Of a stretch of DNA of 64,000 nucleotides, positions 1 through 64,000 are shown piece by piece (positions within the stretch are counted from its first letter, which is position 1; every line of letters starts with the position of its first letter). The notes under the pieces were generated by a model. It ran no database searches, was not told the DNA's origin, and was given only the letters and a program-made list of their open reading frames with translations. Both the position numbers and the translations under genes were made by a program. The stretch lies in the NCBI RefSeq assembly GCF_053078305.1, contig NZ_CP166879.1. One strand, 5' to 3'.

Positions 1-228
1 CGCCGTAGAAACTTCATTAATGGTGCCATCGCCACCACCGGCAATCACCGTTGCGACGCCCAACTTCCGGGCCTCCTCTACATATCGTGCGGCATCGCCT
101 TTCTCCCAGGTGACCCGCACATGGATCGTCATTCCTTCCTCACGCAACAGCATAATTGCTTCGCGCAATGGTAAATTGTCAGTACTTTTGCCATTAAGAA
201 TCAGTAAGCTGGCGGGAAATTCTGCCAT
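1..228 (-). CDS. yegS: lipid kinase YegS, N-terminal part (gene runs off window start)
   Basis: Minus-strand translation from ATG at 226-228 reads [69 protein letters not shown]...; ORF-track entry 20..259(+) is the antisense shadow. Confidence 0.85.
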
Positions 229-633
229 GATCGTATGTGCCTTTATGATTGGTCTGTAGATAGTGTAGAGCAGAAAAGAAAAGGTGGAGTCAGAACAGGA
301 TGAAAGTCGGAGGATAAATAGTCAGTTCAAGTATGGAGGATTCAGTGGTTACCACCAGGAGCTTGCAATGGGGACAGCGAATACTAACGGCAGCCACCGA
401 TAAATTTCAAAAAAGAGCATATACCTAATATTCAACTAAACAGTGGCATCTTCAATATAATATATTAAAGCCTCCATGGAGTTACCCGGAAGGGCCTCCA
501 TGTCCGTAATTCCTACTTATGTAGGAAATGTTGTACAGAACATTTATTATAATCCTATTCAATTATAATAATCATGCCATTATTATATTTAAACACTAGA
601 GAGTGTCGTTGGTATTTAATGGGGGAAGGTGAG

Positions 634-951
634 GTGAACAAGATAGCTGCTATATCATTAATTAGTGTTTTTCTTATGTCTGGTTGTGCTGTGCATAATG
701 ATGAGACAAGTATCGGTAAATTTGGCCTTGCATATAAAAGTAATATTCAGCGTAAACTCGATAACCAATACTACACCGAAGCCGAAGCTTCTTTAGCCAG
801 GGGCAGAATATCTGGTGCAGAAAATATAGTAAAAAATGATGCAGCCCATTTCTGTGTTACTCAGGGCAAAAAAATGCAGATAGTTGACCTGAAGACAGAA
901 GGTGCAGGATTACATGGCGTCGCTCGTCTGACATTCAAATGTGGAGAGTGA
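634..951 (+). CDS. yegR: YegR small protein (105 aa from GTG at 634 preceded by GAAGGTGAGG; ORF-track frame 574..951)
   Basis: ORF-track protein; signal-peptide/lipobox-like LMSGC near N-terminus; start choice from recalled K-12 length. Confidence 0.7.
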   Translation: MNKIAAISLISVFLMSGCAVHNDETSIGKFGLAYKSNIQRKLDNQYYTEAEASLARGRISGAENIVKNDAAHFCVTQGKKMQIVDLKTEGAGLHGVARLTFKCGE

Positions 952-1109
952 GAATATTTTTTGGTAAGCGTCAAACATGCGCGTTCTGGTTGTGCTTAGC
1001 CGGAACCTGTGCGAGCACGATGCCAATAAGTGAAAGGCATCGTGCTATGAAGGGAAATTCTATCGATGTGGTCAATGGAAGATGGTTACCAGAGATAGGG
1101 CTTATGCAT

Positions 1110-1196
1110 AAAAAATAAGCCCGTGTAAGGGAGATTACACAGGCTAAGGAGGTGGTTCCTGGTACAGCTAGCATTTTATGGGTTATGTTTTTCAGC
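1110..1196 (-). ncRNA. cyaR: CyaR (RyeE) Hfq-dependent sRNA
   Basis: Minus-strand sequence GCTGAAAAACATAACCCATAAAATGCTAGCTGTACCAGGAACCACCTCCTTAGCCTGTGTAATCTCCCTTACACGGGCTTATTTTTT matches recalled CyaR including CCUCCU seed and terminal hairpin plus U-run. Confidence 0.8.
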
Positions 1197-1280
1197 GAAA
1201 CGGATGATAACCTTAATAAATGCAGCTGTATGTGATCGGTTTCTAAGAATTTTCCATCCGGGAAAAATAATCGAAATTAA

Positions 1281-2642
1281 TCACTTACCGTGTGGGTTAC
1301 GCGTGGTTTCCCCGGAGAAATTACGCATCAGCAGAGCGTAATTGAGCTCAAGATCCTGCGGGACCGGGAGCCACACAGTATAACCATCGCCTGGTGCGAC
1401 CGGCATCGCTTCGCCTTTGGCGTTTTCCATATGCTCAAGGGTAAAGTTAATGTTGCCTTGCGGCGTCATCAGCTCAAGGCTGTCGCCAACGGAGAATTTA
1501 TTTTTCACCGCTACCGCCGCGAGGTCCCCCTTGCGCTCACCGGTAAACTCACCAACAAACTGCTGGCGGTCAGAAACCGAATAACCGTATTCGTAGTTCT
1601 GATAATCGTCGTGAGTATGACGACGCAGGAAACCTTCGGTATAGCCACGATGCGCCAGACCTTCCAGAGTTTCCAGCAGGCTGGTATCGAACGGTTTGCC
1701 CGCAGCGGCATCATCGATAGCTTTACGATAAACCTGTGCGGTGCGTGCGCAATAGTAGAAAGATTTAGTACGGCCTTCGATCTTCAGCGAATGCACGCCC
1801 ATTTTGGTCAGGCGCTCAACGTGGGCGATGGCACGCAGATCTTTCGAGTTCATAATGTAAGTGCCGTGTTCGTCTTCAAACGCGGTCATATACTCGCCCG
1901 GACGCTGGGCCTCTTCGATCATAAACACTTTGTCGGTTGGCGCGCCAATACCAAGCGTAGGCTCAACGTTTTGCACCGGAATCGGCTCGTACTTGTGTAC
2001 GATGTTGCCAACGTCATCTTCTTTACCTTCCTGTACGTTGTACTCCCAGCGGCAGGCGTTGGTGCAGGTTCCCTGGTTCGGGTCGCGTTTGTTAATGTAG
2101 CCCGAGAGCAGGCAGCGGCCGGAGTAGGCCATGCACAGTGCGCCGTGAACGAAGATCTCGATCTCCATATCCGGCACCTGATTGCGGATCTCTTCAATCT
2201 CTTCCAGCGACAGCTCGCGAGAGAGGATCACGCGGGTCAGGCCCATTTGCTGCCAGAATTTCACCGTCGCCCAGTTCACGGCGTTAGCCTGTACCGAGAG
2301 ATGGATCGGCATTTCAGGGAAGTGCTCACGCACCAGCATAATCAGCCCTGGATCGGACATAATCAGCGCATCCGGCCCCATTTCCACCACCGGTTTCAGG
2401 TCACGGATAAAGGTTTTCAGCTTGGCGTTGTGCGGTGCAATGTTGACCACGACATAAAACTTTTTCCCCAGCGCGTGGGCTTCATTGATGCCGAGCTGAA
2501 GGTTTTCGTGGTTGAATTCGTTGTTGCGCACACGCAGGGAGTAACGCGGCTGGCCCGCATAAACAGCATCTGCGCCATAAGCGAAAGCGTAACGCATATT
2601 TTTCAGCGTTCCCGCCGGGGAAAGGAGTTCCGGTTTAAACAT
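1281..2642 (-). CDS. yegQ: peptidase U32-family protein YegQ/TrhP (tRNA hydroxylation)
   Basis: 453-aa ORF, MFKPELLSPAGTLKNMRYAFAYGADAVYAGQPRYSLR...; 1290..2684(+) is an antisense shadow ORF. Confidence 0.9.
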   Translation of the reverse strand: MFKPELLSPAGTLKNMRYAFAYGADAVYAGQPRYSLRVRNNEFNHENLQLGINEAHALGKKFYVVVNIAPHNAKLKTFIRDLKPVVEMGPDALIMSDPGLIMLVREHFPEMPIHLSVQANAVNWATVKFWQQMGLTRVILSRELSLEEIEEIRNQVPDMEIEIFVHGALCMAYSGRCLLSGYINKRDPNQGTCTNACRWEYNVQEGKEDDVGNIVHKYEPIPVQNVEPTLGIGAPTDKVFMIEEAQRPGEYMTAFEDEHGTYIMNSKDLRAIAHVERLTKMGVHSLKIEGRTKSFYYCARTAQVYRKAIDDAAAGKPFDTSLLETLEGLAHRGYTEGFLRRHTHDDYQNYEYGYSVSDRQQFVGEFTGERKGDLAAVAVKNKFSVGDSLELMTPQGNINFTLEHMENAKGEAMPVAPGDGYTVWLPVPQDLELNYALLMRNFSGETTRNPHGK

Positions 2643-2744
2643 AATTCTCTCGTTCTGATGACAGGTCAGATCCGCTTCACCTGATGAAGCGGTTAGGGGA
2701 GTGCCCCCACTTTAAGGGCGGGCATTGTAGCGCAATCGGCGGGT

Positions 2745-3041
2745 TTAGCTCCAGTGTAAATGTCTGGTGGCGTCCTGGTTTTGGTTAAGGATACGAATGA
2801 CGATAATTTCCCCTGGTGATTGCAGGAAATAAATTACGTGGCGTTCAAAAGGAAGAACAAAAATACCTTCGCCTAATTCAGGTCTGGGCGTACCTATATT
2901 ATTGTTACTCAGAATCTGGAGAACGTCTGAAAGATGTTCCACATATCTGTCGGCTTGTGGTTCGCCGAAATGGTGATAACTGTAATACCAGATGCCTTCT
3001 AAATCCTCATTGGCTTTTGGCATGAGTTTAATAATACGCAC
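2745..3041 (-). CDS. ParE/RelE-family type II toxin
   Basis: 98-aa ORF; ParE-like pattern ...ANEDLEGIWYYS...ADRYV...FERHVIYF...EIIVIRILNQNQDATRHL; starts 1 nt after antitoxin stop. Confidence 0.8.
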   Translation of the reverse strand: MRIIKLMPKANEDLEGIWYYSYHHFGEPQADRYVEHLSDVLQILSNNNIGTPRPELGEGIFVLPFERHVIYFLQSPGEIIVIRILNQNQDATRHLHWS

Positions 3042-3042
3042 A

Positions 3043-3294
3043 TTATTTCCTTATCCCTGCTTTCACCTTCCGTAAAAACGCGTCCTTTTCCCACGGCTGA
3101 GCTTCACCACTACTCAACCCTTCTGCAAGCATGTCACGTAATGCTTGCAGGCGAGACTCTGCTTGCTTTTCTCGAAGTAAGCGCAGTGACTCACGGATCA
3201 CTTCGCTTTGGGTGCGATAGTCGCCGGATTCAATTAAGGACTCGATAAATTCACGCAACTCATCGCCGAGATCAACCGTCATCGTTCTGGCCAT
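3043..3294 (-). CDS. ParD-family antitoxin (RHH/CopG-like DNA-binding)
   Basis: 83-aa ORF MARTMTVDLGDELREFIESLIESGDYRTQSEVIRESLRLLREKQ...; AGGAGA RBS upstream; immediately upstream of toxin. Confidence 0.8.
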   Translation of the reverse strand: MARTMTVDLGDELREFIESLIESGDYRTQSEVIRESLRLLREKQAESRLQALRDMLAEGLSSGEAQPWEKDAFLRKVKAGIRK

Positions 3295-3308
3295 GTTTAT
3301 GCTCTCCT

Positions 3309-3326
3309 GTAAGTAAAAATCTTACA
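3309..3326. promoter_or_regulatory. palindrome TGTAAG-N6-CTTACA just upstream of parD start, candidate autoregulatory operator
   Basis: Inverted repeat read directly at 3309-3314 / 3321-3326. Confidence 0.3.
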
Positions 3327-3537
3327 TCAGTGTATGTCATAAACCGGATAGCGTCACGAAAAGTATTAGAAGATATTTTGGCAGATGAACATGTTCAGGA
3401 GGATAAGCATGGAGATGTTAAACAAAGAAAGCACAATGAGTATTCATCAGTGTCCACTATTTTAATGGCGCAGGTAAATAAATAAGCGTTATTTGGAAAT
3501 AAAGCCGGACGCCAACAACCCACGCCCGGCATCGTAA

Positions 3538-3870
3538 TTACGTATTGTCTTTCACCGTCTGGCTTGTGCCATTGGCTTTAACGGAGGCAATTCCGGTTTC
3601 ACGAGATTGCGCGGTGGCATACATCTGGCTGGAGCCGATAATTTGATGATTGGCGGCTTTCAGATTGAAATAGAATTTGCCGTTGCTTGCCGTTTTTTTC
3701 TCATAGCGTTCTTCTTGCGGGCTGTTGCTACGCACCGACGCGATGCCCTTTTCCGCAGAGGCTTTTGAAGTATACAGCTCGCTGGTGAGGATAGTCTCAC
3801 CATTGCCCGCTTTTAGCACAAACCGGAACTGATTATCACTGCTCTTACTGAGTTCAAACCAACCAGCCAT
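3538..3870 (-). CDS. yegP: YegP (DUF1508/UPF0339) protein, 110 aa from internal ATG
   Basis: MAGWFELSKSSDNQFRFVLKAGNGETILTSELY...; ORF-track frame extends to 3909 but homolog start is M14. Confidence 0.85.
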   Translation of the reverse strand: MAGWFELSKSSDNQFRFVLKAGNGETILTSELYTSKASAEKGIASVRSNSPQEERYEKKTASNGKFYFNLKAANHQIIGSSQMYATAQSRETGIASVKANGTSQTVKDNT

Positions 3871-3900
3871 AATGACTCCTTGATTGAAATTGTGTATCGA

Positions 3901-3924
3901 AAACAGCATCTAAAGGTGCTGTTT
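3901..3924. terminator. hairpin AACAGCA-N8-TGCTGTT flanked by T/A runs between baeR and yegP, possible terminator/attenuator
   Basis: Perfect 7-bp stem read in sequence; U-run weak. Confidence 0.3.
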
Positions 3925-4060
3925 ACCGATTAAAGTATGAGCGATTTTCTGATGCCTGCCAGGGCGGAGAGATAATGTCAGTTTGCTGACCATGCGTGGG
4001 ATAATGTTGCCGGATCGGGTCTGAACGCCATCTCCGGCTAACAAAGTCATGTCGCTAAAA

Positions 4061-4783
4061 CTAAACGATGCGGCAGGCGTCGGCTTCCCAGCGGTAACCA
4101 ACGCCGTAAACGGCGCGGATAAATGACTGTTCGGCGTCGAGAGATTCCAGCTTGCGGCGCAGGTTTTTAATGTGGCTGTCGATGGTGCGGTCGGTTACTA
4201 CGCGGTAGTCGTCATAAAGATGATTGAGCAATTGCTCGCGGGAGAACACTTTTCCTGGTTCATGAGAGAGCGTTTTCAGCAGACGAAATTCCGCAGGCGT
4301 CAGGTCAAGCATTTTACCGCGCCATGAAGCCTGAAAACGGCCTTCGTCGATAATCAACGGGCTTTCAGCATCCTGTTGTTGCAACTCACGCTGCGGTTTG
4401 CAACGGCGCAAAATGGTTTTGACACGCGCTACCACTTCCCGTGGGCTGTACGGCTTGCAGATGTAGTCATCTGCGCCAATCTCCAGCCCCAGCAGGCGGT
4501 CGATCTCTTCGATTTTTGCTGTCACCATCACGATAGGAATGTCAGAAAAACGACGAATTTCCCGGCACAGCGTCAGGCCATCGGTGCCAGGGAGCATCAG
4601 ATCCAACAGGATCAGATCCGGTGGTGTCTGGCGCACATACGGCAGTACCTGATCGCCGTGACTGATAAGCGTCGGCGCATAGCTCGCAGCACGCAGATAA
4701 TCAATGAGCAACTGCCCCAGCTTCGGTTCATCTTCCACGATCAAAATACGCGGTGTGTTTTCGTCGATTGGTAACTCGGTCAT
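4061..4783 (-). CDS. baeR: response regulator BaeR (OmpR family)
   Basis: 240-aa ORF, receiver domain plus winged-helix; synteny after baeS. Confidence 0.95.
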
Positions 4784-6183
4784 ACTTCTCTCTGTAAATC
4801 CCGTTCCAGCGGTAACTCTACTGTAATGCTTACCCCGCCAAAAGGCGAATGGGCGGCAATAATGCGGCCATTATGTGCTTCAACAATGTTCAGGCAAATC
4901 GCCAGCCCCAGCCCGGAACCGCCGCTGGCACGGTTGCGGGAACCTTCGGTGCGATAAAAACGTTCAAACAATTTTTGTAGCTGATCGTCACTGACACCTG
5001 GCGCACTGTCGGCAAAGGTCAGGCGCACCGTTTTGTCGTGCTGCTCGGCAGAGATTTTCAGGCTGCCGCCGCTGTCAGTGTAGCGCAGGCTGTTTTCCAG
5101 TAAGTTATTGAACAACTGCATTAAACGGTCGCGATCGCCAAATACGGTAATACTGTCTGGCAGGGAAAATTGCAGTTTCAGGCCACGGCTGGCGAATCGT
5201 TCGCGAAATGCGCCGCCCGCCACTTCCAGCAGTGGGATCAAATCTACCGGTGCTTTTTGATAGGCGAGAGCGCCTTCATCAGACATCGACAACTGATGAA
5301 GATCGTCAACCAGTTTGGTCAGTGTACCGACCTCCGCCTGTAAAGACGCCACCGTCTCCGGCGTGAATTTACGCACGCCATCCTGAATGGCTTCCAGTTC
5401 ACCGCGCAGCACCGCTAATGGCGTACGCAGTTCGTGAGAAATATCGGCCATAAAATCGCGCCGCATTTGCTGGTTTTTCTCCAGCGTGCTGGCGAGCTGG
5501 TTGAAGTCTTGCGCCAGTTTGCCCAGTTCATCTTCACTGGTGGGCGTTACGCGGGTAGTGAAATCGCCCGCCGCCAGTTTGTGCGTGCCGTCTACCAGCC
5601 GTTTGACCGGGGCCAAAAGACCACGCGCCAGCAGAAAGGTGGCGAGCGCCGCGAGTAACGTTGCCAGGGCGACAATCAGCCAGCTGGTTTGCCGTTGTTG
5701 TTTATCGAAATTGATATCAGTATTGCGGGTCAGCCGCTCAACGGGGGAGGCAATCACCGCGCCCACTTCCGCACCGTTGACCAGAATGGGTCGCCGTGTA
5801 CCGTCAGGTGGAATCGGCGCTCGCGGACCAACCAGCACCTTGTTGTTTTGATCAACCACCCAGAACTGAGTACGCCAGCCGTGTGGTGGCATACCCGGGC
5901 CGGGTTTATCTTCCGAATTATCGTGTTCAAATGAACGCAGGATCTGAAAGACAAAGCGATCATTGTTGCGCAGGAAGCGCCAGTTGCCATGCTGCGCATA
6001 CTGCTCGCCAAGCGCATCACTTAACAGTTGTAATCGCTGTTCATTACCATGCTTGATGTAATCAATAAAGCCACGCTCAAAACTGATACGCACCGCCCAG
6101 TGCATACTGATCAGCAAGACAATGCAGGTGGCGAAAATCGCCAGAAACAGTTTGCCGGTAATACCGGGTCGCCAGAACTTCAT
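4780..6183 (-). CDS. baeS: sensor histidine kinase BaeS
   Basis: 467-aa ORF with H-box (ISHELRTPL) and ATPase motifs; 4-bp overlap with baeR. Confidence 0.95.
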
Positions 6184-7595
6184 TGCGCGCTCCTTTTTCG
6201 CCGCGAAATAGCTACATTTTGATGCGTATCGTTCGGCACTCTGGCAAAGATGAACGCCGGAAGGGCGATGATAAACGCCATGCTAAGCCAGGTGTACATA
6301 AAGACGGTTTGTGTGGTGCCGCTGTCGACGCTGACATGCTGCGAACCAAAAAGTCCCAGCAACAGCCCGGCGATGGTGACGCCGATACTCATCGACAATT
6401 GCATAATCATCGACAGCAGACTGTTGCCGCTGCTCGCCAGGTTGTCCGGGAGATCTTTCAGCGTCAGGGTGTTCATGGAGGAGAAACGGGTCGAGTTGAC
6501 CATCCCTTGTAAAAACAGGACGAACGGCAAAACGTAGTACCAGCCCAGCAGCGCGGTGGTCATAAACAACAGGCTGACCAGCGACAGGCCCAGCGTGGTC
6601 GCCACCAGTACCCGACGATAACCAAAGCGATTCACTACCTGCACCACAATCCGCTTCATTCCCATGCTGCCGAGCACCATCGGGATCATCATCAGTCCGG
6701 CATGAAACGGCGAGAAACCGAGGCCAATTTGCAGGAACACCGGCGTCATAAAGGGCAACATGCCGCTGCCGATACGTCCGGCAAAACTCCCCGCCAGACC
6801 CAGCGAAAAGGTACGAGTACGGAACAGTTTCAAACTGAACAGGGCGCGGTTGTTGTTTCTGGCGTGCAGCAGATAAAGCGCAATGGCTACCACGCCCACC
6901 GCGACCAGTCCTGCGATTGCCAGCGTCGGTAAGCCCGTACCTTTACTGCCATCCAGCGCCAGGGTTAATACCGCCATGCCAACCGCCAGCAATAAAAAAC
7001 CTGAGAGATCGAAGCGCCGCGTCTGCATGGTGTAGTTCGGCATTAACATCAATGTGGCGATCGCACCAATAATTCCCACCGGAATGTTGATCAAAAAGAT
7101 CCAGTGCCACGACGCGTACTCCACCAGCAGGCCGCCGAGCGCCGGACCGAGCAGCGGACCGACCTGACCGGGTAACGTGACAAAGGTCATCGCCGCCATA
7201 TATTGCTCGCGCGGTACGATTTTCATCACCGTAAGCCTTCCGACCGGCACCATCATCGCACCGCCAACGCCCTGTAACGCGCGTGCCAGCAACAGTTCGT
7301 TCAGCGTGCCGGAAAGCGCGCAAAACAATGAACCGAGAGTAAACAGCACGATGGCGGTAAAGAAAATATTGCGCACGCCGACCTTGTCCGCCAGCCAGCC
7401 GCTGGCGGGCAGCATCACCGCCACGGTCAGCACATAAGAGACAATGACCATGTGCATATGCAACGGACTTTCCCCGAGGCTTTGCGCCATTGAGGGAAGG
7501 GCGGTGTTTACGATGGTGGTGTCCAGCGACTGCATAAAGAAGCCGAAAGCCACAATCCACAATTGCCAGCGGGTGCTGTCAGGAAGATCTGTCAT
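6180..7595 (-). CDS. mdtD: MFS transporter MdtD
   Basis: 471-aa polytopic membrane ORF; synteny. Confidence 0.95.
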
Positions 7596-10500
7596 TTACT
7601 CGGTTACCGTTTGTTTAGGTTTACGCGAAAAACGCAGCCGCAGACGGTCGAAAAAGAGATACACCACCGGCGTGGTATACAGCGTCAGGAGCTGGCTCAT
7701 TACCAGACCGCCGACAATGGTGATCCCCAGGGGTTGCCGCAGCTCAGAGCCGTCACCGCCCGACAATACCAGCGGCAGCGCACCAAACAGCGCCGCCAGG
7801 GTGGTCATCATAATCGGGCGAAAACGCAGCAGACAGGCCTGGAAAATAGCTTCCTGCGGCGTCAGGTTACCGTGCCGTTGGGCTTCGAGCGCAAAATCGA
7901 CCATCATAATGGCGTTTTTCTTCACGATGCCGATTAATAACATAATCCCTATCAGGGCGATTAGGCTGAACGGGGCATTGAACAGCTCCAGCGCCAGCAG
8001 CGCTCCAACGCCCGCCGAGGGCAGGGTGGAGAGAATCGTCAGCGGATGTACGTAACTCTCGTAAAGGATACCCAGCACGATATACACCGTGGCGATGGCG
8101 GCGATAATCAGGATCACCTGTGAGTTCATCGTCTCCTGGAACACCTGCGCCGTGCCGGCAAAACTGCCGCGCACCGTCGAAGGCACACCAAGCTGGGTCA
8201 TTGCGCGATCGATCGCCGCACTGGCGTCCGAGAGCGATTTTCCGGTCGGCAGGTTAAACGAGATGGTCGAGGCTGCCGATAATCCCTGATGATTCACCGA
8301 TAGCGGAGCATTCGCCGGTTGCCATTTAGCGAAATACGACAGCGGGATCGCTTTGCCTTCGTTATTGATAACGAACATTTTTTCCAGTGCACTGATGTCC
8401 TGGGTATAGCGCGGATCCACTTCCATCACCACTTTATACTGGTTCATCGGCTGGTAAATGGTCGAGATTTGCCGCTGACCGAAGGCGTTATTTAACAGGC
8501 TGTTGGCGGCCTGCACGTCGATTCCCAGCCGTGCCATCGTGTCGCGATCGTAAACCAGATTCATCTCCGCGCCGTTATCCTGCTGATCGGAGTTCACGTC
8601 CGCCAGTTCCGGCAATGTCGCCAGTTTTTTGCGGATTTTCGGCTCCCATTCGCGCAGTGCCGCCAGGTCGTCGGATAACAACGTGTACTGGTAGCTGGCG
8701 TTCGACTGACGTCCGCCAACGCGAATATCCTGTACCGCCATCAGGAACAGATTCGCCCCCGGTTCTTTTGCCAGCTTCACGCGCAAACGGTCGATAATTT
8801 GCTGCGCCGTTTCGCTGCGTTCGTCGCGTGACTTCAGAGTGATAAACATCATCCCACTGTTAACTCGTGAACCGCCGGTAAAGCCGGTGACATTATCCAC
8901 TGCCGGATCGTCACGGATAATTTTCATGAAATCCTGCAATTTGCCGCGCATTGCCTGAAACGAAATACTCTGATCTGCCTGTATCCCGCCCATCAACACG
9001 CCGGTGTCCTGCTCCGGGAAGAAGGTTTTCGGGATCGAGATATACAGCCAGATATTCAGTGCAATGGTGCCAAGCAGCACCACGCCCACCAGACGGGTAT
9101 GATTGAGCACCCATTTCAGCGACTTACCATAGCCTTGTTGCAGGGCTACCAACATGCGACCAAAACCACGCAGTCGCTTTTGCTCACGCGGCTTGCTGGC
9201 TTTCAGCATCCAGCCACACATCATTGGCGTTAGCGTCAGGGAAACCAGCAGCGAAATCCCAATGGCGACAGAAAGCGTCACGGCAAATTCGCGTAACAGG
9301 CGACCCGGCAATCCGCCCATCAACAGCAGCGGCAGGAACACCGCCACCAGTGACAGACTCATCGACAGCACCGTAAAGCCGACTTCACGGGTGCCTTGCA
9401 GCGCGGCCTGTAGTGGTTTCATTCCCGCTTCCAGATGACGGGCAATGTTTTCCAGCACCACGATGGCGTCATCCACCACAAAGCCTGTGGCGATGGTGAG
9501 CGCCATTAACGACAGGTTATTGAGACTGAATCCGCACAGGTACATCGCCGCAAACGTACCAATCAGCGAAACCGGCACTGCAACGGCGGGAATAATAGTG
9601 GCGCGACCCGAGCGCAGGAATAAAAAGACCACCAGAATCACCAGCGCCACCGAGATAATCAGCGTTTGCTCGACTTCTTCCAGCGAGGCGCGAATGGTGG
9701 GGGAGCGATCCTGAGCAATTTGCAGATCAATCGCCGCCGGAATGGTTTCCTGCAACTCCGGTAATTTTGCCCGGATGCTGTCAACCGTCTGGATAATATT
9801 GGCTTCCGGCAGCTTGCGGATCATCAGCAAAATAGCCGGTTTGGCGTTGGTCATCCCGGCGTTGCGCACATCCTGCACCGAGTCGGTCACCGTCGCCACA
9901 TCGCCCAGACGAACCGCGCCGCCGTTGTTGTAATGAATAATCAACGGCTGATATTCAGCGGCGGTTTTTAGCTCATCATTGGTCTGGATCTGCCAGCGGT
10001 GAGTGCCATCTTCCAGCGCCCCCTGCGGTTTACGCACGTTGGCATTGCTGATGGCAGTGCGTACGTCGTCCAGCGACACGCCCTGATTAAACAGCGCCTG
10101 CGGGTTCAGCCCGACGCGCACGGCGGGCAGCGAGCTGCCGCCGACATCGACATCACCGACGCCGTCGATTTGCGAAATCGTCGGAGCCAGCTGCGTCGAG
10201 GCGAAATCGTACAATTCACCCTGCGAATAAGTATCGGAGGTTAGCGTCAGGATCATAATTGGCGCATCCGACGGGTTCGCTTTGCGATAAGTCGGGCGGC
10301 TGGGCATCCCACTGGGCAGCAGACTTTGTGCGGCGTTGATCGCCGCCTGCACATCACGCGCTGCGCCGTTGATATCCCGGTCAAAATCAAACTGCAAAAT
10401 AATGCGCGTGCTGCCGAGCGAACTGCTGGAGGTCATTTCACTGACCCCGGCAATGCGCCCAAGTGAGCGCTCCAGCGGCGTGGCAACGGCAGACGCCATT

Positions 10501-10673
10501 GTCTCCGGCGACGCACCGGGCAGCGAGGCGCTGACCATAATCACCGGAAAATCGACCTGCGGCAGCGGGGCGACCGGCAGCATACGGAAACCCAGTATGC
10601 CGCACAGGGTAATGGCAACCGACAGTAAAATCGTCGCCACCGGGCGGTAAATGAAGAGGGCAAAAAACTTCAC
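7596..10673 (-). CDS. mdtC: RND efflux pump subunit MdtC
   Basis: 1025-aa RND transporter ORF. Confidence 0.95.
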
Positions 10674-13600
10674 TTACGCCTCCTCTTCATGACGGGCAAA
10701 GCGGCTTTTGGTCCACAATGCCAGACGGTCAAACAGCAGATAAATCACCGGCGTGGTGAACAGCGTCAGCACCTGGCTGACAATCAGGCCGCCGACCATG
10801 CCGATACCTAACGGACGACGCAGTTCCGCGCCGACCCCGGTACTCAACATCAGCGGCAGCGCGCCAAGCAGAGCCGCCAGGGTGGTCATCAGGATCGGAC
10901 GAAAACGCAACAGACAAGCCTGGTAGATTGCATCGCGCGGCGACATGCCTTGCTCGCGCTCAGCAGCCAGCGCGAAGTCGATCATCATGATGGCGTTCTT
11001 CTTCACGATACCGATCAGCAAAATAATGCCGATAATTGCGATCACATCCAGTTCGCTACCGGCAATCAGTAACGCCAGCAGTGCGCCGACCCCTGCCGTG
11101 GGCAACGTCGAGAGAATGGTGATTGGATGAATAAAGCTCTCGTACAGAATGCCGAGCACGATATACATCGCCACCACCGCCGCGACAATCAGCCAGACAG
11201 TGCTGCCCAGCGCCGACTGGAAGGCGAGGGTGCTGCCCTGGAACTGCGTGGTGATATCCACCGGCAGATTCAGCGTCTTTTCGGTGTCCATAATCGCCTG
11301 CACCGCATCGCCCAGCGAATAGTTATCTGGCACGTTAAAGGAGATGGTCGTTACCGGGAACTGATCCAGATGGTTGATGGAGAGCGGTGCAAAACGCTGC
11401 TCAATTTTGGCAATCGAACTTAGCGGAACCACGCCACCGTCGCTGCTGGTCAGGCGAATAGTATCCAGCGCCGCAAGCCCTGGGGTATTTTCGGTGTTGT
11501 GCTCCAGCACCACGCGATACTGGTTAGCCTGAGTATAAATAGTGGAAATCAGCCGCTGACCAAATGCGTTGTACAGGGCGTTATCGACGTCCGCCATGCT
11601 GATCCCCAGACGGCTGGCGCTGTCGCGATCAACATTGACATACGCCACCAGCCCTTTGTCCTGCCAGTCGCTGGAGACATCAGAAAGCTGTGGCAGCTGC
11701 TGGAGTTTTTCCATCAACTGTGGCACCCAGGTACTGAGCGCATCCAGTGACGTGGCCTGCAAGGTAAACTGGTACTGGGTGCGGCTGACCTGAGTATCAA
11801 TAGTCAGATCCTGCGTTGGTTGCAGGAAGAGATCGATGCCCGGCACTTTATCCACCGCCGTTTGCAGACGGGCGATGACTTTTTGCACCCGATCATCACG
11901 TTCATCCAGCGGTTTGAGGTTGATCTGTAAACGCGCACTGTTCAGCGACGGGTTAGTGCCATCAACGCCCACAAATGAGGTCAGACTTTGCACTGCCGGA
12001 TCCTGCAAAATCACGTCCGCGACCTGGCGTTGCCGCTGGGCCATATTGGCAAAGGAGCTGGATTGCGGTGCCTGCAAAGTGCCCTGAATAATGCCGTTAT
12101 CCTGTACCGGGAAGAAACCTTTCGGAATGAACACCCACAATAGAACGCTAAGCAGCAGCGTGCTGAGCGCCACGCTTAAGGTCAGCCACGGATGATTCAG
12201 CACTTTCGTTAGTCCACGACCATAGGCGGCGATTATCCTGTCGAACATTCTTTCCGAGGCACGGGAGAAGCGGTTCTGTTTACGCAGCGACTCCTGGCTG
12301 AGCATCCGTGCGCACATCATCGGTGTCAGGGTTAGCGACACCACGGCTGAGATTAAAATCGCTACCGCCAGGGTAATAGCAAATTCGCGGAACAGTCGCC
12401 CGACGATATCGCCCATAAACAGCAGTGGGATCAACACCGCAATCAGCGAGAAGGTCAGCGAGATAATGGTAAAGCCGATTTCACCTGCGCCTTTGAGCGC
12501 CGCCGCCAACGGTTTTTCGCCTTTTTCGATATAGCGGGAAATATTTTCGATCACCACGATGGCGTCATCGACCACGAACCCGGTGGCGATAGTTAACGCC
12601 ATCAGCGTCAGGTTATTGATTGAAAAATCGAGAAACACCATGACCGCGAAGGTGCCGATTAACGACAGCGGCACTGCGACGCCGGGAATGATGGTCGCCG
12701 GAATATTGCGCAAAAACAGGTAGATAATCATTACTACCAGCGCGATAGCCATCATCAATTCAAACTGAGTATCGTCGACGGATGCGCGGATATTGGTGGT
12801 ACGGTCAGAAAGTACCGTCACCTTCACCGATTTCGGCAAACTCTCGGTGAGCTGTGGCAGCATCTGCCGGATGCTGTCGGCGGTGGAGATAATGTTAGCA
12901 CCGGGCTGGCGCTGAACATTCATCACAATGGCCTGTTCTTTGTTCGCCCATGCGCCGAGCCAGCTGTTTTCTGCACCTTGCTCTACAGTTGCGACATCGC
13001 CCAGACGAATCGGCGCGCCGTTCTGGTAGGCGATGATTAGCTGGCGATACTCTTCGGCGGATTGCATCTGGTCGTTAGCGGAAAGCGTGACCGCACGGGA
13101 AGGGCCGTCGAGGCTACCTTTTGCCGAGTTAACGTTAGCGCCGGTAATGGCGGTTCGCACGGTTTCGCTGGTCAGGCCGAGGGCGGCAATCGCCTGAGCG
13201 TTAAGTTTGACGCGAACAGCCGGACGCTGGCCGCCGGAAAGCGTCACCAGGCCGACGCCGGAAATCTGCGAGATTTTCTGCGCGACGCGGGTTTCCACCA
13301 TATCTTCCACTTGCGTCATCGGCATGGCTGTTGAGGTGACGGCGAGCGTCATGATCGGCGGATCTGCCGGGTTCACTTTGCTGTAAACCGGCGGGTTAGG
13401 CAGATCGCTCGGCAACAAGTTGGTCGCAGCGTTAATCGCGGCCTGCACTTCCTGCTCGGCGACATCGAGCGGTAATGTTAGCTGGAACTGTAAAGTGATA
13501 ACTGACGCACCGCCGGAACTTTGCGACGACATCTGTTTCAGGCCAGACATCTGCCCGAACTGGCGTTCGAGCGGCGCGGTAACGGCAGAGGTCATGACAT

Positions 13601-13796
13601 CCGGGCTCGCACCTGGGTAGAGCGTGACCACCTGAATGGTCGGATAGTCCACTTCCGGCAGCGCCGAAACGGGCAGGGCGCGATAACCGATAATCCCGGC
13701 GAGTAAGATCGCCACCATCAGCAGCGTGGTGGCCACAGGACGCATAATAAACAGGCGCGACGGGCCACCTGTGCTGCTCGGGGGTAACACCTGCAT
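10674..13796 (-). CDS. mdtB: RND efflux pump subunit MdtB
   Basis: 1040-aa RND transporter ORF. Confidence 0.95.
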
Positions 13797-15043
13797 CAGG
13801 AGCGAGCTCCTTTTTTCGCGTATTCGCGGCTGGTGGCTTTCTCTTCCGGAGTGGTGGCGCTCTGGGCTTCCACCACTTCCACTTTCGCCCCTTCGGTCAG
13901 GCGATCAATGCCGTCTGTCACCACGCGATCGCCCGCAGAAATACCTGCGCGGATCACCACTTTCTGACTGTCCTGAATGCCCGGCGTCACCAGATGTTTG
14001 CTGACCTTGTTTTCGCTATTCAGCACCCAGACAAAATGGCCTTCATTGCCCATTTGCAGGGCGGCTGTTGGGATCACTACGGCGTTTTGTTCGGTGTCGA
14101 CTAACATGCGCGCGTTAACAAACTGATTGGGAAACAGCGCATCATCCTGATTATTAAAGCGTGCTTTCACTTTAATCGTACCGGTAGTGGCATCGATTTG
14201 GTTATCGAGACTTAACAGCGTGCCTTCACTTAATTTCTTTGAATTGGTGCGATCCCAGGCTTCTACCACCAGCGGTTTTCCGGATTTCTGCGCCTGCACG
14301 ACGGTAGCGATATCGCTTTCCGGCAGGGTAAAGAGCAAATCGATAGGATGCGTCTGGGTGATCACCACGATCCCGGTGGTATCACCACTGGAGATTTGGT
14401 TACCAACATCAACCTGCTTGAGACCAACGCGACCATCGACTGGTGCGGTGATGCGGCTCCAGTCGAGTTGCAGCTGCGCGCTGGCGACGCTTGCTTCATC
14501 AGCCTTAATGGTGCCTTCGGTTTCACTGACCAGTGCCTGTTGGGCATCCAGCTCCTGACGGGATACGAGATTGGTTTTTGCCAGTTGCTGATAACGCGCC
14601 AGATCACGGCGGGCGTTAGCAAGCGTGGCTTTATCTTTTGCCAGTTGGCCCTGGGCTTGTGCTAATGCAACTTTGAACTGGCTGGGGTCAATTTCTGCCA
14701 GTAAATCGCCTGCTTTGACCTGCTGGCCTTCCTGGAAATGTAACGCCATCAGTTGACCATCCACGCGGCTGCGCACCGTAACAGTATTAGCGGCGGTAAT
14801 GGTGCCAAGCCCGGTGAGGTAACGCGGAACTGCCTGTTCTACGGCGGTCGCCGCCTGAACCGGGGCTAATGGGCCGGAACGCATACCACGGCGACCACCC
14901 GCAGGTGGGTGCTGCGCTTGTTTCGTCGCACCTGGTGCTGCGCTCTGGGGTTCATTGCGGCCTTGCCAGAACCAGAATGCGGCGATGGCGGCGATAACCA
15001 CCACGATTACGATTACCCAACGGGATTTATAACTGCCTTTCAT
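13796..15043 (-). CDS. mdtA: RND membrane-fusion protein MdtA (415 aa from ATG at 15043)
   Basis: ORF-track frame 13796..15190; homolog start [15 protein letters not shown]... Confidence 0.9.
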
Positions 15044-15096
15044 CGTTAAGAGTTTCTCTTCCTGAAACGTTTCGCGGAATGATACTAGTGTAGCCA

Positions 15097-15114
15097 GCCA
15101 ATAAGGGAGAAAAA
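15097..15114 (-). promoter_or_regulatory. BaeR box upstream of mdtA
   Basis: Minus-strand TTTTTCTCCCTTATTGGC vs recalled consensus TTTTTCTCCATDATTGGC, ~55 bp upstream of mdtA start. Confidence 0.5.
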
Positions 15115-15284
15115 TGGAGGAATTATGAAACACTGTCGGGAATCGTCTGAATGGCGGGCACATTTGCGAGCACGCATCCAGTAATAACACAGGAAACTAT
15201 TTTATCTACGCGTTAGCGATAGACTGCATGCATGGCGAAAGGAGGTAAGCCGACGATTTCAGCGGGATGCTGAAACGGGAAAGC

Positions 15285-15425
15285 CCCTCCCGAGGAAGGG
15301 GTCTTAAATAAGGAAAGGGTCATGATGAAGATACTCATCATCGTGGTGCTCTTAGTGATTAGCTACCCAGCATACTAAGACTACCAGGGCGGGGGAAACC
15401 CCGCTCTACCCTCACTCCTGAAAGT
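15285..15425 (-). ncRNA. Sib antisense sRNA (antitoxin) copy 1, boundaries approximate
   Basis: Inferred from Ibs/Sib architecture: antisense RNA covering ibs ORF and 5' UTR; boundaries not determinable by eye. Confidence 0.4.
15322..15378 (+). CDS. ibsB: Ibs-family type I toxin peptide (MMKILIIVVLLVISYPAY), IbsB-like
   Basis: ATGATGAAG...TACTAA with AGGAAAGGG RBS; not in ORF track (under 60 aa). Confidence 0.7.
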   Translation: MMKILIIVVLLVISYPAY

Positions 15426-15612
15426 ATGCCTTCACGTTCAGAATGTCAATCCGCAGGCTTTGCAGTCTGCGATCCTGCCAGCAAATATTCTTTGCGAGAC
15501 GTTACGCAATAATAACACAGGAAACTATTTTATCTACGCGTTAGCGATAGACTGAATTCAGGGCGAAAGGAGGTAAGCCGACGATTTCAGCGGGACGCTG
15601 AAACGGGAAAGC

Positions 15613-15753
15613 CCCTCCCGAGGAAGGGGCCTTAAATAAGGAAAGGGTCATGATGAAGTGGATCATCATCGTGGTGCGCTTAGTCATAAGCTTCCCGGCT
15701 TACTAAGACTACCAGGGCGGGGGAAACCCCGCTCTACCCTCACTCCTGAAAGT
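15613..15753 (-). ncRNA. Sib antisense sRNA copy 2, boundaries approximate
   Basis: As copy 1. Confidence 0.4.
15650..15706 (+). CDS. Ibs-family peptide variant (MMKWIIIVVRLVISFPAY) with Arg inside the hydrophobic core
   Basis: Same repeat position and RBS as copies 1 and 3; charged substitution may impair toxicity. Confidence 0.55.
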   Translation: MMKWIIIVVRLVISFPAY

Positions 15754-15941
15754 ATGCCTTCACGATAAGATTGTCAATCTGCAGGCTTTGCAGTCTGCGA
15801 TCCTGCCAGCAAATATTCTTTGCGAGTCGTTACGCAATAATCATAGAGGGAACTATTTTGTTCACGCGTTAGCGATAGACTGCATTCAGGGCGAAAGGAG
15901 GTAAGCCGACGATTTCAGCGGGACGCTGAAACGGGAAACAC

Positions 15942-16085
15942 TCTCCCGGAGAAGAGGGCTTTTAATAAGGAAAGGGTTATGATGAAGCACGTCATCATAC
16001 TGGTGATACTCTTGGTGATTAGCTTCCAGGCTTACTAAGAACACCAGGGGGAGGGGGAAACCTCTCCCTAACCCTCACTCCTGAA
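15942..16085 (-). ncRNA. Sib antisense sRNA copy 3, boundaries approximate
   Basis: As copy 1. Confidence 0.4.
15979..16038 (+). CDS. ibsA: Ibs-family type I toxin peptide (MMKHVIILVILLVISFQAY), IbsA-like
   Basis: One substitution vs recalled IbsA MMKHVIILVILLVISFPAY. Confidence 0.7.
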   Translation: MMKHVIILVILLVISFQAY

Positions 16086-16258
16086 ATTATGTCACTCCGC
16101 CCTTAGTGTCAATCGACGGCTCTCCGTTCTTGCGAGGCGAATAGCAAAATTTTCTGCGCCGCCGGGCCTAATTCTGAAAGTTTCTTCGTTTGCTCTTATT
16201 TCATTATTGCAATCGGTATGATACCGGACCTCAATAATTCTCTAAGAAAGGATTTCTT

Positions 16259-16918
16259 ATGAGCGAACAAATCACGTTTGCCACCAGCGATTTTGCCAGT
16301 AACCCGGAACCACGTTGCCCCTGCATTTTGCTGCTGGATGTTTCTGGTTCGATGAACGGTAGACCCATTAATGAACTTAACGCCGGATTGGTTACCTTTC
16401 GCGATGAGCTGCTTGCCGACCCGCTGGCCTTAAAAAGAGTGGAACTTGGTATTGTGACGTTCGGCCCGGTGCATGTGGAACAACCCTTTACCAGCGCCGC
16501 TAATTTTTTCCCGCCCATCCTGTTTGCCCAGGGCGATACACCAATGGGTGCCGCCATTACCAAAGCCCTGGATATGGTAGAGGAGCGGAAACGTGAGTAT
16601 CGTGCAAATGGTATTTCGTATTATCGCCCGTGGATTTTCCTGATCACCGATGGTGCACCAACCGATGAGTGGCAGGCTGCCGCCAACAAAGTGTTTCAGG
16701 GGGAAGAAGATAAGAAGTTTGCCTTCTTTTCCATCGGTGTTCAGGGGGCGGATATTAAGACTCTGGCACAAATCAGCGTTCGTCAGCCTTTGCCACTGCA
16801 GGGATTACAATTCCGTGAACTGTTTAGCTGGTTATCCAGTTCGCTGCGTTCGGTTTCCCGCTCCACGCCGGGAACGGAAGTTGTGCTGGAAGCGCCAAAA
16901 GGCTGGACGTCAGTTTGA
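16259..16918 (+). CDS. yegL: von Willebrand factor A (vWA) domain protein YegL
   Basis: 219-aa ORF; MIDAS-like DVSGSM motif. Confidence 0.9.
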
Positions 16919-17676
16919 GCTGGCGTCTGGTTTATGCATCCGCTGTTGGAACGTCGCACATTAGCGCTGATTTACCTTGTCAGGATGCCTGCCAGATGCA
17001 GGTTGCCTGGCTAAATGACCAGCAGCCATTACTGGTGATGTTCCTTGCTGATGGCGCAGGCAGTGTCTCGCAGGGTGGCGAAGGCGCGATGCTTGCCATC
17101 AATGAAGCGATGGCTTATGTGTCGCAAAAAGTGCAGCACGGTGAATTTGGACTCAATGATATCCTCGCCACGGATATTGTGCTGACCGTTCGTCAGCGAC
17201 TTTTTGCCGAGGCAGAAGCCAAAGCATTAGCAGTTCGCGATTTTGCCTGCACGTTTCTGGGATTGATTTCATCGGCTAACGGCACCTTGATTATGCAAAT
17301 TGGCGACGGCGGTGTAGTGGTGGATTTTGGTCGTGGTCTGGAACTGCCGCTTACGCCGATGGTGGGTGAATATGCCAATATGACGCATTTCATTAGCGAT
17401 GAAGATGCTGTTTCCAGACTGGAAACTTTCACCAGCACTGAGCGTGCGCATAAAGTTGCAGCATTTACGGATGGTATTCAGCGACTGGCGTTAAATATGC
17501 TGGATAATTCTCCGCATGTGCCTTTCTTTACCCCGTTTTTCAATGGACTGGCGGCAGCAACGCAGGAACAACTCGATTTATTACCTGAATTGTTAAAGCA
17601 GTTTTTGTCGAGCCCGGCGGTAAACGAGCGTACCGATGATGATAAAACGTTGGCACTGGCGCTGTGGTTACCATGA
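16915..17676 (+). CDS. yegK: PP2C-family Ser/Thr phosphatase YegK
   Basis: 253-aa [10 protein letters not shown]...GGEGA / IGDGG motifs; 4-bp overlap with yegL. Confidence 0.9.
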
Positions 17677-19613
17677 AACCCACTTTATATACTGCTACTG
17701 GTGAGTGCATTACGCCAGGCCGTGAACTGGGCAAAGGTGGCGAAGGCGCGGTTTATGATATCAATGAGTTTGTCGATAGCGTCGCCAAGATTTATCACAC
17801 GCCGCCACCCGCCTTAAAACAGGACAAACTTGCCTTTATGGCTGCGACAGCTGACGCGCAGTTGTTGAATTATGTCGCCTGGCCGCAGGCAACGCTTCAC
17901 GGTGGACGAGGCGGAAAAGTTATCGGTTTTATGATGCCAAAAGTTTCTGGTAAAGAACCGATTCATATGATCTATAGCCCGGCACATCGTCGCCAGAGTT
18001 ACCCTCATTGTGCGTGGGATTTTCTACTCTATGTTGCGCGCAATATTGCTTCATCTTTTGCTACGGTTCACGAGCACGGGCACGTCGTGGGTGACGTAAA
18101 CCAGAACAGCTTTATGGTAGGTCGCGACAGCAAAGTGGTGTTGATTGATAGCGACTCCTTTCAGATTAACGCTAATGGCACGTTGCATTTATGCGAAGTT
18201 GGCGTGTCGCATTTTACGCCGCCAGAGCTACAAACCTTGCCATCATTTGTCGGCTTTGAACGCACCGCGAATCACGATAATTTTGGCCTTGCGTTGCTGA
18301 TTTTTCACGTCTTGTTTGGTGGGCGGCATCCTTATTCTGGTGTGCCGCTTATCTCTGATGCGGGTAATGCGCTGGAGACGGATATTGCCCATTTCCGTTA
18401 TGCCTACGCGTCAGATAATCAGCGGCGTGGTTTAAAACCGCCGCCACGATCTATTCCGCTGTCGATGTTACCGGGCGATGTTGAAGCCATGTTTCAGCAG
18501 GCATTCACGGAAAGTGGCGTGGCAACGGGGCGTCCGACGGCTAAAGCGTGGGTAGCGGCACTGGACTCTCTACGCCAACAGTTAAAGAAATGTACCGTTT
18601 CAGCAATGCATGTTTACCCCGCTCATTTGACTGATTGCCCGTGGTGTACGCTGGATAATCAAGGCGTTATCTATTTTATTGATCTCGGCGAAGAGGTCAT
18701 TACCACCAGTGGTGATTTTGTGCTGGCGAAAGTCTGGGCGATGGTGATGGCGTCAGTAGCACCGCCAGCATTGCAATTGCCATTACCCGATCATTTCCAA
18801 CCGACTGGCAGGCCGCTTCCTTTAGGCCTGTTACGGCGCGAATACATCATTCTGATTGAGATCGCACTGTCAGCGTTATCGCTGTTGCTTTGCGGCCTTC
18901 AGGCAGAACCGCGTTATATTATTTTGGTTCCTGTGCTGGCGGCTATCTGGATTATTGGCAGTCTGACAAGCAAAGCTTATAAAGCAGAAATCCAGCAACG
19001 CCGTGAGGCATTTAATCGCGCGAAAATGGACTATGACCATTTAGTCAGCCAGATCCAACAGTTGGGCGGGCTGGAAGGTTTTATCGCCAAACGGACGATG
19101 CTCGAAAAAATGAAGGACGAAATGCTCGGGTTACCGGAAGAAGAAAAACGTGCTCTGGCAGCACTTCACGACACCGCAAGGGAACGGCAGAAGCAGAAGT
19201 TTCTGGAGGGATTTTTTATTGATGTTGCCTCTATTCCCGGCGTTGGCCCTGCGCGTAAAGCGGCGTTACGGTCCTTTGGTATTGAAACAGCAGCGGATGT
19301 TACCCGTCGTGGGGTTAAGCAAGTGAAAGGGTTTGGTGATCATCTGACCCAGGCAGTTATCGACTGGAAAGCAAGTTGCGAACGCCGTTTTGTGTTCAGG
19401 CCGAATGAAGCGGTAACGCCAGCAGACAGACAAGCGGTAATGGCGAAAATGACCGCCAAACGACATCGGCTGGAATCGACGTTGACTGTCGGCGCGACAG
19501 AGTTGCAGCGATTTCGCCTTCATGCTCCAGCACGGACCATGCCGTTGATGGAACCTTTACGTCAGGCGGCAGAAAAACTGGCTCAGGCGCAAGCAGATTT
19601 AAGCCGCTGCTGA
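17664..19613 (+). CDS. yegI: atypical Ser/Thr protein kinase YegI
   Basis: 649-aa ORF; kinase-like N-terminal domain (HGHVVGDVNQNS, IDSDSF), C-terminal TM and coiled-coil region; 13-bp overlap with yegK. Confidence 0.9.
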   Translation: MVTMKPTLYTATGECITPGRELGKGGEGAVYDINEFVDSVAKIYHTPPPALKQDKLAFMAATADAQLLNYVAWPQATLHGGRGGKVIGFMMPKVSGKEPIHMIYSPAHRRQSYPHCAWDFLLYVARNIASSFATVHEHGHVVGDVNQNSFMVGRDSKVVLIDSDSFQINANGTLHLCEVGVSHFTPPELQTLPSFVGFERTANHDNFGLALLIFHVLFGGRHPYSGVPLISDAGNALETDIAHFRYAYASDNQRRGLKPPPRSIPLSMLPGDVEAMFQQAFTESGVATGRPTAKAWVAALDSLRQQLKKCTVSAMHVYPAHLTDCPWCTLDNQGVIYFIDLGEEVITTSGDFVLAKVWAMVMASVAPPALQLPLPDHFQPTGRPLPLGLLRREYIILIEIALSALSLLLCGLQAEPRYIILVPVLAAIWIIGSLTSKAYKAEIQQRREAFNRAKMDYDHLVSQIQQLGGLEGFIAKRTMLEKMKDEMLGLPEEEKRALAALHDTARERQKQKFLEGFFIDVASIPGVGPARKAALRSFGIETAADVTRRGVKQVKGFGDHLTQAVIDWKASCERRFVFRPNEAVTPADRQAVMAKMTAKRHRLESTLTVGATELQRFRLHAPARTMPLMEPLRQAAEKLAQAQADLSRC

Positions 19614-19625
19614 GCCATTTTTCAA

Positions 19626-20978
19626 TTAACGAAACACCACTTCCGCCCAGCGTGCCAGCCCGGCGGTGACGGAGCCAAAGTCATCGCCGCCTGCAATCGG
19701 AATGCCCGGCAACTGTTCTGCCAGCGCTTTTTTAATCAGCGGCGAACGGGCGCTACCGCCGGTCAGGTAGATGACATCCGGTTTTTCCTGGGCGTTATCC
19801 AGGGCCAGTTGCACCTGTTCCAGAATCCGCGCCAGTGGCTGGCTGAGGGCGCTTTCCAGCCCTTGCTGGCTAATCAGCGTAGCCAGTTCATCGCTGATAA
19901 ACGGCAGTGAGGCGCGGATTTCCGCTACGCTTGAAAGAGCAATTTTGCACTCTTCTGCGCTACGCACCAGGCGATAGCTTAAACGCTGACGCCAGACTTT
20001 CTGTAGCAGGGCCACTTTTTCCGGTTCGCGGGCATCGCGTACCAGATCGTTAAGCAGACGACCGTTGGCACTACTGTAGAAATCACTCTGCGCAGGAACG
20101 TCGTTGATGGCAACCGCATTCCACCACGGCAGAATCGGCAGGGCGATGCCTTTTTCGGTTTCGCCGCCCATGCCCAGTAACGGCATCAGGTTTTTAAACG
20201 CCAGCGCGATATCCAGATCGTTACCGCCAATACGGCAACCACTGTGACCCAGCAGGCTGGCTTCACGATCGAGACGCGAACGCCACTGCGGCCCCATCAG
20301 CAGCAATGAACAGTCAGTCGTACCACCGCCGATATCCACCACCAGCACCCGTTTTTCTTCCTGCAAAGTCGCTTCGTAATCCAGCCCTGCCGCTACCGGC
20401 TCGTACTGGAATACCACATCCTTAAACCCGGCACGCTTCGCCGCGCGTTCCAGAATCCCTTGCGCCTGGGCGTTTGCTTCATCGCCGCCCAGCCCCTGGA
20501 AGTTGATCGGGCGACCAATCACCGCCTGAGTAATCGCTTCTGGCAGCTGCGCCTGCGCCTGCTGGCGAATGTGCAACATCATTGCGCAGACCAGATCCTC
20601 AAACAGCGCTACCTGCTGCGGTTTTAAGCCGCTGGCACCGAGGAACGATTTTGGTGATTTCACAAACCACACTTCTTCTGGATCATCAATGTACTGTGCC
20701 AGTGAGGAAAGACCGAACTGCACGCTTTTCGCCGTAACATCGATATCTTCTTCGCGGTTATAACGAATCGCCCGACGCAACAGCGCCTGCGTTTCATCGT
20801 CGTCTGCCGGAACATCATGATGGCGGTACAGCCATTCGCTTACCGCTTCACGCGTTGGCGCGCAAAGCATTGAAGGCAGCAGCGTGCTGTCGTTTTCCAT
20901 TTTTAGCAAGTGCGGTTTACCGTCACGCATGACCGCCACTGAACAGTTTGCTGTACCGTAATCAAAACCAATAAACAC
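19626..20978 (-). CDS. yegD: Hsp70-like actin-fold ATPase YegD (450 aa from GTG)
   Basis: ORF-track frame 19626..21041; ...FIGFDYGTANCSVAVM... and DIGGGTTD motifs. Confidence 0.9.
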   Translation of the reverse strand: MFIGFDYGTANCSVAVMRDGKPHLLKMENDSTLLPSMLCAPTREAVSEWLYRHHDVPADDDETQALLRRAIRYNREEDIDVTAKSVQFGLSSLAQYIDDPEEVWFVKSPKSFLGASGLKPQQVALFEDLVCAMMLHIRQQAQAQLPEAITQAVIGRPINFQGLGGDEANAQAQGILERAAKRAGFKDVVFQYEPVAAGLDYEATLQEEKRVLVVDIGGGTTDCSLLLMGPQWRSRLDREASLLGHSGCRIGGNDLDIALAFKNLMPLLGMGGETEKGIALPILPWWNAVAINDVPAQSDFYSSANGRLLNDLVRDAREPEKVALLQKVWRQRLSYRLVRSAEECKIALSSVAEIRASLPFISDELATLISQQGLESALSQPLARILEQVQLALDNAQEKPDVIYLTGGSARSPLIKKALAEQLPGIPIAGGDDFGSVTAGLARWAEVVFR

Positions 20979-21049
20979 GAAATAATCCCCATGCCGGTGA
21001 AGAAGGGGCGTGACTTTAGCGAAATGTTGCCGTCGCGACAACCGGAATA

Positions 21050-21063
21050 TGAAAGCAAAGCGC
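21050..21063 (+). promoter_or_regulatory. Ada box (AAAGCGCA with upstream A-tract) in alkA promoter
   Basis: GAAAGCAAAGCGCA about 50 bp upstream of alkA ATG. Confidence 0.5.
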
Positions 21064-21111
21064 AGCGTCTGAATAACGTTTATGCTGAAAGCGGATAAAC
21101 AAGGAGATGCG

Positions 21112-21960
21112 ATGTATACCCTGAACTGGCAGCCGCCGTATGACTGGTCGTGGATGTTGGGATTTCTCGCCGCCCGTGCAGTGAGTGGTGTGGAAACGGT
21201 CGCGGACAGTTATTATGCCCGTAGTCTGGCGGTGGGCGAATATCGCGGCGTGGTGACTGCTATTCCGGATATAGCCCGCCATACTCTGCACATAAATTTA
21301 AGTGCAGATTTAGAACCCGTTGCCGCTGAGTGTCTGGCGAAAATGAGCCGCCTGCTTGATCTGCAATGTAACCCGCAGATTGTTAACGGTGCGTTGGGCA
21401 AGTTAGGCGCGGCGCGGCCCGGATTGCGTTTACCCGGCAGTGTTGATGCTTTTGAGCAGGGCGTGCGGGCGATTTTAGGCCAACTGGTGAGCGTGGCGAT
21501 GGCGGCAAAATTGACCGCCAGAGTGGCACAGCTTTATGGCGAACGGCTGGATGATTTTCCGGAGTATATCTGCTTCCCCACGCCTCAGCGGCTGGCAGCA
21601 GCCGACCCGCAGGCATTAAAAGCGTTAGGCATGCCGTTGAAACGGGCAGAGGCACTGATTCATCTGGCAAATGCGGCGCTGGAGGGCAGCTTACCAATGA
21701 CAATTCCGGGCGATGTGGAGCAGGCGATGAAAACGCTGCAAACTTTTCCGGGTATCGGGCGCTGGACGGCGAATTATTTCGCCTTGCGCGGCTGGCAGGC
21801 GAAAGATGTTTTCCTGCCGGATGATTATCTGATTAAACAGCGATTTCCGGGAATGACACCGGCACAAATCCGCCGTTATGCCGAGCGCTGGAAGCCCTGG
21901 CGTTCTTATGCGCTGTTGCATATCTGGTATACGGAAGGCTGGCAGCCAGACGAAGCATGA
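21112..21960 (+). CDS. alkA: 3-methyladenine DNA glycosylase II AlkA
   Basis: 282 aa from MYTLNWQPPYDWSWMLGFLAARAVS...; ORF-track frame starts at 21082. Confidence 0.9.
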   Translation: MYTLNWQPPYDWSWMLGFLAARAVSGVETVADSYYARSLAVGEYRGVVTAIPDIARHTLHINLSADLEPVAAECLAKMSRLLDLQCNPQIVNGALGKLGAARPGLRLPGSVDAFEQGVRAILGQLVSVAMAAKLTARVAQLYGERLDDFPEYICFPTPQRLAAADPQALKALGMPLKRAEALIHLANAALEGSLPMTIPGDVEQAMKTLQTFPGIGRWTANYFALRGWQAKDVFLPDDYLIKQRFPGMTPAQIRRYAERWKPWRSYALLHIWYTEGWQPDEA

Positions 21961-22010
21961 CGTTGGTCGCCGGAAGCGGTGCGAGCGCCTTGCGGAATGA
22001 GCGATTTGTA

Positions 22011-22043
22011 GGCCTGATAAGACGCGTTAGCGTCGCATCAGGC
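22011..22043. repeat. REP element (GCCTGATAAGACGCG...CGTCGCATCAGGC)
   Basis: Characteristic palindromic REP sequence read directly. Confidence 0.6.
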
Positions 22044-22060
22044 AATGGGCAAACGCTCCC

Positions 22061-25000
22061 TCAGTTAATCGCGAAATAACTGCTATTCACCAGCAAATCC
22101 AGCGGTTGGGCATCGGCAATCACATCACCATAAATCAGATCGACGCCGATGCCAGAAAGCGTATCCATCACTAAGGGTAAAACGACTGGCCCGGCGATGG
22201 TTTTCATCCCGAGTCGCTGAGCGTGCCCCTGAATAATCGTAATCAGCATCTCATCCATCAAATTACCCTGCACGTTGGCGCATAACTCACCATCAAGTAG
22301 CAGATAATCTGCCATATTCGCTTTCAGCGAGTTGAAGATTTGCAGATCGCGGCCCACCTGGCTGAGCACTATCCGACATCCCGCCAGCCGCAGTTTTTGC
22401 ACGCTTTCTGCGTGATCTAAAATCGCTTCAGCCGGAATAATCAGATGTAATAACCGTGGTGGTAGAGGGCTATTTTCCAGCTGCTCAAGCAGATCATTCA
22501 CCAGCGTGGCGCTACTCAAACCGGCAACGGAAAGGGGGAGGGCGATGCTTATGCCTTTACTGGCAACTGCTTTTGCGGCCTGCTGGAAAAATTCGTGGAA
22601 TACCCTGCGGTCAAGAGCATGGCTAAGCGCCGGATCGCTGAAGCTACGACGAAATGTTTGTTCATCAATAATCTCGCCTTCGCAACTCCAGAGCTTAAGT
22701 GAAATCAGCCACAAATTACGCGCTTCCGGGATCCGTGGCGAAGCGACACCGTGGGCGAGCATCATCAACTGATTCTCTTTAATCATCCGCCACTGTTCAT
22801 CAAGCGATATCGCCGCCCGTTCGCTATGTGCGGCAGCTTGCTGCGGTTCGTAAACCGTCACCCGGCCCCGGCCACCATTTTTGGAGGCATAACAGGCGAT
22901 ATCAGCCTGCGACATCACTTCTGCCGCCTGATGATTGTTGTCATCGATCAAGGTAATCCCGGCGCTGGCACCTACCCGATGTACCCGGCCTTCCCATATA
23001 AAGTGATAGTCATTCACAGCACTGATAATACGTGTAGCGATAAAACGAGCGCTTTCAACATTGCAGTCTGGCAGCAGCAGACCAAATTCATCACCGCCGA
23101 GCCGCGCCAGCACGTCACTGGAGCGCAGCATACTCAGCATCAACGACGCCAGTTCGCGCAGCAAAGCGTCGCCCGCCGCATGCCCGGCGCTGTCATTCAC
23201 CGCTTTAAAGCGATCAAGATCGATAAACACCAGTGCATGTCGCTGATGCGTACTGTTTACCGTTTGCAGCAGGATACGCAGTTGTTTCTCAAAACTGGCG
23301 CGGTTGGCGAGATGCGTCAGTGCATCATGGGAGGCGCTGTAGCTCAGCTGGCGCAGCATTTTGCGTGATTCGGTAACGTCCTGAATCACCAGAACCGAAC
23401 CAATATTGCTGCCGTCCAGAGTACTTAACGGCGTAATACTGTAATGCACGTCGTAACTGCCGCCGCTCCGACAGTGCAACACCACATCTTGTTCGATCGC
23501 GGAACGTGAGGTGTCGGCACTGTAAATATTCTCCATTAATGGCCCGTTGTCGCCAAAAGTAATATGCAACACCGTCAGGAGCGGAACACCTAATGCTTCT
23601 TCCTGCGTCCAGCCGCTCATCTTCTCCGCCACTGGATTCATAAAGGTAATTTTCATCGCCATATCAATACAGACCACGGCTTCGCCGATGGAGTCCAGCG
23701 TAATGTGCAGGCGCTCTTTTTCCTGAAACAATGCCTCGTTAAGCTGTTTCACTTCGGTCATATCCATATTGATGCCGAGGAGACGTTCGACTTCGCCTTC
23801 TTTATTCAGTACCCGGTTGGCGAGGGCGCGGATATGGCGGATGCCATCTTTCACGGCAATGCGAAATTCCAGCTTAAAGGGCGAGCGCGATTGCAATGAA
23901 TCGCGAATCACTTTTTCGGCGTGTTGGCGATCTTCCGGCAGCACGCACTCGTACCACACTTGCCAGTTCGGTTTGATATGCGGAGGAATTTCATACAGCT
24001 CGAACATCCGCTTATCCCAGCTAAAAATATTCGGCTTCAGCTCCCACTCCCAGATGCCAATCCCGCCCGCTTCGTTAGCCAGCGTGATGCGTTCCATCAG
24101 TTGCTGATTCACCTGTTCGGTGCGTTTTAGCTCGTTAATGTCTTCAATCTGAGCGATAAAATAGAGCGGCGTGCCATCCGTGTGGCGCACCAGTGAGACG
24201 GCAAGCAACGCCCAGACAACATCGCCATTGCGGTTGTAGTAACGTTTTTCCATTGAATAGGTGTTTATTTCACCGCTTATCAGCTTTTCAACCTGTTGGA
24301 GATCTTTATTGAGATCCTCCGGCCAGGTCAGTTGCTGGAAGGTGAGTCCGCGCAGCTCTTCCTGACTGTAACCGAGAAACTGGCAGAGTGCTTTGTTGGA
24401 TTGCAGCCATTGTCCCTCGGTGCCCACTAACGCCATGCCGATAGCGGAATATTCCATCGCGTTTCGAAAGCGGGTTTCGCTTTCGGAAATGTGTTTGCGT
24501 TCCGCACGAAAGGCATACATCACCATCGTCATGATGTTGGCGGGCAGCAGGATCAGCAAAAACGGTAGCCACGGCATATGGCTCATCAGGTACGTACGCG
24601 GCGTAGCAAGCAGGGAGGGATCCGCGGCCATCATCAGCGACACCATCATCACCGTGGTAAGGAAGATCAAAAAGGCTTCCATTCGTGGCAGGCGCACGGC
24701 GCTCCACATCAACAGCACAATAATGAAAGTAAAAGGCCACGGCAGATACAGCATCGAAAGCCAGCTTAACGTCAGTGTGATGGCTAACGTGAGCAGCGAC
24801 TCAAAAAGCAACCGTGGGTTGCGATGGCGCAGCAGATAGTGTGGTTTAAATAACAATCCCAGCGGCACCAGTGCCAGAGCGCCGATGGATTCTGACAGTA
24901 CCCATATCAAAAATGCCCTGAGAGGATCGTCTCCGGGCGTCAGCAGGACAACCAGAACACCCCCCAACAGAGGTGGAACAATGGCGCTGCCGAGTGCCAG

Positions 25001-25378
25001 ACGCAGCCAGTCAGCCAGATTTTGCAAGGGGTTATACCACGGCAGCAATTTACGTAGCAGCACTGCCCCGACCACGGCTTCAACAATATTGATGGTCGTC
25101 CAGGTCATGTTCAGCGAGCTGGTGGAAAAAAGCAGGATGGATGCGGCGATATTTCCCAGCGAACAGCTCAGCGCAATTCCCGGCCACATGCGCCCGGCAT
25201 GGCGATAAAACGCCACCATCATGATGGACGTCGGGAACCACAGTGGGGCGAGTTGGGTGCCAAACTGCGAAAGCTCAAGCGAGAAAAGGGTAAAGATAAA
25301 CGAGACTAAACCTAAACTGACCAGGTGAAGCAGCGGGTGGGGCAGGGCAATTAATACATGCTGTGATTGTTTGCTCAT
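22061..25378 (-). CDS. dgcE: diguanylate cyclase DgcE (YegE): MASE1-PAS-GGDEF-degenerate EAL
   Basis: 1105-aa ORF; GGDEF motif (RLGGDEFGLL) present. Confidence 0.9.
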   Translation of the reverse strand: MSKQSQHVLIALPHPLLHLVSLGLVSFIFTLFSLELSQFGTQLAPLWFPTSIMMVAFYRHAGRMWPGIALSCSLGNIAASILLFSTSSLNMTWTTINIVEAVVGAVLLRKLLPWYNPLQNLADWLRLALGSAIVPPLLGGVLVVLLTPGDDPLRAFLIWVLSESIGALALVPLGLLFKPHYLLRHRNPRLLFESLLTLAITLTLSWLSMLYLPWPFTFIIVLLMWSAVRLPRMEAFLIFLTTVMMVSLMMAADPSLLATPRTYLMSHMPWLPFLLILLPANIMTMVMYAFRAERKHISESETRFRNAMEYSAIGMALVGTEGQWLQSNKALCQFLGYSQEELRGLTFQQLTWPEDLNKDLQQVEKLISGEINTYSMEKRYYNRNGDVVWALLAVSLVRHTDGTPLYFIAQIEDINELKRTEQVNQQLMERITLANEAGGIGIWEWELKPNIFSWDKRMFELYEIPPHIKPNWQVWYECVLPEDRQHAEKVIRDSLQSRSPFKLEFRIAVKDGIRHIRALANRVLNKEGEVERLLGINMDMTEVKQLNEALFQEKERLHITLDSIGEAVVCIDMAMKITFMNPVAEKMSGWTQEEALGVPLLTVLHITFGDNGPLMENIYSADTSRSAIEQDVVLHCRSGGSYDVHYSITPLSTLDGSNIGSVLVIQDVTESRKMLRQLSYSASHDALTHLANRASFEKQLRILLQTVNSTHQRHALVFIDLDRFKAVNDSAGHAAGDALLRELASLMLSMLRSSDVLARLGGDEFGLLLPDCNVESARFIATRIISAVNDYHFIWEGRVHRVGASAGITLIDDNNHQAAEVMSQADIACYASKNGGRGRVTVYEPQQAAAHSERAAISLDEQWRMIKENQLMMLAHGVASPRIPEARNLWLISLKLWSCEGEIIDEQTFRRSFSDPALSHALDRRVFHEFFQQAAKAVASKGISIALPLSVAGLSSATLVNDLLEQLENSPLPPRLLHLIIPAEAILDHAESVQKLRLAGCRIVLSQVGRDLQIFNSLKANMADYLLLDGELCANVQGNLMDEMLITIIQGHAQRLGMKTIAGPVVLPLVMDTLSGIGVDLIYGDVIADAQPLDLLVNSSYFAIN

Positions 25379-25695
25379 TACCGCTTTATCCGCAAGGCCA
25401 GGTCGCCAGTATTCGTTTCTGTGTTTATGCTAGTACAAAAGTTTTACATTTTATATGCGAATTGCTCATAAAGTGACGTAAAGGCGGATAATTTGCGCAA
25501 CTGCGTATAACATTTTTTACCTTACATAAAACTAATCAACGTAATTTGCCACCGGGAATTCTTTGTCAACAATTAACTCTGAGCGCGCGGCAACGCTATT
25601 CGACTGGTATCAGGCGGATGAAATCCCTATAATTGCCGCGTTTGGCGCTTCGTCGCCCCCTTCCTAACATCCAGGTTAATCAGGTCGCTAAATAT

Positions 25696-26337
25696 ATGAC
25701 TGATCAGTCTCATCAGTGCGTCATTATCGGTATCGCTGGCGCATCGGCTTCCGGCAAGAGTCTTATTGCCAGTACCCTTTATCGTGAATTACGTGAGCAA
25801 GTCGGTGATGAACACATCGGCGTAATTCCCGAAGACTGCTATTACAAAGATCAAAGCCATCTGTCGATGGAAGAACGCGTTAAGACCAACTACGACCATC
25901 CCAGCGCGATGGATCACAGCCTGCTGCTTGAGCATTTACAAGCGTTGAAACGCGGCTCGGCAATTGACCTGCCGGTTTACAGCTATGTTGAACATACGCG
26001 TATGAAAGAAACGGTGACGGTTGAGCCGAAGAAGGTCATCATTCTCGAAGGCATTTTGTTGCTGACGGATGCGCGTTTGCGTGACGAACTTAACTTCTCC
26101 ATTTTCGTTGATACCCCGCTGGATATCTGCCTGATGCGCCGCATCAAGCGTGACGTTAACGAGCGTGGGCGTTCAATGGATTCCGTGATGGCGCAATATC
26201 AAAAAACCGTGCGCCCGATGTTCCTGCAATTCATTGAGCCTTCTAAACAATATGCGGACATTATCGTGCCGCGCGGCGGGAAAAACCGCATCGCGATCGA
26301 TATATTGAAAGCGAAAATAAGTCAGTTCTTTGAATAA
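25696..26337 (+). CDS. udk: uridine/cytidine kinase Udk
   Basis: 213 aa from [22 protein letters not shown] (P-loop); ORF-track frame starts at 25633. Confidence 0.9.
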
Positions 26338-26428
26338 GCTTGATAAATTGTGTACCGTTCAGTGATAACCTGGTATGCCCTTGACGTAATTGGCGTTAAG
26401 GGAGTGATGCGCGAAAGGAGAAAATGCC

Positions 26429-27010
26429 ATGCGTCTGTGTGACCGAGATATTGAAGCCTGGCTTGATGAAGGCCGTTTGTCGATCAACCCACGTCCGCCA
26501 GTGGAGCGTATTAACGGCGCGACGGTGGATGTACGCCTGGGCAATAAATTTCGTACCTTCCGTGGTCACACGGCAGCGTTTATCGATCTGAGCGGTCCCA
26601 AAGATGAAGTGAGCGCCGCGCTTGACCGCGTGATGAGCGATGAGATCGTTCTCGACGAGGGCGAGGCGTTCTATCTTCACCCAGGAGAGCTGGCGCTGGC
26701 GGTGACGCTGGAGTCGGTGACGCTGCCAGCCGATCTGGTGGGCTGGCTGGACGGGCGTTCCTCTTTGGCGCGTCTGGGGCTGATGGTGCACGTCACCGCA
26801 CACCGTATCGATCCGGGCTGGTCTGGCTGCATTGTGCTGGAGTTCTACAACTCCGGTAAGCTGCCGCTGGCGCTGCGTCCGGGCATGTTAATTGGTGCGC
26901 TGAGCTTTGAGCCGCTTTCCGGCCCGGCGGCGCGACCTTACAACCGCCGTGAAGATGCGAAATATCGCAACCAGCAGGGCGCGGTAGCCAGCCGAATCGA
27001 TAAAGACTAA
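26429..27010 (+). CDS. dcd: dCTP deaminase Dcd
   Basis: 193-aa [26 protein letters not shown]... Confidence 0.95.
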
Positions 27011-27031
27011 TTCAGGCCCATTGAGGATACC

Positions 27032-28885
27032 ATGAGACGATTTCTGACGACGCTGATGATACTCCTGGTCGTGCTGGTGGCCGGGTTATCTGCGTTAGTG
27101 TTGCTGGTGAATCCGAATGATTTCCGCGACTATATGGTCAAGCAAGTTGCTGCACGTAGCGGTTATCAATTGCAGCTCGACGGGCCACTGCGTTGGCACG
27201 TCTGGCCGCAGCTTAGTATCCTCTCCGGGCGAATGTCTCTCACCGCCCAGGGCGCGAGCCAGCCACTGGTTCGCGCCGACAACATGCGCCTGGACGTGGC
27301 GCTTTTACCACTACTGAGTCATCAACTGAGCGTTAAGCAGGTGATGCTAAAAGGGGCAGTGATCCAACTGACGCCGCAGACGGAAGCGGTGCGCAGTGAA
27401 GACGCTCCGGTTGCACCGCGCGACAATACCTTGCCGGATCTGTCAGACGATCGCGGATGGTCGTTTGATATATCCAGTCTTAAGGTGGCGGACAGCGTTC
27501 TGGTGTTCCAGCATGAAGATGACGAGCAGGTGACAATCCGCAATATCCGCCTGCAAATGGAACAAGATCCCCAACATCGTGGCTCATTTGAGTTTTCCGG
27601 GCGGGTTAATCGCGATCAGCGCGATCTCACGATATCCCTTAACGGTACGGTAGATGCTTCTGATTATCCGCATGATTTAACGGCGGCTATTGAACAAATT
27701 AACTGGCAGTTGCAGGGTGCAGATTTACCAAAACAAGGTATTCAGGGGCAGGGGAGTTTCCAGGCCCAGTGGCAGGAGTCACATAAACGCCTTTCATTTA
27801 ACCAAATTAGTTTGACCGCCAATGATAGTACGCTGAGCGGGCAAGCACAGGTCACGCTGACAGAGAAACCGGAATGGCAGCTGAGACTGCAATTCCCGCA
27901 ACTGAATCTTGACAACCTCATCCCGCTTAATGAAACCGCGAATGGTGAAAACGGTGCCGCGCAGCAGGGGCAGAGCCAATCAACGTTGCCGCGCCCGGTC
28001 ATTTCTTCGCGTATTGATGAACCGGCCTATCAGGGACTGCAAGGCTTTACGGCTGATATTTTGTTGCAGGCCAGTAACGTGCGCTGGCGCGGAATGAATT
28101 TTACAGATGTTGCCACGCAAATGACCAACAAGTCGGGTTTGCTGGAAATTACTCAACTGCAGGGCAAACTTAACGGTGGACAGGTTTCACTGCCGGGCAC
28201 GCTGGACGCGACATCAATAAATCCGCGGATAAACTTCCAGCCACGGCTGGAAAACGTTGAGATTGGTACCATTCTGAAGGCGTTTAACTATCCGATTTCG
28301 TTGACCGGAAAGATGTCACTGGCTGGTGATTTCTCCGGTGCTGACATAGATGCCGACGCATTCCGCCACAACTGGCAAGGACAGGCACATGTCGAAATGA
28401 CCGACACGCGCATGGAAGGGATGAACTTCCAGCAGATGATTCAGCAAGCGGTAGAACGTAATGGTGGTGATGTGAAGGCCGCTGAAAACTTCGATAACGT
28501 AACGCGTCTTGACCGCTTTACCACCGATTTGACGTTGAAGGATGGCGTCGTGACGTTAAACGACATGCAAGGTCAATCGCCTGTGCTGGCGCTGACAGGG
28601 GAAGGCATGTTGAATCTGGCAGATCAAACCTGCGACACCCAGTTTGATATTCGGGTCGTGGGTGGCTGGAACGGGGAAAGCAAACTGATTGATTTCCTCA
28701 AAGAAACGCCAGTACCGCTGCGGGTTTATGGCAACTGGCAGCAACTCAATTACAGTCTGCAAGTGGATCAGTTACTGCGCAAACATCTACAGGACGAAGC
28801 GAAACGTCGCCTGAATGACTGGGCCGAGCGGAATAAAGATTCCCGCAATGGCAAAGATGTGAAGAAGTTGCTGGAGAAGATGTAG
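27032..28885 (+). CDS. asmA: outer-membrane assembly protein AsmA
   Basis: 617-aa ORF with N-terminal signal anchor. Confidence 0.9.
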   Translation: MRRFLTTLMILLVVLVAGLSALVLLVNPNDFRDYMVKQVAARSGYQLQLDGPLRWHVWPQLSILSGRMSLTAQGASQPLVRADNMRLDVALLPLLSHQLSVKQVMLKGAVIQLTPQTEAVRSEDAPVAPRDNTLPDLSDDRGWSFDISSLKVADSVLVFQHEDDEQVTIRNIRLQMEQDPQHRGSFEFSGRVNRDQRDLTISLNGTVDASDYPHDLTAAIEQINWQLQGADLPKQGIQGQGSFQAQWQESHKRLSFNQISLTANDSTLSGQAQVTLTEKPEWQLRLQFPQLNLDNLIPLNETANGENGAAQQGQSQSTLPRPVISSRIDEPAYQGLQGFTADILLQASNVRWRGMNFTDVATQMTNKSGLLEITQLQGKLNGGQVSLPGTLDATSINPRINFQPRLENVEIGTILKAFNYPISLTGKMSLAGDFSGADIDADAFRHNWQGQAHVEMTDTRMEGMNFQQMIQQAVERNGGDVKAAENFDNVTRLDRFTTDLTLKDGVVTLNDMQGQSPVLALTGEGMLNLADQTCDTQFDIRVVGGWNGESKLIDFLKETPVPLRVYGNWQQLNYSLQVDQLLRKHLQDEAKRRLNDWAERNKDSRNGKDVKKLLEKM

Positions 28886-28904
28886 GTTACCAGGTGACCT
28901 GTCC

Positions 28905-28945
28905 TGTAGGCCTGATAAGACGCGTAAAGCGTCGCATCAGGCGTT
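28905..28945. repeat. REP element
   Basis: GTAGGCCTGATAAGACGCGTAAAGCGTCGCATCAGGC. Confidence 0.6.
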
Positions 28946-29335
28946 CGCGGCGGCACCATTATATTCTGAATATGTAAGATCGAAGGCTGTTCCGTTCACT
29001 TGATGTTCCTCACTACTATGGAACGCTCAAGCCGGTGAACGTGCCAGGGTGGCTCAATCGCCACCACCCTGGCAACCCGGGCTCCCGGCGGTAAATCGCC
29101 GCTGGCGCGGTTCCCTCATCTTATTCCTTTCGGCTATCGGGTATGGGCGCGAGGTAACATCCCTGTAAAACGCGCCCTCAGCCCACATCCATGTGGGCTG
29201 CCCCGGCCTACAGGAAACGATTCGGCGATTTACAGCCGGACCCACCCCCCGCTGTAATGTCCATGTACCACAGACAACGCTTCATTGCTGAAGTTATAAG
29301 GCGTTACGCAGCATCGGGTAAAATGACCGATACCA

Positions 29336-30301
29336 TCACACCTCGTACTCCATCTCGCCATCCTTACGCAGCGGTATAATCTGCACCTTCTGCACGCGAT
29401 GGCTTTCTACCTGCAACGTTTTAAGCAAATAATCCCCCACCTGAACTTCTTCGCCAGGTTTTGGAATACGCTGCAAATATTCCATCAACAGCCCGGCAAT
29501 GGTGTGATATTCACGTTTTTCATCCAGCGGCAGCGGCACATATTGCACCAGATCCTCCAGCGGCATATGACCATTCGCCGTCCAGGAACCGTCCGCATTC
29601 TTCTGAATATCATGGCGGGCGTCGATCTCTTCCACTTCGTTCGGTAAGTTACCGGCAATGGTTTCAGTGACGTCACTTAATGTCACAATCCCTTCCACCG
29701 AGCCAAACTCATCCACCACAAAAGCAAAGTGCGTGCGGGCATTACGGAACTGCTCCAGGGCAGGTAACAACGGCAAGGTTTCCGGGAACACCAGCGGCTG
29801 GCGAATCAACACCCGCAGGTTGAGCGGTTCGCCACGCAGAGACTGTTGTAGCAGGTCGATAACGTGAACAACACCGAGCAAATCTTCTGCGTCATCGCCA
29901 TCAGTAACCACCAGCCGCGTATGCTGATTTCGCTCCAGTAACTGGCGGATCTCGTCTTCCGGCGCGTTGAGATCGATATGCTCAATATCGTGGCGCGACG
30001 TCATAATGCTGCTGACGGTACGCTGGTTAAGATTAAGTACCCGCTCAATCATCCGCCGTTCCTGCGGATTAAAGATCTGCTGGTTACCATGATCCACCAG
30101 CATGGACGCGGTTTCGGCGTCCAGTTCCGCATCTTCTTTTTGCCCGCTAAGCAGGCGCATTACCGCTTCGGTAGTCCGCTGGCGCAGCGTCTGGTTAGCG
30201 GAAAGAAAACGTCGCCGGTTAAAGATAGCCAACTGATTGAGCGCCTCGATCATCACCGAGAAACCAATAGCAGCGTACAGGTAGCCTTTCGGAATGACGA
30301 A
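29336..30301 (-). pseudogene. yegH: yegH (TerC-CBS-CorC membrane protein) 3' fragment, truncated by prophage insertion
   Basis: Frame encodes ...GFVIPKGYLYAAIGFSVMIEALNQ... through C-terminus (~321 aa); upstream of 30301 the frame hits a stop and sequence becomes AT-rich prophage-end DNA. Confidence 0.8.
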
Positions 30302-30429
30302 TATAGCGCGGCGATTTTTTTGATACCGATTTGCATTTCATTTGATACCGCTGAAAAACGCCGATACGCAACTTATTTGATACTAAATCGGCGCTTTTCT
30401 TTTGAGTTTTAGAATGAGTTTTTAAGCGC
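30302..30429. promoter_or_regulatory. prophage terminal region with iterated TTGATACCG-like motifs (candidate transposase-binding end repeats)
   Basis: TTGATACCG at 30322 and 30343, CCGATACGC at ~30361, TTGATACT at ~30385, spaced ~21 bp. Confidence 0.45.
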
Positions 30430-31167
30430 TCATTCACTCTCTTTCAAACCAGTTTTAACTGTTTGTGGTTTTGGGTAAGGCTGGACTTTGAATAGCTTTG
30501 TGTTGAGGCGTTTTCTGGCCCTCTTGTTCAGAAACCGGATGTAACGAAACTGTCGGAACTTATGCACACTGGCTCTGTCGATATTAGCCCTCAGATGTTC
30601 ACCTCGTTGTCCGCCTCGTTTAATGGCATTCCTGCAAATCTCGTGATACCACTCGCCATCAAGTTCATAGAATGTTGATTCATGGCTGCCTACATAATCA
30701 AAATTGCTTGCCTGATACACGACACCAAGACAGCCACAACGCTCATCTGCAAACGACTGAACCCACTGTACCTGCGGATAAAGATGCCTGATTAGCTTGA
30801 GCGCGTAACTGATTGCCCTTGATTCGGAGTTTCTCGGCATACAGTCATGCATCCATAGCCGGTTAAGCTCCATATATTCTCGGTTCTGCGTACCCGTTAC
30901 GACGCGTGCACCACTGTTTGGGTTAAGGGCGTAACCCCATTGCATTACGCCAACAAGTTCCCGTTCTGAAAATATACCCAGATGAAGGTAGGAATTATTT
31001 ACGAAACGGTGGCTGTAATGTTTATTGACGATAACCAGTCTGGCCAGCCAGCAACTTATTGTCTCAACCCGCAACTCACGGGAGCCATAACCAACGATAT
31101 TGTCGTTATAGCGAATAAGTTCAGGCGTGCTGATGATTCGGGATGTGACTTGCTTTCTGTTCCCCAC
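30430..31167 (-). CDS. mom: Mom-like DNA modification protein (call by position and operon context; GTG start)
   Basis: 245-aa ORF last before prophage end, overlapping upstream com-like gene as in Mu com-mom; sequence identity to Mu Mom not verified. Confidence 0.55.
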
Positions 31168-31321
31168 GACAGGATTTCCTTGTGTATGTGGGGTGCTCTG
31201 TGGCGCTCGGAGATGTGATTTGATTGAGGGTTTTACAGCGCGGACATTTTACTTCCAGATAACTGAAACTGGCCCGTGCCAGTAGCTTATTGCAGTGTCG
31301 GCACCGTATGTTTCGATACAT
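31121..31321 (-). CDS. com: Com-like zinc-finger translational activator (66 aa from internal ATG)
   Basis: [32 protein letters not shown]... resembles Mu Com (C-x2-C...C-x2-C); AGGAGG upstream. Confidence 0.7.
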
Positions 31322-31368
31322 GGCCGCATAACCTCCTGCTTTGTTGTTGATGTCTTTCTCATGCAATC

Positions 31369-31542
31369 GATCGACAAAAACGATCGATTCGATTTGTTTA
31401 ATTGATACAACAAATAGATTGAAAAGTCATCAATAATGATTCAGGGAGGTGATTATTTACTTAAAGAAAACGAAGAGTTAGGTGGTGAAAATGATCATAA
31501 AATGATCATTTTATTGACTTTTTATACAGTGAAGGTAGGATC
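31369..31542. promoter_or_regulatory. GATC-rich region upstream of com-mom (5 GATC in ~175 bp), candidate Dam/OxyR-controlled promoter
   Basis: GATC at 31369, 31382, 31493, 31504, 31539; 10-bp inverted repeat ATGTAGTATG/CATACTACAT at ~31550-31588. Confidence 0.4.
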
Positions 31543-31730
31543 GCGCGTATATGTAGTATGTTTCAAATCAATGGGATACTACATACATAAAGGGCGACCC
31601 AGATAGCGCGAACTATTCTGGGCCGATTTAGACAATTTTGCATCAATGCTTTACTTCGAGCTCGTGGCGTATCCTATGATATTCCCCGGTCTCCTGTAAA
31701 GCAGAGATGCATAAAAAGGAGATCTTTATC

Positions 31731-31901
31731 ATGGATAAAGAGCCTGTTTGCCCTGCCTGTAAGACTCCCTTACAGCTCATCTATCGCCGTTCTCGATCTC
31801 AAAATGGCAAGACATACAAACCAAAAAATGCTTCCTGTTTCAGGATGCTGATATGTCCTGCCTGTTCTCCCCGGAGGGAAAATACACAAAACGTGCATTA
31901 A
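31731..31901 (+). CDS. small zinc-ribbon protein (56 aa), opposite strand to surrounding phage genes
   Basis: AAAGGAG RBS 7 nt upstream of ATG; MDKEPVCPACKTPL...LICPACSP. Confidence 0.35.
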   Translation: MDKEPVCPACKTPLQLIYRRSRSQNGKTYKPKNASCFRMLICPACSPRRENTQNVH

Positions 31902-31939
31902 CAAATTCACCCGGCAGGGAAACCTGCCGGTCGGTATTG

Positions 31940-32185
31940 TTACATCATAGTACCGTCAGTTCCGGGCTGAACCGGCTCTGGTTGCTCTACGGGTTGAGGC
32001 TCATTTTCCGTGCTGTTTTCAGCCGGAGAACGACCAACCATTCGGGCCAGCACTTCATCAACATATGCGTCGATTTGTGCCTCAAAATCCTTGCGAACCT
32101 GCGCCTTCAGCACGCGGTTCACTTCTTCAGAATAAAGTGCCTGTTTGACAAGCTCTTCAGTAACCGTGCCTTTAATCTCTGGCAT
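31940..32185 (-). CDS. hypothetical 81-aa acidic protein
   Basis: ORF-track entry; no recognisable motif. Confidence 0.4.
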   Translation of the reverse strand: MPEIKGTVTEELVKQALYSEEVNRVLKAQVRKDFEAQIDAYVDEVLARMVGRSPAENSTENEPQPVEQPEPVQPGTDGTMM

Positions 32186-32220
32186 GAATATTCTCCTTTC
32201 CTTTTCTGGTTCACAAAAAA

Positions 32221-32400
32221 TTAAATCTGACCGGAGTCTTTCGGCTGCGGCATTACAGCACCGCTTTTTATCTTTTCCTCGGCAGCTGCATCAATTTTAT
32301 TTCGAAAATAATTGCGAATAATTTTATAACCACCGCTGACAAGCAACAGACAACAAACCACCGTGCAGAAATACAGCAGGCAGACGTTTATATATGTCAT
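32221..32400 (-). CDS. hypothetical small hydrophobic protein (59 aa)
   Basis: My own translation (under 60 aa, not in ORF track): MTYINVCLLYFCTVVCCLLLVSGGYKIIRNYF...; GTGAGG RBS upstream. Confidence 0.3.
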   Translation of the reverse strand: MTYINVCLLYFCTVVCCLLLVSGGYKIIRNYFRNKIDAAAEEKIKSGAVMPQPKDSGQI

Positions 32401-32457
32401 ATAAGCCTCACTCTTATTAACTGATGTTACAGCCGGATAAATTCCCGGCCGTCACGA

Positions 32458-34515
32458 TTATGCCGCAGGGGTATTAACCTCAAGGACAACGCTCTCAAAA
32501 GACACGCCATAAGTTGCCCCTTTGGTGACATCTGTCAGTGTCAGCGTATCTTTGGCAGGGGAAAGTGCATCTTTCACCATCTGGAATGCCTGGCCCGGAG
32601 TGCCATCCAGCACAGGCGTTACCTGGGCACTTCCCGCAGTAAACTTCAGGACAAGTGTATGCCACTGGTTATTGTAGGCTCCAAATGATCCCAGTTTCGT
32701 ATTCCCCCCTGTTTTATGGTGCATCAGATTTAACTGGCCGCCTGTTGTCTGGAGATAATACGCCATCAGGAACGGTGTGCCTGTACCACTCATGGTTACA
32801 CCTTCCGGGACCGTATCGGTGTGGAGGTAAATACCCAGAGCAAACTGGCCTTCTTTTACTTCACCTGACAGACGGAATTTACAGGTCAACTGACCACCAT
32901 GCTTCAGAAGTTCACCGGCTGCATCAGTTCCATGGGTAAGCGTCCAGGTTTTTCCGCTTTGTTTGGATACGGTCAACGCTTTACCTTCGTCCGTCAGCTG
33001 GATTGTACCATCTGTAATTTTCCATCCCTGAGCCGGGGCTTCCCCTGCTGATGCTTTAAGTGAAAGCAGCGTACGGAGTGACGGGGATGTCGGCTGGGGG
33101 GACTCACTGCTTCCTGGCTGACTACCTGTCGGAGCTTCCGGTTTTCCACCCGGCGCGGGCTGAGGCAGGGCTTCACCATCAGGGGCCACACCGGCAATAA
33201 ATGCAGAGGTCAGACCTGCATATTTAAGAATTGCTGATGCAAAACGATCTGAGACCAGAAAACGGCGCGCCCAGGAGCTAAAATGGGTTGCCCTGGATGC
33301 TGTTGTCCAGTTGCCATCTCCCCGTGATTCCGCACCATAATACCCGGCAGAAGCGATATCCGGGTCGTGCTCCGGCAGGTTGGTCGCGGTTTTATTACCG
33401 AACTCATCGTGCATCAGTGGAACAAAGTGAATGTTCTCGGAAGCCCGGTTTTTATATCCGCTATAAATGGTTTCATATGCCGCCGGGTTCTTCTCTTTCC
33501 AGTCATAGGTTGTGTCACCACATAACCACGGCACACTGTCTGATGAACCACCAATACACTGACCGGAGAAAGCACCAAGATCCGCACGGAATTTTTTCAC
33601 CATCGCAGTAAACTGGGCACCATGCTGGGCCGGGGTCGCTTTAAGGTCTCCTTCCCCCTGAATCCATACGACAGATAACAGCACATTCTTTGGATTCGCC
33701 TCAAGTGCCGCTTTCGTTCGACTGACAAGATCCTGATACAGTGGGGTATCCACTCCCCAGCGTAGTGACGCCTCGGCTGCACCACTTGCCGGATCGAATG
33801 AGCCAACTGCGCCGGTTGTAAAAGCAGAGCCGCCACGGGCACAGGGAACCAGTAAAATCCCGGCATCAGCAGGAATCACCGGTAATACTTTTTTCGCAAT
33901 ATGAAGTCCCTGACCCACACAACCATACTGCCCTTTTTTCAGGTCTGCTTTTGGATGGTTCAGCAGACTCATATTCTGAACATCATGAAGGCAGTGATCT
34001 GCTGGAATGATTTCATTGTATTTGCAGGGAATACCCCCGGGGGTTTGTGTATTCCTGCGTGCCAGCTGCATAATACGTGGATCAGGACGATCATAAGAAT
34101 CCGGCAGGGGCAACCCTTCACCATAAGATGAAGCATTGGACTGACCGGCTATAACAATCACGTAATACCAGGAAGGGGAGCTGGAAGCCGTTTCATTTCC
34201 TGCCGGACGGGTATGTGTGTCAGCATTATCCCAGTCTGACGGTTCAGCAGTACCGGCAACATCAGCACTTAACGGAATGACAGCACCAATACCCGCTCCG
34301 GTAATTTCCACGTTCGGATCACCGGATACTGGCCTTACCCACAGGCAATCCCGTGTATTAAAACTGATGAGACAGTCAGCAAATGTCATTCCTCCTTTCG
34401 TTTCAGCCGGAGGAAAGGGAGCCTCAAGAAATGCCGCTGTACCACCGGAAACTTTAACGGTAAAGTTTCCGGGCATTGATGATAGTTGAACCCATTTGGA
34501 CGTCATAATATTCAT
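32458..34515 (-). CDS. SGNH/SASA-family carbohydrate esterase, NanS-p-like (putative sialate O-acetylesterase) with C-terminal lectin-like domain
   Basis: 685-aa ORF; VIVIAGQSNASSYGEG (GQSN block I), CARGGSAF, IQGEGD, DGNW...H blocks; Pro/Ser linker then beta-rich C-terminus. Confidence 0.55.
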   Translation of the reverse strand: MNIMTSKWVQLSSMPGNFTVKVSGGTAAFLEAPFPPAETKGGMTFADCLISFNTRDCLWVRPVSGDPNVEITGAGIGAVIPLSADVAGTAEPSDWDNADTHTRPAGNETASSSPSWYYVIVIAGQSNASSYGEGLPLPDSYDRPDPRIMQLARRNTQTPGGIPCKYNEIIPADHCLHDVQNMSLLNHPKADLKKGQYGCVGQGLHIAKKVLPVIPADAGILLVPCARGGSAFTTGAVGSFDPASGAAEASLRWGVDTPLYQDLVSRTKAALEANPKNVLLSVVWIQGEGDLKATPAQHGAQFTAMVKKFRADLGAFSGQCIGGSSDSVPWLCGDTTYDWKEKNPAAYETIYSGYKNRASENIHFVPLMHDEFGNKTATNLPEHDPDIASAGYYGAESRGDGNWTTASRATHFSSWARRFLVSDRFASAILKYAGLTSAFIAGVAPDGEALPQPAPGGKPEAPTGSQPGSSESPQPTSPSLRTLLSLKASAGEAPAQGWKITDGTIQLTDEGKALTVSKQSGKTWTLTHGTDAAGELLKHGGQLTCKFRLSGEVKEGQFALGIYLHTDTVPEGVTMSGTGTPFLMAYYLQTTGGQLNLMHHKTGGNTKLGSFGAYNNQWHTLVLKFTAGSAQVTPVLDGTPGQAFQMVKDALSPAKDTLTLTDVTKGATYGVSFESVVLEVNTPAA

Positions 34516-34605
34516 CCTGTTCCTGAATAAACAGAATTATCATATCCACAGACCGATAAACGCCATTTTGCGTTAATTCAGTAAAGGCCCAACAAAGGGA
34601 GCGTC

Positions 34606-34910
34606 TTATTTTTCCGAAATGCTCGCAGGATAATAACGATAAAGGGTTGAAAGGCCGATATCAAAAATAAGTGCCACCTGTCTTCGGCTGACACCCCCGG
34701 CCAGTAAACGCCCGACCTGCTCGTATTGTTCCTGCGTGAGACGACGGGGTCTGCCGCCGGTTCGTCCCCTTTCACGGGCAGCTGCAAGACCAGCCCGTGT
34801 CCGTTCGACAATCAATTCACGCTCCATTTCTGCCAGCGCACCCATTATGTGAAAAAAGAAGCGCCCCATGGGGGTTGACGTATCAATGTTGTCAGTAAGA
34901 CTACGAAAAT
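34606..34910 (-). pseudogene. gin: gin/pin-family DNA invertase, C-terminal fragment (HTH domain)
   Basis: Encodes FRSLTDNIDTSTPMGRFFFHIMGALAEMERELIVERT...GGRPRRLT...; matches Gin from about residue 90 onward. Confidence 0.8.
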
Positions 34911-34996
34911 GTAAGCGTAAACTGACCGCCGTATGTAGCCATTAAGCCAGTATTGGTAACGTAGGTGCCCACCTTTTCAACTAGTGGACACCTGTT

Positions 34997-35422
34997 ATGG
35001 AACAGAAAATATTATCCTCAGAACCCCGCAGATCATTTTCAAATGAGTTTAAACTTCAAATGGTTAAACTGGCTTCACAACCAGGAGCCTCTGTTGCCCG
35101 TATTGCCCGGGAACACGATATCAATGATAACCTCCTGTTCAAATGGCTCAGGCTCTGGCAGAACGAAGGGCGTATATCGCGGCGTCTTCCGGTAACAACC
35201 TCTTCTGGCGCTGGCGTTGAATTATTACCTGTTGAGATAACGCCTGATGAGCAGAAAGAGCCTGTGGCGGCTCTTACTCCGCTTTTATCCACTCCTTCAC
35301 AAAGCACAGTCAGTGCCAGTTCCTGTAAAGTTGAGTTCCGCCACGGTAACATGACGCTGGAAAATCCTTCACCAGAGCTGCTCACGGTGTTGATCCGTGA
35401 ACTGACCGGGAGGGGACGATGA
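34997..35422 (+). CDS. tnpA: IS66 family accessory protein TnpA (orf1)
   Basis: 141-aa ORF with HTH-like N-terminus. Confidence 0.85.
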   Translation: MEQKILSSEPRRSFSNEFKLQMVKLASQPGASVARIAREHDINDNLLFKWLRLWQNEGRISRRLPVTTSSGAGVELLPVEITPDEQKEPVAALTPLLSTPSQSTVSASSCKVEFRHGNMTLENPSPELLTVLIRELTGRGR

Positions 35423-35769
35423 TCTCGCTCCCATCAGGCACTCGAATCTGGCTGGTTGCCGGCGTTACTGATATGCGTAAATCCTTCAACGGTCTGGGAG
35501 AACAGGTACAACATGTGCTGGATGAGAACCCCTTCTCCGGTCACCTGTTTATCTTTCGCGGCCGACGGGGTGACACGATTAAAATTCTGTGGGCTGATGC
35601 TGATGGTCTGTGCCTGTTCACCAAACGTCTGGAGGAAGGCCAGTTTATCTGGCCTGCGGTGCGTGACGGTAAGGTATCCATTACCCGCTCGCAGCTGGCA
35701 ATGCTCCTCGATAAACTGGACTGGCGTCAGCCCAAAACATCCCGCCTTAATGCACTGACAATGTTGTAA
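35419..35769 (+). CDS. tnpB: IS66 family protein TnpB (orf2)
   Basis: 116-aa ORF MISLPSGTRIWLVAGVTDMRKSFNGL...; 4-bp overlap with orf1. Confidence 0.9.
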   Translation: MISLPSGTRIWLVAGVTDMRKSFNGLGEQVQHVLDENPFSGHLFIFRGRRGDTIKILWADADGLCLFTKRLEEGQFIWPAVRDGKVSITRSQLAMLLDKLDWRQPKTSRLNALTML

Positions 35770-35799
35770 AAATGTCATGGCCGGATTATAAAAACGGTC

Positions 35800-37413
35800 A
35801 TGAGTCGGAAATACCTCATTCGTATCACTGAGCTGGAAAGGCTGCTCTCTGAGCAGGCTGAAGCCCTCCGTCAGAAAGATCAGCAACTGAGTCTGGTTGA
35901 AGAGACGGAGGCCTTCCTGCGCTCTGCACTGGCACGTGCCGAGGAAAAGATCGAAGAGGAGGAGCGGGAAATAGAACATCTGAGGGCCCAGATAGAAAAA
36001 CTGCGCCGGATGTTGTTCGGTACCCGTTCTGAAAAACTGCAGCGTGAGGTTGAACAGGCTGAGGCCCAACTGAAACAACGCGAACAGGAAAGCGATCGTT
36101 ACAGTGGGCGTGAGGATGACCCGCAGGTTCCCCGCCAGTTGCGACAGTCACGTCATCGTCGTCCGTTACCGGCACATCTTCCCCGTGAAATACACCGTCT
36201 GGAGCCTGAAGAAAGTTGTTGCCCGGAGTGTGGCAGTGAGCTGGATTATCTGGGGGAAGTCAGTGCTGAGCAGCTGGAACTGGTGAGTAGCGCCCTGAAA
36301 GTGATCCGCACTGTTCGGGTAAAAAAAGCCTGTACAAAATGTGACTGTATAGTTGAAGCGCCAGCGCCGTCCCGCCCGATAGAGCGCGGCATCGCGGGCT
36401 CCGGATTACTTGCCCGCGTGTTAACGGGAAAATACTGCGAACACCTGCCACTGTATCGTCAGAGTGAAATCTTTGCCCGCCAGGGCATCGAACTGAGCCG
36501 GGCATTACTCTCCAACTGGGTTGACGCATGTTGTCAGTTAATGACTCTGCTGAATGATACCCTGTACCGTTACGTGATGAACACCCGCAAGGTTCACACT
36601 GACGACACACCAGTAAAAGTGCTGGCAGCGGGCAGAAAAAAGGCAAAAACAGGACGCATCTGGACGTATGTCCGGGATGACCGGAATGCGGGCTCATCAG
36701 AGCCACCGGCGGTCTGGTTCGCCTACTCACCAGACAGGCAGGGAAAACATCCGGTACAACACCTTCGTCCCTTCCGGGGTATCCTGCAGGCGGATGCGTT
36801 CAGCGGTTACGATCGGCTGTTCAGTGCAGAACGTGAAGGTGGTGCACTGACAGAAGTTGCGTGCTGGGCCCATGCCCGGCGAAAAATCCACGATGTATAC
36901 ATCAGCAGCAAAAGTGCGACGGCAGAAGAAGCCCTGAAGCGAATCAGTGAACTGTACGCCATCGAGGATGAAATACGGGGATTACCGGAGTCAGAGCGTC
37001 TTGCCGTCAGGCAGCAGCGAAGCAAAGTGTTACTGACGTCACTGCATGAATGGATGGTGGAGAAGAATGGTACGCTGTCGAAAAAATCCAGACTGGGCGA
37101 AGCGTTCAGCTATGTACTGAATCAGTGGGATGCCCTCTGTTATTACAGTGATGACGGTCTGGCGGAGGCGGATAATAATGCTGCGGAAAGAGCGCTTCGT
37201 GCAGTCTGTCTCGGAAAGAAAAACTTTATGTTCTTTGGCAGCGATCACGGCGGCGAGCGTGGAGCACTGTTGTACGGGCTGATCGGCACCTGCCGTCTGA
37301 ACGGTATCGATCCGGAAGCGTATCTGCGCCATATCCTGAGCGTACTGCCAGAATGGCCTTCCAACCGAGTTGATGAACTCCTGCCATGGAACGTAGTACT
37401 CACCAATAAATAA
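35800..37413 (+). CDS. tnpC: IS66 family transposase TnpC (orf3)
   Basis: 537-aa ORF with leucine-zipper N-terminus, CxxC zinc motifs and DDE-type core. Confidence 0.9.
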   Translation: MSRKYLIRITELERLLSEQAEALRQKDQQLSLVEETEAFLRSALARAEEKIEEEEREIEHLRAQIEKLRRMLFGTRSEKLQREVEQAEAQLKQREQESDRYSGREDDPQVPRQLRQSRHRRPLPAHLPREIHRLEPEESCCPECGSELDYLGEVSAEQLELVSSALKVIRTVRVKKACTKCDCIVEAPAPSRPIERGIAGSGLLARVLTGKYCEHLPLYRQSEIFARQGIELSRALLSNWVDACCQLMTLLNDTLYRYVMNTRKVHTDDTPVKVLAAGRKKAKTGRIWTYVRDDRNAGSSEPPAVWFAYSPDRQGKHPVQHLRPFRGILQADAFSGYDRLFSAEREGGALTEVACWAHARRKIHDVYISSKSATAEEALKRISELYAIEDEIRGLPESERLAVRQQRSKVLLTSLHEWMVEKNGTLSKKSRLGEAFSYVLNQWDALCYYSDDGLAEADNNAAERALRAVCLGKKNFMFFGSDHGGERGALLYGLIGTCRLNGIDPEAYLRHILSVLPEWPSNRVDELLPWNVVLTNK

Positions 37414-37443
37414 GCGTCAATACGGTGCTCCGTTGACGCTTAC

Positions 37444-37705
37444 GAAAATTTATCCCCTGTTGCTGTAATTCATCTGTCAGCGCAACAAGGTGGCGCATAC
37501 TGCGCCCCAGCCTGTCCAGTTTCCAGACCATCAGCGTGTCACCGGGTTTTAGTTTCTTCAGTGCCCGCTTCAGTCCCGGCCGCTGCGTTGTTTTTCCGCT
37601 CATTTTATCTTCAAAAATCAGCTCACATCCTGCACATTCCAGCGCATTTCTTTGTAAACCTGTGTTCTGGTCATTTGTTGATACGCGTATATAGCCAATC
37701 AGCAT
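37444..37705 (-). pseudogene. gin: gin/pin-family DNA invertase, N-terminal fragment (catalytic Ser domain)
   Basis: MLIGYIRVSTNDQNTGLQRNALECAGCE...GDTLMVWKLDRLGRSMRHL...GINFR then IS-derived tail; ORF-track 37400..37705. Confidence 0.85.
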
Positions 37706-37759
37706 GTATTTACCTTCCTTAAAAAGAGGTGAAAATGCCTTTTAAAGCAGATATACGAC

Positions 37760-37785
37760 ATACCTGAAACCTCGGTTTACGGGAA
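37760..37785 (-). promoter_or_regulatory. gix-like recombination site (invertase crossover site), gin-proximal
   Basis: Minus-strand TTCCCGTAAACCGAGGTTTCAGGTAT vs recalled Mu gix TTCCTGTAAACCGAGGTTTTGGATAA (21/26). Confidence 0.6.
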
Positions 37786-38154
37786 ACGGTAAACAGGGCT
37801 GCAAATGCCCTGCCATCGAATGGTACAGCCGTAGCGGCAAACAAGCTGTCTGCGGCACGTAAAATTAACGGTGTTGCGTTCGATGGCACAAAGGACATCA
37901 CTATTACATCCGGGATGACCCAGTCTACAGCAGACGGCAGATATGTTCGTAATGTGCAACTTGGTGCTCAGAGCCGCCACTCTCCTGCGGGTAATGAAGT
38001 CACCTGGGATTATAAAACGCCAGCAGGTTGTATGCTTTCTGGTATTCATGTGCAGGATACCGGCTCCCGGTCTGCGGATAATATCGGTGGGGTCTATTAT
38101 CGCCCGGTTCAGATTTATATTAATAATGCCTGGAGAACGGTAAGTTCAGTGTAA
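37768..38154 (+). other. silent alternative tail-fibre C-terminal cassette (Sv'-like), no own start codon
   Basis: Frame open from 37768: NLGLRETVNRAANALPSNGTAVAANKLSAARKINGVAFDGTKDITITSGMTQSTADGRYV..., paralogous to C-terminus of the 38790..39677 fibre. Confidence 0.6.
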
Positions 38155-38188
38155 ACCACAGAAAAGGGTGCTGAATGCACCCTCTGAA

Positions 38189-38710
38189 TTATTCCGGTTT
38201 TTCCGGCCAGGAAATCGCCAGGTAATGTCTCTCGCTGGCAATATCATTAAGGTGCATTTCTTTAAGCTGTCGGATATACGCCATCCAGCGCGTCAGCTTT
38301 AATTTATTTTCATCGCTAATCATGTCCAGTTTTAGTTCTGTTTTCCAGTCATCCACGGTTCCGTTGGCCTCCTGGAGCAGCGATGAACGGCGATTTTCAG
38401 CAACCGTATTCCAGTTTACCGGCACCTTTGATATCAGGCCATCAGAAAACTGCCAGTTACCGTCAATATTCACACCTTCCGGCAGTTGGTCCACTTCAAC
38501 AACAGTAAAACCCGCCGGATATAAAGCAGAGACATCTTCAGCAACAGAGCAGATAATACCCGTTACAGGCGAAATACAGAGTTTGTATTTCTTTGTGAAA
38601 AGCGGGATAGATTCATAAAAATCCCTTCCGTCCTCACTCTGGAAATACTGAACATTCTCACCATAGGGTTTGTGTTCTGGGTAATATCGTTTTACGTTAA
38701 TAAGCTCCAT
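38189..38710 (-). CDS. tail fibre assembly protein (Tfa/U-like), 173 aa from MELINVK
   Basis: ORF-track frame 38189..38821; AAGGTGA RBS before ATG at 38710. Confidence 0.75.
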   Translation of the reverse strand: MELINVKRYYPEHKPYGENVQYFQSEDGRDFYESIPLFTKKYKLCISPVTGIICSVAEDVSALYPAGFTVVEVDQLPEGVNIDGNWQFSDGLISKVPVNWNTVAENRRSSLLQEANGTVDDWKTELKLDMISDENKLKLTRWMAYIRQLKEMHLNDIASERHYLAISWPEKPE

Positions 38711-38789
38711 TATTTCACCTTGTTTTTGTTGAAAAGACAAAATCATCATATATTTATTCAGATAATCTGTTTTTTGAACTACTGCACTT

Positions 38790-39677
38790 TTATGCGCTGG
38801 AAGCTGTTTTCCACGAACCATTTATCAGAAACTGAACAGGTCGATAATATGCGGTTACCGTCGCATTACCATCACCAGCGACATCAAGCCCTGTAAGTAC
38901 GCATCCGTCAGGAACTTCAAAAATATTATATTGCATTCCAATCGTTGACCTTGAACCTCTTCGAATGCTTTGAACATAACGTGAGTCAGCCACAGACTGC
39001 GTCATCCCCGATGTAATATTTATATCCTTCGTTCCGTCGAAAGGAACCCCATTAATATTTACTGGGGTGGCGAGTTTATTCGCTGCCACGGCGGTTCCAC
39101 CCGATGGCAGGGCATCAGCAGCCTTATTTACCGTTTCCCGTAAACCGACGTTATCGATAAAGGTTCCTTTGTCCGGGATATCCGCGCCATTCTGGTCCCT
39201 GCGCAGATAACGCGCATCGCCTTCTCCCTTACTGTAAACATCAAGATTCAGACGAGCCGTCGGTTTATCCGGTACATCGTCAAAATTCCGGGATTTCTCC
39301 AGTGCTCCCACATCAGCAGCAGCCAGGCTGTCTTTTCCTGATAATCCTCCCAGCCCCAGATGACGGCGGGCAGCAGCCTGTGCTTCTGCACCTGCATCCG
39401 CAATCTCCTTAAGGTTGTTTTTCCGGCTGTATGCGTTTGCTGCAATGATTGCCTTAATGGCTGTCACCAGCTGGTTCAGTTTTGCCTTATCCGGCTGAAC
39501 CTTTCCTTCTGTCAGAATGGCAAGCAGCTCTGCCTGCACGATGTTCAGCCAGTCCTGACCGATATAGCTGATCCCTTTGCGTCCGTCACCTTCAGTAAAC
39601 CATTTAACCTGCGTACCCTGAGAGGGGGCCAGTGGTGGCATATCGGTCACACCTGAATTGTTGTCGACAAAATACAT
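38790..39677 (-). CDS. tail fibre protein (S-like; constant N-terminal part plus currently expressed variable C-terminus)
   Basis: 295-aa ORF; C-terminal third is paralogous to the plus-strand cassette; gix-like site inside at the constant/variable junction. Confidence 0.8.
   Translation of the reverse strand: MYFVDNNSGVTDMPPLAPSQGTQVKWFTEGDGRKGISYIGQDWLNIVQAELLAILTEGKVQPDKAKLNQLVTAIKAIIAANAYSRKNNLKEIADAGAEAQAAARRHLGLGGLSGKDSLAAADVGALEKSRNFDDVPDKPTARLNLDVYSKGEGDARYLRRDQNGADIPDKGTFIDNVGLRETVNKAADALPSGGTAVAANKLATPVNINGVPFDGTKDINITSGMTQSVADSRYVQSIRRGSRSTIGMQYNIFEVPDGCVLTGLDVAGDGNATVTAYYRPVQFLINGSWKTASSA
39135..39160 (+). promoter_or_regulatory. gix-like recombination site inside tail-fibre gene
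   Basis: TTCCCGTAAACCGACGTTATCGATAA; inverted relative to site at 37760-37785. Confidence 0.6.
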
Positions 39678-40234
39678 TACTCCGTCTCCTCATGACTGTT
39701 TTCGTACAGATATAAAAACGTCTGCCAGGCTGGCTTATAACGGTTTAAAATGCACTCCAGCGCACTTGCATCATAAATTCGCAGTGGTGTAAGAATATCG
39801 TCCAGTACATTCATGTGACGGTATCCCACCGCCGTCTTCACTGTCACAATACTGATCCATTGTGATTCCGGTGATGGCTGGATATCTATTTCATAACCAA
39901 ACTCTGCCGCAAACCGGATATAAAATTCACGGTTAAGAGAGGGTTTCATCCGGTATTTATTCCCGGCATAACGCTGACGCTCCTGAATGGTTGCGCCGGT
40001 CATATCACATTCCGGTAACCCCAGATAACGCTCCCAGTCTTCCAGTAGCAGACGGGATGAATCAGGAAAACGTTCTGCCAGCATCTGGTTACCGGTCCAG
40101 GAAACACGCTCCGTGGAATGACTGAGACCCAGGCACAAAGCTGCAAGAACGGATGACGGCCGCTTATCCCATGCCAGCCCGTCAGGCAGCAACTGCAACA
40201 GGGCGCGCTGATGCGGGGTCAGGGTTACAGCCAT
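39677..40234 (-). CDS. Mu gp48-like tail protein (DUF2313/YmfQ-like)
   Basis: 185-aa ORF; position between baseplate J and tail fibre. Confidence 0.7.
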   Translation of the reverse strand: MAVTLTPHQRALLQLLPDGLAWDKRPSSVLAALCLGLSHSTERVSWTGNQMLAERFPDSSRLLLEDWERYLGLPECDMTGATIQERQRYAGNKYRMKPSLNREFYIRFAAEFGYEIDIQPSPESQWISIVTVKTAVGYRHMNVLDDILTPLRIYDASALECILNRYKPAWQTFLYLYENSHEETE

Positions 40235-41310
40235 GTGATTTCCCCCACGGTCAGCAACTCTGTATCTCCGGCCATTACGGACTTCAGCGGACTGCGAACT
40301 TCAAAATCCTCCAGTCCTTTCACCCCTGCAACAGCCCGCCAGAATGATGAAGGCAATACAAGTCCACCCGGCCGCGATTCGTTATAAAGCAGGTCCGTTA
40401 ATGCCTGTTTTACGGCAGCCTGATTTTCCGGCGTTTTGGGTACAATCCTGATCTCAAACGCCACCGGCTTATTGGTCAGCTTAAACACGCTGATTGTCGG
40501 CCCAAGTGGCTGACCAACGGGCTGGCCCGTCGCCGGATCATCATGACTGCGGATATAATCCGCCACCCGCTTCACATCACCTTCTCCGGGGAAAATGTCA
40601 GGGTTATTATCCTGAACAAAAGTCACACCAACACTACCCGCCTCTGGCCATTCAGGCTTACACCATGCCCGCGTCACGCCCGGTACTTCCCGTGCCCAAC
40701 GTTCAAAATCATACTGTGTTCCCCCTGATGGCGGGTTCTGTACCCGGAATACCAGCCTGGACAGCAACTCCGGCACCGTTTCCACATCCGCACCACCGGT
40801 GAGTCCCGTGCCGGTAACCGTGGCTGTCTGGTTGATGCCCGCCTGTGGCGTGATAAAGGACAGGCGGGTTCCGGTCGGGGTATTTCCGGCGCGCCCCGCA
40901 CTTTCCGCCTCCACATTAACATTCAGTGTTCCGGCTTTTCCGGTCGCAGAGCCGGTGATGCGGTACACAACACCATCGCTTCGCTGAAGGAGTACGCCTT
41001 CCGTGATCCCTGCATCCGTGGTCAGCATCAGTTGTACCGGTCCGTCAGCGCGGGAAGCCGGTTTACGGATGACACCCCAGAATGCGCAGTGTTTCAGGAG
41101 TTCGGCTTCATCAGCTTCTGTCGGAATTATCTGCCGGGAGATCCAGGCCAGATGTTCATGCTCCTGTGCTGACAGACCCGCCAGTGCATACGCAATGGCA
41201 TTCAGGGTGGTTTCATTCACGCCCGGCTGCGAACCGGGCAGGCGCTGGCTGATATCCTGTTGTGTCTGTGTGATCAGTTGCGCCAGTGGTAAGGGCTGAT
41301 AAGGCATCAT
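40225..41310 (-). CDS. baseplate J-like protein (Mu gp47-like)
   Basis: 361-aa ORF; synteny. Confidence 0.8.
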   Translation of the reverse strand: MMPYQPLPLAQLITQTQQDISQRLPGSQPGVNETTLNAIAYALAGLSAQEHEHLAWISRQIIPTEADEAELLKHCAFWGVIRKPASRADGPVQLMLTTDAGITEGVLLQRSDGVVYRITGSATGKAGTLNVNVEAESAGRAGNTPTGTRLSFITPQAGINQTATVTGTGLTGGADVETVPELLSRLVFRVQNPPSGGTQYDFERWAREVPGVTRAWCKPEWPEAGSVGVTFVQDNNPDIFPGEGDVKRVADYIRSHDDPATGQPVGQPLGPTISVFKLTNKPVAFEIRIVPKTPENQAAVKQALTDLLYNESRPGGLVLPSSFWRAVAGVKGLEDFEVRSPLKSVMAGDTELLTVGEITWL

Positions 41311-41744
41311 TCCCCCTTCATATCAGCATAAAAAATCATCGGATGTCTGCTTCCGTCCGGCAGGGTGATTTTCACGGAAAGCGAAAGGCGATCATGCCCC
41401 ACACGCATGGCATGACATACCACGGATGTGGCAGCACCGCTTTTATGCAGCCACGCCAGCGCTTCATCAGCATAGGCCTGTGCACGGCTGACCACGGAGG
41501 ACAGCGTCTTTTCACGGCTTAACAGCCAGAGACGGGAGCCAACGGGGCGCTCCCGGAAACTGTCTCCCCACCATCCCCGACGGTCACGGGTGCCGTCAGG
41601 GATTTCATCGGAATCCAGCGCCCGCCTGTCCGTAAACAGTGAAATAATGACCGCAGTCAGCAGGCTGTTATCCGTCAGAAGATCTGCGCCGTTCAGTTGC
41701 AGGGAACCACAACCCTGATCCCAGACGACAGCAATATCAGCCAT
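41307..41744 (-). CDS. Mu gp46-like baseplate protein (145 aa from MADIAVVWDQ)
   Basis: ORF-track frame 41307..41957; start chosen to give 8-bp overlap with upstream gene. Confidence 0.6.
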   Translation of the reverse strand: MADIAVVWDQGCGSLQLNGADLLTDNSLLTAVIISLFTDRRALDSDEIPDGTRDRRGWWGDSFRERPVGSRLWLLSREKTLSSVVSRAQAYADEALAWLHKSGAATSVVCHAMRVGHDRLSLSVKITLPDGSRHPMIFYADMKGE

Positions 41745-42351
41745 TCTCTGGTCCTCCCGTTTTGCTGCCTTCACCGTTATCGTGATGCACATGACCTGAA
41801 TAGGCGATCCCGGCAATAACCGCTTCGGACATCGTGAACGTCCCCTGTGATCTTCCGGTGCCGTCAATGGACACATTGCCTTTGACATGCAGGTTCTTAT
41901 CCACTGTGACATTACCGGTAAAGTGAGCCTCCGGTGTATCCACCTGAACACCTTCATCGGCGTAAATCTCCAGCGTCTTACAGGTCACAATGATCCGGCC
42001 GTTCTTTGTCAGACGTATACGGTGCCCCTCATGGTGATACACGCCGGTATCTCCGGCGGTAAGTCCGGTCGGGCGACTGCGGCGGTCTTCCACCACAAGC
42101 ACCACGGCCTGATCCCGTTGTCCGCCAGCACAGGCCAGAAAAACTTCCGCACCAGGCAGGGGGACGCTGATTTGCCCGTACTGCTGGGGGCGCTCAACGT
42201 CATCAAAGGTTTCACCATCCATACAGGTGATTTGCACATTCTGGATTTTCAGCGTGTCCGTTGTGCCGGTCAGTACACCACGCCCGAACAGCAGACGAAC
42301 ACCCCGCATCACGGGGGCCAGAAGGCGGCTGATGACTTCGTCATTCATCAT
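41737..42351 (-). CDS. baseplate assembly protein V / spike (Mu gp45-like)
   Basis: 204-aa ORF; gpV-like. Confidence 0.75.
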   Translation of the reverse strand: MMNDEVISRLLAPVMRGVRLLFGRGVLTGTTDTLKIQNVQITCMDGETFDDVERPQQYGQISVPLPGAEVFLACAGGQRDQAVVLVVEDRRSRPTGLTAGDTGVYHHEGHRIRLTKNGRIIVTCKTLEIYADEGVQVDTPEAHFTGNVTVDKNLHVKGNVSIDGTGRSQGTFTMSEAVIAGIAYSGHVHHDNGEGSKTGGPENG

Positions 42352-43465
42352 TGAATTTAATCCCCTGTTTTTTCATCTGTGCCCGCACGAAGGCGTCCAC
42401 GTCACCCGCATTTCCGCTTCCGCTGTTTCCCGGCTCTGCCGGAACAATAAAGCCGTCACGGGGTGCCAGAATCAGACGGGTGGTTTCGCCGTGATTTGCA
42501 TCCAGCGAAAACTCCACCTGACAGACAAGAAGATCACGCTCTTCCACTCCGGTGCGGGGAGCCGTGACAGCCGTCAGCAGGTTGATATCCCACAACTGGC
42601 CGTTCTCCCGAAACCAGTGCCGCACGGTGGCTGTCAGGCGCACAGAGCGGGCAACCGCCCGGCGCATTTCCCGGACAGCCCTCTGGCGTGCACCGTCTGC
42701 ATCAACAGCATGATCCGCCAGCACAATTTTCGGTCTGTAACGGTGGATGGCACTGTCTGTCACCGTACCAACGGGTGCGGCCAGCGTTCCGGCTGTCAGT
42801 GCATCCCCGGCATGACCACCACCACGCCCGTGCCCCCGTACACGGTATTCACTGTGGCGCAGACGGTGATCCACGTTGTGATCCAAATCCAGCAGATTTT
42901 CGCCCAGCGTCAGCGTGTCGCCACGCTGACTGCCGGCCTGAGTGAAAACCAGTTCACCGGCGGCATTACTGGTTACCAGGACGCCTCTGTGTCTCGCGGC
43001 CCGTGTCAGCGCATCTGCCACGGTTTCTGAGTTTTCCAGTGTGAAGGTGGAAAAGGGCCGGGCTGCCGTTGCATCATTTACCTGCCAGCGCACCGTGACC
43101 CCGAACGGAGCACACAAATCTGAAGCAATGTGCTCCAGCGTGCGGTTCCTCCACTGGCTGCCCGGATGAATGGCTGAACAGTCCACCAGGTCACCGGTTT
43201 TATCCCGTCCGCTGAGCGTGATCTGAAAACGCGTGGCGCTGATGCGCTGCCGGACCTGATCCAGCCAGCCAGTGATCACAGGCTGACCGTCAATGCGCAA
43301 TTCCAGAGACTGACCGGCACGGACGGATGACGGAAGGCGTACACCTGGCATCATTACCCCCAGTTCAAAGGAGCCCGCCAGATGTTCAAGAGAGCGACGA
43401 ACACTCACCGTCAGCCAGCCGGAAAAAATCTCACCGCCCAGATACAGTTCAACCCTGCTGCTCAC
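42341..43465 (-). CDS. Mu gp44 / P2 gpD-like tail protein
   Basis: 374-aa ORF; synteny. Confidence 0.7.
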   Translation of the reverse strand: MSSRVELYLGGEIFSGWLTVSVRRSLEHLAGSFELGVMMPGVRLPSSVRAGQSLELRIDGQPVITGWLDQVRQRISATRFQITLSGRDKTGDLVDCSAIHPGSQWRNRTLEHIASDLCAPFGVTVRWQVNDATAARPFSTFTLENSETVADALTRAARHRGVLVTSNAAGELVFTQAGSQRGDTLTLGENLLDLDHNVDHRLRHSEYRVRGHGRGGGHAGDALTAGTLAAPVGTVTDSAIHRYRPKIVLADHAVDADGARQRAVREMRRAVARSVRLTATVRHWFRENGQLWDINLLTAVTAPRTGVEERDLLVCQVEFSLDANHGETTRLILAPRDGFIVPAEPGNSGSGNAGDVDAFVRAQMKKQGIKFNDE

Positions 43466-44819
43466 TAATCACCTCCACTGAATGGCCTCCGGGAATGAAC
43501 AGCGGATCAACAATACCGTTACGGCGCACAAAACGTTGCCAGCCGGTACTGTTCCCGGTGGCACGGTACAGGGTCACCAGTGCAGGCTCGGTGGTACGTA
43601 CAGTCACTACTGTTGCACCGGATAGCTGAACTCCCCGTGTATTCAGATCCTCTGTCAGTGCCAGTCTGGCATCACGAAGCGTCAGCGCCGTGGCGGTATA
43701 CCCCTGCCCGGACAGTGTCATCACCTGCCGTTCGAGCGCTTCGCTTAAGTCACGGTTAATGCGCTGAAGATCAACTGAACTTTCCAGCCAGACAGGCCAG
43801 GTACGGTGGGCTGCGTCACTGTCCGGCAGGGTTTCCTGACTGAGAACCTGATCCAGCAGTTTTCCCACGGTCTGTGCCTGGGCCACCACGGCAGCACTCT
43901 GCATTACCGCCCGTATCAGACGAATATTCTTTTGTGCTGCCGGTGTCAGACCGATGAGAGTCTGCGGATTATCCTGCTCATCCAGCACGTAACGCAGGGA
44001 AGATAATGTCCTGTACAGTTGCGGCATTCCCTGAGAGACGGCGGATGTCGTCCGGCCGATACTGCCACCGGGCCGGGTATTCAGGCCTCCTGAAGACAGT
44101 GACGGCAGCGATGGCAGGGTGATCAGGGCACTGAAAAGCCCCGCAAAAGATGAGGCCATGCGGGAAGGTGCTGTCAGTAATGCCGTGGCATTCCCTTTCA
44201 GCGCCGTGAACGTGGCAGTAAAGGCACTGATATCCTGTACAATCCCCATGCCGGAAACGGCATTTTCCAGGGCGGACACCTTATCGCTGATGGTTTCGGT
44301 CATTGCCTGGACATCGTGCATTCCGTCAGAAATCACCGTCCAGCCCGCTTCCAGGGTTTCAAAAACCTGCCCGAGCGCGGTGGTACTCTTCTGCTCCAGA
44401 ATGGCGGCCGTGTCCTGTGTGACAGCAGGTGCAGTATCATCACTTACCGGCGTGACATTAATGGTGAACTCAACCACGCCCTGTTCAGCGGCGTTATAAC
44501 GACTTTCAAAGCTGTTTATCAGCACATTTAACGTGCCGTAATCCGGGTGAAGCAGCTCCCCGGCACCGGGAGCACGAAGGGCATCACGCAGACGATTTCG
44601 CTGCGTCTGAACATCATCCCCCATCACAAGTACACTGAACGTAAATTCAGCCAGTTTAGGTCCCAGATCGTCTGCCCCACCGGTTTCCCGTAACGGATAT
44701 TCCCGACGGACAATGTTTCGCCCGCCACGTTCGCGCTGCTCACGCCAGACGAGGAACGGCACACCACGGAACGCACCACGACCGTCACCAGAGGCCATAA
44801 TTCCCTCCGTTCCAGACAT
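43449..44819 (-). CDS. Mu gp43-like (DNA circulation protein family) tail protein
   Basis: 456-aa ORF between tape measure and gp44. Confidence 0.7.
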   Translation of the reverse strand: MSGTEGIMASGDGRGAFRGVPFLVWREQRERGGRNIVRREYPLRETGGADDLGPKLAEFTFSVLVMGDDVQTQRNRLRDALRAPGAGELLHPDYGTLNVLINSFESRYNAAEQGVVEFTINVTPVSDDTAPAVTQDTAAILEQKSTTALGQVFETLEAGWTVISDGMHDVQAMTETISDKVSALENAVSGMGIVQDISAFTATFTALKGNATALLTAPSRMASSFAGLFSALITLPSLPSLSSGGLNTRPGGSIGRTTSAVSQGMPQLYRTLSSLRYVLDEQDNPQTLIGLTPAAQKNIRLIRAVMQSAAVVAQAQTVGKLLDQVLSQETLPDSDAAHRTWPVWLESSVDLQRINRDLSEALERQVMTLSGQGYTATALTLRDARLALTEDLNTRGVQLSGATVVTVRTTEPALVTLYRATGNSTGWQRFVRRNGIVDPLFIPGGHSVEVISEQQG

Positions 44820-46854
44820 TCACATCCAGTCCGTGACCGGACGTGTCATCAATATCAATACTGCGAGCCTGCCACCCTTCCGGGGCAACCAGCTCCACAC
44901 GGGCAGAGGCTTTTTGTACCGCCTGTCCACTGCTTTCATCATCACTGCCCCGTAATTTCTGCCAGGCTTCAGTCAGCCACCCCCCCAGATAGTTACCGAG
45001 ATAGCTGCCCACCGTGGAACCAATGGCAATCCCCACAGGTCCGGCTGCCGCCCCCAGCGCACCACCGGCAATACTGCCTGCAAGAGAGCCGACCGCTTCT
45101 CCCTTGTCTGTGATACTGGCGCTGCCATCCAGCAGAACCGGGGCTGCCATCGCGCCAGCCCACAGGGCACCGCCACCCAGCCGTCCAGCCAGTCCACCGG
45201 CACTGCGGAAAAAGCCGGAGAAACGCCCCAGTCCCATGCGGTTACCGGCAGACGAAAGCAACCCACCGGCGCGCCCCATCATGCGCCCCCAGAACCCTGA
45301 CCCACCAGAAGAGGGCGACGGTGGCACAGGGGACGGTGGCAGGGGAGGCGTGACCGGTCTTCCGCGCCCCGGTCCGCGTTTCCTGCGACCCCGCCCCTGA
45401 CGTCCGCCTGAGGATGTATCGGTCGCGCCGGTGCCGGACAGCCCTCCTGCGGGCCAGTTTGTTACAAGCACTGGCTGAACGGCTGCCGGATTTACCCCGG
45501 TAAGAAAGTTTATAAAGCGCTGGCCGCGTCCTGGCGGCGTTCCCGGTACGGTAGTTTGTGGTTTGCGGAAAGGAGAGGTCAGCACGGCCGCCGCGGATAA
45601 TCCGTACCCCAACAATGCCGCTCCTGGTCGCAGTGCTCCCAGCCCGATTGCGCGGACTACCTTCAGTGCACGGGTGGCGAGATACATGTACAGCAGGTAT
45701 TTCGCGGCGGTCTGTGCCCCCTGACCAATGCGATCCAGCGCATCACCATAGCCCGCATCCCGCAGAGCCTGAAGCGTGTCGCGTACCTTTCTGATCGCCT
45801 GATAAAACCCTGTCACTGCATCACGGGCATACTCAAAGCCCTGGTTCATGGCTGATGCTGTGCTTTCCGCCAGGGAATGGTAACTGCCATCAGATTTGGC
45901 ACTGTCAACCCATGAAAGAAATCCCCTGAGATTACCCTTCAGTTTTTCAAATGGCCCACTGTCCATCACATCCCGGGCAAACTGATCCCAGACGTCACCC
46001 ATCATGGCCGTCAGGCCACTCCAGGAATTCATTGCGTCCTTTTGTGCTCCCCTGGCCTGTTCCGCCAGCGTCTGAAATAACAGGCGAATACTGTCCGGCC
46101 CAAGCAGCCCTTTTTCACCAAGTTTTCTGACCACTTTCTGGTCCACACCCAGACGATCAGCCAGCACGCGGTAGGCATTAATGCCGTAGGTGGCAAGAAT
46201 ATTTGCATCCGCCGCCTGAATACTGCCTCTTGCATACATCTGTTTCAGTTGCAGGGATGCCCCCTGTGCATCGGACAGTGACCAGCCGCCCACGGCACCC
46301 TGATCCTGAAGCATGGTGACAAAATTTCGGGCCTCCCTGTCACTCATACCAAAGCCCAGACTGGACGTATATTCCTGCATGACGCCAGCCAGCCCCCAGG
46401 TGGTTTCCTTCGCATTCTGTATTGCCCACCTGCGGACATCATCCGTTTTCGCCCGATCCCCTTTGTAAAGGGAGTTCAGGCGAATCATATAGGTTTCCAT
46501 CTCCGCTGCCGGGCGAATAAATCCCCGGTTAAAGCCATATACAGCAGCACCACCGGCCAGCATTCCGTAAAGATTGCTGATCCGCCCGATGGTGCCGGTA
46601 ATACTGCCCTGAAGACGGTCAAAATCAGAAGTAACATGGCGGATACTGCCCCGCACCCCGGCCAGCGTGCGCTGCATCCTGCTTCCGAGTACATCTGTTT
46701 CCTGCCCGGCACGGCGGGCAGCATTTCCCAGACCACCCAGCCCCGCCTGGCCGGAGTGTGAGAATGCCCCCAGCTCCTGAGACCACTGGCGGGATTTGGC
46801 TGAGATATTGCCGAGCAAATCAACTATCAGAGATGCTCTGAGATTTCGGGCCAT
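44785..46854 (-). CDS. tail tape measure protein (Mu gp42-like)
   Basis: 689-aa ORF with long helical regions and Gly/Pro-rich low-complexity stretch. Confidence 0.8.
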   Translation of the reverse strand: MARNLRASLIVDLLGNISAKSRQWSQELGAFSHSGQAGLGGLGNAARRAGQETDVLGSRMQRTLAGVRGSIRHVTSDFDRLQGSITGTIGRISNLYGMLAGGAAVYGFNRGFIRPAAEMETYMIRLNSLYKGDRAKTDDVRRWAIQNAKETTWGLAGVMQEYTSSLGFGMSDREARNFVTMLQDQGAVGGWSLSDAQGASLQLKQMYARGSIQAADANILATYGINAYRVLADRLGVDQKVVRKLGEKGLLGPDSIRLLFQTLAEQARGAQKDAMNSWSGLTAMMGDVWDQFARDVMDSGPFEKLKGNLRGFLSWVDSAKSDGSYHSLAESTASAMNQGFEYARDAVTGFYQAIRKVRDTLQALRDAGYGDALDRIGQGAQTAAKYLLYMYLATRALKVVRAIGLGALRPGAALLGYGLSAAAVLTSPFRKPQTTVPGTPPGRGQRFINFLTGVNPAAVQPVLVTNWPAGGLSGTGATDTSSGGRQGRGRRKRGPGRGRPVTPPLPPSPVPPSPSSGGSGFWGRMMGRAGGLLSSAGNRMGLGRFSGFFRSAGGLAGRLGGGALWAGAMAAPVLLDGSASITDKGEAVGSLAGSIAGGALGAAAGPVGIAIGSTVGSYLGNYLGGWLTEAWQKLRGSDDESSGQAVQKASARVELVAPEGWQARSIDIDDTSGHGLDVNVWNGGNYGLW

Positions 46855-46856
46855 AC

Positions 46857-47039
46857 TTACTGCTTCGTTCTGATGATTTTTTCTGTCTGTCGGCAGTGCC
46901 GGTAAAGTTGCGACAGGGGGAGGTTAAGCGCCCATTCCGGGCCGCTTTTTGTCACCATCCCCAGGATAATTGCCGCTTCTTCAATCTGATCCCGACACTG
47001 CGCCTGATCGCCCCCGGTCAGCTGCCAGCTTTCCGGCAA
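46857..47039 (-). CDS. overlapping +1-frame ORF downstream of chaperone, candidate frameshift extension
   Basis: Overlaps 3' end of 46981..47475 in +1 frame; G-run CCGGGGGC in overlap. Confidence 0.3.
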   Translation of the reverse strand: MPESWQLTGGDQAQCRDQIEEAAIILGMVTKSGPEWALNLPLSQLYRHCRQTEKIIRTKQ

Positions 47040-47475
47040 GCGCGGTATCCAGCAGGCTGACCGCTGCCATCAGGCGGGAGAGATCGCGCTCGCTTAACTG
47101 TCCAATCTGACGGGGTGACAACGGACCTTCAATGTCTCCCACTTCGGCAATCTGACGGCGCAGCAGTGCAACACCGCGTAACGACGGAGACGCTATCAGC
47201 ATCGGGCCATTGTTTGTCTCCACCACGCGCTCGGCTTCTGCTTCTGCGTCAATACTGTCTTTCGCTGTCAGTTCCCGGAACGTGACACGATATTCACGGG
47301 TCTCACCAAACGGCAGACCATCAAGCAGATCCACATATCCCTTTGCCAGTTGCTCTGTCAGCCCGGCAGTGCGTGGATCAGCCCCCTCAAGTGCTTCCCG
47401 GATTGCCTCCATCACGGCTGCCTCGGAAACTGCCGTTTTTTTCTTACGTGTGGTCATTTTATTTTTCCTGATCAC
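46981..47475 (-). CDS. tail assembly chaperone (Mu gp41-like)
   Basis: 164-aa acidic ORF between tail tube and tape measure. Confidence 0.6.
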   Translation of the reverse strand: MIRKNKMTTRKKKTAVSEAAVMEAIREALEGADPRTAGLTEQLAKGYVDLLDGLPFGETREYRVTFRELTAKDSIDAEAEAERVVETNNGPMLIASPSLRGVALLRRQIAEVGDIEGPLSPRQIGQLSERDLSRLMAAVSLLDTALAGKLAADRGRSGAVSGSD

Positions 47476-47837
47476 TGAACACGGGTACTGGTGGCGCTGG
47501 CGAACTTCACGGAGATCTCCCCGCCACCGTCAAGCGAGGCCGGTTCACTGCTCCAGGCCTTCGTCATCATGTGGACTTCGCCGGTATCCGCCACAAACTC
47601 GATAGTGACCGCAGTCCAGTTGTTGATTTCATCAGCGGCTGGTGAGCCTTCTCCGCCTGCCGGAAATTTGCAGTCCAGCGTCGCTTCACGTGGTTTCTGG
47701 CGGTAACCATAGACTTTCGCGCCTTTCACCACTTCACGTTCAAAACCTGACGGAGAAAATGTAGCCCCCTCAAGCGTCTCGTATTCCTGACCGTTCACAC
47801 GGATAGTGGCCGTGCCCTGATACTGTTTTCCGCTCAT
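47472..47837 (-). CDS. tail tube protein (Mu gp40-like)
   Basis: 121-aa ORF directly after sheath. Confidence 0.7.
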   Translation of the reverse strand: MSGKQYQGTATIRVNGQEYETLEGATFSPSGFEREVVKGAKVYGYRQKPREATLDCKFPAGGEGSPAADEINNWTAVTIEFVADTGEVHMMTKAWSSEPASLDGGGEISVKFASATSTRVQ

Positions 47838-47845
47838 GCCTTACC

Positions 47846-49348
47846 TCACAAAATGAAACGGATCTGTGCTGCCAGGAAGCGGAACTGGTTAACCAGATCC
47901 GGCGTGCATAACACGTCAAGACGGTTTCGATCTGACGCATTACGCTCCACAAGCAGATTCTTTTTAAAGGTGTCCAGATTTTCGACCAGCCCGAGTTCCA
48001 CCCACTCTTCACCCAGCGAAATTAACTGAAGCTTCATGATCTCCGGTGTCACGATATTCTGACCGGCACGAACGGGCGTCCCGTCATCAGCCAGTTTATG
48101 GCGCGGAAAACGTTGTGTGATAAAAGTACGCAGGGAATAACGCAGCCAGGAGAGGGTGTAGATGGTTTCCACATCCAGATAGCTGGGATCACTTTCGCCG
48201 TACACGTTCTGGCGATACATGGTCACCTGACGTTCGATCTGAACCACATCACCGGCAGCCACACTGACCGTGGCAATCCCTCCCCACAGCAGACTGTTAC
48301 GCTCTTCACGCGTCAGACGATCGGCCGGAGCCGGGGCCATGCGTGACGGAAGCGCCAGCGTCTGAAGCGGACGCGCAGGATCTGCTCCCAGAGAGGGTGC
48401 ACAGGTGGCGCAGACCGCCGCGGCCCAGAGGTAATCCGGTTCAGGGGCTTTGGGAATGGATGTGCAGGTCGCCAGAAAATCATTGCGTTTTGCCCCGAAT
48501 GCCTGCACCTCACCAAACGTGCCGGTATGTGCCAGCCACAGCACGCCGTCAGACATTTTGGCCGGTCCCCAGCGTTTCAGAAGCTCATCACTGATGATTT
48601 TCAGGTTTGCATCATCCTTATAGGGCATGACGACATAGTTGTACTGGCGATCGCCCATACCCGCCACGCTTCGGGTGATATCCGGGTTAGCCGCTTTTTG
48701 TTTCGGATAGGCTATAGCGACCTGTATTCCTTCCGGGGTTGCTTCCCCGTCGTGATAGTTCAGGCGCACATCATGCACGGAGCATTCACCGGTAAACCGG
48801 GCGGTGATCCCCAGAGACCCTTTCAGACCTGCGCCATTATCACCACTTCCTGCACCAGAGGAGGCCGTGAAGGGCGCGTCAGGATCGGCATTGATCAGCG
48901 CGGCCAGCTCGTCGGTCAGTTCTTTGCCTTTCTTACCTTTTGGTGCCGGGAGTGTATAACGTCGCCCCCCCACGCAGGCATAAACAATCCCGTCACGGGT
49001 GACCGTTCCGGTCAGATTCATGGCCGCAGCCGTTGCCTGTCCGGTGCCGTTCCCCTGAGCAATGGCATACAGTTCAGCATCAGGATTGATGGCGATAAAT
49101 TCCGCCACCATCAGGGCAATCATGGAGCCGCGCCCCCAGAGTTCTGTTGCCTGAGACGCACGGGTGATCCTGACCGGAACATCCAGAACACCGGTACCGT
49201 CCACGGCATTCTCTTTCATTCTCGCCTGACCAAACAGCAGTACACACTGACGCTGTGCCGGGGTGCCGGTGACAGCCATGGAGTTATTAAACTCAACCTC
49301 AATCAGCGGTATACGGCGGTCATTACCGATCCCGTCAAAATTAATCAT
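47846..49348 (-). CDS. tail sheath protein (Mu gp39/L-like)
   Basis: 500-aa ORF. Confidence 0.85.
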   Translation of the reverse strand: MINFDGIGNDRRIPLIEVEFNNSMAVTGTPAQRQCVLLFGQARMKENAVDGTGVLDVPVRITRASQATELWGRGSMIALMVAEFIAINPDAELYAIAQGNGTGQATAAAMNLTGTVTRDGIVYACVGGRRYTLPAPKGKKGKELTDELAALINADPDAPFTASSGAGSGDNGAGLKGSLGITARFTGECSVHDVRLNYHDGEATPEGIQVAIAYPKQKAANPDITRSVAGMGDRQYNYVVMPYKDDANLKIISDELLKRWGPAKMSDGVLWLAHTGTFGEVQAFGAKRNDFLATCTSIPKAPEPDYLWAAAVCATCAPSLGADPARPLQTLALPSRMAPAPADRLTREERNSLLWGGIATVSVAAGDVVQIERQVTMYRQNVYGESDPSYLDVETIYTLSWLRYSLRTFITQRFPRHKLADDGTPVRAGQNIVTPEIMKLQLISLGEEWVELGLVENLDTFKKNLLVERNASDRNRLDVLCTPDLVNQFRFLAAQIRFIL

Positions 49349-49590
49349 TGCGGTTTCTCCTTATCGGATGCCGGTTGGGCGACCGGTTTTTCTGTCGCAG
49401 TCGTTGCATCCGCAGATACAGCCGGAGCCTCTTCAGCGGCTTTTTCAGCCTGAATGACATCGCCGTCATCAAGACGCCGACACCAGAACGGCGTGAAGGG
49501 CTTTTCCTCCCCCTCCTGTGCCAGCGGGCGCATTGTGTCGGGATCACGAATCAGGCGTCCCGGCGCGGGTTTGATAAAGATGGTTTTCAT
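49345..49590 (-). CDS. Mu gp38-like small protein
   Basis: 81-aa ORF; synteny only. Confidence 0.5.
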   Translation of the reverse strand: MKTIFIKPAPGRLIRDPDTMRPLAQEGEEKPFTPFWCRRLDDGDVIQAEKAAEEAPAVSADATTATEKPVAQPASDKEKPQ

Positions 49591-50151
49591 TTACAGTTCC
49601 TCCGGCGGTTCGACCGCCGTTGTCGTGTTCCCCGGCAAATCAATATGTGCCTCAAACGGCAGCGTACCGGGCGGCTCCACAAAGGTTTCGTAATGACGCA
49701 GGAAGTCGTCCAGCGAGCTGATATCCGTCAGTGGCGCGATCATTTCCTCGCAGGAGAAATAAAGCGCATACATCACCGCACCACTGTCCGCCTGGGTTTC
49801 AGTGTAACCGTTGACCGCCTTTTCAAAGTAAAGCGGTGAGGTTTTTTCTGTTCTGAAGCCGTTAAGCACGGCAATCAGCCGGGCCACAATCTGATACAGT
49901 CCGGGACGGCTGGCCTCACGCCCGTTGAGCATGTCGCCGATGACGTAGAACACCCAGTGACTGACCAGGCGACCACGGGTACGGCCTTCACCGGCACCCA
50001 GCCAGGCAACGTAGATCGCCGGGGCGTTAATCAGCATGGTGCGCAGTACGCTGTCGCTCCAGTCGCCGGGATGCGTGTCAACAGACACAAGTTCATTCCC
50101 GAAATACTCACGGATACGGGCGATGTATGCCTGTTCGGTTTCCGTAATCAT
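49591..50151 (-). CDS. Mu gp37-like protein
   Basis: 186-aa ORF; synteny. Confidence 0.55.
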   Translation of the reverse strand: MITETEQAYIARIREYFGNELVSVDTHPGDWSDSVLRTMLINAPAIYVAWLGAGEGRTRGRLVSHWVFYVIGDMLNGREASRPGLYQIVARLIAVLNGFRTEKTSPLYFEKAVNGYTETQADSGAVMYALYFSCEEMIAPLTDISSLDDFLRHYETFVEPPGTLPFEAHIDLPGNTTTAVEPPEEL

Positions 50152-50567
50152 ATGAAGCCCTTCTGGTTGCGCCCGAATACCGCTGCATCAGACTGAACCT
50201 GTGGTAAATCCCCGGATTCAGGGGCCGCTCCGTTCGTATCCACACCTACCGGCACATTGCCGTTCATGACATCTTTCAGCCAGGCCAGCGCCTCACGGTA
50301 ACGGTCACGCGCCTGATCGGAGGCTCGCTGATCGCACAGGTAATAAAAGGCAATCGCGCAACAGTGCTGAACAAGAACAGCCGGGATAACCTCCAGCGGC
50401 AGCGTGTAACGGGCGGACAGATAGCTGTCGATAAGGGCTGACGCATCTGTCAGCGCCCGGTTCAGCTTGCGCATGTCCGGCTCATCCGAACGGGGCACAG
50501 CCAGTAACGGCCTGAGCAAATCCTCGCGGTAACGCGCCCGCATATCGGTTTCAGTGGCGTAATTCAT
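50148..50567 (-). CDS. Mu gp36-like protein
   Basis: 139-aa ORF; synteny. Confidence 0.55.
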   Translation of the reverse strand: MNYATETDMRARYREDLLRPLLAVPRSDEPDMRKLNRALTDASALIDSYLSARYTLPLEVIPAVLVQHCCAIAFYYLCDQRASDQARDRYREALAWLKDVMNGNVPVGVDTNGAAPESGDLPQVQSDAAVFGRNQKGFI

Positions 50568-50917
50568 GCGCGGGCCTTTTTCGCCTGTTTCGCTTTGTTA
50601 CCGGTCTTTTTCCGGGGAGCATCCTGTCCGGCTTCGGCTAAATCTGTACCGGCCACTGCATGAACCACACCCGCCACGCTCCCCGCATCATCAGCAGACG
50701 TCTGTAGTATTCGCACAGTGAGGCATGGCTCCGCCTCCAGTCGGGCAAGCTGCTCCGGGGTGACCTCAACCTGCTGACGTCCACGCGTGAACAGGAACCC
50801 CGCACGACGAAACGCCGAACGACTGCAACGCACTTCTGCCAGCACCGTGACAGAATTGTCACCACTGACCTGAAGACCTGAATCATCTGTTGCTGCCACA
50901 GTGTGATGTTCATTCAT
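50564..50917 (-). CDS. Mu gp35-like protein
   Basis: 117-aa ORF; synteny. Confidence 0.5.
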   Translation of the reverse strand: MNEHHTVAATDDSGLQVSGDNSVTVLAEVRCSRSAFRRAGFLFTRGRQQVEVTPEQLARLEAEPCLTVRILQTSADDAGSVAGVVHAVAGTDLAEAGQDAPRKKTGNKAKQAKKARA

Positions 50918-50960
50918 ATTTGCCCTCCGCAGGGGCCGGGCCGTAAGCCCGGCTCACCAT

Positions 50961-51908
50961 TTACAGATAATCCGCGACAACCAGCTCCAGCTTGCCCTTC
51001 ATCTCGTTAGAGACGGTTGCGTTTCCGTCTGCGAACAGTTCACGCTCCAGCAGCTGCACCGCCTGTTTTTCCAGCGAGGTGGGGACAACAATATGGGTGG
51101 GTTTTATGCCTAATTTGCGGCCACCGTCAGCGGTAAATTCGCGCATGGCTGACCAGCCGTGCCACAGTGCATCCAGCGTCAGCGGTGACTGCATCATGTA
51201 GGCCATCTGCCAGAAGCCGTAGCCCACGTTGTGACGAACGGATGCACCGAACACAAACTCGTTATCAGTGAATGCGCGACCTTCATCAATTTTGGTCTGT
51301 GCAACCAGTTCAACCTTGCGGCGGCTCTGATAGATGATGGGTTTTATTGCACGGGAGCAGTCGAGCAGATACCAGGCCGGTCCGCTGTAATCCGCCTGTG
51401 CACCGACAGAGCCGGTTTTTGCCACAAACATGTTGCTGACCAGCGCCACATCACCGGTACCATCCACATTTGGGTAGACGGGGTGTTCGGTATCAAAGAA
51501 GTTCTGACCGTCGTAACACGCACTTTTCAGACCATCACGCAGAGCAGCAAATACAAGCTCATCCGGCTGAACAGCAGCGGCACGACCAAGCTCCTGAAAT
51601 AAAGGCGAGTAAATACCGAGATTATCGTCCTCAAAATCATCACGATTAACAGGGACGGTATCTTCCCAGGTCTTGTTTACAATGGAATAACCGTGCGCTT
51701 TCATTTTCTGGATCACACGAGAACCAATCCACTCACGAAAATGAGGCGCATGCCCCAGCCAGCCGTAGGTGTTGGATTTCGATGTGGAGGGCACGGTCAT
51801 CGCAATTTTTTTGTACTGCGACGGGGCCATGGACATCCCGGCCTGAAAATCAGAACGGTAGCCCGTCATCAGGGCGGTGATCATCGCCGGTGTAATCGGG
51901 GTAGGCAT
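50961..51908 (-). CDS. major capsid protein (Mu T-like)
   Basis: 315-aa ORF; gene order after I. Confidence 0.85.
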   Translation of the reverse strand: MPTPITPAMITALMTGYRSDFQAGMSMAPSQYKKIAMTVPSTSKSNTYGWLGHAPHFREWIGSRVIQKMKAHGYSIVNKTWEDTVPVNRDDFEDDNLGIYSPLFQELGRAAAVQPDELVFAALRDGLKSACYDGQNFFDTEHPVYPNVDGTGDVALVSNMFVAKTGSVGAQADYSGPAWYLLDCSRAIKPIIYQSRRKVELVAQTKIDEGRAFTDNEFVFGASVRHNVGYGFWQMAYMMQSPLTLDALWHGWSAMREFTADGGRKLGIKPTHIVVPTSLEKQAVQLLERELFADGNATVSNEMKGKLELVVADYL

Positions 51909-53041
51909 TATTGCATTTCCTCTTTCATTTTCAGGAACTCGGCTTCGGTTTTACCCAGCAGTTTGGCGGCCGCGATATCTTCAGCCGACAGCACAGCGGT
52001 GGCAGTCTTTTTATCCGGCACGGTCACGGTGTCGGTCTGAAGACCGGTCAGGGCCGCAACCGGCTGTCGGGCGTCAAGCTGTGCAGAAAGTGCCGCCACG
52101 CCAATCTGCCCGCCCAGTTGTTCCAGATAGCCGCGTTCACTTTTGAAGATGCGTCCTTCGGACTCGGCCTTGTCCAGCAACTGCTCCAGCGTGGTGCTGC
52201 CGTGCTGCGCCGACAGCGCAACGTATTCGGTACGCAGGGCGTTATACGTTTCAACGGGCACGTATTTCGTCAGATCAATACTGCCGCCAGCCGGTGTGCC
52301 TTTTGCAGTTTCCAGCTCTGCCGACAGACAGGCGACCTGTGTTTTCAGGTTGTCGTGTGCATCCGCACGGGTTTTGATCCCGGTGAGGGCAGACAGCGCT
52401 GCCGTGCCCAGCTCCGGCGTAAATTCGTCACCATCAGCCACGGTCAGACCGAGCGCCGTCAGCAACTGGCGTAATTGCTCATTCATGGGGTGTTGCTCCT
52501 GAGAAGGGGAAACTACATAGAGATCGTCAGCACTGAGTGCTGCGACAGGGTTCATACCCGTAATACCTGGATCATTCGTCAGGGAAGCCATGCGCAACAG
52601 GTAGGGTTCCCCGGTGTCAGCGAAATAATGCATATACGCAGACAGATAGGCATATTCACGGTCATCAATATGTTTTTGGGCCTGCGGCGTCCATTCAGGT
52701 TTAATGAAAATCCCCTGACCCTCACGCCATTCGATGTTTTCCGGCTTAACCCAACCTGCGGCAATGGCCTTGAATCCGTTTTTCCGCGCATTCATGGAGT
52801 GATGGTCATAATCAATCAGTAACGGCTGATTCAGGGCGGAAAGCCCGGCTTTCATCCGGTTGCAGGCGGATTCGTTAATCAGCCAGCCTTCAGCCGGTTT
52901 TTCCGGGCGACCGTCACGGGCCTTTACCCTGCCTGCTGGCAGTAACTGACACCATCCGTCGCCGGATGCAGTCAGCGAAGCTGAAAGCACGGCTAAACCA
53001 GAGGGGCGATTTGCGTCTTTTGGGTGATTTTCTGTCTTCAT
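51908..53041 (-). CDS. head maturation protease/scaffold (Mu I-like)
   Basis: 377-aa ORF with Ala-rich C-terminal scaffold-like region. Confidence 0.8.
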   Translation of the reverse strand: MKTENHPKDANRPSGLAVLSASLTASGDGWCQLLPAGRVKARDGRPEKPAEGWLINESACNRMKAGLSALNQPLLIDYDHHSMNARKNGFKAIAAGWVKPENIEWREGQGIFIKPEWTPQAQKHIDDREYAYLSAYMHYFADTGEPYLLRMASLTNDPGITGMNPVAALSADDLYVVSPSQEQHPMNEQLRQLLTALGLTVADGDEFTPELGTAALSALTGIKTRADAHDNLKTQVACLSAELETAKGTPAGGSIDLTKYVPVETYNALRTEYVALSAQHGSTTLEQLLDKAESEGRIFKSERGYLEQLGGQIGVAALSAQLDARQPVAALTGLQTDTVTVPDKKTATAVLSAEDIAAAKLLGKTEAEFLKMKEEMQ

Positions 53042-53216
53042 ACCGGCAGCATAAGCCGGGAATTTTCAGGGCGGGTTTTGCGGGATTTCAGGAAGTATTT
53101 TCAGGGAAAAATGCAAAGGCGCTTCACGCAGATTTTAAAGCCCGTTAAATACAGGTTAGAAAATCACGACACGCGCCTGAAGGGGGTAAGGTAATGCATT
53201 TGCATACCTTAAACAA

Positions 53217-53690
53217 TTAAGGCGTTTCTGTGGCCTTTTTAAAGCGTTTTCTGATTTCGTCCATGATCTCCTGCTCTGCCACCTGATCAAAGCCCATATA
53301 CGGACGTGCACCAATGGCCGCCGGTCCAGGCGGCATACCTGGCAGGCCACCCCACTGATGAATGGCCGCATAAGGCTCATTTGATCCAATCAGCGCCCAG
53401 GTATCTCCATAATCCGTGGTCAGGCGTCGGGCCAGATCGCCGTTCAGCGTCAGGATTTTGCCGGGCATGTATCCCTTACGGGTACGCCACTTGCGGTAAG
53501 GATCTGACCAGTCATGCCAGCGTTCGCCGTCCGGCTCTTTTTCCTGTTCAAACGCCATTTCTGACGATGACAGAAGACTCGCCGCCACACTGCGGGCCAG
53601 GTCTTTTCCACCACCCACAAACTGAAGCCGGGCAAAGACCCGCTGGAGACGCGTAACGTCAACAACGACAGCGGCATCAATGGATGACAT
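53217..53690 (-). CDS. virion morphogenesis protein (Mu G-like)
   Basis: 157-aa ORF; synteny. Confidence 0.7.
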   Translation of the reverse strand: MSSIDAAVVVDVTRLQRVFARLQFVGGGKDLARSVAASLLSSSEMAFEQEKEPDGERWHDWSDPYRKWRTRKGYMPGKILTLNGDLARRLTTDYGDTWALIGSNEPYAAIHQWGGLPGMPPGPAAIGARPYMGFDQVAEQEIMDEIRKRFKKATETP

Positions 53691-53815
53691 ATTGCCTCCG
53701 TGAAACTACCTGGTTAAAATAAAAGCAGGTCGGTGTACTCTTAACTGGTAAAGCGGCACCTGAGGGATATCTTCACCCGAAGGATGTTTATGTGGGTTCG
53801 ACCCCCACCACCGAC

Positions 53816-55141
53816 TTACAATTTCCCTTCGAGGATCTCCATCTTACCTCCCTGAACAGCATCAATCAGAGTATTCCTGCTCACTCTATAGGCATTAATC
53901 ACCACATCCAGCTTATCCGGCTGACGTTTCACACTATAAGGCGCATTGACGGCAATCTTTGCCGTTCCGTCACGGGTTTCAGTGATGTAAAGCAAGTTCT
54001 GATGGACATGATCCCACAGCACGGCATCGGGGGCAGCCAGCATGGCGGGAAACTGCGCGAAATCCTCCGGCGTCAGGGCGATACCGTCATTCTGATGTTT
54101 CACGCTGTCCGCATGGAGCACATTTTTACCGCTCATCGCCAGCAGGCGGGCCGGTGGCGTTCCCGTCCGGCTTTCCACCGCCTGCGCAATACTTTCGGTC
54201 ATAAAGCCCAGCGTGCGGATATCGTTACCGCCTCGCCGGGTTTTCATGATGTTTTTTGCCCAGATGCGGAACGCCAGCTGCCGCTCCGGGCTGTTGTTCA
54301 TCTCCTGAACCACCATTTCCCGTAACGCCGGGCTTTTCACCTCGATCAGTTTACGGATCAGCGCCTGGTCTGTGCCGAACGCCGCCGAACCGGGGTTATA
54401 TGACCAGCCCACATCCGGTGTCATGGTTCTGGTGCCATCTGAATATGTGGTCACCGGCATTTCTCTGACTTCCCCGGTCTGCTTATCCACGCCAGCCTCA
54501 ACATTGCGGGTGGAGAGATGATCCTGACCGGATGAAACAGACAGCCCCATCGCATCCAGACGGGCCTGAGACAATGGCCGGACACGGCAGCGGCAGTTCC
54601 AGCCATTGGGCGGGTAGTGTGTTTTCCAGAACGGATCGTCATAGCGGAATACCAGCCCGTTAAGGGCGGAATGCGCCGGGCGGGTGCGGCTGTCCATCAC
54701 CGCCACATACTGCCAGAACGGATGCGTGTCCGTGTTGTTCATCATCTGCGTGTAACGCCCGGCATTGTAAGCCACGCGGGTGTTCACGTTGTAAATCAGC
54801 GCCAGACGGCGGGGACTGCCCAGCTGCACTTCTTCTGCGTTACCAGCGCTGTCCACCACAATCTGCTTTCCCCACCATCCCAGCTTTTGCAGGCGGGGGG
54901 TCAGTGTGCGGATAAATGCTTTCTGTGAAATCCCCTCATCAATAGCCCGTTGCACTTCCGCCTGTAGTGTAGTCAGTACGTCCAGGCGTGCCGCTTTTGC
55001 CGCCGTGAATGAACGGGCATGAACATCCGCGTCTGTTTCGAACCAGTTCCAGCTGATATGCGCCCCTTTGGCGCGGAAGTATGCCACCGCCTCTTTTGAG
55101 GGAAGGGTGGCGGCATAACCTAAATCAATCCCCTGTGCCAT
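53816..55141 (-). CDS. minor head protein (Mu F-like)
   Basis: 441-aa ORF following portal. Confidence 0.8.
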   Translation of the reverse strand: MAQGIDLGYAATLPSKEAVAYFRAKGAHISWNWFETDADVHARSFTAAKAARLDVLTTLQAEVQRAIDEGISQKAFIRTLTPRLQKLGWWGKQIVVDSAGNAEEVQLGSPRRLALIYNVNTRVAYNAGRYTQMMNNTDTHPFWQYVAVMDSRTRPAHSALNGLVFRYDDPFWKTHYPPNGWNCRCRVRPLSQARLDAMGLSVSSGQDHLSTRNVEAGVDKQTGEVREMPVTTYSDGTRTMTPDVGWSYNPGSAAFGTDQALIRKLIEVKSPALREMVVQEMNNSPERQLAFRIWAKNIMKTRRGGNDIRTLGFMTESIAQAVESRTGTPPARLLAMSGKNVLHADSVKHQNDGIALTPEDFAQFPAMLAAPDAVLWDHVHQNLLYITETRDGTAKIAVNAPYSVKRQPDKLDVVINAYRVSRNTLIDAVQGGKMEILEGKL

Positions 55142-56723
55142 CCAGCATCCCCTTCATTTCCGCAGCAAACATGGCATCACTGAGCAGCGTCATCAGGCGG
55201 GAATCATCCATTTCACGGTAAAGGGCGGGCAGGTCTGCCAGTGCCTCCGCCAGCCCCCGCGTTCTGATGGCATCAATGACCGGCTCCAGTAGCGGGTCGA
55301 TGGCCTCCTGTAACCGGCGGGCAGGCACCGCATCCCCCATGTCGTCCAGTTCATCACGGGGGCTGCTTTTCGCTTCCGGCAGTCTGGCAGCCAGCGCTGT
55401 CTGCTCTGTCTTCTCCTGTTTTTCCGGTGGCATCTCTTTGTCTGTCTGAGCAGGTTCATTTCCACTCTGACGGACACGGAAGATGGCTTCACCGGGCGTG
55501 GGCTGCGGAATACCGGTCTGCTCCCTTATCCAGGGATCAGGAATATCCATCCCCGTACTGAGCTGCATCACCGCACTGGTGATTTTGGTGATATCCCCCG
55601 GCTCTTTTGTCTGGAAACAGATACGCGGCAGGCGACGGATATCAATGGCGTGGGCGGTGTTCAGGGCATACAGCGGATACACCAGATCGCGGTTCAGCGT
55701 GGCGGCCAGCTGGCGTAAATCAGAATCCCTGATTTCCCGGCGCACCTCGTTATGCACTTCACCCAGCGAGCGCGCGCCTTTGTCTCCGGCTTCCGTGGTC
55801 AGCGTGCCGCCGAGTATTGCTTTGGAGATGGAACGCTCCCCCCACGAAATCATGGTTTCAAACGGATCGGCCTGACCGTTCGCGGCTGCCTGAAACTCCA
55901 GCGACATCCCGGCCGGGATGATCCCGCCTGTACGTCGCCCGATATCCATCACCGCCCGCATCAGGGCGCTTTTCTGCTCCGGTGTTGCCCCGGACGGGTA
56001 TTTACCGACCTTCATCGGCAGGCCGTACACCTCCAGAAATTCAGCCAGATCGCGCACGGAATAGTTTTTGAAAATGAACGGCCAGATAAGCGTTCTGACA
56101 AGCCCTGTTGCGCCGCCGTAACCGGTGCGTGAACGTGACTGATGCACTATCCAGCCAAAGGGCTGAAACGCCACCCCGGCATGGCTGCCGTCACGCAGCC
56201 GCAGTTCGCTCAAATCATCCGGGTTAAGGCAGAAATGCCCGCTGTCACGCCAGCGGATGGCGCGGATGATGTGCATTTTACCGAGCATCCCGTGCTCAAT
56301 CTCCATGCAGGAATAGCCTTTCAGGATGGCATCGGTGGCATCAAACAGCATGGCATCAAACCAGTCGGCGGAATGCAGGTATTCGTCGAGCATTTCCGCG
56401 TCCTTTTTCTCATTCGCGCTGGCGTTCGGGGGCGGCTCAATACTCCAGGGCACCCCCTGAATGGCAAGACGTCGCTTGCCCAGCTCTGCAAAAAGATGGG
56501 TATCCTTTTCTTCAATGTCAGCGGCCAGATCGGACTGGGCAATCAGATCGCCACGTTCAGCCCCGCGAAGGCACTGTGCCGCCCGGTTCGGGGTGATACC
56601 CGAGGCCGGATGCTCAATATAACGGCTGGCAATCTGCGGAATATCCAGCACGGCACTCTGCATCTCCGGGTCAAAGGAGAAAGGTTTTCCGTCAAGATCA
56701 ATTATGCGTCCCACTACCAGCAC
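55125..56723 (-). CDS. portal protein (Mu gp29-like)
   Basis: 532-aa ORF after terminase large subunit. Confidence 0.8.
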   Translation of the reverse strand: MLVVGRIIDLDGKPFSFDPEMQSAVLDIPQIASRYIEHPASGITPNRAAQCLRGAERGDLIAQSDLAADIEEKDTHLFAELGKRRLAIQGVPWSIEPPPNASANEKKDAEMLDEYLHSADWFDAMLFDATDAILKGYSCMEIEHGMLGKMHIIRAIRWRDSGHFCLNPDDLSELRLRDGSHAGVAFQPFGWIVHQSRSRTGYGGATGLVRTLIWPFIFKNYSVRDLAEFLEVYGLPMKVGKYPSGATPEQKSALMRAVMDIGRRTGGIIPAGMSLEFQAAANGQADPFETMISWGERSISKAILGGTLTTEAGDKGARSLGEVHNEVRREIRDSDLRQLAATLNRDLVYPLYALNTAHAIDIRRLPRICFQTKEPGDITKITSAVMQLSTGMDIPDPWIREQTGIPQPTPGEAIFRVRQSGNEPAQTDKEMPPEKQEKTEQTALAARLPEAKSSPRDELDDMGDAVPARRLQEAIDPLLEPVIDAIRTRGLAEALADLPALYREMDDSRLMTLLSDAMFAAEMKGMLDGTGD

Positions 56724-58378
56724 CCCCGATCAAATTCATGATATGCCTCATCGTCATCACGATAACCGCCCTCCATTGCCCGCGACCGCTCCGGCAGCGC
56801 CTGACAGGCTGATTCATCCAGGATGAAGCCCTCCATGTATGACGCCCGGTTTGCCATACAGAGCGCCACGGCAAAATCGCCATGGCGGCGGGCGTTCACA
56901 GCCGTTGCGTTCTGGTCCTTCGTGCGCCCCTTGTCGATTTGCGGGATACCGTTCACCATCTTCACATGGCGCAAATCATCAAGCGTGGTCTGATGGCGGG
57001 CGACGAGGATATTCTGATCTTCAAACTCGGCCTTCAGTTTTGGCATCCACTCGCCGTACCACTTCGGCGATAACATCACGCAGTCGATGATGTCCGGGCC
57101 AAAGGCCAGCAGCGCGGCTTCGGCCAGATAGCCGCCGTTACCGGTGGCGTCGAACGCCGCACCGACCAGCGCCGGAACGCGGGTCAGGATGTACATCATC
57201 ACCTGCTCCTGCTGGGCATACGGCAGGTTGCGCAGCTCCACGCGAAACACCTCGCGTTTTGCCAGGGATTCAGTGATTTCCAGCAGCACAAAGCAGGACA
57301 GGTCACCGGTGCGGGCAAAGTCTTCCCCGAAGCTGAAGCGGGAACGGGGATTTAACGCCTCTAAAAGCGGTTTTAAATGTTCTTCACACCAGGTTAAAAC
57401 TTCCGATTCACGCAGCCATGCGGCACGGCTGATGAAGTCGTCCGGGGCTTCAAACGTCAGAATCGGGATGTCGCGGATCATCGCCATTTCAATAAGTGCG
57501 TGAGGAATATAGGCACCGCCGGATTTTTTCGGGATACAGCCGTATTCCTCGTCGGCATCCTCACGGGTCGGGGCGTTTTTGTAGAGATCATCACGCCACT
57601 TCTGCTCGCTTTCCGGTGACCATTCGCGGCCGGTGACATAACAGATACGACGGTACAACCCGTCCGTAATGGCATCATCCAGGGTAATGCGGTGGACGCT
57701 GTAATCCTTGCGCCCCTCGCGGGCTTCCTGAATGTACTGATTAAACAGATTATCGACGCCGTTATGCGTGGAGATAATACGCACGCGCGCGCCCCACATG
57801 GTAAGCGCCATTGCCGCCTTGAGAAGTTCATCCAGCGACTCGTGGAACGCGGCTTCATCAATCACCACATCCCCCTGAAGGCCGCGCAGGTTTGACGGAC
57901 GGGAAGACAGCGCCTGAATTTTGAATCCACTGTTCGGAAAGCGGATCATGTAGGTCAGAATTTCTTCTTTTTTATCCCGATCCCAGAAGGTCTGCTCATA
58001 CACATCAGCATCGGCCAGCTGGTTAAAGGCACGGGAGAACAATGCACAGGCAGAAATATATTCCAGCGCCATCTCCTGCTTTGACCCCACATAAAACACA
58101 TTGCGGCCACCACGCCGCTTCGGTTTTGCAGCGGTAATGACGTTACGCCCGGCTTCCGCCCAGGTAAGCCCGGTGCGGCGGGATTTTTCCGCGATGCAGA
58201 CCTCGCTTTCATCCTCAAACCAGCGGGCCTGATAATCCAGAAACACCGGCATATCACCGGGCAAATCAAGGCTGTCCGGCACATCCACGCCCAGCAGGGC
58301 TTTTTCACCGGCCAGATCAATTTTGCGGGTGGAGACGGTATTCGTCAGTAAGGGTGAGCGTTCTTCGGCGTTATTCAT
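56714..58378 (-). CDS. terminase large subunit (Mu gp28-like)
   Basis: 554-aa ORF. Confidence 0.85.
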   Translation of the reverse strand: MNNAEERSPLLTNTVSTRKIDLAGEKALLGVDVPDSLDLPGDMPVFLDYQARWFEDESEVCIAEKSRRTGLTWAEAGRNVITAAKPKRRGGRNVFYVGSKQEMALEYISACALFSRAFNQLADADVYEQTFWDRDKKEEILTYMIRFPNSGFKIQALSSRPSNLRGLQGDVVIDEAAFHESLDELLKAAMALTMWGARVRIISTHNGVDNLFNQYIQEAREGRKDYSVHRITLDDAITDGLYRRICYVTGREWSPESEQKWRDDLYKNAPTREDADEEYGCIPKKSGGAYIPHALIEMAMIRDIPILTFEAPDDFISRAAWLRESEVLTWCEEHLKPLLEALNPRSRFSFGEDFARTGDLSCFVLLEITESLAKREVFRVELRNLPYAQQEQVMMYILTRVPALVGAAFDATGNGGYLAEAALLAFGPDIIDCVMLSPKWYGEWMPKLKAEFEDQNILVARHQTTLDDLRHVKMVNGIPQIDKGRTKDQNATAVNARRHGDFAVALCMANRASYMEGFILDESACQALPERSRAMEGGYRDDDEAYHEFDRGCW

Positions 58379-58959
58379 CAGGCTTTACCCAACAGAATCC
58401 CCTTAATACGGGACTCAAGCTGTTCACTCATCCCGTCCACGCCGCGCAGCTCGTCGGTGACGGCGTTTGCCATCTCTTCAGCAAATGCAGCCCGGATTTC
58501 TTTTTCACGCTTAATGCTGCGCTCGGCGGCACTTTCCGCACGCTGTGCTGACAGGAGGATGTCCTTAATAAGACGCATATCCACGTCGCTGTCGCTGTTC
58601 AGGGATTCGGTGGCGGCACGCAGACGGCGGTACATCAGGGCGCGGGACATCTCCAGAATCAGTGCAGTGGTTTCACCGGTCGGCTTGTCCCCCAGTTCGG
58701 CCATCATGGCTTTTGTCTGCTCGCGTAAATCACGCAGGTTACGGGCAATCAGCTCATTACGGGAGGCTTCCCGGCTGATGGCCGCCGGTGAAAGCTGCTG
58801 CTCTTCCGGCAGGCCCGCCTCACGGATCAGACGGTTGATTTCCTCGCGGATCTGGACCTGCGTCAGACGTTTTTCACGCAGCATTTCCAGCAGCGGCTTA
58901 CGGATACTGTCGGGGAGCAAATCCACCTTGCGTACACGACCACGCGTCGGCTTGTCCAT
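58378..58959 (-). CDS. terminase small subunit (Mu gp27-like)
   Basis: 193-aa ORF immediately upstream of large subunit. Confidence 0.65.
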   Translation of the reverse strand: MDKPTRGRVRKVDLLPDSIRKPLLEMLREKRLTQVQIREEINRLIREAGLPEEQQLSPAAISREASRNELIARNLRDLREQTKAMMAELGDKPTGETTALILEMSRALMYRRLRAATESLNSDSDVDMRLIKDILLSAQRAESAAERSIKREKEIRAAFAEEMANAVTDELRGVDGMSEQLESRIKGILLGKA

Positions 58960-58961
58960 CG

Positions 58962-59252
58962 TTACCCCCTTGCGCGTGGTTTCTTCACACCCGGAACACT
59001 GGCGCGGCCTTCCGCCACATCCTGCCCCCGGCCGGTCAGCTCTGCGATGAAATAACCGTTAATCAGAACACGTTTGCGCACCAGTCCCTGCTCGGCAAGC
59101 CAGGCAATGTGGGTGTGAACGGTGTCGCGGGACACGCGGTGGCCGTAATCATCCAGACAGTCCTGGAGCACGGATTCACCCAGTTCACCGTTGTAATCTG
59201 CCAGCGACCGCAGAATGACCAGACGCTGATCTTCAGTAATGAAATCACTCAT
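58962..59252 (-). CDS. Mu gp26-like small protein
   Basis: 96-aa ORF; synteny. Confidence 0.5.
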   Translation of the reverse strand: MSDFITEDQRLVILRSLADYNGELGESVLQDCLDDYGHRVSRDTVHTHIAWLAEQGLVRKRVLINGYFIAELTGRGQDVAEGRASVPGVKKPRARG

Positions 59253-59557
59253 TGCGTTTTTTTCCTTACAGCCTGCTCCAGCAGCAGTTCGTTCTGATAG
59301 GAGACAGAGCGGAGCGTGGCGTTCGTGGTTTTCAGTTCACCCCGCAGGGTCACGATTTCCACATTCAGACGGTTGACCTCGGCTTCTGTCGGCAGTGACG
59401 ACAGACGGGTTTCCACCTTCTCAACGCGGTCGGAGAGTTTTTCAAAGGCCTCGCGGGGGACAAACGTTTTGCGCATCAGCGCCATGAATATCCCGCCAGC
59501 GGTTGCCGTCGCCGAAAGGATCGGCACAACATAATCTTTAACGATGCTGACCCACAT
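59249..59557 (-). CDS. membrane-anchored coiled-coil protein (Mu gp25-like, possible lysis accessory)
   Basis: 102-aa ORF; N-terminal TM then coiled coil. Confidence 0.45.
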   Translation of the reverse strand: MWVSIVKDYVVPILSATATAGGIFMALMRKTFVPREAFEKLSDRVEKVETRLSSLPTEAEVNRLNVEIVTLRGELKTTNATLRSVSYQNELLLEQAVRKKTQ

Positions 59558-59831
59558 GACGGGCCTCCATGATGTTCTGGCAGTTCACACAACGGATGGC
59601 ATCCGGCACAGCAACAAGACGTGCGGCGGGGATCTCTCCGCCACAGTCCGCGCAGACACGTCTGCCCGGAGCATCCACTGCCCGGCGCTTACGTGTCAGC
59701 CGGTTACAAAGGGCGCGTTCTGATCCCCGCTCCATCACAGCCTGAGCACGATCTGAATCATCCATACCTTTTTCCTTACTTCGTCTTTCCTGCCGGAACA
59801 GCAGGCGTTCCGGCCATATCAGTAAATTCAT
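59538..59831 (-). CDS. TraR/DksA-family C4 zinc-finger protein
   Basis: C-terminal CADCGGEI...CVNCQ motif. Confidence 0.6.
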   Translation of the reverse strand: MNLLIWPERLLFRQERRSKEKGMDDSDRAQAVMERGSERALCNRLTRKRRAVDAPGRRVCADCGGEIPAARLVAVPDAIRCVNCQNIMEARHVGQHR

Positions 59832-60147
59832 GTTGTCGCCGCGCCTCCAGACGACGAATACTGGCCTTATCCACGTTGCAGTTCTTGATCACCGCCAGCA
59901 GTTGCAGGTTGTAAGTGACCGATGCCCCAAACGTGAACGGCTCCGGCGCAGGAGGGACCAGGCAGTCAGCCAGCCATTCAGCGGGGATCGGCACCGGCTT
60001 CACAGGCACGTATTTCACAGACGGCCCGGCGCACCCGGTCAGCCACATCATCAGGAACAGGGACAGAGGCCGCAGGCACTGCTGCCAGCGACCGGCGGAC
60101 AACGCTCTGCTGCTCCTCGCTGTGCTGAATGTTCTGTTGCTTTTCAT
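59776..60147 (-). CDS. Rz1-like o-spanin lipoprotein overlapping i-spanin in another frame
   Basis: Signal peptide ending in lipobox LTGC, Pro-rich mature region; ORF-track frame 59776..60342. Confidence 0.45.
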   Translation of the reverse strand: MKSNRTFSTARSSRALSAGRWQQCLRPLSLFLMMWLTGCAGPSVKYVPVKPVPIPAEWLADCLVPPAPEPFTFGASVTYNLQLLAVIKNCNVDKASIRRLEARRQHEFTDMAGTPAVPAGKTK

Positions 60148-60499
60148 TCGTGGCCGCCTCACTGATTTGTGAAATGAGTTGCAGGGTGTGCTGCTGATTT
60201 GCCAGCACCTGACGCGCCTCATCCCGCTCACGCACAAGCACCTGATTATTGTCTTCAAGGCGCTGCGTCTTCTGGTGCATTCCCCATATCGCGGCAACCA
60301 GTACAGCGATAGTCCCCAGCGCCGCCATGCACGCCCCGGCAATCAGGGCCGGTAAGGCGTTATTCACCGCAGCCACAGGACACCCCGTAACAGCAGTACC
60401 GCACACAGCAGCGCTATCATGAGCGGTCGCCAGAAGCGGTTCAGACTTTCGGCAAGTCGTAGCGACATAACCATTCATCCGCCGAACGGCGGGCCTCAA
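59978..60499 (-). CDS. Rz-like i-spanin (start uncertain)
   Basis: TM segment LPALIAGACMAALGTIAVLVAAIWG then coiled coil; overlaps lysozyme 3' end. Confidence 0.5.
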   Translation of the reverse strand: MRPAVRRMNGYVATTCRKSEPLLATAHDSAAVCGTAVTGCPVAAVNNALPALIAGACMAALGTIAVLVAAIWGMHQKTQRLEDNNQVLVRERDEARQVLANQQHTLQLISQISEAATNEKQQNIQHSEEQQSVVRRSLAAVPAASVPVPDDVADRVRRAVCEIRACEAGADPR

Positions 60500-60941
60500 G
60501 GCCGGGAAGTTTCACCCCCTTTGAATAAATCCAGCGGATATACTGCTTACAGGACGCGGGCATCTGCCCGGCATTGATCAGGCGCAGAAGCGTGGAGTTG
60601 CGAAAGTTCGTTTCACCGGCCCAGAAGATCCACGAAGCCAGCGCCACCGTCTGACCACGGGTAAGCGGCACCTGAACACGCCGATCAATGGCCGCAAAGG
60701 CCCATTTCATGTCCTTTTCCAGTAGTTCCAGGCATTCTTCATCTGTCAGGGTCATACCCGGTTTCACATCCGGGCCGGTATGGCCGTAACAGATGGTGGG
60801 TGTACCGGTGGGATCGATATACGTGGAGTTTTCTTTCCCTTCCCAGTAACCGGTGTAATGCGTGGCAATCGTGAACGTCCCGGCACCGGCCAGAACAAGG
60901 GCAATCAGCTTTTTACGCAGTGGTGCGGGGAGTTTTGGCAT
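60441..60941 (-). CDS. SAR-type endolysin (lysozyme family)
   Basis: N-terminal signal-anchor LIALVLAGAGTFTIA; YWEGKENSTYIDPTGTPTICYGHT lysozyme catalytic motif. Confidence 0.75.
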   Translation of the reverse strand: MPKLPAPLRKKLIALVLAGAGTFTIATHYTGYWEGKENSTYIDPTGTPTICYGHTGPDVKPGMTLTDEECLELLEKDMKWAFAAIDRRVQVPLTRGQTVALASWIFWAGETNFRNSTLLRLINAGQMPASCKQYIRWIYSKGVKLPGLEARRSADEWLCRYDLPKV

Positions 60942-61012
60942 TGTTACGCTGTCTCATGATGTTCTCTGAGTCAGCGTAACGGTGAAGGAGAGGCGGCAGG
61001 CTTTGCGGAATA

Positions 61013-61438
61013 TCAGAAAAGTGGCGGTTGCGTTCTTGCCAGATGCAGACGGCGCTGTTCACGTATGACGGTATAAATCTGGGTTTCTGACATCCGGTAA
61101 TGGCGGCGAAGGGATTCAATCTTCTCGCCCCGGTCCCAGCGCGAAAATATCTCATTGTTTCGCAGCTCGGCAAAGAGAGATTCCCCGACCGGCAGGTAAT
61201 AACCCCGTCCGCCCATATAGGCTGCCTGAGCCGCAGCCACCTTGCGTGCCAGTTTACCGGCCAGTACCGGCTCAATCCCCTGACGCTGAAGTTCTGCGCC
61301 GGTGACTTCAACCAGTTCTGACAGGGTCCGCGGCCAGTTCTTTTTGAGAACATCATCAGGGATGTCATCAAGGCGGTCGATAAGGGCGTGCAGTTGCTCA
61401 CTGTCACCACCAAACATGCTCATCTGAGTTTCTGCCAT
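61013..61438 (-). CDS. Mor/C-family transcription activator (middle/late operon regulator)
   Basis: 141-aa ORF with C-terminal HTH; located between early genes and lysis genes. Confidence 0.8.
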   Translation of the reverse strand: MAETQMSMFGGDSEQLHALIDRLDDIPDDVLKKNWPRTLSELVEVTGAELQRQGIEPVLAGKLARKVAAAQAAYMGGRGYYLPVGESLFAELRNNEIFSRWDRGEKIESLRRHYRMSETQIYTVIREQRRLHLARTQPPLF

Positions 61439-61507
61439 ATCAGCCTCCGGTTCTCGCGTTCCCGGTAAGTTTAAAATAAAAATCCCGCGTTGTGGCGGGA
61501 TTTGGGG

Positions 61508-62017
61508 TTAACGGGGAAGTGATTTTTCATACTGCCTGCAAACGGCGTCATACCCCATCAGCGTGCGTTCGGGCATTCCCATCGCGGCCAGCATTTTGCG
61601 GCGGTGCCATCGCTTGAGACGCTCCAGCACATCTGAGGCCAGGGCGGGGTGTTGCTCCAGCCACTGCCAGTTTGCCACACCTTCGCCGCCGTTCTGCGCG
61701 GCCGTCTGCGATTTCACCCAGCGGTTAAGAGCGGTTTCCGCACCATCAGAGATAAAGCCCTGCCGGTGCATCACTTTCCAGATGGCGCGAATTCTGGCGG
61801 TCACCGTACCCGGTTTTAAGGCCCGGTTAACCGGTTTCTGACGCACTTTAAAACCGCGTTTTTTGAAAACATCCAGCACGCGGGATAACTCACCGGGTGA
61901 CATATCCCGGCAACTGGTTTTGCCGGTGGCTGCCAGTAGTACGAATGTGTAGGTCTCATCATCCAGGGCAAGCTCGCGCTTTGCCACATGAATGGCGGAT
62001 ATCAGTTTTCCTCTCAT
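61508..62017 (-). CDS. Mu gp16 (GemA)-like protein
   Basis: 169-aa ORF immediately upstream of Mor-like gene. Confidence 0.55.
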   Translation of the reverse strand: MRGKLISAIHVAKRELALDDETYTFVLLAATGKTSCRDMSPGELSRVLDVFKKRGFKVRQKPVNRALKPGTVTARIRAIWKVMHRQGFISDGAETALNRWVKSQTAAQNGGEGVANWQWLEQHPALASDVLERLKRWHRRKMLAAMGMPERTLMGYDAVCRQYEKSLPR

Positions 62018-62310
62018 ACCGTATTTACCTTTTTACGGACATGGAAAGCCTTTTCTGCCTCATCCCACCGGGCATGGTGTGTTGGCGGAATAATCATTAT
62101 GTGCCAGCCATCTCTGGTTGTTATCCGGCAGAAAAATTCACCGCTATATAACACAATGGCCTGCTGAATGAGCGCATCAGCCGCCCGTTCAACCGGATGT
62201 CTTTTATCAAAAAAGCAGATGATTTTTCGACATAACCACCGGGTAATAACAAATGCGCCGAAAAAGGATGTGATATATAAGCACCAGAACAACAGAGAAC
62301 TATTGTCCAT
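62014..62310 (-). CDS. hypothetical membrane protein (prophage early region)
   Basis: 98-aa ORF with N-terminal TM. Confidence 0.4.
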   Translation of the reverse strand: MDNSSLLFWCLYITSFFGAFVITRWLCRKIICFFDKRHPVERAADALIQQAIVLYSGEFFCRITTRDGWHIMIIPPTHHARWDEAEKAFHVRKKVNTV

Positions 62311-62497
62311 TATCTTTCTCCTTATTCACTCTTCTGCGGCATTCGGCACAGTCATCAGGGCTTTCAAATGTATCCGGCTCGCGATTATGAGCCAGATATA
62401 ACCACCGTCCACATATACTGATATTTTCGCCTGTTTTAAAAAAATGATGCTTCCTGGCCATTAGTGGCCGCGCCCATCCAGCGGGTAGACTATTCAT
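62300..62497 (-). CDS. hypothetical small Cys-rich protein
   Basis: 65-aa ORF; CGRW...CAEC. Confidence 0.35.
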   Translation of the reverse strand: MNSLPAGWARPLMARKHHFFKTGENISICGRWLYLAHNREPDTFESPDDCAECRRRVNKEKDNGQ

Positions 62498-62825
62498 TTG
62501 CTTTATCCTCCATACTGGAGAGAATCATATGTATTAATGTCGGGCGTGGAGATATACGCATTTCATTAAGCGTCTGAAGGGCAGCAACAGCTGCCTGTTT
62601 ATCGGTGCCTTTGGCAATTTCAGCAAGAGAATGCACAATCCATAACGGGCTTAACGCTACGGCTGAATGCAGAATCATGTCATCCATAATAATTTCTGGC
62701 ATATCCCGTTTGTCACATTCTTTATCCATAAAAGAAACAATTTTTTCTGCATCTTCCGGTTTCATGCCTCCGGCGATGAGAATTTTACGATATTCATAAG
62801 ACGATCTTAATTCAATACTCATCAT
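62490..62825 (-). CDS. hypothetical protein (prophage early region)
   Basis: 111-aa ORF. Confidence 0.4.
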   Translation of the reverse strand: MMSIELRSSYEYRKILIAGGMKPEDAEKIVSFMDKECDKRDMPEIIMDDMILHSAVALSPLWIVHSLAEIAKGTDKQAAVAALQTLNEMRISPRPTLIHMILSSMEDKANE

Positions 62826-62837
62826 TCACCTGCCTGT

Positions 62838-63230
62838 TTAATCAGTTTCCAGTGCTTTGCTACGGGCAACAGCCTCACACTCAAAAAATACCGACTCCGG
62901 CACACGTTCTTTTAATTCACGAACAAGGAAGTTATTAACGCGCTCGTGACATCTTATATTTCTTTCCTTTTCCTCCTGGCGTAATACAGCAAGGCGGTAT
63001 TCAACAGTCCGGCGTTGTTTCTGAAAGACAGCCAGTGCTTTTCTGGCAGAGTTACGCCATGTATCATCACCACAGGGTGCGTATTCAAGCTGAAATTTAA
63101 TCTCTTCAATGGTTTCTTTTATTTTTGCCAGCAAGCTAAGACAGTCGCTGATTGTCTTCAGTTTTTCATTATCAATATAACTTCTCACGCATTCACCTCC
63201 CGTCATTCCGGTAAAGCTGAAATATGGCAC
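62838..63230 (-). CDS. hypothetical protein (prophage early region)
   Basis: 130-aa ORF. Confidence 0.4.
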   Translation of the reverse strand: MPYFSFTGMTGGECVRSYIDNEKLKTISDCLSLLAKIKETIEEIKFQLEYAPCGDDTWRNSARKALAVFQKQRRTVEYRLAVLRQEEKERNIRCHERVNNFLVRELKERVPESVFFECEAVARSKALETD

Positions 63231-63514
63231 CAGTGCGTCACCTGTCCGTCCTCATCTTCAAGGCAGGCTCCGGTTTCTTCATCAATAAAAAAGCCTTCAT
63301 ACCCCATATGGCCGATGCGCAGTTCCTGTTGGTCACCATACTGAACAATCAGCACGACTGCCTCCATATCAGGCGGAAATGCGTCATCCAGTGAATGCCA
63401 GGGATAACCGCGCAAATCCCCGAAATAAACACCGGTCAGCGTTCCGCCACAAACCGGCATTCCGGCGGCACATACCAGAGGCTCGTCTGATTCAACAAAT
63501 AATGTCGTTATCAT
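63203..63514 (-). CDS. hypothetical acidic protein (prophage early region)
   Basis: 103-aa ORF. Confidence 0.4.
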   Translation of the reverse strand: MITTLFVESDEPLVCAAGMPVCGGTLTGVYFGDLRGYPWHSLDDAFPPDMEAVVLIVQYGDQQELRIGHMGYEGFFIDEETGACLEDEDGQVTHWCHISALPE

Positions 63515-64000
63515 GGCATTAACTCCCGTAATACAACATCTTCGGCAGTCCGGCGATGGTGATAAATAAAATTCACCGTACTCTCGGATAATTCAAATTT
63601 CTCGCCTATTTCCCGGAAGGTAATACGTCGTGGCGATTCAGCATCCCGTAATTCACGAATAAGACGAACATCATCGTCAGGTATACGGGTGAAGGGCAGC
63701 AATTCACCACACTTTTTTAAGCTGACGCCAGTCACTCGTGCCCGGCAGCGGATGCTGTCATGATGTCGCCCGAGATACTCCCCCATTTGCCTGCTGGTCA
63801 TCGTTCTGGCATTTTTTCGGATAAATTTATCTTCATCAGGTTTAAATCTGGGGCGTTTGCATTTGAGCAACTCCGGGTAAGTACCGCGTAATAAAACAAT
63901 CCGGTTATATACACCCCAGAAACTTCTTTTTACCCTGACAGCAATATCCTTAACCGGGGTGGATGGATAAAGCGCAATCAGCAGTGCATCTTCTTCAGGT
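63511..64000 (-). CDS. HTH-containing early-region protein, 5' end beyond window
   Basis: Frame stays open from 63870 to window end (...PEEDALLIALYPSTPVKDIAVRVKRSFWGVYNRIVLLRGTYPELLKCKRPRF...); ORF-track start at 63870 is an internal TTG. Confidence 0.45.
   Translation of the reverse strand, partial: PEEDALLIALYPSTPVKDIAVRVKRSFWGVYNRIVLLRGTYPELLKCKRPRFKPDEDKFIRKNARTMTSRQMGEYLGRHHDSIRCRARVTGVSLKKCGELLPFTRIPDDDVRLIRELRDAESPRRITFREIGEKFELSESTVNFIYHHRRTAEDVVLRELMP

Follow-up and report, generated by a model that had tools for sequence, protein, structure and literature searches.

Results

Organisation of the yegS-yegR-cyaR-trhP locus

The stretch of DNA analysed here (64 kb, the window) is E. 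coli chromosome and runs in the orientation opposite to that of K-12. Its left end carries the 5′ part of the lipid kinase gene yegS (1-228, minus strand), identified by tblastn and translation and by the annotation of strain PS10-3; this end aligns collinearly with K-12 from MG1655 position 2168939 downward. The gene yegR is located at 634-951 on the plus strand, as an open reading frame that is annotated in the near-identical strain PS10-3 and bears the name ('yegR' or 'lipoprotein YegR') in many genomes. It has ~39% G+C and encodes a predicted lipoprotein of 105 amino acids, which matched no Pfam family. The small RNA gene cyaR (ryeE) lies on the minus strand, at 1113-1198 according to Rfam (RF00112) and at 1110-1196 by transfer of the K-12 annotation (b4438). 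The Rfam match is full length (model positions 1-85 of 85) and scores 100.7 bits against a gathering threshold of 47. The open reading frame and annotations place trhP (yegQ), the gene for a tRNA uridine-34 hydroxylase, at 1281-2642 on the minus strand. yegS and trhP are thus the left and right synteny anchors of the locus.

The interval from the yegR stop codon (951) to the 3′ end of cyaR measures 158-161 bp, with the cyaR end taken from Rfam or from the K-12 transfer, in line with the ~160 bp given in the original prediction. Within this spacer sits an inverted repeat (1014-1046, strandless) with perfect 11-bp arms and an 11-nt loop, 63 nt 3′ of yegR, that is kept in K-12, M160133 and MOD1-EC7003. 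A T-run is absent on both strands, and a terminator scan made no call at this position. The hairpin was considered as a terminator of yegR or as a counterpart of the phage ogr terminator, and was rejected in both roles, as both a T-run and sequence similarity are absent.

Several other parts of the window differ from K-12. Between trhP/yegQ and yegP lie ~770 bp (2734-3503) that are absent from K-12. Open reading frames for a ParE toxin (2745-3041; Pfam PF05016, 1.8e-13) and a ParD antitoxin (3043-3294; PF03693, 4.3e-19) are found here, both on the minus strand; PS10-3 carries the same pair, with the antitoxin marked as frameshifted. The ibs/sib type I toxin-antitoxin repeats at ~15160-16100 number three, against two in K-12 (sibA/ibsA and sibB/ibsB), as judged from internal repeats in the BLAST comparison and from three Ibs toxin genes in the PS10-3 annotation. 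About 50 bp (17667-17718) take the place of the K-12 yegJ region (~786 bp, 2150934-2151720); yegJ is apparently absent and pphC abuts yegI, as in PS10-3. Collinearity with both K-12 and PS10-3 stops at 30301, inside yegH (junction ~30301/30302). From 30302 onward the sequence matches the Mu-like prophage genes of STEC genomes (Mom, Com, Gin-type recombinase and tail-fibre region), which in Stx-phage records are annotated 'inserted Bacteriophage Mu-like phage'. Within the searched part (window 30302-55000), 74% aligns at ~86% identity. The yegH gene seems to be interrupted by a Mu-like transposable prophage that reaches at least as far as the window end at 64000.

The 3′ end of cyaR contains the P2 attachment core

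The intrinsic terminator of CyaR occupies 1118-1145 on the minus strand. It consists of a hairpin with an 11-bp stem and a 6-nt loop, followed by a U tail, and was found by the terminator scan, as an inverted-repeat pair and in the Rfam structure line. The original prediction had proposed a comparison with P2 attB sequences, and it is in this terminator that the comparison found its match: window 1110-1136 (plus strand), AAAAAATAAGCCCGTGTAAGGGAGATT, is identical at 27 of 27 positions to AF063097 24356-24382, the P2 segment annotated 'attP' and 'Int attP core'. These are the last 27 nt of cyaR and comprise the terminator loop, its 3′ arm and the U tail. The match is the only one in 64 kb even when three mismatches are permitted, against a chance expectation of 0. 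A tblastn search with P2 Int, Ogr and the C-terminal part of D found no homologue in the 64-kb window. The fully matching core and the absence of these P2 genes together mark 1110-1136 as an intact, unoccupied attB at the preferred site of P2. The site had been predicted to be empty, and the contiguous yegR and cyaR, the intact core and the lack of P2 genes bear this out.

The preferred site of P2 in E. coli C is named locI in the P2 literature. Its primary papers are reportedly those of Yu et al. from 1989 and of Barreiro and Haggard-Ljungquist from 1992, the latter said to hold the original description of the K-12 remnant as well. We take the offset from an older MG1655 coordinate version to the current one to be about +1978 bp, which places the older position 2165238 beside the 3′ end of cyaR, inside the region annotated as PR-X in K-12. 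Read through this offset, the mapped E. coli C site agrees in position with the core found in the window. The older coordinate itself, MG1655 2165238, is that listed for P2 integration in E. coli C (Nilsson et al. 2011, Table 1, PMC3448106), and ryeE (cyaR) has been described as 'previously known to be targeted by phages' (Bobay et al. 2013, PMC3603311). These two were the only informative papers in a literature search on the P2 site at cyaR, the older primary papers on P2 att sites being outside its reach.

K-12 carries additional P2-derived DNA at the site

A local BLAST of the window against K-12 returned two collinear alignments (96.6-97.5% identity) that overlap at window 1102-1127, with ~630 bp extra in K-12 between them. 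K-12 was thus not found to have an equally short interval, the result that would have told against the original prediction. In MG1655, cyaR is located at 2167114-2167200 and yegR at 2167989-2168306. The annotation places 'cryptic prophage PR-X' (2167183-2167811, 629 bp), comprising ogrK and the pseudogene yegZ, between them, just where the original prediction had placed these two genes. Aligned to the phage, the K-12 remnant extends over 641 bp with 96.7% identity to P2 23742-24382. It contains the last 213 bp of D (yegZ), ogr (ogrK), the ogr terminator, the Int P arm, the IHF site and the complete attP core, and it ends with an 18-bp partial second core that adjoins the spacer on the yegR side. 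By this likeness to P2, K-12 holds the right end of a decayed P2-like prophage at cyaR. Since it lacks int, cox and a full second core, the remnant would be fixed in place and incapable of self-excision. The ogr homologue and D′ fragment that characterise PR-X are both missing between cyaR and yegR in the window; the empty Ogr and D searches and the ~630 bp absent relative to K-12 confirm that this strain is without the ogrK/yegZ remnant. The sequence of cyaR itself is the same in K-12 and in the window strain.

Occupancy of the site in E. coli

The contiguous (empty) arrangement, defined as a match covering at least 80% of window 500-1400, is the majority state, being found in 4565 of 5426 complete E. 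coli genomes (84%). The K-12-type remnant is present in 360 (6.6%). By subtraction ~500 genomes are in other states, in which the region was matched and is neither contiguous nor of K-12 type; this class takes in full-length P2-like prophages at the cyaR site. The empty P2 site at cyaR is a common and already documented state.

In FDAARGOS_1371 the core 27-mer occurs twice, at 3426 and 38366 of the extracted locus (L021), ~35 kb apart, and bounds a P2-like prophage. The order is yegS, yegR, core, int-C-cox ... D-ogr, core, (cyaR), yegQ, showing a P2-type prophage inserted here between direct repeats of the core. The attL and attR junction halves are also found in ON470606 and in two metagenomic contigs (L010 and L013); tblastn with the P2 proteins detected Int at 99.7% in L010 and Ogr at 100% in L013. 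AY639599 ('phage TP') was considered as a further example of an occupied site and rejected, as the record is a K-12-type remnant. A different rearrangement is seen in E. coli E69 (CP089930; L009 2447-2560), where ~8 nt separate the att core from sequence taken from immediately upstream of yegS. The deletion removes yegR and the entire spacer and has one of its ends at the core boundary, which suggests that it is a prophage-associated deletion at this hot spot.

The core in other genera

Scanning one genome per species for the exact core identified 11 loci (E. albertii and E. fergusonii were not among them), and at 10 of these the core is the 3′ end of cyaR. Kluyvera ascorbata, cryocrescens, sichuanensis and georgiana share the arrangement trhP-cyaR-(~0.8-1 kb)-yegS with an identical core, and all four have neither P2 genes nor a yegR homologue. 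In K. ascorbata the space between cyaR and yegS is filled by a toxin-antitoxin-like gene pair. K. intermedia has a genuine P2-like attR beside cyaR, 122 bp long and 81% identical to the P2 terminator, P arm, IHF site and core. Both arm repeats are present in this attR and apparent portal/terminase gene fragments lie upstream (L017 1-999); ogr and D were not detected within these 999 bp. The pattern suggests that another genus holds a P2-like remnant rearranged in a different way. The identical core at cyaR in Kluyvera, taken with the K. intermedia attR, makes the cyaR terminator a P2-family attachment site across genera.

A P-arm-like sequence on the yegR side of the core

Window 1063-1097 (plus strand) aligns locally to P2 24293-24328 with a score of 33, against 15.1 ± 2.3 for dinucleotide shuffles, none of which reached 33 in 1000. 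The alignment spans ~35 nt with 27 of 36 identities (~70-75% identity to P2) and includes an exact 15-mer, TCGATGTGGTCAATG, in common with the P2 P arm. The 15-mer holds one Int arm-type repeat, TGTGGTCA, at 1067-1074 (the P2 Int arm consensus is tgTGGaCa; PMC3448106), and it is followed by an ACCAGA-ATA block that is also common to both sequences. The other arm repeat is degenerate, and the window does not show the two arm repeats and IHF site at the right distance from the core that make up a complete P arm. Most E. coli, including the window strain and K-12, have a 16-20-bp deletion in the IHF-site region. Longer collinear versions that include this region occur in Escherichia sp. MOD1-EC7003 (score 47) and E. 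coli M160133 (score 39), whilst in the flanks of the four Kluyvera species P-arm alignments score at background. By this alignment 1063-1097 is homologous to the P2 P arm, though incomplete, and is designated here a degenerate fossil of a P2-type attP P arm. The case becomes stronger only when the longer MOD1-EC7003 and M160133 forms are included.

Discussion

We consider it very probable (about 0.93) that window 951-1281 shows the E. coli yegR-cyaR-trhP locus in its normal, unoccupied state, in which the last 27 nt of cyaR would serve as the attachment site of P2 and its close relatives and the flank would be an old, degenerate P arm.

Arm repeats are found in P2-type attP sites generally, irrespective of the integration target, and for this reason the simplest reading of the sequence at 1063-1097 is that an ancient P2-like prophage entered the Escherichia lineage at cyaR and was later lost almost entirely, leaving its attR (P arm, IHF site and core). 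We lean towards the view that the 'empty' attB is itself an attR scar left by a much older P2-like prophage, with the 35-70 bp that adjoin the core towards yegR being a decayed P arm and IHF region; K-12 would then contain two nested generations of remnant. A P2-type phage probably visited the cyaR locus long before the K-12 remnant arose, and we infer that the transfer ran from phage to chromosome. The original prediction had called the empty arrangement ancestral. As a statement about gene order this stands, since four Kluyvera species have the core without P2 genes and, in addition, 84% of complete E. coli genomes are contiguous. It does not extend to the flank itself, where 1063-1097 resembles an old P2 P arm. 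The fossil P arm is the one point that may be mildly new. yegR was at one stage considered as cargo of the ancient prophage, in view of its ogr/D-like position and orientation and its AT-rich composition. This was dropped, as yegR appears in phage records only as host flank and its product belongs to no Pfam family.

A lineage that never hosted a P2-type element here, with all DNA between yegR and cyaR being original chromosome, would agree with the empty form being the majority state in E. coli and with the Kluyvera species that have trhP-cyaR-yegS and the exact core without P2 genes. It is harder to reconcile with an alignment of 1063-1097 to the P2 P arm that lies far above shuffled sequence, with the longer collinear flanks of MOD1-EC7003 and M160133 that take in the IHF-site region, and with the lack of P-arm similarity in the Kluyvera flanks. 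We regard such a pristine history as rather unlikely.

Less likely still is that the site was emptied secondarily: a recent P2-like prophage or PR-X-type remnant in an ancestor would have been cut out precisely by Int/Cox, or an empty allele would have replaced it through homologous recombination. As Int/Cox excision leaves attB exactly as it was before, sequence cannot separate a site never occupied from one cleanly excised; the locus is moreover a hot spot with several states in E. coli, and the E69 deletion ends at the core. Positive evidence for such a loss is absent, however, and a remnant like that of K-12, without int, cox and a complete second core, could not excise itself. The nearest relatives among the matches listed (such as PS10-3, 99.6%) are also contiguous and insert-free. 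That the likeness to attP merely reflects the cyaR terminator, without a functional attachment site in this strain, seems scarcely credible: terminator hairpins are common sequence motifs, but the core agrees with attP over all 27 positions, where chance would give 0 matches, other E. coli have complete P2-like prophages bounded by the same 27-mer at this very locus, and the published P2 integration site maps here.

The integrase of P2 is a tyrosine recombinase that acts with IHF, and excision also needs Cox. Extending what is known of P2 to this locus, we propose that Int and IHF would pair the 27-bp attP core with the identical chromosomal core and exchange strands inside it. The prophage would land between cyaR and yegR, flanked on each side by a copy of the core. 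As the phage core is identical over the full 27 nt, cyaR would be rebuilt intact after integration. Observations in support of this scheme are (i) the identity of the cores; (ii) the duplication of the core around prophages elsewhere; (iii) the unchanged cyaR in K-12, which bears phage DNA. Of the flank towards yegR, the 35-47 bp next to the core would be the degenerate P arm of a much older P2-type element, and the 'empty' site most likely descends from an ancient attR after near-total deletion of the earlier prophage.

The practical meaning of the empty site is small. Judged from the core, P2-type phages should be able to lysogenise this strain, which is without ogrK, at their preferred site. 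With or without a prophage CyaR would stay the same, since its terminator is rebuilt from the phage core. The locus is a textbook case of phage integration at the 3′ end of an sRNA gene, and E. coli alone shows it in several states of occupancy. If the flank is indeed a fossil P arm, each new P2 prophage at this site would receive an attL composed of fossil P arm, core and P′ arm, which might affect integration preference or aberrant excision. The fossil further suggests that P2 has repeatedly integrated and decayed at cyaR over a long span of time.

The closest known counterpart is the P2 attB of E. coli C (locI), with the same 27/27 core, the same position between trhP/yegQ-cyaR and yegR and the same unoccupied state. 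Nothing substantive differs, as judged from the P2 attP core and the mapped coordinate. PR-X of K-12 shares the locus and the att core, and its cyaR, yegR spacer and both flanks are identical or nearly so; it differs by ~630 bp of P2-derived DNA (D′ fragment, ogr, terminator, P arm, IHF site and partial second core) found only in K-12. In integration at the 3′ ends of tRNA, tmRNA and sRNA genes, such as ryeB/sdsR in Salmonella and ssrA for Fels-2 and SopE-phi, the core likewise overlaps a 3′ hairpin and tail and the phage copy rebuilds the gene. The cyaR site differs from the tRNA/tmRNA-type targets in that it is the terminator of an Hfq-dependent sRNA and not tRNA-like, with a short block of identity (27 bp). 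With attR scars of the lambda type (P-O-B′), window 1063-1136 has in common that it seems to keep the order of a P2 attR, namely arm-type site, (IHF region), core and host gene. Unlike them it is highly degenerate, with one arm repeat lost, the IHF region deleted and no phage gene attached.

Follow-up and report, generated by a model that had tools for sequence, protein, structure and literature searches.

The interval between yegP and yegQ/trhP in the stretch of DNA that we analyzed (64,000 nucleotides, here called the window) carries a ParD/ParE gene pair on the minus strand, with the antitoxin gene first and both genes in the same direction in the list of open reading frames (ORFs). With a probability of about 85%, we read this locus as an intact chromosomal type II ParD/ParE operon that sits on a 770-bp cassette and works by the mechanism proposed below. 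By analogy with its studied relatives, the pair would very probably be a functional ParDE module, and gyrase would be the probable target of its toxin.

The parD gene occupies positions 3043-3294 (minus strand, 83 amino acids, ATG start) and parE positions 2745-3041 (minus strand, 98 amino acids, GTG start). Base 3042 alone separates the parD stop codon TAA (3045-3043) from the parE start codon (3041-3039), and a Shine-Dalgarno-like AAGGAAA, read from the sequence, lies at 3046-3052 (minus strand) within the 3' end of parD. The combination of this motif and the 1-nt gap suggests that translation of parE may be coupled to that of parD. The parD gene has its own Shine-Dalgarno, AGGAGAG (3302-3308, minus strand), 7 nt upstream of the ATG, which was found by reading the sequence and comparing alleles; other alleles carry GGCGGGC at this site, one base fewer. 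On the downstream side of the pair, yegQ/trhP extends over 1281-2642 (NF011996, 876 bits), and on the upstream side lie yegP (3538-3870) and then baeR, baeS and mdtD. The RefSeq annotation of near-identical loci agrees with the window in gene order and layout.

Alignment with TA-bearing and empty alleles, together with a comparison of junctions across genera, delimits the whole parDE cassette to 2734-3503 (770 bp, minus strand); in K-12-type genomes 21 bp (GCTTTACCAGAGCCCCCCACA) stand in its place. Just outside the cassette is the intrinsic terminator hairpin of yegP (3504-3530, minus strand), whose downstream end (stem 3516-3504, then TTTATTT) was flagged by the terminator scan and whose full 27-nt extent comes from reading the sequence. 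This terminator sequence is kept in all alleles that carry yegP, and it is predicted to insulate parDE from yegP transcription. The upstream part of the cassette (3358-3503, no strand assigned) is AT-rich, includes a perfect 12-bp palindrome (TGAACATGTTCA, 3389-3400), is specific to Escherichia and has no counterpart in the Pseudocitrobacter cassette. A 51-aa ORF at 3330-3485 (plus strand) was considered and dismissed, its frame being broken by two uncompensated 1-nt indels between alleles, and because of these indels we read 3358-3503 as non-coding. An Rfam search gave no match within the cassette.

A preliminary description of this DNA had ended the module at 3330, a coordinate that cuts through the candidate promoter: the -10/-35 pair reaches 3357, and the cassette runs from 2734 to 3503. 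In its other structural points the description agrees with our results, namely a ParD/ParE-type module between yegP and yegQ (Pfam, TIGRFAM and PDB matches, with both flanking genes located), a ribbon-helix-helix (RHH) antitoxin, a ParE-fold toxin, the 1-nt spacing and an operator-like palindrome at the putative promoter.

The distribution of the pair was determined in complete E. coli genomes. It is present in 1,843 of 5,426 (34%), in one copy each and always on the chromosome, while 3,182 (59%) have the K-12-type empty 146-bp spacer and 298 (5.5%) have a 5.3-kb island at yegP-yegQ. The preliminary description had supposed that K-12 lacks the pair, and the comparison bears this out, as BW25113 has the 146-bp yegP-yegQ spacer and no parDE genes. 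Its view of the module as a small strain-variable island in a conserved locus also stands: the flanking genes are conserved, and the pair is not core but an accessory islet at a fixed site in part of the species. The empty-spacer group includes O157:H7 DEC4E and one ST131 strain, and O55:H7 DEC5B carries the pair. The group with the 5.3-kb island includes the type strain DSM 30083; the island encodes PcfJ-domain, DUF1266 and DUF4034 proteins and one hypothetical protein. The island still contains the final six codons of parE and, from the opposite end of the cassette, about 70 bp; with both cassette ends preserved, it must have overwritten an earlier ParDE. A remnant is found in Escherichia sp. 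E3659 (the last ~135 nt of parE and the far cassette end), and in one E. coli contig (L015) an IS1 in the 3' end of parE truncates the gene. Judged from these alleles, the cassette is being lost by deletion, replacement and IS1 insertion.

The empty layout seems to be ancestral and ParDE an insertion, because in the empty state four taxa (K-12, E. albertii, C. amalonaticus and Pseudocitrobacter) have TTTAC[CT]-N17-TACAAT in common upstream of yegQ, a sequence that looks like the ancestral yegQ promoter. In C. amalonaticus and in empty Pseudocitrobacter, yegP is absent at the locus. An origin of the K-12 21-bp filler as a scar left by deletion of the parE 3' end (TTTACCAGAGC resembles TTTACACTGGAGC) was considered and rejected, as the empty alleles elsewhere share the same promoter-like sequence. 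The cassette is found at the same junction in E. whittamii, with a ParE 96% identical, and between baeR and yegQ in some Pseudocitrobacter strains, which were found via an exact YegQ match to WP_015963810.1. The Pseudocitrobacter proteins are 92% (ParD) and 80% (ParE) identical to those of E. coli, with a nucleotide identity of 74-80%, compared to 76-86% in the flanking genes. The common junction in E. whittamii and Pseudocitrobacter, together with the saturation of synonymous sites against Pseudocitrobacter, argues that the insertion is old. The idea of a purely vertical ancient inheritance was softened, as other Pseudocitrobacter strains are empty.

The cassette/chromosome junction, GATT joined to GCGCTAC (2727-2737, minus strand; 0.01 chance occurrences expected in the window), is the same in E. 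coli, E. whittamii and Pseudocitrobacter. Its GCGCTAC part (2727-2733) is also present in empty sites, and the full 11-mer GATTGCGCTAC also occurs downstream of a Salmonella plasmid parE. This hints that such cassettes may move by recombination at a 7-nt microhomology; the movement of TA cassettes is described as an open question (PMC7167474). A search of a phage collection returned a single partial match.

We also examined sequence conservation within the pair. Of the six E. coli alleles that were translated, four encode exactly the ParE of the window, and all E. coli alleles examined share the same 83-aa ParD core. Comparison to E. whittamii gives a dN/dS of 0.03 (parD) and 0.11 (parE). In the comparison to Pseudocitrobacter synonymous sites are saturated, with a dN of 0.05 for parD and 0.13 for parE. 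By these values, purifying selection has acted on both genes.

Close relatives of the module form a plasmid ParDE clade of Enterobacteriaceae, found on conjugative plasmids of Salmonella, Klebsiella, E. coli and Citrobacter. Compared to the window, their ParE is 60-68% and their ParD about 91% identical, and they have the same palindrome and an identical promoter layout. In the three plasmids examined, the neighbors of parDE include a tyrosine recombinase and a replication gene of RepB/Rep3 type. The plasmid copies differ in having a 14-nt overlap of the two genes and a ParD of 88 amino acids, whereas the window has a 1-nt gap and a ParD of 83. A position mostly on conjugative plasmids beside replication genes is the classic addiction context, and it speaks against the alternative that survives best, in which the module works by the standard ParDE mechanism and was selected for protection from phages or mobile elements (abortive infection) over selfish addiction. 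Such a role would fit a site that is a variable hot spot and also hosts the 5.3-kb island, TA systems are often linked to defence (review PMC7167474), and long-term purifying selection on the chromosomal copy suggests some benefit for the host. However, PADLOC gave no match to ParD or ParE and one marginal match among the island proteins (E 5e-4), and no defence genes flank the pair. We therefore regard selection for defence as unlikely.

Besides adding two genes, the insertion may have changed the expression of its neighbor. A -10-like hexamer of yegQ/trhP, TACAAT, lies outside the cassette at 2724-2729 (minus strand) and was identified by allele comparison. In empty alleles the -35 hexamer TTTAC[CT] stands 17 nt upstream of it, and in TA-bearing alleles GGAGCT is found there; by this comparison, the cassette insertion appears to have removed the -35 element of the yegQ/trhP promoter. 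In addition, the terminator scan detected no terminator-like site in the 102 nt from the stop codon of parE to the start of trhP. Given the displaced -35 element and the lack of a terminator-like site before trhP, one could imagine that in cassette strains trhP is largely transcribed by read-through from a ParD-autorepressed promoter, which would tie this tRNA U34 hydroxylase to TA regulation, although we regard this as unlikely.

The identity of the antitoxin was established by family models and solved structures. ParD matches the Pfam family ParD_antitoxin (PF03693) with an E value of 4.7e-19, from model position 1, and TIGR02606 with 88 bits (cutoff 46); it has a weak match to Pfam RHH_1 (0.0034), and an NCBIfam-type model search also returned the RHH region of NikR. 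Among solved structures the best match is PrpA (7ycs_D, E 1.9e-27), and VcParD2, CcParD1 and MtbParD1 match as well. The 83-aa ParD is thus predicted to consist of an N-terminal ribbon-helix-helix domain and a C-terminal toxin-binding tail.

The toxin is identical to the annotated WP_001220181.1 product of strains MDR_56, 2015C-3163 and GF4-3. It matches Pfam ParE_toxin (PF05016) with an E value of 2e-13, and no NCBIfam model matches it. A sequence search with ParE recovered four solved ParE toxins (PrpT, M. tuberculosis ParE1, C. crescentus ParE1 and V. cholerae ParE2; E 2e-12 to 7e-7), and a profile of 36 relatives matched the same four with E values of 1e-24 to 1e-28. The AlphaFold2 model, built on the 36-relative alignment (pLDDT 92.8, pTM 0.83), has the long alpha1-alpha2 hairpin of ParE type (residues 8-46). 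When this model was compared to the PDB by Foldseek, the first 23 matches were all ParE-type toxins, with TM scores of 0.65-0.88 that are at least 0.73 except for the last. These results bear on the second alternative, that the toxin is a RelE-like ribosome-dependent mRNA endonuclease and not a gyrase poison. ParE and RelE share a superfamily fold, the RefSeq name of the toxin is merely 'RelE/ParE family toxin', and RelE, YoeB and YafQ do appear in the Foldseek list, but these RNases rank after the ParE structures, have TM scores of about 0.5-0.67 and exceed the E values of the top matches by more than 1,000-fold. Moreover, the Pfam and PDB sequence searches gave no RelE-type match, returning ParE toxins only, and the toxin is paired with an RHH antitoxin of the ParD family rather than with RelB, YefM or DinJ. 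An endonuclease is, in view of the hairpin and these matches, very improbable.

With a ParE-type toxin as the preferred reading, known systems offer a guide to its behavior. The best match in sequence and structure for both proteins is PrpT/PrpA of Pseudoalteromonas rubra pMBL6842 (PDB 7YCS, 7YCU, 7YCV and 7YCW), with an E value of 2.3e-12 for ParE and a TM score of 0.88 at 33% identity. Like the module described here, it combines an RHH antitoxin that has a flexible C-terminal toxin-binding domain with a ParE-fold toxin. Unlike the chromosomal yegP-yegQ module, PrpTA resides on a plasmid, whose copy number is also under the control of PrpA; the operator motif of PrpA is (G/A)TTTG(T/A)AAT(A/G), compared to TGTAAG-N7-CTTACA in the window. 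In E. coli, PrpT acts as a toxin and leads to filamentous cells, and its effect is neutralised by PrpA (PMC7848731). The word 'gyrase' is absent from both PrpT papers (PMC7848731 and one other).

The classical gyrase-poisoning ParDE systems (RK2 ParDE; V. cholerae ParDE2, 7R5A; C. crescentus ParDE1, 3KXE; M. tuberculosis ParDE1, 8C24) have the same fold and partner type, with 26-31% identity to the window ParE in full-length alignments and TM scores of 0.83-0.84. RK2 and Vibrio ParE act on gyrase (PMC7167474; 2025 preprint). In VcParE2, Trp25 is a gyrase contact that can be fully replaced by Tyr only (2025 preprint), and the aligned position in the window ParE is aromatic, Phe25. Another enterobacterial system, ParDE-I of IncI/IncF resistance plasmids (Kamruzzaman and Iredell 2019, PMC6614396), stabilises plasmids and raises quinolone tolerance, and cells respond to its toxin ParE-I with SOS induction and elongation. 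With a length of 282 bp, the parE of this system encodes a toxin shorter than the 98 amino acids encoded in the window. A ParE-fold toxin of E. coli is also found in PaaR2-PaaA2-ParE2 of O157:H7 prophages (PDB 5CW7, 5CZF), but this system is three-component and prophage-borne, with a non-RHH antitoxin and a toxin only 16-18% identical to the window ParE (TM about 0.77). Our literature search found no experiment or study on the yegP-yegQ ParDE module itself.

An inverted repeat, TGTAAG-N7-CTTACA, lies at 3308-3326 (no strand assigned) and is the probable ParD operator; in the sense orientation it reads TGTAAG-ATTTTTA-CTTACA (3326-3308), 13 nt in front of the parD start codon. The 64-kb window contains it once, where 0.03 occurrences would be expected even with one mismatch allowed. 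In addition, 22 fetched loci that represent at least nine genera each contain the palindrome exactly once, in every case shortly before the parD ATG. These loci come from Escherichia, Pseudocitrobacter, Salmonella (plasmid), Yersinia, Buttiauxella, Cedecea, Pantoea, Enterobacter, Rahnella and Citrobacter. Several of them lie in unrelated contexts, such as the Salmonella plasmid, Yersinia mollaretii, where the locus is beside phage lysis genes, and Buttiauxella, Cedecea, Pantoea, Enterobacter ludwigii, Rahnella and Citrobacter braakii, and the sequence around the palindrome differs between loci. Six base pairs per arm would in themselves be weak evidence, and it is the recurrence across genera that carries the case; on this basis the palindrome is very likely the ParD operator.

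The probable parDE promoter (3329-3357, minus strand) consists of GTGACG (3357-3352), a 17-nt spacer and TACACT (3334-3329). E. coli and Pseudocitrobacter have both hexamers and the same spacing, with a different sequence in the spacer. Other loci have TATACT, TAGACT or TAAACT as the -10-like hexamer where the window has TACACT, and plasmid relatives have TGGACG-N17-TAGACT or TTGACG-N17-CAAACT at the promoter position. A sigma-70 consensus scan of the minus strand called no promoter; by manual count the candidate agrees with the consensus at 8 of 12 positions, under the scanner cutoff of 9. As the scanner made no call, we propose this promoter on conservation only. Transcription from it would start in the left arm of the palindrome, and an overlap of this arm with the transcription start is the usual place for the site of an RHH autorepressor.

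Based on these features, we propose the following mechanism. The GTGACG-N17-TACACT promoter would drive a bicistronic parD-parE transcript, and a ribbon-helix-helix dimer of ParD would bind TGTAAG-N7-CTTACA over the transcription start and so repress its own operon. The parE gene, with its GTG 1 nt past the parD stop, would be translated by coupling, which may keep the toxin below the antitoxin, and ParE would be neutralised by the C-terminal tail of ParD wrapping around it. When ParD is depleted, free ParE would most likely poison DNA gyrase, leading to DNA breaks, SOS induction and filamentation. We infer toxicity, neutralisation, autorepression and the gyrase target from the related systems. 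Inhibition of gyrase in vitro is not known for all ParE-fold toxins. For gyrase in particular, the argument would start from the aromatic Phe25 at the position of VcParE2 Trp25, a residue for which Tyr is the only full replacement in VcParE2.

RefSeq/PGAP labels the antitoxin of the same allele "frameshifted" in MDR_56 and O55:H7 DEC5B, and in other strains the RefSeq antitoxin calls have 98 or 101 amino acids. The extra G of this allele precedes the ATG at 3294 and so falls outside the 83-aa ORF, and the Pfam/TIGRFAM models and PDB homologues begin at residues 1-4 of that ORF. For these reasons the label seems to be an artefact of a start codon placed too far upstream, and the calls of 98 and 101 amino acids probably have the same origin. 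Despite the PGAP flag and the decay of the locus elsewhere (the E3659 remnant, the IS1 truncation in L015 and the 298 genomes with the 5.3-kb island), the reading of the pair as pseudogenes in decay, with a frameshift in the antitoxin, is the least credible of the alternatives and most improbable, as the toxin ORF is intact, the 15-codon extension of the reference start passes through the operator candidate, the upstream ATG of Pseudocitrobacter is out of frame by our reading of the sequence and the gene is called there at 83 amino acids, plasmid relatives share the same ATGGCC start, and the allele of the window has the better Shine-Dalgarno (AGGAG).

In conclusion, the locus is a routine, already annotated ParDE module with nothing unexpected, and RefSeq family names are already on ParDE in the 1,843 complete E. 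coli genomes that carry it. In practical terms, the analysis provides a correction for the annotation of the antitoxin ("frameshifted", 98-aa and 101-aa starts) and well-supported candidates for the operator and promoter of this ParD clade. The polymorphism with three states at yegP-yegQ (empty, ParDE and 5.3-kb island) is usable as a marker, and a change of trhP transcription by the insertion is a testable idea. Finally, plasmid ParE-family toxins have been tied to quinolone tolerance (PMC6614396), and a chromosomal copy in about a third of E. coli may merit notice.

The yegP-yegQ site, which holds the ParDE cassette in the window (2734-3503, minus strand), is found in other states as well. 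In 298 of 5,426 complete E. coli genomes, the site is taken by a 5.3-kb island with both ends of the ParDE cassette still present. This island, which we located in strain A0 34/86 (comparison locus L009, 2794-7509) and which is also carried by the type strain DSM 30083, encodes a PcfJ-domain protein, DUF1266 and DUF4034 products and one hypothetical protein; a search of these proteins against PADLOC gave no convincing match. A different state was observed in Escherichia sp. E3659, whose 343-bp yegP-yegQ spacer (2834-3176 in both L068 and L069) is what remains of a decayed ParDE cassette: parD has been deleted together with the 5' half of parE, and roughly the last 135 nt of parE are kept, as is the far end of the cassette. 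In one E. coli contig (L015, 4001-4355), the 3' end of parE is changed by an adjoining IS1 transposase gene, giving a 102-aa product.

The RefSeq annotation of the antitoxin start also varies among the loci compared (L002, 1901-2198; L008, 1499-1796; L005, 1901-2197; L007, 1499-1804), the gene being called as 98 aa, as 101 aa or as a "frameshifted" pseudogene. These discordant calls are probably an annotation artefact, because all family models agree with a conserved 83-aa open reading frame with the N-terminus MARTMTVDL.

The O55:H7 strain DEC5B carries the cassette with 99.5% identity to the window, and the O157:H7 strain DEC4E has the empty spacer. In K-12, no more than about 50 kb separate the yegP-yegQ locus from the O-antigen region, and therefore the difference may be part of the O55-to-O157 recombination tract.

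Several other elements were identified in the window. Directly downstream of yegQ lies the sRNA CyaR (RyeE; 1113-1198, Rfam RF00112, 100.7 bits). Three tandem Sib antitoxin RNAs (15307-16112, Rfam RF00113, 136-147 bits) lie upstream of mdtA and imply three ibs/sib type I toxin-antitoxin units there. At the corresponding locus, the annotation of strain A0 34/86 has only two Ibs toxins, and K-12 likewise has two (sibA and sibB). After asmA comes a Mu-like prophage (about 29300 to beyond 60300) encoding a Mom-like DNA modification protein (30430-31167), tape measure (44785-46854), tail sheath (47846-49348) and large terminase (56714-58378), together with tail fibre, baseplate and minor head proteins; the prophage is interrupted by an inserted gene (35800-37413) for a transposase of 537 aa.

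The non-coding upstream portion of the cassette contains a perfect 12-bp palindrome, TGAACATGTTCA (3389-3400), which is kept in the E. coli alleles and in E. whittamii and is missing from the Pseudocitrobacter cassette. On the other side, the yegQ/trhP leader (2643-2733) contains a hairpin, CCGCTTCA-TCAGG-TGAAGCGG (2662-2682, minus strand), some 20 nt ahead of the yegQ start. Pseudocitrobacter has CCGCGCAC-ACC-GTG(A)CGCGG in its place, differing in sequence with pairing still possible, and the hairpin is possibly a conserved structural element of this leader. Comparison of alleles revealed that empty alleles from four taxa keep TTTAC[CT] 17 nt upstream of the -10-like TACAAT of yegQ (2724-2729), and that TA-bearing alleles have this TACAAT without its -35 partner. 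Given this loss, and with no terminator-like site found in the 102 nt from the parE stop to the yegQ ATG, transcription from the parDE promoter may read through into yegQ in TA-bearing alleles.

Follow-up and report, generated by a model that had tools for sequence, protein, structure and literature searches.

Three Ibs/Sib units between mdtA and yegL

Three tandem Ibs/Sib units of ~328 bp lie in the intergenic region between mdtA and yegL in the window analyzed here (a stretch of 64,000 nucleotides from NCBI RefSeq assembly GCF_053078305.1, contig NZ_CP166879.1; Table 1), and the ORFs of mdtB, mdtA, yegL, pphC and yegI around them are all intact. Tandem Repeats Finder returned a single array at 15182-16091 with a period of 328, 2.8 copies, 89% matches and a score of 1407. 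With an ungapped repeat finder, the start-to-start spacings of the units were 328 and 328-332 nt, and the 143-nt leader of unit 1 was matched at 91% identity in unit 2 and 83% in unit 3. An earlier note on this DNA, made from the sequence alone, had described three tandem units of this size, and the three ORFs read as it gave them.

Table 1. Features of the ibs/sib array and its flanks (positions in the window).
Feature	Position	Strand	Basis
mdtA, left flank of array	13796..15043	-	ORF and annotation of homologous loci
Tandem array, three Ibs/Sib units	15182..16165	.	Tandem Repeats Finder, repeat families, alignment to K-12, B, O157 and A16 units
Unit 1	~15183-15510		
Sib RNA unit 1	15278..15413	-	Ends from alignment to annotated MG1655 sibB (136 nt); RF00113 15449-15307
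ibs unit 1 ORF, MMKILIIVVLLVISYPAY, identical to WP_012767742.1	15322..15378	+	PF13956, 34.1 bits
Sib unit 1 promoter	15421..15449	-	TTGACA (15449-15444), 17-nt spacer, TACTTT (15426-15421); 7 nt to mapped 5' end
Unit 2	~15511-15838		
Unit-1-like patch in unit 2 leader, five substitutions	15514..15535	+	Alignment
Sib RNA unit 2	15606..15741	-	Ends from alignment to MG1655 sibB; RF00113 15777-15635
ibs unit 2 ORF, MMKWIIIVVRLVISFPAY, WP_012767741.1 with L10R	15650..15706	+	PF13956, 36.4 bits
T-to-G substitution, CTC to CGC, Leu10Arg	15678..15678	+	Sequence alignment
Sib unit 2 promoter	15749..15777	-	TTGACA (15777-15772), 17-nt spacer, TACTTT (15754-15749)
Unit 3	~15839-16165		
SibA RNA (unit 3)	15933..16076	-	Ends from alignment to annotated MG1655 sibA (144 nt); RF00113 16112-15964
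ibsA ORF (unit 3), MMKHVIILVILLVISFQAY, identical to K-12 IbsA, WP_010723109.1	15979..16038	+	PF13956, 50.4 bits
SibA promoter	16112-16084	-	TTGACA, 17-nt spacer, TAATTT
yegL (vWA-domain protein), right flank of array	16259..16918	+	ORF and annotation of homologous loci

Each unit holds one ORF of 18-19 amino acids on the plus strand, and all three peptides scored above the Pfam cut-off of 27 bits for PF13956 (Ibs_toxin) when queried with an extension of two N-terminal residues each (20-aa minimum). An NCBIfam search with the Ibs peptides gave only sub-threshold noise; no Ibs model exists in NCBIfam. Antisense to the ORFs, RF00113 (SIB_RNA) gave three full-length matches on the minus strand (model positions 1-147) with 140.1, 136.3 and 146.5 bits for units 1 to 3 against a gathering score of 56 (E-values 1e-29 to 1e-31), far beyond what chance would produce. 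In every unit the matched Sib RNA spans the entire Ibs ORF together with its ribosome-binding site.

The 5' ends, promoters and terminators of the Sib RNAs in the array align, at the sequence level, with those of annotated MG1655 sibA, sibB and sibC; the promoter region of Sib unit 2 is identical to that of K-12 sibB, and each of the three units has a predicted terminator hairpin. A simple consensus promoter/terminator scan called no Sib promoter, because the -10 box (TACTTT or TAATTT) has fewer than four of six consensus matches. Alignment with K-12, whose 5' ends are annotated, served to assign the promoters; that of unit 1 was read from the sequence and placed relative to the MG1655 sibB 5' end.

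Because the PF13956 ORFs and the full-length RF00113 matches, three of each, are antisense to one another between mdtA and yegL, the system is identified as Ibs/Sib, and the assignment to a type I toxin-antitoxin array made in the earlier note holds. By ORFs and the annotation of homologous loci, the genomic position is that of sibA/sibB. By homology, each unit would produce a membrane-depolarizing Ibs peptide from one strand and a Sib RNA of ~136-144 nt from the other, and the Sib RNA would base-pair with the ibs mRNA, so that translation is blocked and decay triggered. Translation block and RNase III-dependent decay are established for SibC/IbsC in K-12, and toxicity of overproduced Ibs with repression by the cognate Sib has been demonstrated for K-12 members only.

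The ibsC/sibC pair (dissected by Fozo 2008, Han 2010 and Mok 2010) belongs to the same two families as the units in the window, and SibC aligns with their Sib RNAs from end to end; the P1, TRD1, TRD2 and terminator segments are conserved. It differs in its locus (fau-serA), in being a single unit with a 19-aa peptide and in the IbsC core, which is without a charged residue. The ldrABC/rdlABC and zorO-orzO/zorP-orzP systems are also alike in combining small hydrophobic toxins with RNA antitoxins in intergenic repeats of strain-variable copy number, but their sequences are unrelated to Ibs/Sib, and the Orz antitoxins are divergently encoded and do not fully overlap their toxins.

The three-unit form among E. 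coli arrays

In K-12, ibsA/sibA and ibsB/sibB (QUAD1a/b, ryeC/ryeD) occupy the same yegL-mdtA locus with the same flanks and unit architecture as in the window; in both, the Ibs ORF lies fully under the antisense Sib RNA, which ends in a hairpin and has a TTGACA-17-TA(C/A)TTT promoter. Compared with K-12 SibA, unit 3 differs at 0 of 17 TRD2 and 1 of 23 TRD1 positions, and the two IbsA peptides are identical. However, MG1655 has sibA/ibsA and sibB/ibsB only between yegL and mdtA, one unit fewer than the window, as the earlier note had it. Since K-12 and its relatives do not uniformly carry the same three copies, that observation stands; overall it is confirmed, and the first interpretation is supported in part. 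The middle unit is not an additional copy of ibsB. The window lacks the K-12 IbsB ORF (MMKLLIIVVLLVISFPAY), and K-12 in turn lacks units 1 (ILII...YPAY type) and 2 (WIII...FPAY type), which are distinct conserved paralog types.

One unit more than in K-12 at the same locus would fit a triplication of the K-12 ibsB/ibsA pair that arose recently in this lineage. The unit alignments refute this reading, to which we attach practically no credence. Units 1 and 2 are 91-94% identical and either is ~71-83% identical to unit 3 (repeat finder and alignment); set against this divergence of 6-30% between units, every unit has an ortholog of 98-100% identity in other strains (A16, B, O157:H7). The same array stands in thousands of genomes, and the absence of a K-12 ibsB-type ORF from the window argues in the same direction. 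The array thus has neither the near-identical copies nor the absence from relatives that mark a recent lineage-specific tandem duplication.

The array of WP_012767742.1, WP_012767741.1 and IbsA is annotated by PGAP in ~40-45% of 5,426 complete E. coli genomes, O157:H7 included, an estimate derived from identity bands together with 40 rows sampled at even spacing, as opposed to a per-genome count; to call the locus triplicated, as though it were a special expansion, was therefore an overstatement. A colinear single-piece match in the ≥95% identity band, annotated as two Ibs family toxins plus ibsA, was present in 2,359 of 5,422 records, and a 77-mer of the middle unit was identical in 1,943 records and at most three bases off in 111 more. 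The order and spacing of the units in O157:H7, A16 and many other three-unit E. coli arrays are as in the window, and both WP_012767742.1 and WP_012767741.1 also occur in O157:H7, B and A16.

Unit 1 of A16 is 100% identical to unit 1 of the window, and the two sequences differ overall at 14 positions in 1,501 nt. Five of the 14 fall in a short stretch of the unit 2 leader (Table 1), where the window matches unit 1 and the K-12 unit. This patch is interpreted from the alignment as a probable gene-conversion or mosaic tract and, together with L10R (G at 15678), distinguishes the window from the O157:H7/A16 array; unit 2 and its A16 counterpart differ by nothing else. Alignment likewise showed that the K-12 ibsB unit is a hybrid, with a leader of the unit 1 type joined to a B-type ORF.

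Copy-number change through recombination at this locus, which the earlier note had also proposed, is borne out by the arrays of one, two, three, four and five units that we observed, mosaic units among them. The count is two in K-12, three in O157:H7 and the window, four in B strains and one or five elsewhere, with orders that include X-W-A, X-W-B-A, X-X-B-W-A, W-W-A, X-B' and W-B'-A'. The ~330-bp units very probably change in number and order through unequal crossing-over and gene conversion among them, and the arrays of K-12, O157:H7, the window and B, as well as those with one and five units, would be different outcomes of such reshuffling. Ibs copy number is known from the literature to vary among strains, with five copies in K-12 and seven in O157 Sakai. 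A truly decayed unit, carrying an IS3 insertion, was seen in strain A23.

The locus, the family, the mechanism and the copy-number variation among strains are already documented, and the units already carry PGAP annotation; what remains is a lineage-private SNP within a common allele. Its importance is small overall, and two points are of modest value. The arrays of one to five units in shuffled order illustrate how a toxin-antitoxin repeat is remodeled by unequal crossing-over and gene conversion, and Leu10Arg offers a natural single-residue test of whether a hydrophobic center is needed for Ibs toxicity, with the wild-type control present in thousands of strains.

The Leu10Arg allele and its distribution

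Codon 10 of unit 2 is CGC in the window and CTC in all other genomes examined outside the strain-48 lineage, which places an arginine in the hydrophobic core of the middle peptide, as the earlier note had seen. The residue aligns with L11 of IbsC. On the minus strand, the same position is a C at +64 of Sib unit 2, aligned to +68 of SibC, the final nucleotide of TRD1. The earlier note had considered the middle copy possibly decayed, a description that goes too far for one missense change: the ORF, the Shine-Dalgarno ribosome-binding site, the Sib promoter, the Sib terminator and the family scores are all intact. We likewise rejected a pseudogenized unit 2, given that its changes are one missense SNP and a leader patch copying unit 1, with start, frame, ribosome-binding site, promoter and antitoxin present.

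Neither the window's 77-mer of the middle unit nor 28-mers spanning the G at 15678 had an identical match among the 5,426 complete E. coli genomes, and the arginine is missing from the ~2,050 of these that carry unit 2. Tandem repeats such as this one of ~330 bp are often collapsed or mis-polished in assemblies, and a single base that lies within one and is absent from so many genomes could be an error of sequencing or assembly. We judge this very improbable, and it is essentially refuted by the same G in two separate assemblies, GCA_000736735.1 and GCA_018683735.1. The first is 100% identical to the window over 11296-23113, whereas the second has a different base at 16014; a further 13 window-like contigs matched beyond those listed, and the flanking genes from mdtB to yegI show no disruption.

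The two Arg carriers differ by one base in 8.9 kb. The one that is 100% identical to the window is E. coli strain 48 (JPQG00000000), a Shiga-toxin producer (STEC) from roe deer. Leucine is found in all the genomes of ~98% identity whose MdtA or YegL protein is identical to that of the window. The Arg allele is thus real and private to one deer-associated STEC lineage, and may serve as a marker of the strain-48 (wild-ruminant STEC) lineage. An exact scan with an Arg-allele 30-mer found no match in GTDB representative genomes or JGI metagenomes, low-power negatives that carry little weight because a positive-control pattern that left the SNP position as N picked up 0 W-type units in the former and just three in the latter.

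The most likely reading, to which we give roughly 85%, is that mdtA and yegL enclose the chromosomal type I toxin-antitoxin array ibs/sib (the sibA/sibB locus) in a three-unit allele that is widespread, and that Leu10Arg is a point mutation of one lineage. On this reading, a single T-to-G change in the lineage of the window, which comprises strain 48 and its close relatives, replaced Leu10 of the middle toxin with arginine.

Predicted consequences for the toxin and its antitoxin

Cognate Sib/ibs pairing stays perfect in the Arg allele because the antitoxin is encoded on the opposite strand, and the predicted fold of Sib unit 2 keeps its architecture with either allele (-58.8 versus -61.7 kcal/mol). 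In the peptide, the substitution lowers the longest apolar run from 10 residues to 6 and the GRAVY value from 2.12 to 1.66, and raises the summed Hessa dGapp from +1.9 to +5.05. Arginine would thus split the 10-residue apolar run and add ~3 kcal/mol to the predicted cost of membrane insertion. With an otherwise invariant hydrophobic core interrupted in this way, unit 2 probably encodes a weakened or inactive toxin. What a charge does at the residue equivalent to IbsC L11 is taken from reviews; according to reviews of Mok et al. 2010, the hydrophobic center of IbsC decides toxicity and residues 6-19 are needed. R10 may then represent a recent loss within a redundant family, probably neutral or mildly advantageous, and not a new function.

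A less probable but serious alternative is that the R10 peptide is still a functional Ibs toxin and the SNP a neutral polymorphism without real effect on toxicity. As reviewed, IbsC tolerates much sequence change: a peptide of ~15 residues is enough if at least 10 of them are hydrophobic, and frameshift variants are still toxic. The R10 peptide retains 13 apolar residues and may therefore still be toxic. Its score of 36.4 bits remains above the Pfam cut-off, and the arginine shares a helical face with K3, S14 and A17, a position that could ease snorkeling or oligomer packing. The allele has also been kept in at least two isolates with the unit otherwise intact. Against neutrality, the core IIVVLLVIS is unchanged in all other IbsB-like alleles sampled (~20 loci) and in the ~2,050 complete genomes with unit 2, and both the insertion cost and the near-halved apolar run speak for an effect, as does the reviewed role of the hydrophobic center in IbsC. 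On balance we favor attenuation.

The earlier note had also raised the thought of a specialized copy. Two versions can be envisaged: an Arg-lined oligomeric pore with altered membrane activity, or a unit 2 dead as a toxin and retained for its Sib RNA, in which an altered TRD1 edge would sharpen discrimination while TRD2 cross-represses unit 1. The second version draws on the antitoxin sequences. The units of the window differ from one another at 5-6 of the 23 TRD1 positions. The SNP affects the last base of TRD1 and brings the mismatches there between Sib units 1 and 2 to 6 of 23. TRD2 differs at 2 of 17 positions from that of unit 3 and is identical in units 1 and 2 (0 of 17), so that cross-repression between these two units is possible, and for SibC either TRD by itself is enough for repression (literature). 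The pore version is in line with the placement of R10 on the helical face that also carries K3 and S14 and with a review according to which charged residues are important in other type I toxins, such as ZorO. Yet adaptive specialization appears improbable: only one substitution is involved, its clade is very shallow, the substitution was found in no other lineage among the genomes searched and bears no sign of selection, and the cognate pair is unaffected as both strands change together. We accordingly see little likelihood that Leu10Arg is the start of a functional split in which the Sib RNA of unit 2 serves as a back-up antitoxin for the unit 1 toxin, or in which Ibs becomes a charged, pore-lining peptide; such a split, if true, would represent a naturally occurring intermediate on the way to domestication or neofunctionalization of a type I toxin-antitoxin unit.

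An Ibs/Sib array at the mdtA-yegL locus

Tandem Repeats Finder returned a single array between mdtA and yegL (period 328, 2.8 copies, 89% matches, score 1407), which an ungapped repeat finder resolved into three copies with spacings of 328 and 328-332 nt. The ORFs of units 1, 2 and 3 matched the Pfam family PF13956 (Ibs_toxin) with 34.1, 36.4 and 50.4 bits (cut-off 27), and full-length matches to the Rfam family RF00113 (SIB_RNA) lay antisense to them (140.1, 136.3 and 146.5 bits; gathering score 56). These matches, together with the tandem array, bear out the earlier note's observation of three Ibs/Sib units, its coordinates and its peptide sequence. Rfam found no Sib copy outside the array in the 64-kb window; the sole other match was the CyaR (RyeE) sRNA (RF00112, 100.7 bits), in its usual place beside yegQ. 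On every feature that can be tested in sequence, the array belongs to the Ibs/Sib family and occupies the canonical sibA/sibB locus, and PGAP already annotates its allele class in thousands of genomes.

Features of the array and of the surrounding window
Feature	Position	Strand	Sequence	Basis or remark
CyaR	1113-1198	-		RF00112
mdtA	13796-15043	-		ORF flanking array
Ibs/Sib tandem array	15182-16165			between mdtA and yegL; both repeat finders
ibs leader stretches	15213-15278, 15541-15606, 15869-15935		GCGAAAGGAGGTAAGCCGACGA, then 8-bp hairpin	
ibs ORF unit 1	15322-15378	+	MMKILIIVVLLVISYPAY	
ibs ORF unit 2	15650-15706	+	MMKWIIIVVRLVISFPAY	
ibs ORF unit 3	15979-16038	+	MMKHVIILVILLVISFQAY	
Sib RNA unit 1	15413 to 15278	-		alignment to MG1655 sib RNAs
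Sib RNA unit 2	15741 to 15606	-		alignment to MG1655 sib RNAs
SibA RNA (unit 3)	16076 to 15933	-		alignment to MG1655 sib RNAs
yegL	16259-16918	+		ORF flanking array
pphC	16915-17676			
yegI	17673-19613			
Mu-like prophage	~30430-64000			
Mom	30430-31167			prophage
SASA/DUF6645 ORF and IS66-family element	32458-37413			inside prophage tail region
HTH transposase ORF	34997-35422			IS66 family
DDE transposase	35800-37413			IS66 family

The ends of the three Sib RNAs were placed by alignment with the annotated sibA (144 nt), sibB (136 nt) and sibC (141 nt) of MG1655 (K-12). Each is preceded by TTGACA, a 17-nt spacer and TACTTT (TAATTT for SibA), with 7 nt to the 5' end, and each is terminated by a GC-rich hairpin. 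The weak -10 box kept these promoters from being called in a generic promoter scan. K-12 sibB, which the literature describes as an expressed RNA, shares an identical promoter region with the unit 2 Sib. Within the units, conservation is highest in the ~140-nt leader 5' of each ORF and, across all unit types, exceeds that of the ORFs. The leader carries GGAGG and a perfect 8-bp hairpin (TTTCAGCG-GGA-CGCTGAAA) and presumably comprises the ibs promoter and a 5'-UTR structure. In unit 3, a private-looking C-to-A change at 15940 lies at the base of the SibA terminator hairpin and also within the ibsA leader.

In K-12, overproduced Ibs peptides depolarise the inner membrane, and each Sib RNA overlaps the whole ibs ORF and its ribosome-binding site. 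Cognate mRNA is repressed there through two independent target-recognition domains, TRD1 (SibC +46 to +68), pairing within the ORF, and TRD2 (+99 to +115), pairing at the translation-initiation region; pairing is followed by RNase III-dependent decay, and in SibC one domain is enough for repression. By homology, Sib pairing through TRD1 and TRD2 in the window units would repress the cognate ibs and lead to RNase III-dependent decay. TRD1 differs between the window units at 5-6 of 23 positions (6 between units 1 and 2), and TRD2 at 0 of 17 between units 1 and 2 and 2 of 17 relative to unit 3. Since TRD2 is identical and either domain suffices in SibC, the neighbouring units 1 and 2 may repress each other's toxins.

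Unit types and copy number

MG1655 has two units at this locus, so the extra unit claimed relative to K-12 is real; the implied novelty of a triplication is not supported. A 1.5-kb query over the array gave a colinear single-piece match, 'Ibs family toxin (x2) + ibsA', throughout the ≥95% identity band, which held 2,359 of 5,422 records, O157:H7 among them. An evenly spaced sample of 40 records contained three units in 19, two in 16, four in 3 and one in 1. A 77-nt stretch around the standard middle-unit ORF was identical in 1,943 records and differed by at most 3 bases in 111 more, and the RefSeq proteins WP_012767742.1 and WP_012767741.1 are common to A16, B (ATCC 11303) and O157:H7. Published Ibs gene numbers are five in K-12, seven in O157 Sakai and four in NRG857c. 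The three-unit state is not special.

Unit 3 is ibsA/sibA (type A), and units 1 (X) and 2 (W) represent two distinct IbsB-like paralogue types. Their mutual identity is 92-94%, against about 71-83% with unit 3, and A16, B and O157 contain a 98-100% orthologue of each. The array is not a triplicated K-12 pair, because it lacks the K-12 ibsB-type ORF (type B) and contains two types that K-12 lacks. Strain B carries a four-unit array, X-W-B-A, whereas K-12 has kept only B-A, with an X-type leader on its B unit, the product expected of unequal crossing-over. Further configurations were A only, X-B', X-W without A (locus L030), W-B'-A', W-W-A (metagenome assembly ERZ28603447, locus L029), X-W-B'-A and the five-unit X-X-B-W-A (GCA_009766285.1, locus L032); in strain A23 (locus L013) an IS3 insertion truncates an ibs unit. 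In the window, five clustered substitutions at 15514-15535 give the unit 2 leader a unit-1-like look, which indicates a gene-conversion tract. Both this tract and the varied unit number and order support the earlier view of such arrays as recombination hotspots.

An arginine allele of the middle toxin

The charged substitution reported in the middle peptide is also confirmed: a single base separates the ORF from that of WP_012767741.1 (MMKWIIIVVLLVISFPAY), with G in place of T at 15678 (CTC to CGC, L10R). Among 5,426 complete E. coli genomes, neither the Arg-allele 77-mer (best matches 98.7%, one mismatch) nor 28-mers spanning this G were found. Scans of GTDB representatives and JGI metagenomes gave no Arg allele, at low power: the control pattern detected just 0 and 3 W-type units, each with Leu. 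The allele was traced through contigs encoding the window's exact YegI protein. GCA_000736735.1 (JPQG01000003.1) is 100% identical to window 11296-23113, and GCA_018683735.1 differs at a single position in 8,941 nt, 16014, the site of a private-looking synonymous TTA-to-TTG in ibsA codon 12 of unit 3. Both encode MMKWIIIVVRLVISFPAY, placing it in at least two assemblies among the matches listed, beyond which there are 13 further similar contigs; a sequence error is rejected, as the G is present in both. According to a genome announcement, JPQG00000000 comes from E. coli strain 48, which is a subAB2-3-positive Shiga toxin producer isolated from a roe deer. The peptide is already called as a Pfam-tagged gene product in public assemblies, and we came across no literature reference to it. 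Genomes sharing the exact MdtA or YegL protein at ~98% DNA identity all have Leu at codon 10, and the Arg allele is thus of recent mutational origin and has become fixed in a single shallow lineage. Judged by flank identity, that lineage is divergent and poorly represented among complete E. coli genomes, because none comes closer than 98.2-98.5%.

On the antitoxin strand, the SNP places a C at +64 of the unit 2 Sib, aligned with SibC +68, the last TRD1 base. Cognate pairing is unchanged because the RNA is the opposite strand, and one mismatch is added against non-cognate partners. In the predicted fold, one closing pair of the TRD1 hairpin is lost (-58.8 vs -61.7 kcal/mol) with the architecture kept, and units 1 and 2 score essentially the same in Rfam.

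In the toxin, Arg interrupts the only long apolar run (10 to 6 residues), lowers GRAVY from 2.12 to 1.66 and raises the summed Hessa insertion energy by ~3.1 kcal/mol. The scale values used are reportedly those of Hessa and colleagues from 2005. The core IIVVLLVIS was invariant in all other IbsB-like alleles sampled, in which natural variation fell at positions 2, 4-5 and 15. As relayed by reviews, IbsC toxicity is set by its hydrophobic centre, with residues 6-19 needed (Mok et al., 2010). Given the broken run and the invariant core, we infer that the R10 toxin is probably weakened or inactive (probability roughly 0.6-0.65); this stays short of certainty because IbsC is, per the same reviews, highly tolerant of change, 13 apolar residues remain, and R10 shares a helical face with K3, S14 and A17. 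The earlier description of a decayed copy fits at most an incipient state, since nothing in unit 2 besides the SNP is decayed, and 'specialised' found no positive support.

Surroundings of the array

In the window, A16, B and O157:H7, pphC directly precedes yegI with a 4-nt overlap, whereas in K-12 (locus L002) yegJ sits between them on the opposite strand. Core-genome synteny (yegL-pphC-yegI-yegD-...-asmA-yegH) ends at ~30.3 kb and is followed by a Mu-like prophage with genes for Mom, Mu Gp48, baseplate J, tail sheath, DUF935 and a DNA circularization protein. Of 5,426 complete genomes, just 226 contain window 41-64 kb, matching it at 97-98% identity; O157:H7 and O91:H21 are among them. A 685-aa ORF in the prophage tail region combines a SASA (sialate O-acetylesterase-like) domain with DUF6645 and probably encodes a tail fibre or spike; an IS66-family element comes next.

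Follow-up and report, generated by a model that had tools for sequence, protein, structure and literature searches.

The yegL-pphC-yegI locus in the window (the whole 64,000-nt stretch of contig NZ_CP166879.1, RefSeq assembly GCF_053078305.1, that was analysed) corresponds to the E. coli operon of the same genes, encoding a metal-binding vWA protein, a PP2C phosphatase and a membrane Ser/Thr kinase. Sequence comparisons suggest, with what we consider moderate confidence, that these three genes form a self-contained, horizontally acquired cassette of the TerY-P class, a phospho-switch whose most likely role would be defence against phages or other incoming DNA. The genes of the region are:

16259-16918, plus strand: yegL, TerY-like vWA protein with a MIDAS motif, 219 aa
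16915-17676, plus strand: pphC (yegK), PP2C-type Ser/Thr phosphatase, 253 aa, TTG start
17673-19613, plus strand: yegI, atypical membrane Ser/Thr kinase, 646 aa from ATG 17673
19626-20978, minus strand: yegD, Hsp70/actin-fold ATPase, 450 aa, GTG start

The yegL and yegK reading frames share 4 bp (TTGA), as in the first-pass annotation. The 13-bp overlap which it gave for yegK and yegI is obtained only with an alternative yegI start at GTG 17664 (649 aa); with ATG 17673, the RefSeq start in strains of the same arrangement (646 aa) and the one used in the published YegI paper, the overlap is 4 bp (ATGA), and the frames overlap either way. The yegI and yegD genes are convergent, with a gap of 12 bp, and GC content falls across the triad insert. 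The domain assignments made at first reading (vWA-MIDAS, PP2C, Ser/Thr kinase) hold: YegL matches Pfam VWA (3.9e-9, only 37 bits) and YegK matches PP2C_2 (2.2e-47), while YegI, for which a Pfam search gave no kinase match and only HHH_5 at 0.0025, is assigned by its published activity. The function of the chromosomal triad is poorly defined, as stated there too, but the biochemistry of PphC and YegI has already been published.

That work has shown YegI to be an inner-membrane Ser/Thr kinase with two membrane passes and both termini in the cytoplasm. It prefers Mn2+, its catalytic loop is atypical and DSD replaces DFG. Autophosphorylation falls on serines of the activation loop and follows second-order kinetics. 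PphC has phosphatase activity, including dephosphorylation of YegI. The motifs of the kinase domain can be read as a GKGGEG G-loop, K39, the catalytic loop VGDVNQNS (D141) and DSD (D159-S160-D161). The parts of YegI are:

17673-18572, plus strand: kinase domain, aa 1 to ~300, from invariant columns of an alignment of 30 sequences (A2) and from hhalign against ter-cluster kinases
18591-18647, plus strand: putative zinc-ribbon-like motif directly after the kinase domain, C307-x5-H313-x8-C322-P-W-C325
18843-18965, plus strand: transmembrane hairpin whose two passes (aa 391-409 and 415-431) are joined by an outer loop of 5 residues, from hydropathy peaks and the published topology
18978-19610, plus strand: C-terminal module in the cytoplasm, aa 436-646, in which an antiparallel coiled coil is tipped by a small helical domain
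19206-19418, plus strand: (HhH)2 domain, aa ~512-582, with motifs IPGVGPARK and VKGFGDH

Alignment A2 shows no variation at C307, H313, C322 and C325, which align with the C..C...CP[FY]C of ter-cluster kinases. The (HhH)2 domain may mediate protein contacts rather than DNA binding (compare NusA AR2). The YegI family comprises 3220 clusters at 50% identity (E<=1e-30), mostly of ~645 aa.

Within the triad, conservation is highest for YegL (57-85% identity across phyla). Aligned with TerY1-3 and 15 orthologues, it has a complete MIDAS (D27-x-S29-x-S31, T94, D131); it also has a conserved Ser-rich tail of 17 residues (aa 189-205). By BLASTP it matches TerY1 of the ter cluster over 181 aa (31% identity, E 2e-26) and TerY3 at E 6e-20; its best non-orthologous matches on plasmids are TerY genes; and MIDAS, RPxxFLxTDGxPTD and a C-terminal F-x-W-[LV]-S-x-S are common to both. 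By alignment, the kinship of YegL with true TerY proteins thus goes further than the generic vWA fold, and the resemblance to TerY-P modules claimed in the first-pass annotation survives a preset attempt at refutation, given the TerY1 match and the shared C-terminal motif. YegK aligns with the ter-cluster PP2C over 152 aa (26% identity, E 2e-5), and the YegI and ter kinase families align by hhalign over 337 columns (probability 98.8%, E 6.4e-17), covering YegI residues 1-344 through the putative zinc ribbon. Judged on these alignments, the vWA protein, the PP2C and the kinase with its zinc ribbon are all homologous to the ter-cluster trio, in the same gene order. The triad therefore has everything that defines TerY-P broadly: a TerY-like vWA protein, an adjacent PP2C and a kinase with a putative zinc ribbon, in the order vWA-PP2C-kinase.

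Identity with the TerY-P reported as anti-phage is not supported. Against the PADLOC TerY-P models, YegL reached only 12.6 bits (E 0.017, TerY model), YegK had no match, and YegI matched generic kinase models only. These models are narrow, with TerY1-3 and the PP2C of the ter cluster, taken as a control, also unmatched. Since the profile models fail and the kinase C-terminus lacks an OB fold, membership of the PADLOC TerY-P family was rejected; the YegI C-terminus (transmembrane hairpin, coiled coil and (HhH)2) is distinct both from the OB-fold type tested by Gao and from the ter type.

A distribution scan of one genome per species (100,044 species; 359 hits, 79 loci kept) found a strictly conserved and mobile cassette, carried by diverse bacteria and by some archaea. 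The order yegL-yegK-yegI is present at 72 of the 72 non-Escherichia genome loci having enough upstream DNA, in a range extending from Proteobacteria to Paenibacillus and Methanoregula and including megaplasmids. The cassette is on 39 non-Escherichia plasmids (among them pQBR103), many of them megaplasmids and symbiosis plasmids, and sometimes adjoins Tn7-like or resolvase genes. Flanking genes vary between loci, with no universal fourth gene. Enterobacteriaceae are represented among the kept hits by Escherichia and one Klebsiella species only; presence in archaea, in Firmicutes and on megaplasmids, with so few Enterobacteriaceae, argues for horizontal transfer rather than for a lineage-specific regulator. 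The cassette is chromosomally fixed in Escherichia and Competibacteraceae, with lineage-specific synteny, and is essentially absent from phage genomes. In E. coli it is a core locus at one fixed site, found in 5400 of 5426 complete genomes (at least 80% coverage), and the Escherichia triad is under purifying selection (dN/dS 0.04-0.23). A core, fixed locus is unusual for a defence system, and counts against such a role.

Defence genes were present within 5-9 kb in about 12-13 of 22 inspected contexts and lacking in about 7, a share read without a matched background control. One context includes GmrSD, type I R-M and SymE; another BrxR, JetB, a SLFN-type helicase and ScoMcrA; another AbiH, a KAP NTPase and Tn7-like genes. 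Others combine type I R-M with Mrr, BrxR with DUF499/DUF1156/SNF2, or Prok-E2/ThiF with a dCTP deaminase. PADLOC matches in these neighbourhoods include JetC (1340 bits), Avs2 (2926 bits), type I R-M, DolB, and GajA and GajB (>700 bits). DUF4236 proteins recur beside ter TerY genes and YegL-type triads alike. In E. coli the flanks (mdtABCD, yegD and alkA) are no defence island.

A functional link to the convergent yegD, suggested at first reading, is not borne out by its distribution. YegD (a match to NCBIfam equivalog PRK11678 at 7e-244) adjoins the triad, by tblastn, at 4 Escherichia genome loci, in the window, and at loci L001 and L002; at the 75 non-Escherichia loci searched the same way, no homologue was found near the triad. 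Being beside the triad only in Escherichia, yegD was rejected as part of the unit. In K-12, pphC and yegI are separated by yegJ. The window lacks this gene, which occurs in 1934 of the 5426 complete E. coli genomes (~36%, K-12-like); its overexpression in K-12 has been reported to raise yegD expression.

If the cassette is a phospho-switch, PphC would hold YegI unphosphorylated in the resting cell. An intracellular cue near the membrane, most plausibly an invading nucleic acid or an accompanying protein, would act via the (HhH)2/coiled-coil module to bring YegI molecules together, and these would then trans-autophosphorylate. Active YegI might work on or through YegL, either by phosphorylation of the Ser-rich tail or by the MIDAS gripping a phosphorylated or acidic ligand, and YegL, as the most conserved component, could relay the output to a cellular target that is itself conserved. 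The chromosomally fixed E. coli copy would be nearly silent under laboratory conditions: expression of the triad was not robustly detected in published work, and no consensus promoter stands out upstream of it. E. coli B, the classical host on which T phages grow, carries the contiguous arrangement, without the yegJ split, so that native expression evidently gives no visible block.

A bolder proposal, which we advance tentatively, is that YegL-PphC-YegI is a distinct, unlisted anti-phage or anti-plasmid system, in which the membrane-anchored kinase would sense incoming nucleic acid via the (HhH)2 domain on its coiled-coil stalk and signal through the ultra-conserved YegL; nearly every E. coli would then have a cryptic copy, split by yegJ in K-12-like strains. 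No phage, plasmid or other phenotype for this family was found in the searchable literature.

The triad could instead serve E. coli physiology as an endogenous Ser/Thr signalling module (for example in stationary phase or envelope stress), regulating host proteins, possibly together with a chaperone-like YegD. The core, syntenic position of the locus in Escherichia and its purifying selection speak for such a module; weak stationary-phase expression of yegI has been published, the yegJ effect on yegD fits, and kinase-phosphatase pairs like PrkC/PrpC are usually housekeeping regulators. We nevertheless regard this as rather unlikely: YegD accompanies the triad at none of the 75 loci outside Escherichia, the Enterobacteriaceae among the kept hits are few while archaea, Firmicutes and megaplasmids have the cassette, and its neighbourhoods elsewhere are defence islands, not regulons.

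Mobility of this kind would also suit a selfish or competitive function of the carrying element, such as keeping out rival plasmids or stabilising the carrier, instead of shielding the host against phage. Many copies are on megaplasmids and symbiosis plasmids, Tn7-like and resolvase genes adjoin some, and published work in which surplus YegL or YegI increased DNA damage in E. coli would fit an output that is toxic. Against this, which we think quite unlikely, are the chromosomal fixation in Escherichia and Competibacteraceae and the near-absence from phage genomes; it also overlaps with defence against incoming DNA, from which it is hard to separate. A sensor of metal or xenobiotic stress like the TerY module of the ter cluster, with the YegL MIDAS sensing metal and switching kinase and phosphatase, would account for the direct homology to the ter trio, the intact metal-binding motif, the Mn2+ preference of YegI and the DUF4236 neighbours shared with ter TerY genes. 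It seems improbable, however, given that no TerD-family, TerC, TerB, TerZ or ter biosynthetic genes were found in the window flanks or in the nine Pfam-annotated YegL-type contexts. The ter cluster itself, moreover, has reportedly been implicated in phage and colicin resistance in an analysis by Anantharaman in 2012.

YegI and PphC are the only characterised eukaryote-like Ser/Thr kinase/PP2C pair of E. coli. They and YegL can now be placed in a TerY-P-class cassette that moves between phyla and often settles in defence islands. Defence-finding tools miss the YegL-type family because the TerY-P models are narrow and the E. coli locus is outside any island. If the defence reading is true, the kinase would bring a sensor design so far undescribed in defence systems (membrane hairpin, coiled coil and (HhH)2), and TerY vWA proteins would acquire a defined role.

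Among known systems, the ter-cluster TerY-P of IncHI2 and Klebsiella plasmids (TerY1/2/3, PP2C, kinase) shares with the yeg triad the order vWA-PP2C-kinase, the MIDAS and C-terminal vWA motif, and the zinc ribbon behind the kinase. It differs in having three TerY paralogues and TerX, in its larger PP2C (577 aa, against 253 aa for YegK), and in a soluble kinase of 499 aa without the transmembrane hairpin, coiled coil and (HhH)2 of YegI; it is also embedded among ter genes, whereas the YegL-type cassette is free-standing. The anti-phage TerY-P (Gao et al., 2020; P. aeruginosa variant, Costa et al., 2024) has the same three-domain triad, lies in defence islands, and protects against T7-like (Autographiviridae) phages, largely without cell killing. 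An OB-fold fusion is described for the kinase that Gao tested, whereas YegI has the hairpin, coiled coil and (HhH)2, a comparison made by description and PADLOC models. Triads in McrBC/HEPN operons likewise combine a TerY-like vWA protein with a PP2C and with a Ser/Thr kinase that carries a zinc ribbon at its C-terminus, but sit inside larger operons, whereas no partner gene is constant around the YegL-type cassette.

Housekeeping eSTK/eSTP pairs (PrkC/PrpC, PknB/PstP) also co-encode a membrane kinase and a PP2C, with the phosphatase acting on the autophosphorylated kinase, as for YegI and PphC. YegI, unlike these kinases, has no extracytoplasmic sensor such as PASTA repeats, and the yeg triad differs further in its obligatory vWA partner and its patchy, mobile distribution. 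The single-gene kinase defences PD-T4-6, Stk2 and the kinase domain of Mokosh MkoA have weak similarity to the kinase core (YegI scores 14-19 bits, variants of its family at most 31 bits) and are without vWA or PP2C partners; while their likeness is limited to the generic kinase fold, they are precedents for defence signalling via Ser/Thr kinases.

The four genes described in the first-pass annotation are present as it placed them, with three ibs/Sib type I toxin-antitoxin modules (matches to Rfam SIB_RNA) on their upstream side:

15307-15449, - strand: ibs/Sib type I toxin-antitoxin module
15635-15777, - strand: ibs/Sib type I toxin-antitoxin module
15964-16112, - strand: ibs/Sib type I toxin-antitoxin module
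16259-16918, + strand: yegL, 219 aa
16915-17676, + strand: yegK (pphC), 253 aa, TTG start
17664 (GTG start) or 17673 (ATG start) to 19613, + strand: yegI
19626-20978, - strand: yegD, 450 aa, convergent with yegI

The genes themselves are already known and annotated. The 4-bp overlap first reported for yegL and yegK is confirmed, the stop of one and the start of the other sharing TTGA; the 13-bp overlap reported for yegK and yegI applies only if yegI begins at GTG 17664. The ATG at 17673, chosen by RefSeq and in the published work on YegI (bioRxiv 10.1101/819920), gives a 4-bp ATGA overlap. The pphC/yegI overlap (17664-17676) exists because the window lacks yegJ, which parts the two genes in K-12; 1934 of 5426 complete E. 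coli genomes have the yegJ-bearing arrangement, while E. coli B has the triad intact (bioRxiv 10.1101/303594). Where present, yegJ is oriented opposite to the operon it splits (L002, a K-12-like strain, 3078-3802), and in some genomes it is itself interrupted by IS1.

The triad is flanked upstream by mdtB and mdtA (- strand) and the ibs/Sib repeats, and the locus downstream by alkA and dgcE. The repeats lie in tandem between mdtA and yegL (15200-16112, pitch ~330 bp); there are three at this site in the window's closest relative (L001) and two in L002. GC content is 0.48-0.52 from ibs to yegI vs. 0.55-0.60 in mdtAB and yegD, which fits an insertion. A promoter and terminator scan of the locus gave nothing beyond chance level. 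The yegI and yegD stop codons are 12 bp apart (19614-19625) with no terminator-like hairpin between them, and read-through from either gene would enter the other as antisense.

The window is Escherichia DNA: positions 16100-21100 have matches in 5423 of the 5426 complete E. coli genomes, the identity ranging from 95% to 98% (best 98.2%). Within Escherichia all three genes are maintained under purifying selection, with dN/dS of 0.04-0.09 (yegL), 0.12-0.23 (yegK) and 0.09-0.14 (yegI), similar to the flanking genes; the range (0.04-0.23) rules out pseudogene decay. The pphC of E. coli E69 (L018 2980-3738, compared with window 16915-17673) stands apart at dS 0.80 and 81% protein identity, its neighbors yegL and yegI being at dS 0.24-0.29 and 94-97% identity, which suggests replacement by allelic recombination.

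The domain assignments made at first pass are supported for the first two proteins by Pfam (YegL, VWA, 3.9e-9, with a complete MIDAS motif D27xS29xS31, T94, D131; YegK, PP2C_2, 2.2e-47) and for the third by published kinase activity. A Pfam search of YegI found no kinase domain, only a weak HHH_5 match (residues 518-553). PphC is an active PP2C-like phosphatase that removes phosphate from YegI (bioRxiv 10.1101/303594). YegI is a Ser/Thr kinase that prefers Mn2+ and in which VGDxxQxS and DSD replace the canonical loops; its autophosphorylation, at S153, S160 and S162, follows second-order kinetics, and the protein crosses the membrane twice, both ends being cytoplasmic (bioRxiv 10.1101/819920). 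We place its transmembrane hairpin at 391-409 and 415-431, the loop being five residues long, and residues 436-646 follow. Conditions for robust expression were not found by those authors (bioRxiv 10.1101/819920), and the PphC/YegI literature reports neither a phenotype nor a YegI substrate. In a genome-wide screen, overproduced YegL or YegI increased endogenous DNA damage. PDB sequence searches returned no close relative with a solved structure.

Outside Escherichia, the YegI architecture is widespread (3220 clusters at 50% identity, E<=1e-30, mostly ~645 residues). When 100,044 species were scanned, each through one genome, 359 hits came up, and 79 loci were kept. These include alpha-, beta-, gamma- and deltaproteobacteria, Paenibacillus, Clostridiales, Georgenia, Planctomycetota, Acidobacteria, Chlorobiaceae and the archaeon Methanoregula. 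Wherever a locus has sufficient upstream DNA, it keeps the order yegL, yegK, yegI, and the triad is interrupted in only one: in Candidatus Contendobacter odensis, a gene for a 1149-residue PglX/type IIG-like DNA methyltransferase lies between yegL and yegK on the same strand (L072 4893-8342). The cassette is also found on 39 non-Escherichia plasmids (pQBR103 and other Pseudomonas megaplasmids, and rhizobial, Deinococcus and cyanobacterial plasmids), and is practically absent from the phage genomes searched. It is, in short, an invariant and mobile cassette.

Conservation is far strongest in YegL, whose identity is 57-85% against 34-62% for the kinase and 31-67% for the phosphatase. From E. coli to Paenibacillus and Methanoregula, kinase and phosphatase fall to 31-40% in the same loci (L012-L090) in which YegL keeps 57-85%, an unusually steep difference in constraint for one operon.

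No fourth gene is universal; neighbors are lineage-specific, such as a TetR-like gene in Competibacteraceae. In a Piscinibacter-like clade, a gene for a ~70-residue protein precedes the triad on the same strand, followed by one for a secreted, staphylococcal-nuclease-like protein that seems to have a signal peptide, and BrxR is often close by (L005 5719-6474; L011 5700-6501; L091 6685-7467; also L016, L017, L031 and L061). These two proteins may be accessory parts of this subfamily's mobile unit. The proposed link to yegD is not borne out: a YegD homolog adjoins the triad in 4/4 Escherichia genome loci but in 0/75 others, and in none of nine annotated non-Escherichia contexts. This is synteny within one genus rather than conserved association, and on the 0/75 count YegD is rejected as the triad's functional partner.

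The proposed likeness to TerY-P was examined against the founding ter cluster, on a Klebsiella plasmid (gene order TerY1, TerX, TerY2, TerY3, PP2C, kinase). TerY is named in neither the PphC (10.1101/303594) nor the YegI (10.1101/819920) paper. Over 181 residues, YegL and TerY1 are 31% identical (E 2e-26); the TerY3 alignment has E 6e-20. When 72,556 plasmids were searched by tblastn, non-orthologous matches were overwhelmingly ter-cluster TerY genes. Beyond the vWA core, both families share RPxxFLxTDGxPTD and, at the C-terminus, F-x-W-[LV]-S-x-S with a Ser-rich stretch behind it; given these alignments and motifs, the homology goes beyond the generic vWA fold. The ter PP2C has 577 residues, and YegK matches its C-terminal half (E 2e-5). 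Pairwise similarity of YegI to the ter kinase is weak (E 3e-4), but profile-profile comparison of 30 YegI relatives with 15 ter-type kinases gave 98.8% probability (E 6.4e-17, 337 columns). The match spans YegI 1-344, comprising the kinase and C307-x5-H313-x8-C322-P-W-C325, which is invariant in the YegI family and aligns with the C..C...CPFC zinc ribbon of the ter kinases. Both kinase families go under one name at NCBI and JGI (helix-hairpin-helix domain-containing protein or kinase). The resemblance to TerY-P is real, and all three proteins are homologous to the ter-cluster triad.

DUF4236 proteins, found near the triad in a few loci, recur beside ter-cluster TerY genes as well (L007 6838-8046; L008, a ter-cluster plasmid locus, 1099-2322; L011 1962-3182; L023 5578-6750; and three further loci), which hints at a common accessory partner of TerY-like vWA modules. 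In seven YegI-related proteins of 770-1160 residues (P0122, P0150, P0172, P0176, P0220, P0228, P0244), kinase and zinc ribbon (1 to ~385) are joined to other, longer C-termini, the sensor or output module apparently having been swapped; a PADLOC scan of these gave only generic kinase and weak SMC-like matches.

Among nine non-Escherichia contexts with Pfam labels, six have clear defense genes no more than 9 kb away (GmrSD, type I R-M and SymE; BrxR, JetB, an SLFN-type helicase and ScoMcrA; AbiH, a KAP NTPase and a Tn7-like element; type I R-M and Mrr; BrxR and DUF499/DUF1156/SNF2; Prok-E2/ThiF, a dCTP-deaminase-like gene and a resolvase), two are ambiguous and one is housekeeping. Thirteen further genome loci were covered by a PADLOC scan of ORFs no shorter than 300 aa lying up to 5 kb away: six had strong matches (JetC, 1340 bits, alongside a WYL regulator; Avs2, 2926 bits; type I R-M; a type II methylase; DolB/PDC-M37B; GajA and GajB, >700 bits), one had moderate matches (an OLD/AriA-like ATPase and PDC-S26), and six had none. 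Defense-rich contexts thus number ~12-13 of 22, with no matched background set: a strong hint, but not a statistic.

YegI autophosphorylation is probably in trans, and is reversed by PphC (10.1101/819920, 10.1101/303594). PphC would keep the kinase off until the (HhH)2/coiled-coil module of YegI sensed a cytoplasmic cue at the membrane, whereupon YegI would cluster and so become active. The signal might be handed to or through YegL, which might accept phosphate on its conserved Ser-rich tail and bind a phosphorylated or acidic ligand at its MIDAS site. That YegL is strongly conserved next to a faster-evolving kinase and phosphatase suggests that it contacts something universal.

Of the roles considered, defense against incoming DNA is the likeliest, though we hold it only at even chances; it is favored by this mechanism, by the neighborhoods, and by the activity of other TerY-P systems against T7-like phages. 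Against it, the literature reports no phenotype for the triad, the PADLOC TerY-P models find no match, and the E. coli locus is fixed, silent and outside any island. The arrangement is intact in E. coli B, yet that strain is the T phages' classical permissive host. Endogenous stress signaling is an unlikely but not negligible alternative. We find a function in mobile-element competition, for a cassette carried by plasmids, slightly less likely, and a ter-like metal or xenobiotic sensor, for proteins akin to the ter triad, improbable. The TerY-P relationship holds and the yegD link does not, while defense is an unproven reading. What is added here is the ter-triad homology of all three proteins, the invariant mobile cassette, its frequent defense-island company, and a distinctive kinase C-terminus.

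The comparison with PADLOC proposed at first pass, whose library models experimentally validated TerY-P, failed to connect the two: YegL scored 12.6 bits on the TerY model, YegK had no match, and YegI had generic kinase matches only. In a control scan, TerY1-3 and PP2C of the ter cluster were also missed, so the models describe a narrow subfamily (Gao), and the non-match places YegLKI outside that subfamily, nothing more. Two primers of a P. aeruginosa TerY-P variant (Costa 2024) had no match in metagenome contigs, and the top 120 matches of a search seeded with a Pseudomonas YegI homolog included none from P. aeruginosa; this variant is probably not YegI-type. The validated TerY-P kinase is described as an OB-fold fusion, and CoCoNuT-associated TerY-P kinases as zinc-ribbon fusions. 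YegI is set apart from them by its C-terminus: it continues after the zinc ribbon into a transmembrane hairpin and then residues 436-646.

Follow-up and report, generated by a model that had tools for sequence, protein, structure and literature searches.

Sp18 of Escherichia coli O157:H7 Sakai was described as a Mu-like prophage, predicted to be intact, whose DNA is packaged and not circularised (PMC2669165). Sp18-like prophages, such as Phi804-3 of FRIK804 and the CC119 Mu-like phages, occupy variable, strain-specific insertion sites (PMC7430833, PMC10132054). Site variability of the Sp18 type is therefore known, and a Mu-like phage that splits a gene is an ordinary, already known kind of element. 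Phage Mu (Muvirus mu, NC_000929) has the gene order ner/A/B, gam, gemA, lys, head, tail, S-U, gin, com-mom, and its close relatives SfMu (Shigella) and D108 (E. coli) share its lifestyle and gene order.

We analysed a stretch of 64,000 nucleotides, hereafter the window (contig NZ_CP166879.1 of assembly GCF_053078305.1), in which yegH is interrupted by phage DNA. Positions 30302-64000 very probably represent the right-hand 33.7 kb of an Sp18-type Mu-like transposable myovirus prophage of ~41.7 kb (~39.1 kb of phage DNA and 2.5 kb of IS682), inserted by DDE transposition at codon 207/208 of yegH. As judged from its sequence, this prophage belongs to the Sp18-type lineage of Mu-like STEC prophages and is thus a known kind of element.

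The host flank was compared with E. coli K-12 MG1655 by BLASTN. The asmA/dcd region of K-12 corresponds to window positions 26644-29143 (98.7% identity), and nucleotides 619-1584 of yegH plus 20 nt downstream correspond to 29316-30301 (99.1% identity). The yegH stop codon lies at 29336 and the K-12 homology ends at 30301, which is nucleotide 619 (codon 207) of the gene. The preliminary description, according to which yegH is intact only for its C-terminal ~321 codons and breaks at ~30301, was thus exact: out of 527 codons, 321 (codons 207-527) remain in the window, and the 5' 206 codons are parted from them by the prophage. Beyond this point, starting at 30302, the DNA is 97-99% identical to Sp18-type Mu-like prophages of STEC, with 99% to that of O157:H7 strain 380-94 (BLASTN). 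No tRNA or Rfam feature was found at the junction, and the yegH/prophage junction was absent from the 5,426 complete E. coli genomes searched. The features at this junction are as follows.

29336-30301, minus strand: yegH 3' fragment, codons 207-527 and stop (99.1% to K-12 b2063 nt 619-1584; translations compared)
30298-30301, no strand: right-hand copy of the target-site duplication, CGAA on the plus strand, TTCG in the yegH sense (left junction GGCTTCG/TGTAACC; K-12 empty site GGCTTCGTCATT)
30302-30429, no strand: prophage right end (attR-type), terminus TATAGCGCGGCG followed by three TTTGATAC repeats (six-insertion alignment; motif scan)

In an alignment of six insertions, each from a different host locus, the sequence was invariant exactly from 30302. 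The iterated end motifs noticed earlier at the break are real: a motif scan placed TTTGATAC at 30319, 30341 and 30376, and three of the four copies present in the 64-kb window fall within 30319-30383. Three more copies are found at the left end in contig JPQG01000003.1, a sibling assembly. The repeats, three per end as are the transposase-site-like repeats of Mu, point inward at both ends and are presumed to be transposase-binding sites. The same phage ends occur at ~20 unrelated chromosomal loci in other strains, and left ends were found at eleven further sites. Whole prophages with both flanks were also compared, four and then three more. The left terminus is 5'-TGTAACC and the right terminus is ...GCGCTATA-3', with TA-3' where Mu has CA-3'. 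All eight Sp18-type insertions have a target duplication of 4 bp, the fifth base differing in four of them, and comparison with the empty sites of K-12 at melA, yahN/yahO and yegH confirmed this length; at yegH it is TTCG, with an ambiguous fifth base (T). This duplication-length pattern is robust across insertions, and the 5-bp duplication that had been expected, which is the length found in Mu, does not hold for the Sp18-type family. It is possible, though we lean slightly against it, that Sp18-type phages use a 4-bp stagger and a TA-3' right terminus as a mechanistically distinct Mu-like branch; no description of this stagger or terminus in Sp18-type phages was found in the literature searched.

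The same observations bear on the idea of an ordinary integrase-mediated prophage in yegH, to which we give practically no credence. No support for it was found: no integrase was detected in the window, in the sibling contig or in any complete relative, and the sole recombinase is a fragment of a Gin-type serine invertase disrupted by an insertion sequence. Identical ends at so many unrelated loci argue against it, as does a duplication made of 4 bp of target sequence, no att core common to the insertions having been found.

The left end of the prophage lies ~8 kb beyond the window, and the transposase, the repressor and the left junction are outside the window too. This missing part can be seen in the assembly of E. 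coli strain 48, from the same lineage, whose contig JPQG01000003.1 is identical to window positions 27400-47705 and 51508-63456 and covers a single prophage without a break between the 3' and 5' parts of yegH. Its left part carries Gam, Kil, a MuB-like ATPase, a divergent MuA-like transposase, a Ner-like protein, a divergently transcribed repressor gene and the left end, with the junction ...GGCTTCG/TGTAACCAGG..., in which TTCG repeats the TTCG of the right junction. The left-end ORFs are all open (186-aa repressor candidate, 76-aa Ner/SfsB-like protein, 695-aa A and 310-aa B). The A protein contains the Pfam domains HTH_Tnp_Mu_1 and Mu-transpos_C and matches the I-alpha domain of MuA (1tns) and a retroviral-integrase-like core, although it is only 22% identical to MuA over its full length. 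The B protein matches the MuB structure 8xvb (2.7e-84) and Pfam Phage-MuB_C. All close relatives likewise encode, at their left ends, a MuA-type transposase and a MuB-type ATPase together with a Ner-like protein and a repressor, and the Mu-type transposition machinery is probably functional. The left end with repressor, ner and A/B predicted by the preliminary description is thus present in the sibling contig, and the yegH 5' part adjoins it beyond the prophage instead of being contiguous with 30301; the predicted left junction and target duplication were also recovered in that assembly, the duplication being 4 bp long and not 5 bp. Insertion within the coding gene yegH by transposition, and not by an integrase at an att site, is supported by the MuA-type transposase of the relatives and sibling contig together with the lack of an integrase, and Mu likewise inserts into genes without one.

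A second Mu-like copy lies next to yecJ in the same genome (JPQG01000010.1). The last 544 bp of the window (63457-64000) are 100% identical to this copy, whereas 45 differing positions separate JPQG01000003.1 from the window within 63457-63985. Over at least 8.9 kb (window 54580-63456), the only differences between the two copies are 7 indels where the contig ends, and gene orientations compared with the K-12 gene order imply that the second copy is inverted relative to the yegH copy. Since the last 544 bp match the second copy, recombination or an assembly difference between copies is possible, and the window's own left part may differ from that of JPQG01000003.1. One could then propose a rearranged prophage, with the yegH-side right part joined to the left part of the yecJ copy, arising either by gene conversion or by homologous recombination, the latter with inversion of a chromosomal segment of ~150 kb; after inversion, the left end would abut yecJ and not yegH 5'. 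The match of the window end to the yecJ copy and the long identity between inverted copies are in line with this proposal, but the divergent sequence in view is limited to 544 bp, and the data fit equally well with a short gene-conversion patch or with a long repeat phased differently in the two assemblies. As JPQG01000003.1 is contiguous from yegH 3' through the prophage to yegH 5', we consider such a rearrangement quite improbable, and it would leave transposition into yegH as the original event.

Concerning gene content, a tblastn search with all Mu proteins gave matches for 40 out of 54, in Mu order. The collinear minus-strand matches comprise gemA, the Mor/C protein, lys, gp25-30, G, I, T, gp35-38, L, M, gp41-48, S, U, gin, com and mom. 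The prophage genes other than the gin region are the following.

30430-31167, minus: mom, DNA modification, 245 aa (76% to Mu Mom; phrog_1384, 1e-83; Pfam Mom)
31121-31321, minus: com, translational activator of mom, 66 aa (47% to Mu Com; phrog_13819)
31940-34515, minus: cargo block absent from Mu (Pfam on identical sequence; RefSeq annotation of relatives)
31940-32185, minus: DUF826, cargo (Pfam)
32221-32400, minus: DUF1378, cargo (Pfam)
32458-34515, minus: SASA/DUF6645 carbohydrate esterase, cargo (Pfam)
38790-49348, minus: tail module, with the next eleven genes (collinear tblastn to Mu, 35-53%; Pfam; PHROGs)
38790-39677, minus: tail fibre, S-like
39677-40234, minus: gp48
40225-41310, minus: gp47
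41307-41744, minus: gp46
41737-42351, minus: gp45
42341-43465, minus: P baseplate hub
43449-44798, minus: N / DNA-circularisation protein
44785-46854, minus: tape measure
46981-47457, minus: gp41-like chaperone
47472-47837, minus: tube M
47846-49348, minus: sheath L
49345-58959, minus: head, connector and packaging module, with the next eight entries (tblastn to Mu, 38-72%; Pfam Portal_Mu, Phage_Mu_F, Mu-like_Pro_N, Mu-like_gpT; PHROGs)
49345-50917, minus: gp35 to gp38
50961-51908, minus: T major head
51908-53041, minus: I protease/scaffold
53217-53690, minus: G
53816-55141, minus: gp30/F
55125-56714, minus: gp29 portal
56714-58378, minus: gp28 large terminase-like
58378-58959, minus: gp27
58962-60941, minus: lysis and small late genes, with the next six (Pfam on identical sequence; tblastn to Mu lys, gp23, gp25, gp26)
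58962-59252, minus: gp26
59249-59557, minus: gp25
59538-59765, minus: TraR/DksA zinc-finger protein
59776-59994, minus: Rz1/LysC-like
59978-60376, minus: Rz-like DUF2570
60441-60941, minus: lysozyme
61013-61438, minus: single Mor/C-family transcription activator, 141 aa (Pfam Mor)
61508-64000, minus: distal early ("semi-essential") region, with the next three entries (tblastn, Pfam)
61508-62017, minus: GemA/gp16 (43% to Mu gemA by tblastn; Pfam GemA)
62014-63514, minus: five small ORFs
63511-64000, minus: 183-aa ORF cut by the window end

The Mu-order late region reported earlier on the minus strand is therefore real, as seen by collinear tblastn, but it is interrupted by IS682 on the plus strand. 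The distal part of the early region is present in the window as well; the gene taken for Mor is a single Mor/C-family gene closer to Mu C (38.7% identity, 3e-28) than to Mu Mor (25.8%, 1e-10), and no second Mor/C-family copy was found in the prophage, whereas Mu has Mor plus C. Two GATC sites (31369 and 31382) lie 48-64 nt upstream of com. The cargo block, located between gin and com, had no Mu homologue in the tblastn search with all Mu proteins.

Sp18 and the Sp18-like prophages share 90-99% nucleotide identity with 30302-64000, IS682 excluded. They have identical right- and left-end sequences and the same gene set, with the SASA/DUF6645-DUF1378-DUF826 cargo, a short invertible tail-fibre segment and the single Mor/C gene; the yegH site and the IS682-disrupted gin are features of the window prophage. 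The O157 380-94 prophage is 99% identical over 30302-34910 and 90-97% over the rest, but its invertible segment is flipped and 62838-63504 has no match in it, though other relatives match there. Mu keeps the same gene order with almost no nucleotide similarity: B is 48% identical and Mom and the Gin N-terminus 76%, while the repressor is unrelated, with no match to that of Mu. SfMu and D108 give weak nucleotide matches, in the F/gp30 gene only; they belong to the Mu species group proper, whereas the window prophage falls in a separate Sp18 lineage.

The gin region is organised as follows.

34606-34910, minus: gin-type invertase gene, 3' fragment (collinear with an intact 186-aa recombinase gene of the O157 380-94 prophage)
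34911-37443, plus: IS682 (IS66 family) within gin (NCBIfam IS66 TnpA, TnpB, transposase; 99.9% to annotated IS682 copies)
34997-35422, plus: IS682 tnpA (NCBIfam)
35419-35769, plus: IS682 tnpB (NCBIfam)
35800-37413, plus: IS682 tnpC (NCBIfam)
37442-37705, minus: gin 5' fragment, 88 codons (76% to Mu Gin residues 1-88; Pfam Resolvase)
37768-39152, no strand: invertible host-range segment (inverted repeats; inverted BLAST match; phrog_136)
38192-38713, minus: tail-fibre assembly gene, within the invertible segment (phrog_136)

NCBIfam equivalogs for IS682 TnpB and transposase scored above cut-off. The element shows IS66-family features: a tnpA-tnpB-tnpC operon, inverted repeats beginning GTAAGCG (ends read directly) and an 8-bp duplication, ACGAAAAT, at 34903-34910 and 37442-37449, the last two IS682 bases being ambiguous with the target. 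Imperfect inverted repeats of 181 nt (37768-37948 and 38972-39152) delimit the invertible segment. The segment measures 1.4 kb, with one assembly gene, against 3 kb for the Mu G segment, and also includes the tail-fibre 3' end; BLAST places it in the orientation opposite to that of O157 380-94. Since IS682 is predicted to abolish Gin tail-fibre switching, the host range is locked, on this sequence evidence, in the present tail-fibre orientation.

Apart from gin, which is dispensable for Mu growth, every large ORF is open, and the prophage may therefore have stayed active. The opposite view, that it arrived by transposition but is now a fixed defective remnant, incapable of transposing or of producing infectious particles, appears unlikely. 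It could draw on the split gin, on the position of this copy's own left-end genes beyond the window and on the frequency of prophage decay in STEC (PMC2669165). However, each large structural, lysis and regulatory ORF of the window is open and has the length of its counterpart in Sp18, itself predicted intact with packaged DNA (PMC2669165), and the A, B, ner-like and repressor ORFs are open in the sibling contig.

For the preferred reading, an Sp18-type prophage transposed into yegH, we propose the following course. The A transposase, aided by the target activator B, would insert the linear infecting phage DNA by strand transfer with a 4-bp stagger. yegH would be left as a 208-codon 5' fragment ending in the TAA of the phage left end (TTC GTG TAA) and a promoterless 321-codon 3' fragment. 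Lysogeny would be kept by the left-end repressor; once repression is lifted, replicative transposition would follow from expression of the early operon, the single Mor/C-type activator would start transcription of the operons for lysis, head, tail and com-mom, and headful packaging would take up phage DNA together with flanking host DNA.

The insertion accounts for yegH being a pseudogene in this STEC lineage. The mobile DNA recognised here amounts to 41.7 kb and includes a mom anti-restriction module as well as a sialate-esterase-type cargo gene. Two near-identical inverted Mu-like copies invite both chromosomal inversion and misassembly, which matters when genome structure is compared in the lineage. 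If confirmed biochemically, the 4-bp duplication and the TA-3' end would be a modest addition to what is known of Mu-family transposases.

The first 29 kb of the window follow the K-12 gene order baeR-baeS-mdtDCBA...yegE-udk-dcd-asmA, as judged by ORF sizes and by BLASTN against K-12. K-12 yegH (b2063, 527 codons) aligns to the minus strand of window 29316-30301 with 99.1% identity (BLASTN), up to nt 619, where codon F207 begins. No K-12 homology was detected from 30302 onward when the window was compared with K-12 by BLASTN. The preliminary description had proposed that about 321 C-terminal codons of yegH are left, that the frame breaks at about 30301, and that iterated end motifs lie at the break. 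All three proposals are borne out: alignment to b2063 leaves exactly 321 codons and ends at 30301, and three TTTGATAC octamers, out of four in the whole window, are found within 65 bp of the right end of the prophage. An alignment of the ends from six genomes indicates that invariance starts exactly at 30302, with TATAGCGCGGCGATTTTTTTGATACC..., the flanks being unrelated. In the yegH sense, the right junction reads ...CGCGCTATA/TTCGTCATTCCGAAAGG, and the K-12 empty site is GGCTTCGTCATTCC.

A 172-bp stretch absent from K-12 was also observed between asmA and yegH (29144-29315). About 1,500 of the 5,426 complete E. coli genomes have the full-length stretch. Genomes with at least one match contain it at a median of two places, which makes it a small repeated element between genes. 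In some strains this position is taken instead by a Gp49/HTH toxin-antitoxin-like pair.

The window ends inside a 183-codon early ORF, about 8 kb before the left end of the prophage. Exact-protein look-ups with the truncated YegH products returned only frameshifted or contig-end yegH copies (305 aa and 306 aa) without prophage, the 685-aa esterase ORF led to two unrelated insertions, and a 103-aa early protein was too common to single out the yegH insertion. We reached the left end through a unique ORF fusing Gin to IS682, then through a rare GemA allele (four contigs on record). The fusion ORF matched contig JPQG01000003.1 (assembly GCA_000736735.1) from E. coli strain 48, a STEC with subAB2-3 (PMC5323612). 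This contig is 100% identical to window 27400-47705, is also identical over window 51508-63456, and then runs on to the left end. Its left junction reads GGCTTTAGCCTGGTGGCAGAAGGTTTCGGCTTCG/TGTAACCAGGTGAATCATTTGATACC..., the first 34 bases being yegH nt 589-622. In the window orientation, the left end is ...GGTATCAAATGATTCACCTGGTTACA, which in JPQG01000003.1 is adjoined by CGAAGCC, the 5' part of yegH on the reverse strand. A first guess at the left end of the family, …GAAGTATA, was wrong since the sequence farther out is identical in three strains; the true left end of the Sp18-type family lies 90 nt outside it. A motif scan of JPQG01000003.1 showed three further TTTGATAC repeats at the left end, pointing inward. 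The reconstructed prophage is 41,682 bp long with its insertion sequence, and its left part carries the following genes.

Genes in the left 4.4 kb of the prophage, from JPQG01000003.1
Left 4.4 kb, divergently transcribed: repressor candidate, a 186-aa HTH protein
Left 4.4 kb: Ner/SfsB-like protein, 76 aa
Left 4.4 kb: A protein, 695 aa
Left 4.4 kb: B protein, 310 aa

The A protein combines the I-alpha DNA-binding domain of MuA (1tns) with a core resembling that of retroviral integrases, and shares 22% identity with MuA over its full length. The B protein is clearly the MuB orthologue, with 48% identity to MuB and a match to PDB 8xvb at E = 2.7e-84. NCBIfam lacks dedicated models for MuA, MuB, the esterase and the repressor, and yielded only weak generic matches. 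Thus, the A/B pair, the ner-like gene, the repressor candidate and the yegH 5' junction that the preliminary description sought by extending the contig are all present in JPQG01000003.1, outside the window. The opposite outcome that it had considered, an integrase with att repeats in place of A/B, did not materialize: no integrase was found in the window, in JPQG01000003.1 or in any complete relative. Scans for tRNA and Rfam features found none in 28800-64000.

TTCG stands at both junctions compared with the K-12 empty site, indicating that the prophage is a simple insertion with TTCG duplicated. A fifth base, T, is ambiguous at yegH since the left end of the phage also begins with T. The phage end contributes the TAA that closes the yegH 5' fragment after codon 208 (TTC GTG TAA). 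This product of the 4-bp model, YegH 1-208, matches only contigs that end there by chance within normal yegH sequence, and no record was found for the 211-aa product of a 5-bp model. The direct repeat is exactly 4 bp in all eight Sp18-type insertions for which both flanks were in hand, three of them compared with K-12 empty sites, and the fifth base differs in four. A 5-bp duplication, obtained by moving the left terminal T or the right terminal A to the flank, fails in at least four of the eight cases. The preliminary description was therefore right to expect a target duplication, but its length is 4 bp in this family and not 5. The Sp18-type termini are 5'-TGTAACC on the left and ...GCGCTATA-3' on the right; Mu likewise begins with 5'-TG, whereas its right end is CA-3' instead of TA-3'. 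No description of the duplication length of Sp18-type phages, nor of its combination with a TA-3' right end and so divergent an A protein, was found in the searchable literature.

The same two phage ends occur at many unrelated sites in complete and draft genomes. In complete genomes, the sites are yfcC, gabP/gabT, a giant adhesin gene, cah, yahN/yahO, melA, a ydjL-like dehydrogenase gene and pspG; in drafts, glgB, abgT, yfhM, a hydrogenase gene, a PTS gene, an MFS transporter gene, yecJ and others. Published sites are sorM (Sakai) and prpD/prpE (FRIK804), and Mu-like phages have strain-specific sites, some inside Stx prophages (PMC7430833, PMC10132054). The yegH junction was found in none of the 5,426 complete E. 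coli genomes; the insertion is private to a narrow lineage. In strain 2014C-3011 (NZ_CP027591.1 4585077-4626500), an Sp18-type phage in pspG has been reduced to its right 3.9 kb. This remnant, which spans mom to a truncated esterase gene and adjoins an integrase fragment, ISEc8 and a lambdoid prophage with nleC, illustrates how such phages decay and recombine.

The annotated relatives are Sp18-type Mu-like prophages. In these, mom and com occupy one end and are followed by a Gin-type recombinase, the invertible segment of the tail fibre, genes for baseplate, tail, head and lysis, an activator of the Mor family, and GemA. The opposite end encodes Gam and Kil, an AAA+ ATPase, a protein annotated with a 'Mu transposase C-terminal domain', a small HTH protein and a divergent repressor. 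Window 30302-34910 is 99.0% identical to the prophage of E. coli O157:H7 380-94, and the match runs on to the window end at 90-97%, broken once by 2.5 kb of other sequence and containing a single 1.4-kb segment in inverted orientation. When all 54 Mu proteins were searched against the reconstructed prophage by tblastn, 40 had a match and all were collinear, in the order ner, A, B, gam, gp11, gp12, gemA, Mor/C protein, lys, gp23, gp25-30, G, I, T, gp35-38, L, M, gp41-48, S, U, gin, com and mom. PHROG and Pfam assignments are consistent with this order, which confirms the complete Mu-order late region with Mor and early genes proposed from the sequence. At the nucleotide level there is hardly any similarity to Mu, D108 or SfMu, which places the prophage in a separate Sp18 lineage and not in Mu proper. 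In Sp18-type prophages, the interval that separates the G-like gene from the F-like one (window 53690-53816) bears a 'tRNA-OTHER' in the PGAP annotation; this tRNA is unsupported here, ARAGORN and Rfam finding no tRNA in window 29000-64000.

Several features depart from Mu. Only one activator gene of the Mor/C family is present (61013-61438), with gemA and the lysozyme gene as its immediate neighbours, and its product is closer to Mu C (38.7%) than to Mu Mor (25.8%). The Mor gene of the preliminary description thus holds as to family, but it is single and nearer C, and the Mu early-middle-late cascade may be shortened in this prophage, with one C-like activator. Mu also lacks the cargo block found between gin and com (31940-34515), which encodes a carbohydrate esterase of 685 codons (SASA/DUF6645) together with DUF1378 and DUF826. 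Elsewhere, genes of these types are annotated near the lysis region of lambdoid STEC prophages, suggesting that Mu-like and lambdoid phages have exchanged them. A pair of GATC sites separated by 13 bp (31369-31385), 48-64 nt upstream of com, is reminiscent of the Dam/OxyR-controlled region upstream of mom in Mu. The invertible host-range segment (37768-39152) is only 1.4 kb. Imperfect inverted repeats of 181 nt bound it, it contains one tail-fibre assembly gene, and it is flipped relative to 380-94. If it were turned round, the assembly gene would point away from the fibre gene. IS682 (IS66 family, 2,533 bp, + strand; 99.9% to annotated copies, with tnpA, tnpB, tnpC and GTAAGCG ends) lies inside gin, occupying 34903-37449 with its 8-bp duplication, ACGAAAAT. 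It cuts gin after codon 88 into an 88-codon 5' fragment and a 3' fragment, so fibre switching is lost.

The last 544 bp of the window (63457-64000) show 45 differences from JPQG01000003.1 (8018-8561 of its left-end stretch, L044) and are 100% identical to a second Mu-like prophage on JPQG01000010.1 of the same assembly, whose left end adjoins yecJ. Elsewhere the copies agree base for base over at least 8.9 kb, except for indels at the contig end, and judging from gene orientations they are inverted relative to each other on the chromosome. The window thus derives from another assembly or isolate of this lineage than JPQG01000003.1, and its yegH-side prophage carries copy-2-type sequence where the copies begin to differ. 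Gene conversion between them fits this pattern, as does a phasing difference between assemblies. Inversion between the copies fits as well, in which case the prophage would be a recombinant with the second copy and yecJ/ftnA would lie beyond its left end. Under all three, the original event is transposition into yegH, since both half-junctions with the shared TTCG exist. Such long identical copies are a substrate for inversion, gene conversion or mis-assembly.

With the exception of gin, every large ORF is open and equals its counterpart in relatives in length. Sp18 is reported to be predicted intact, packaged, not circularised and not mitomycin-inducible (PMC2669165). Given both, the window copy may still be transposition-proficient. 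The preliminary description was right in both observation and interpretation, a transposable prophage inside yegH by transposition. The element is Mu-like in how it works and belongs to the known Sp18-type group of such prophages, a kind of element whose behaviour is already documented. The consistent 4-bp duplication, together with the TA-3' right end and the highly divergent A protein, appears mildly novel and is the sole such thread.
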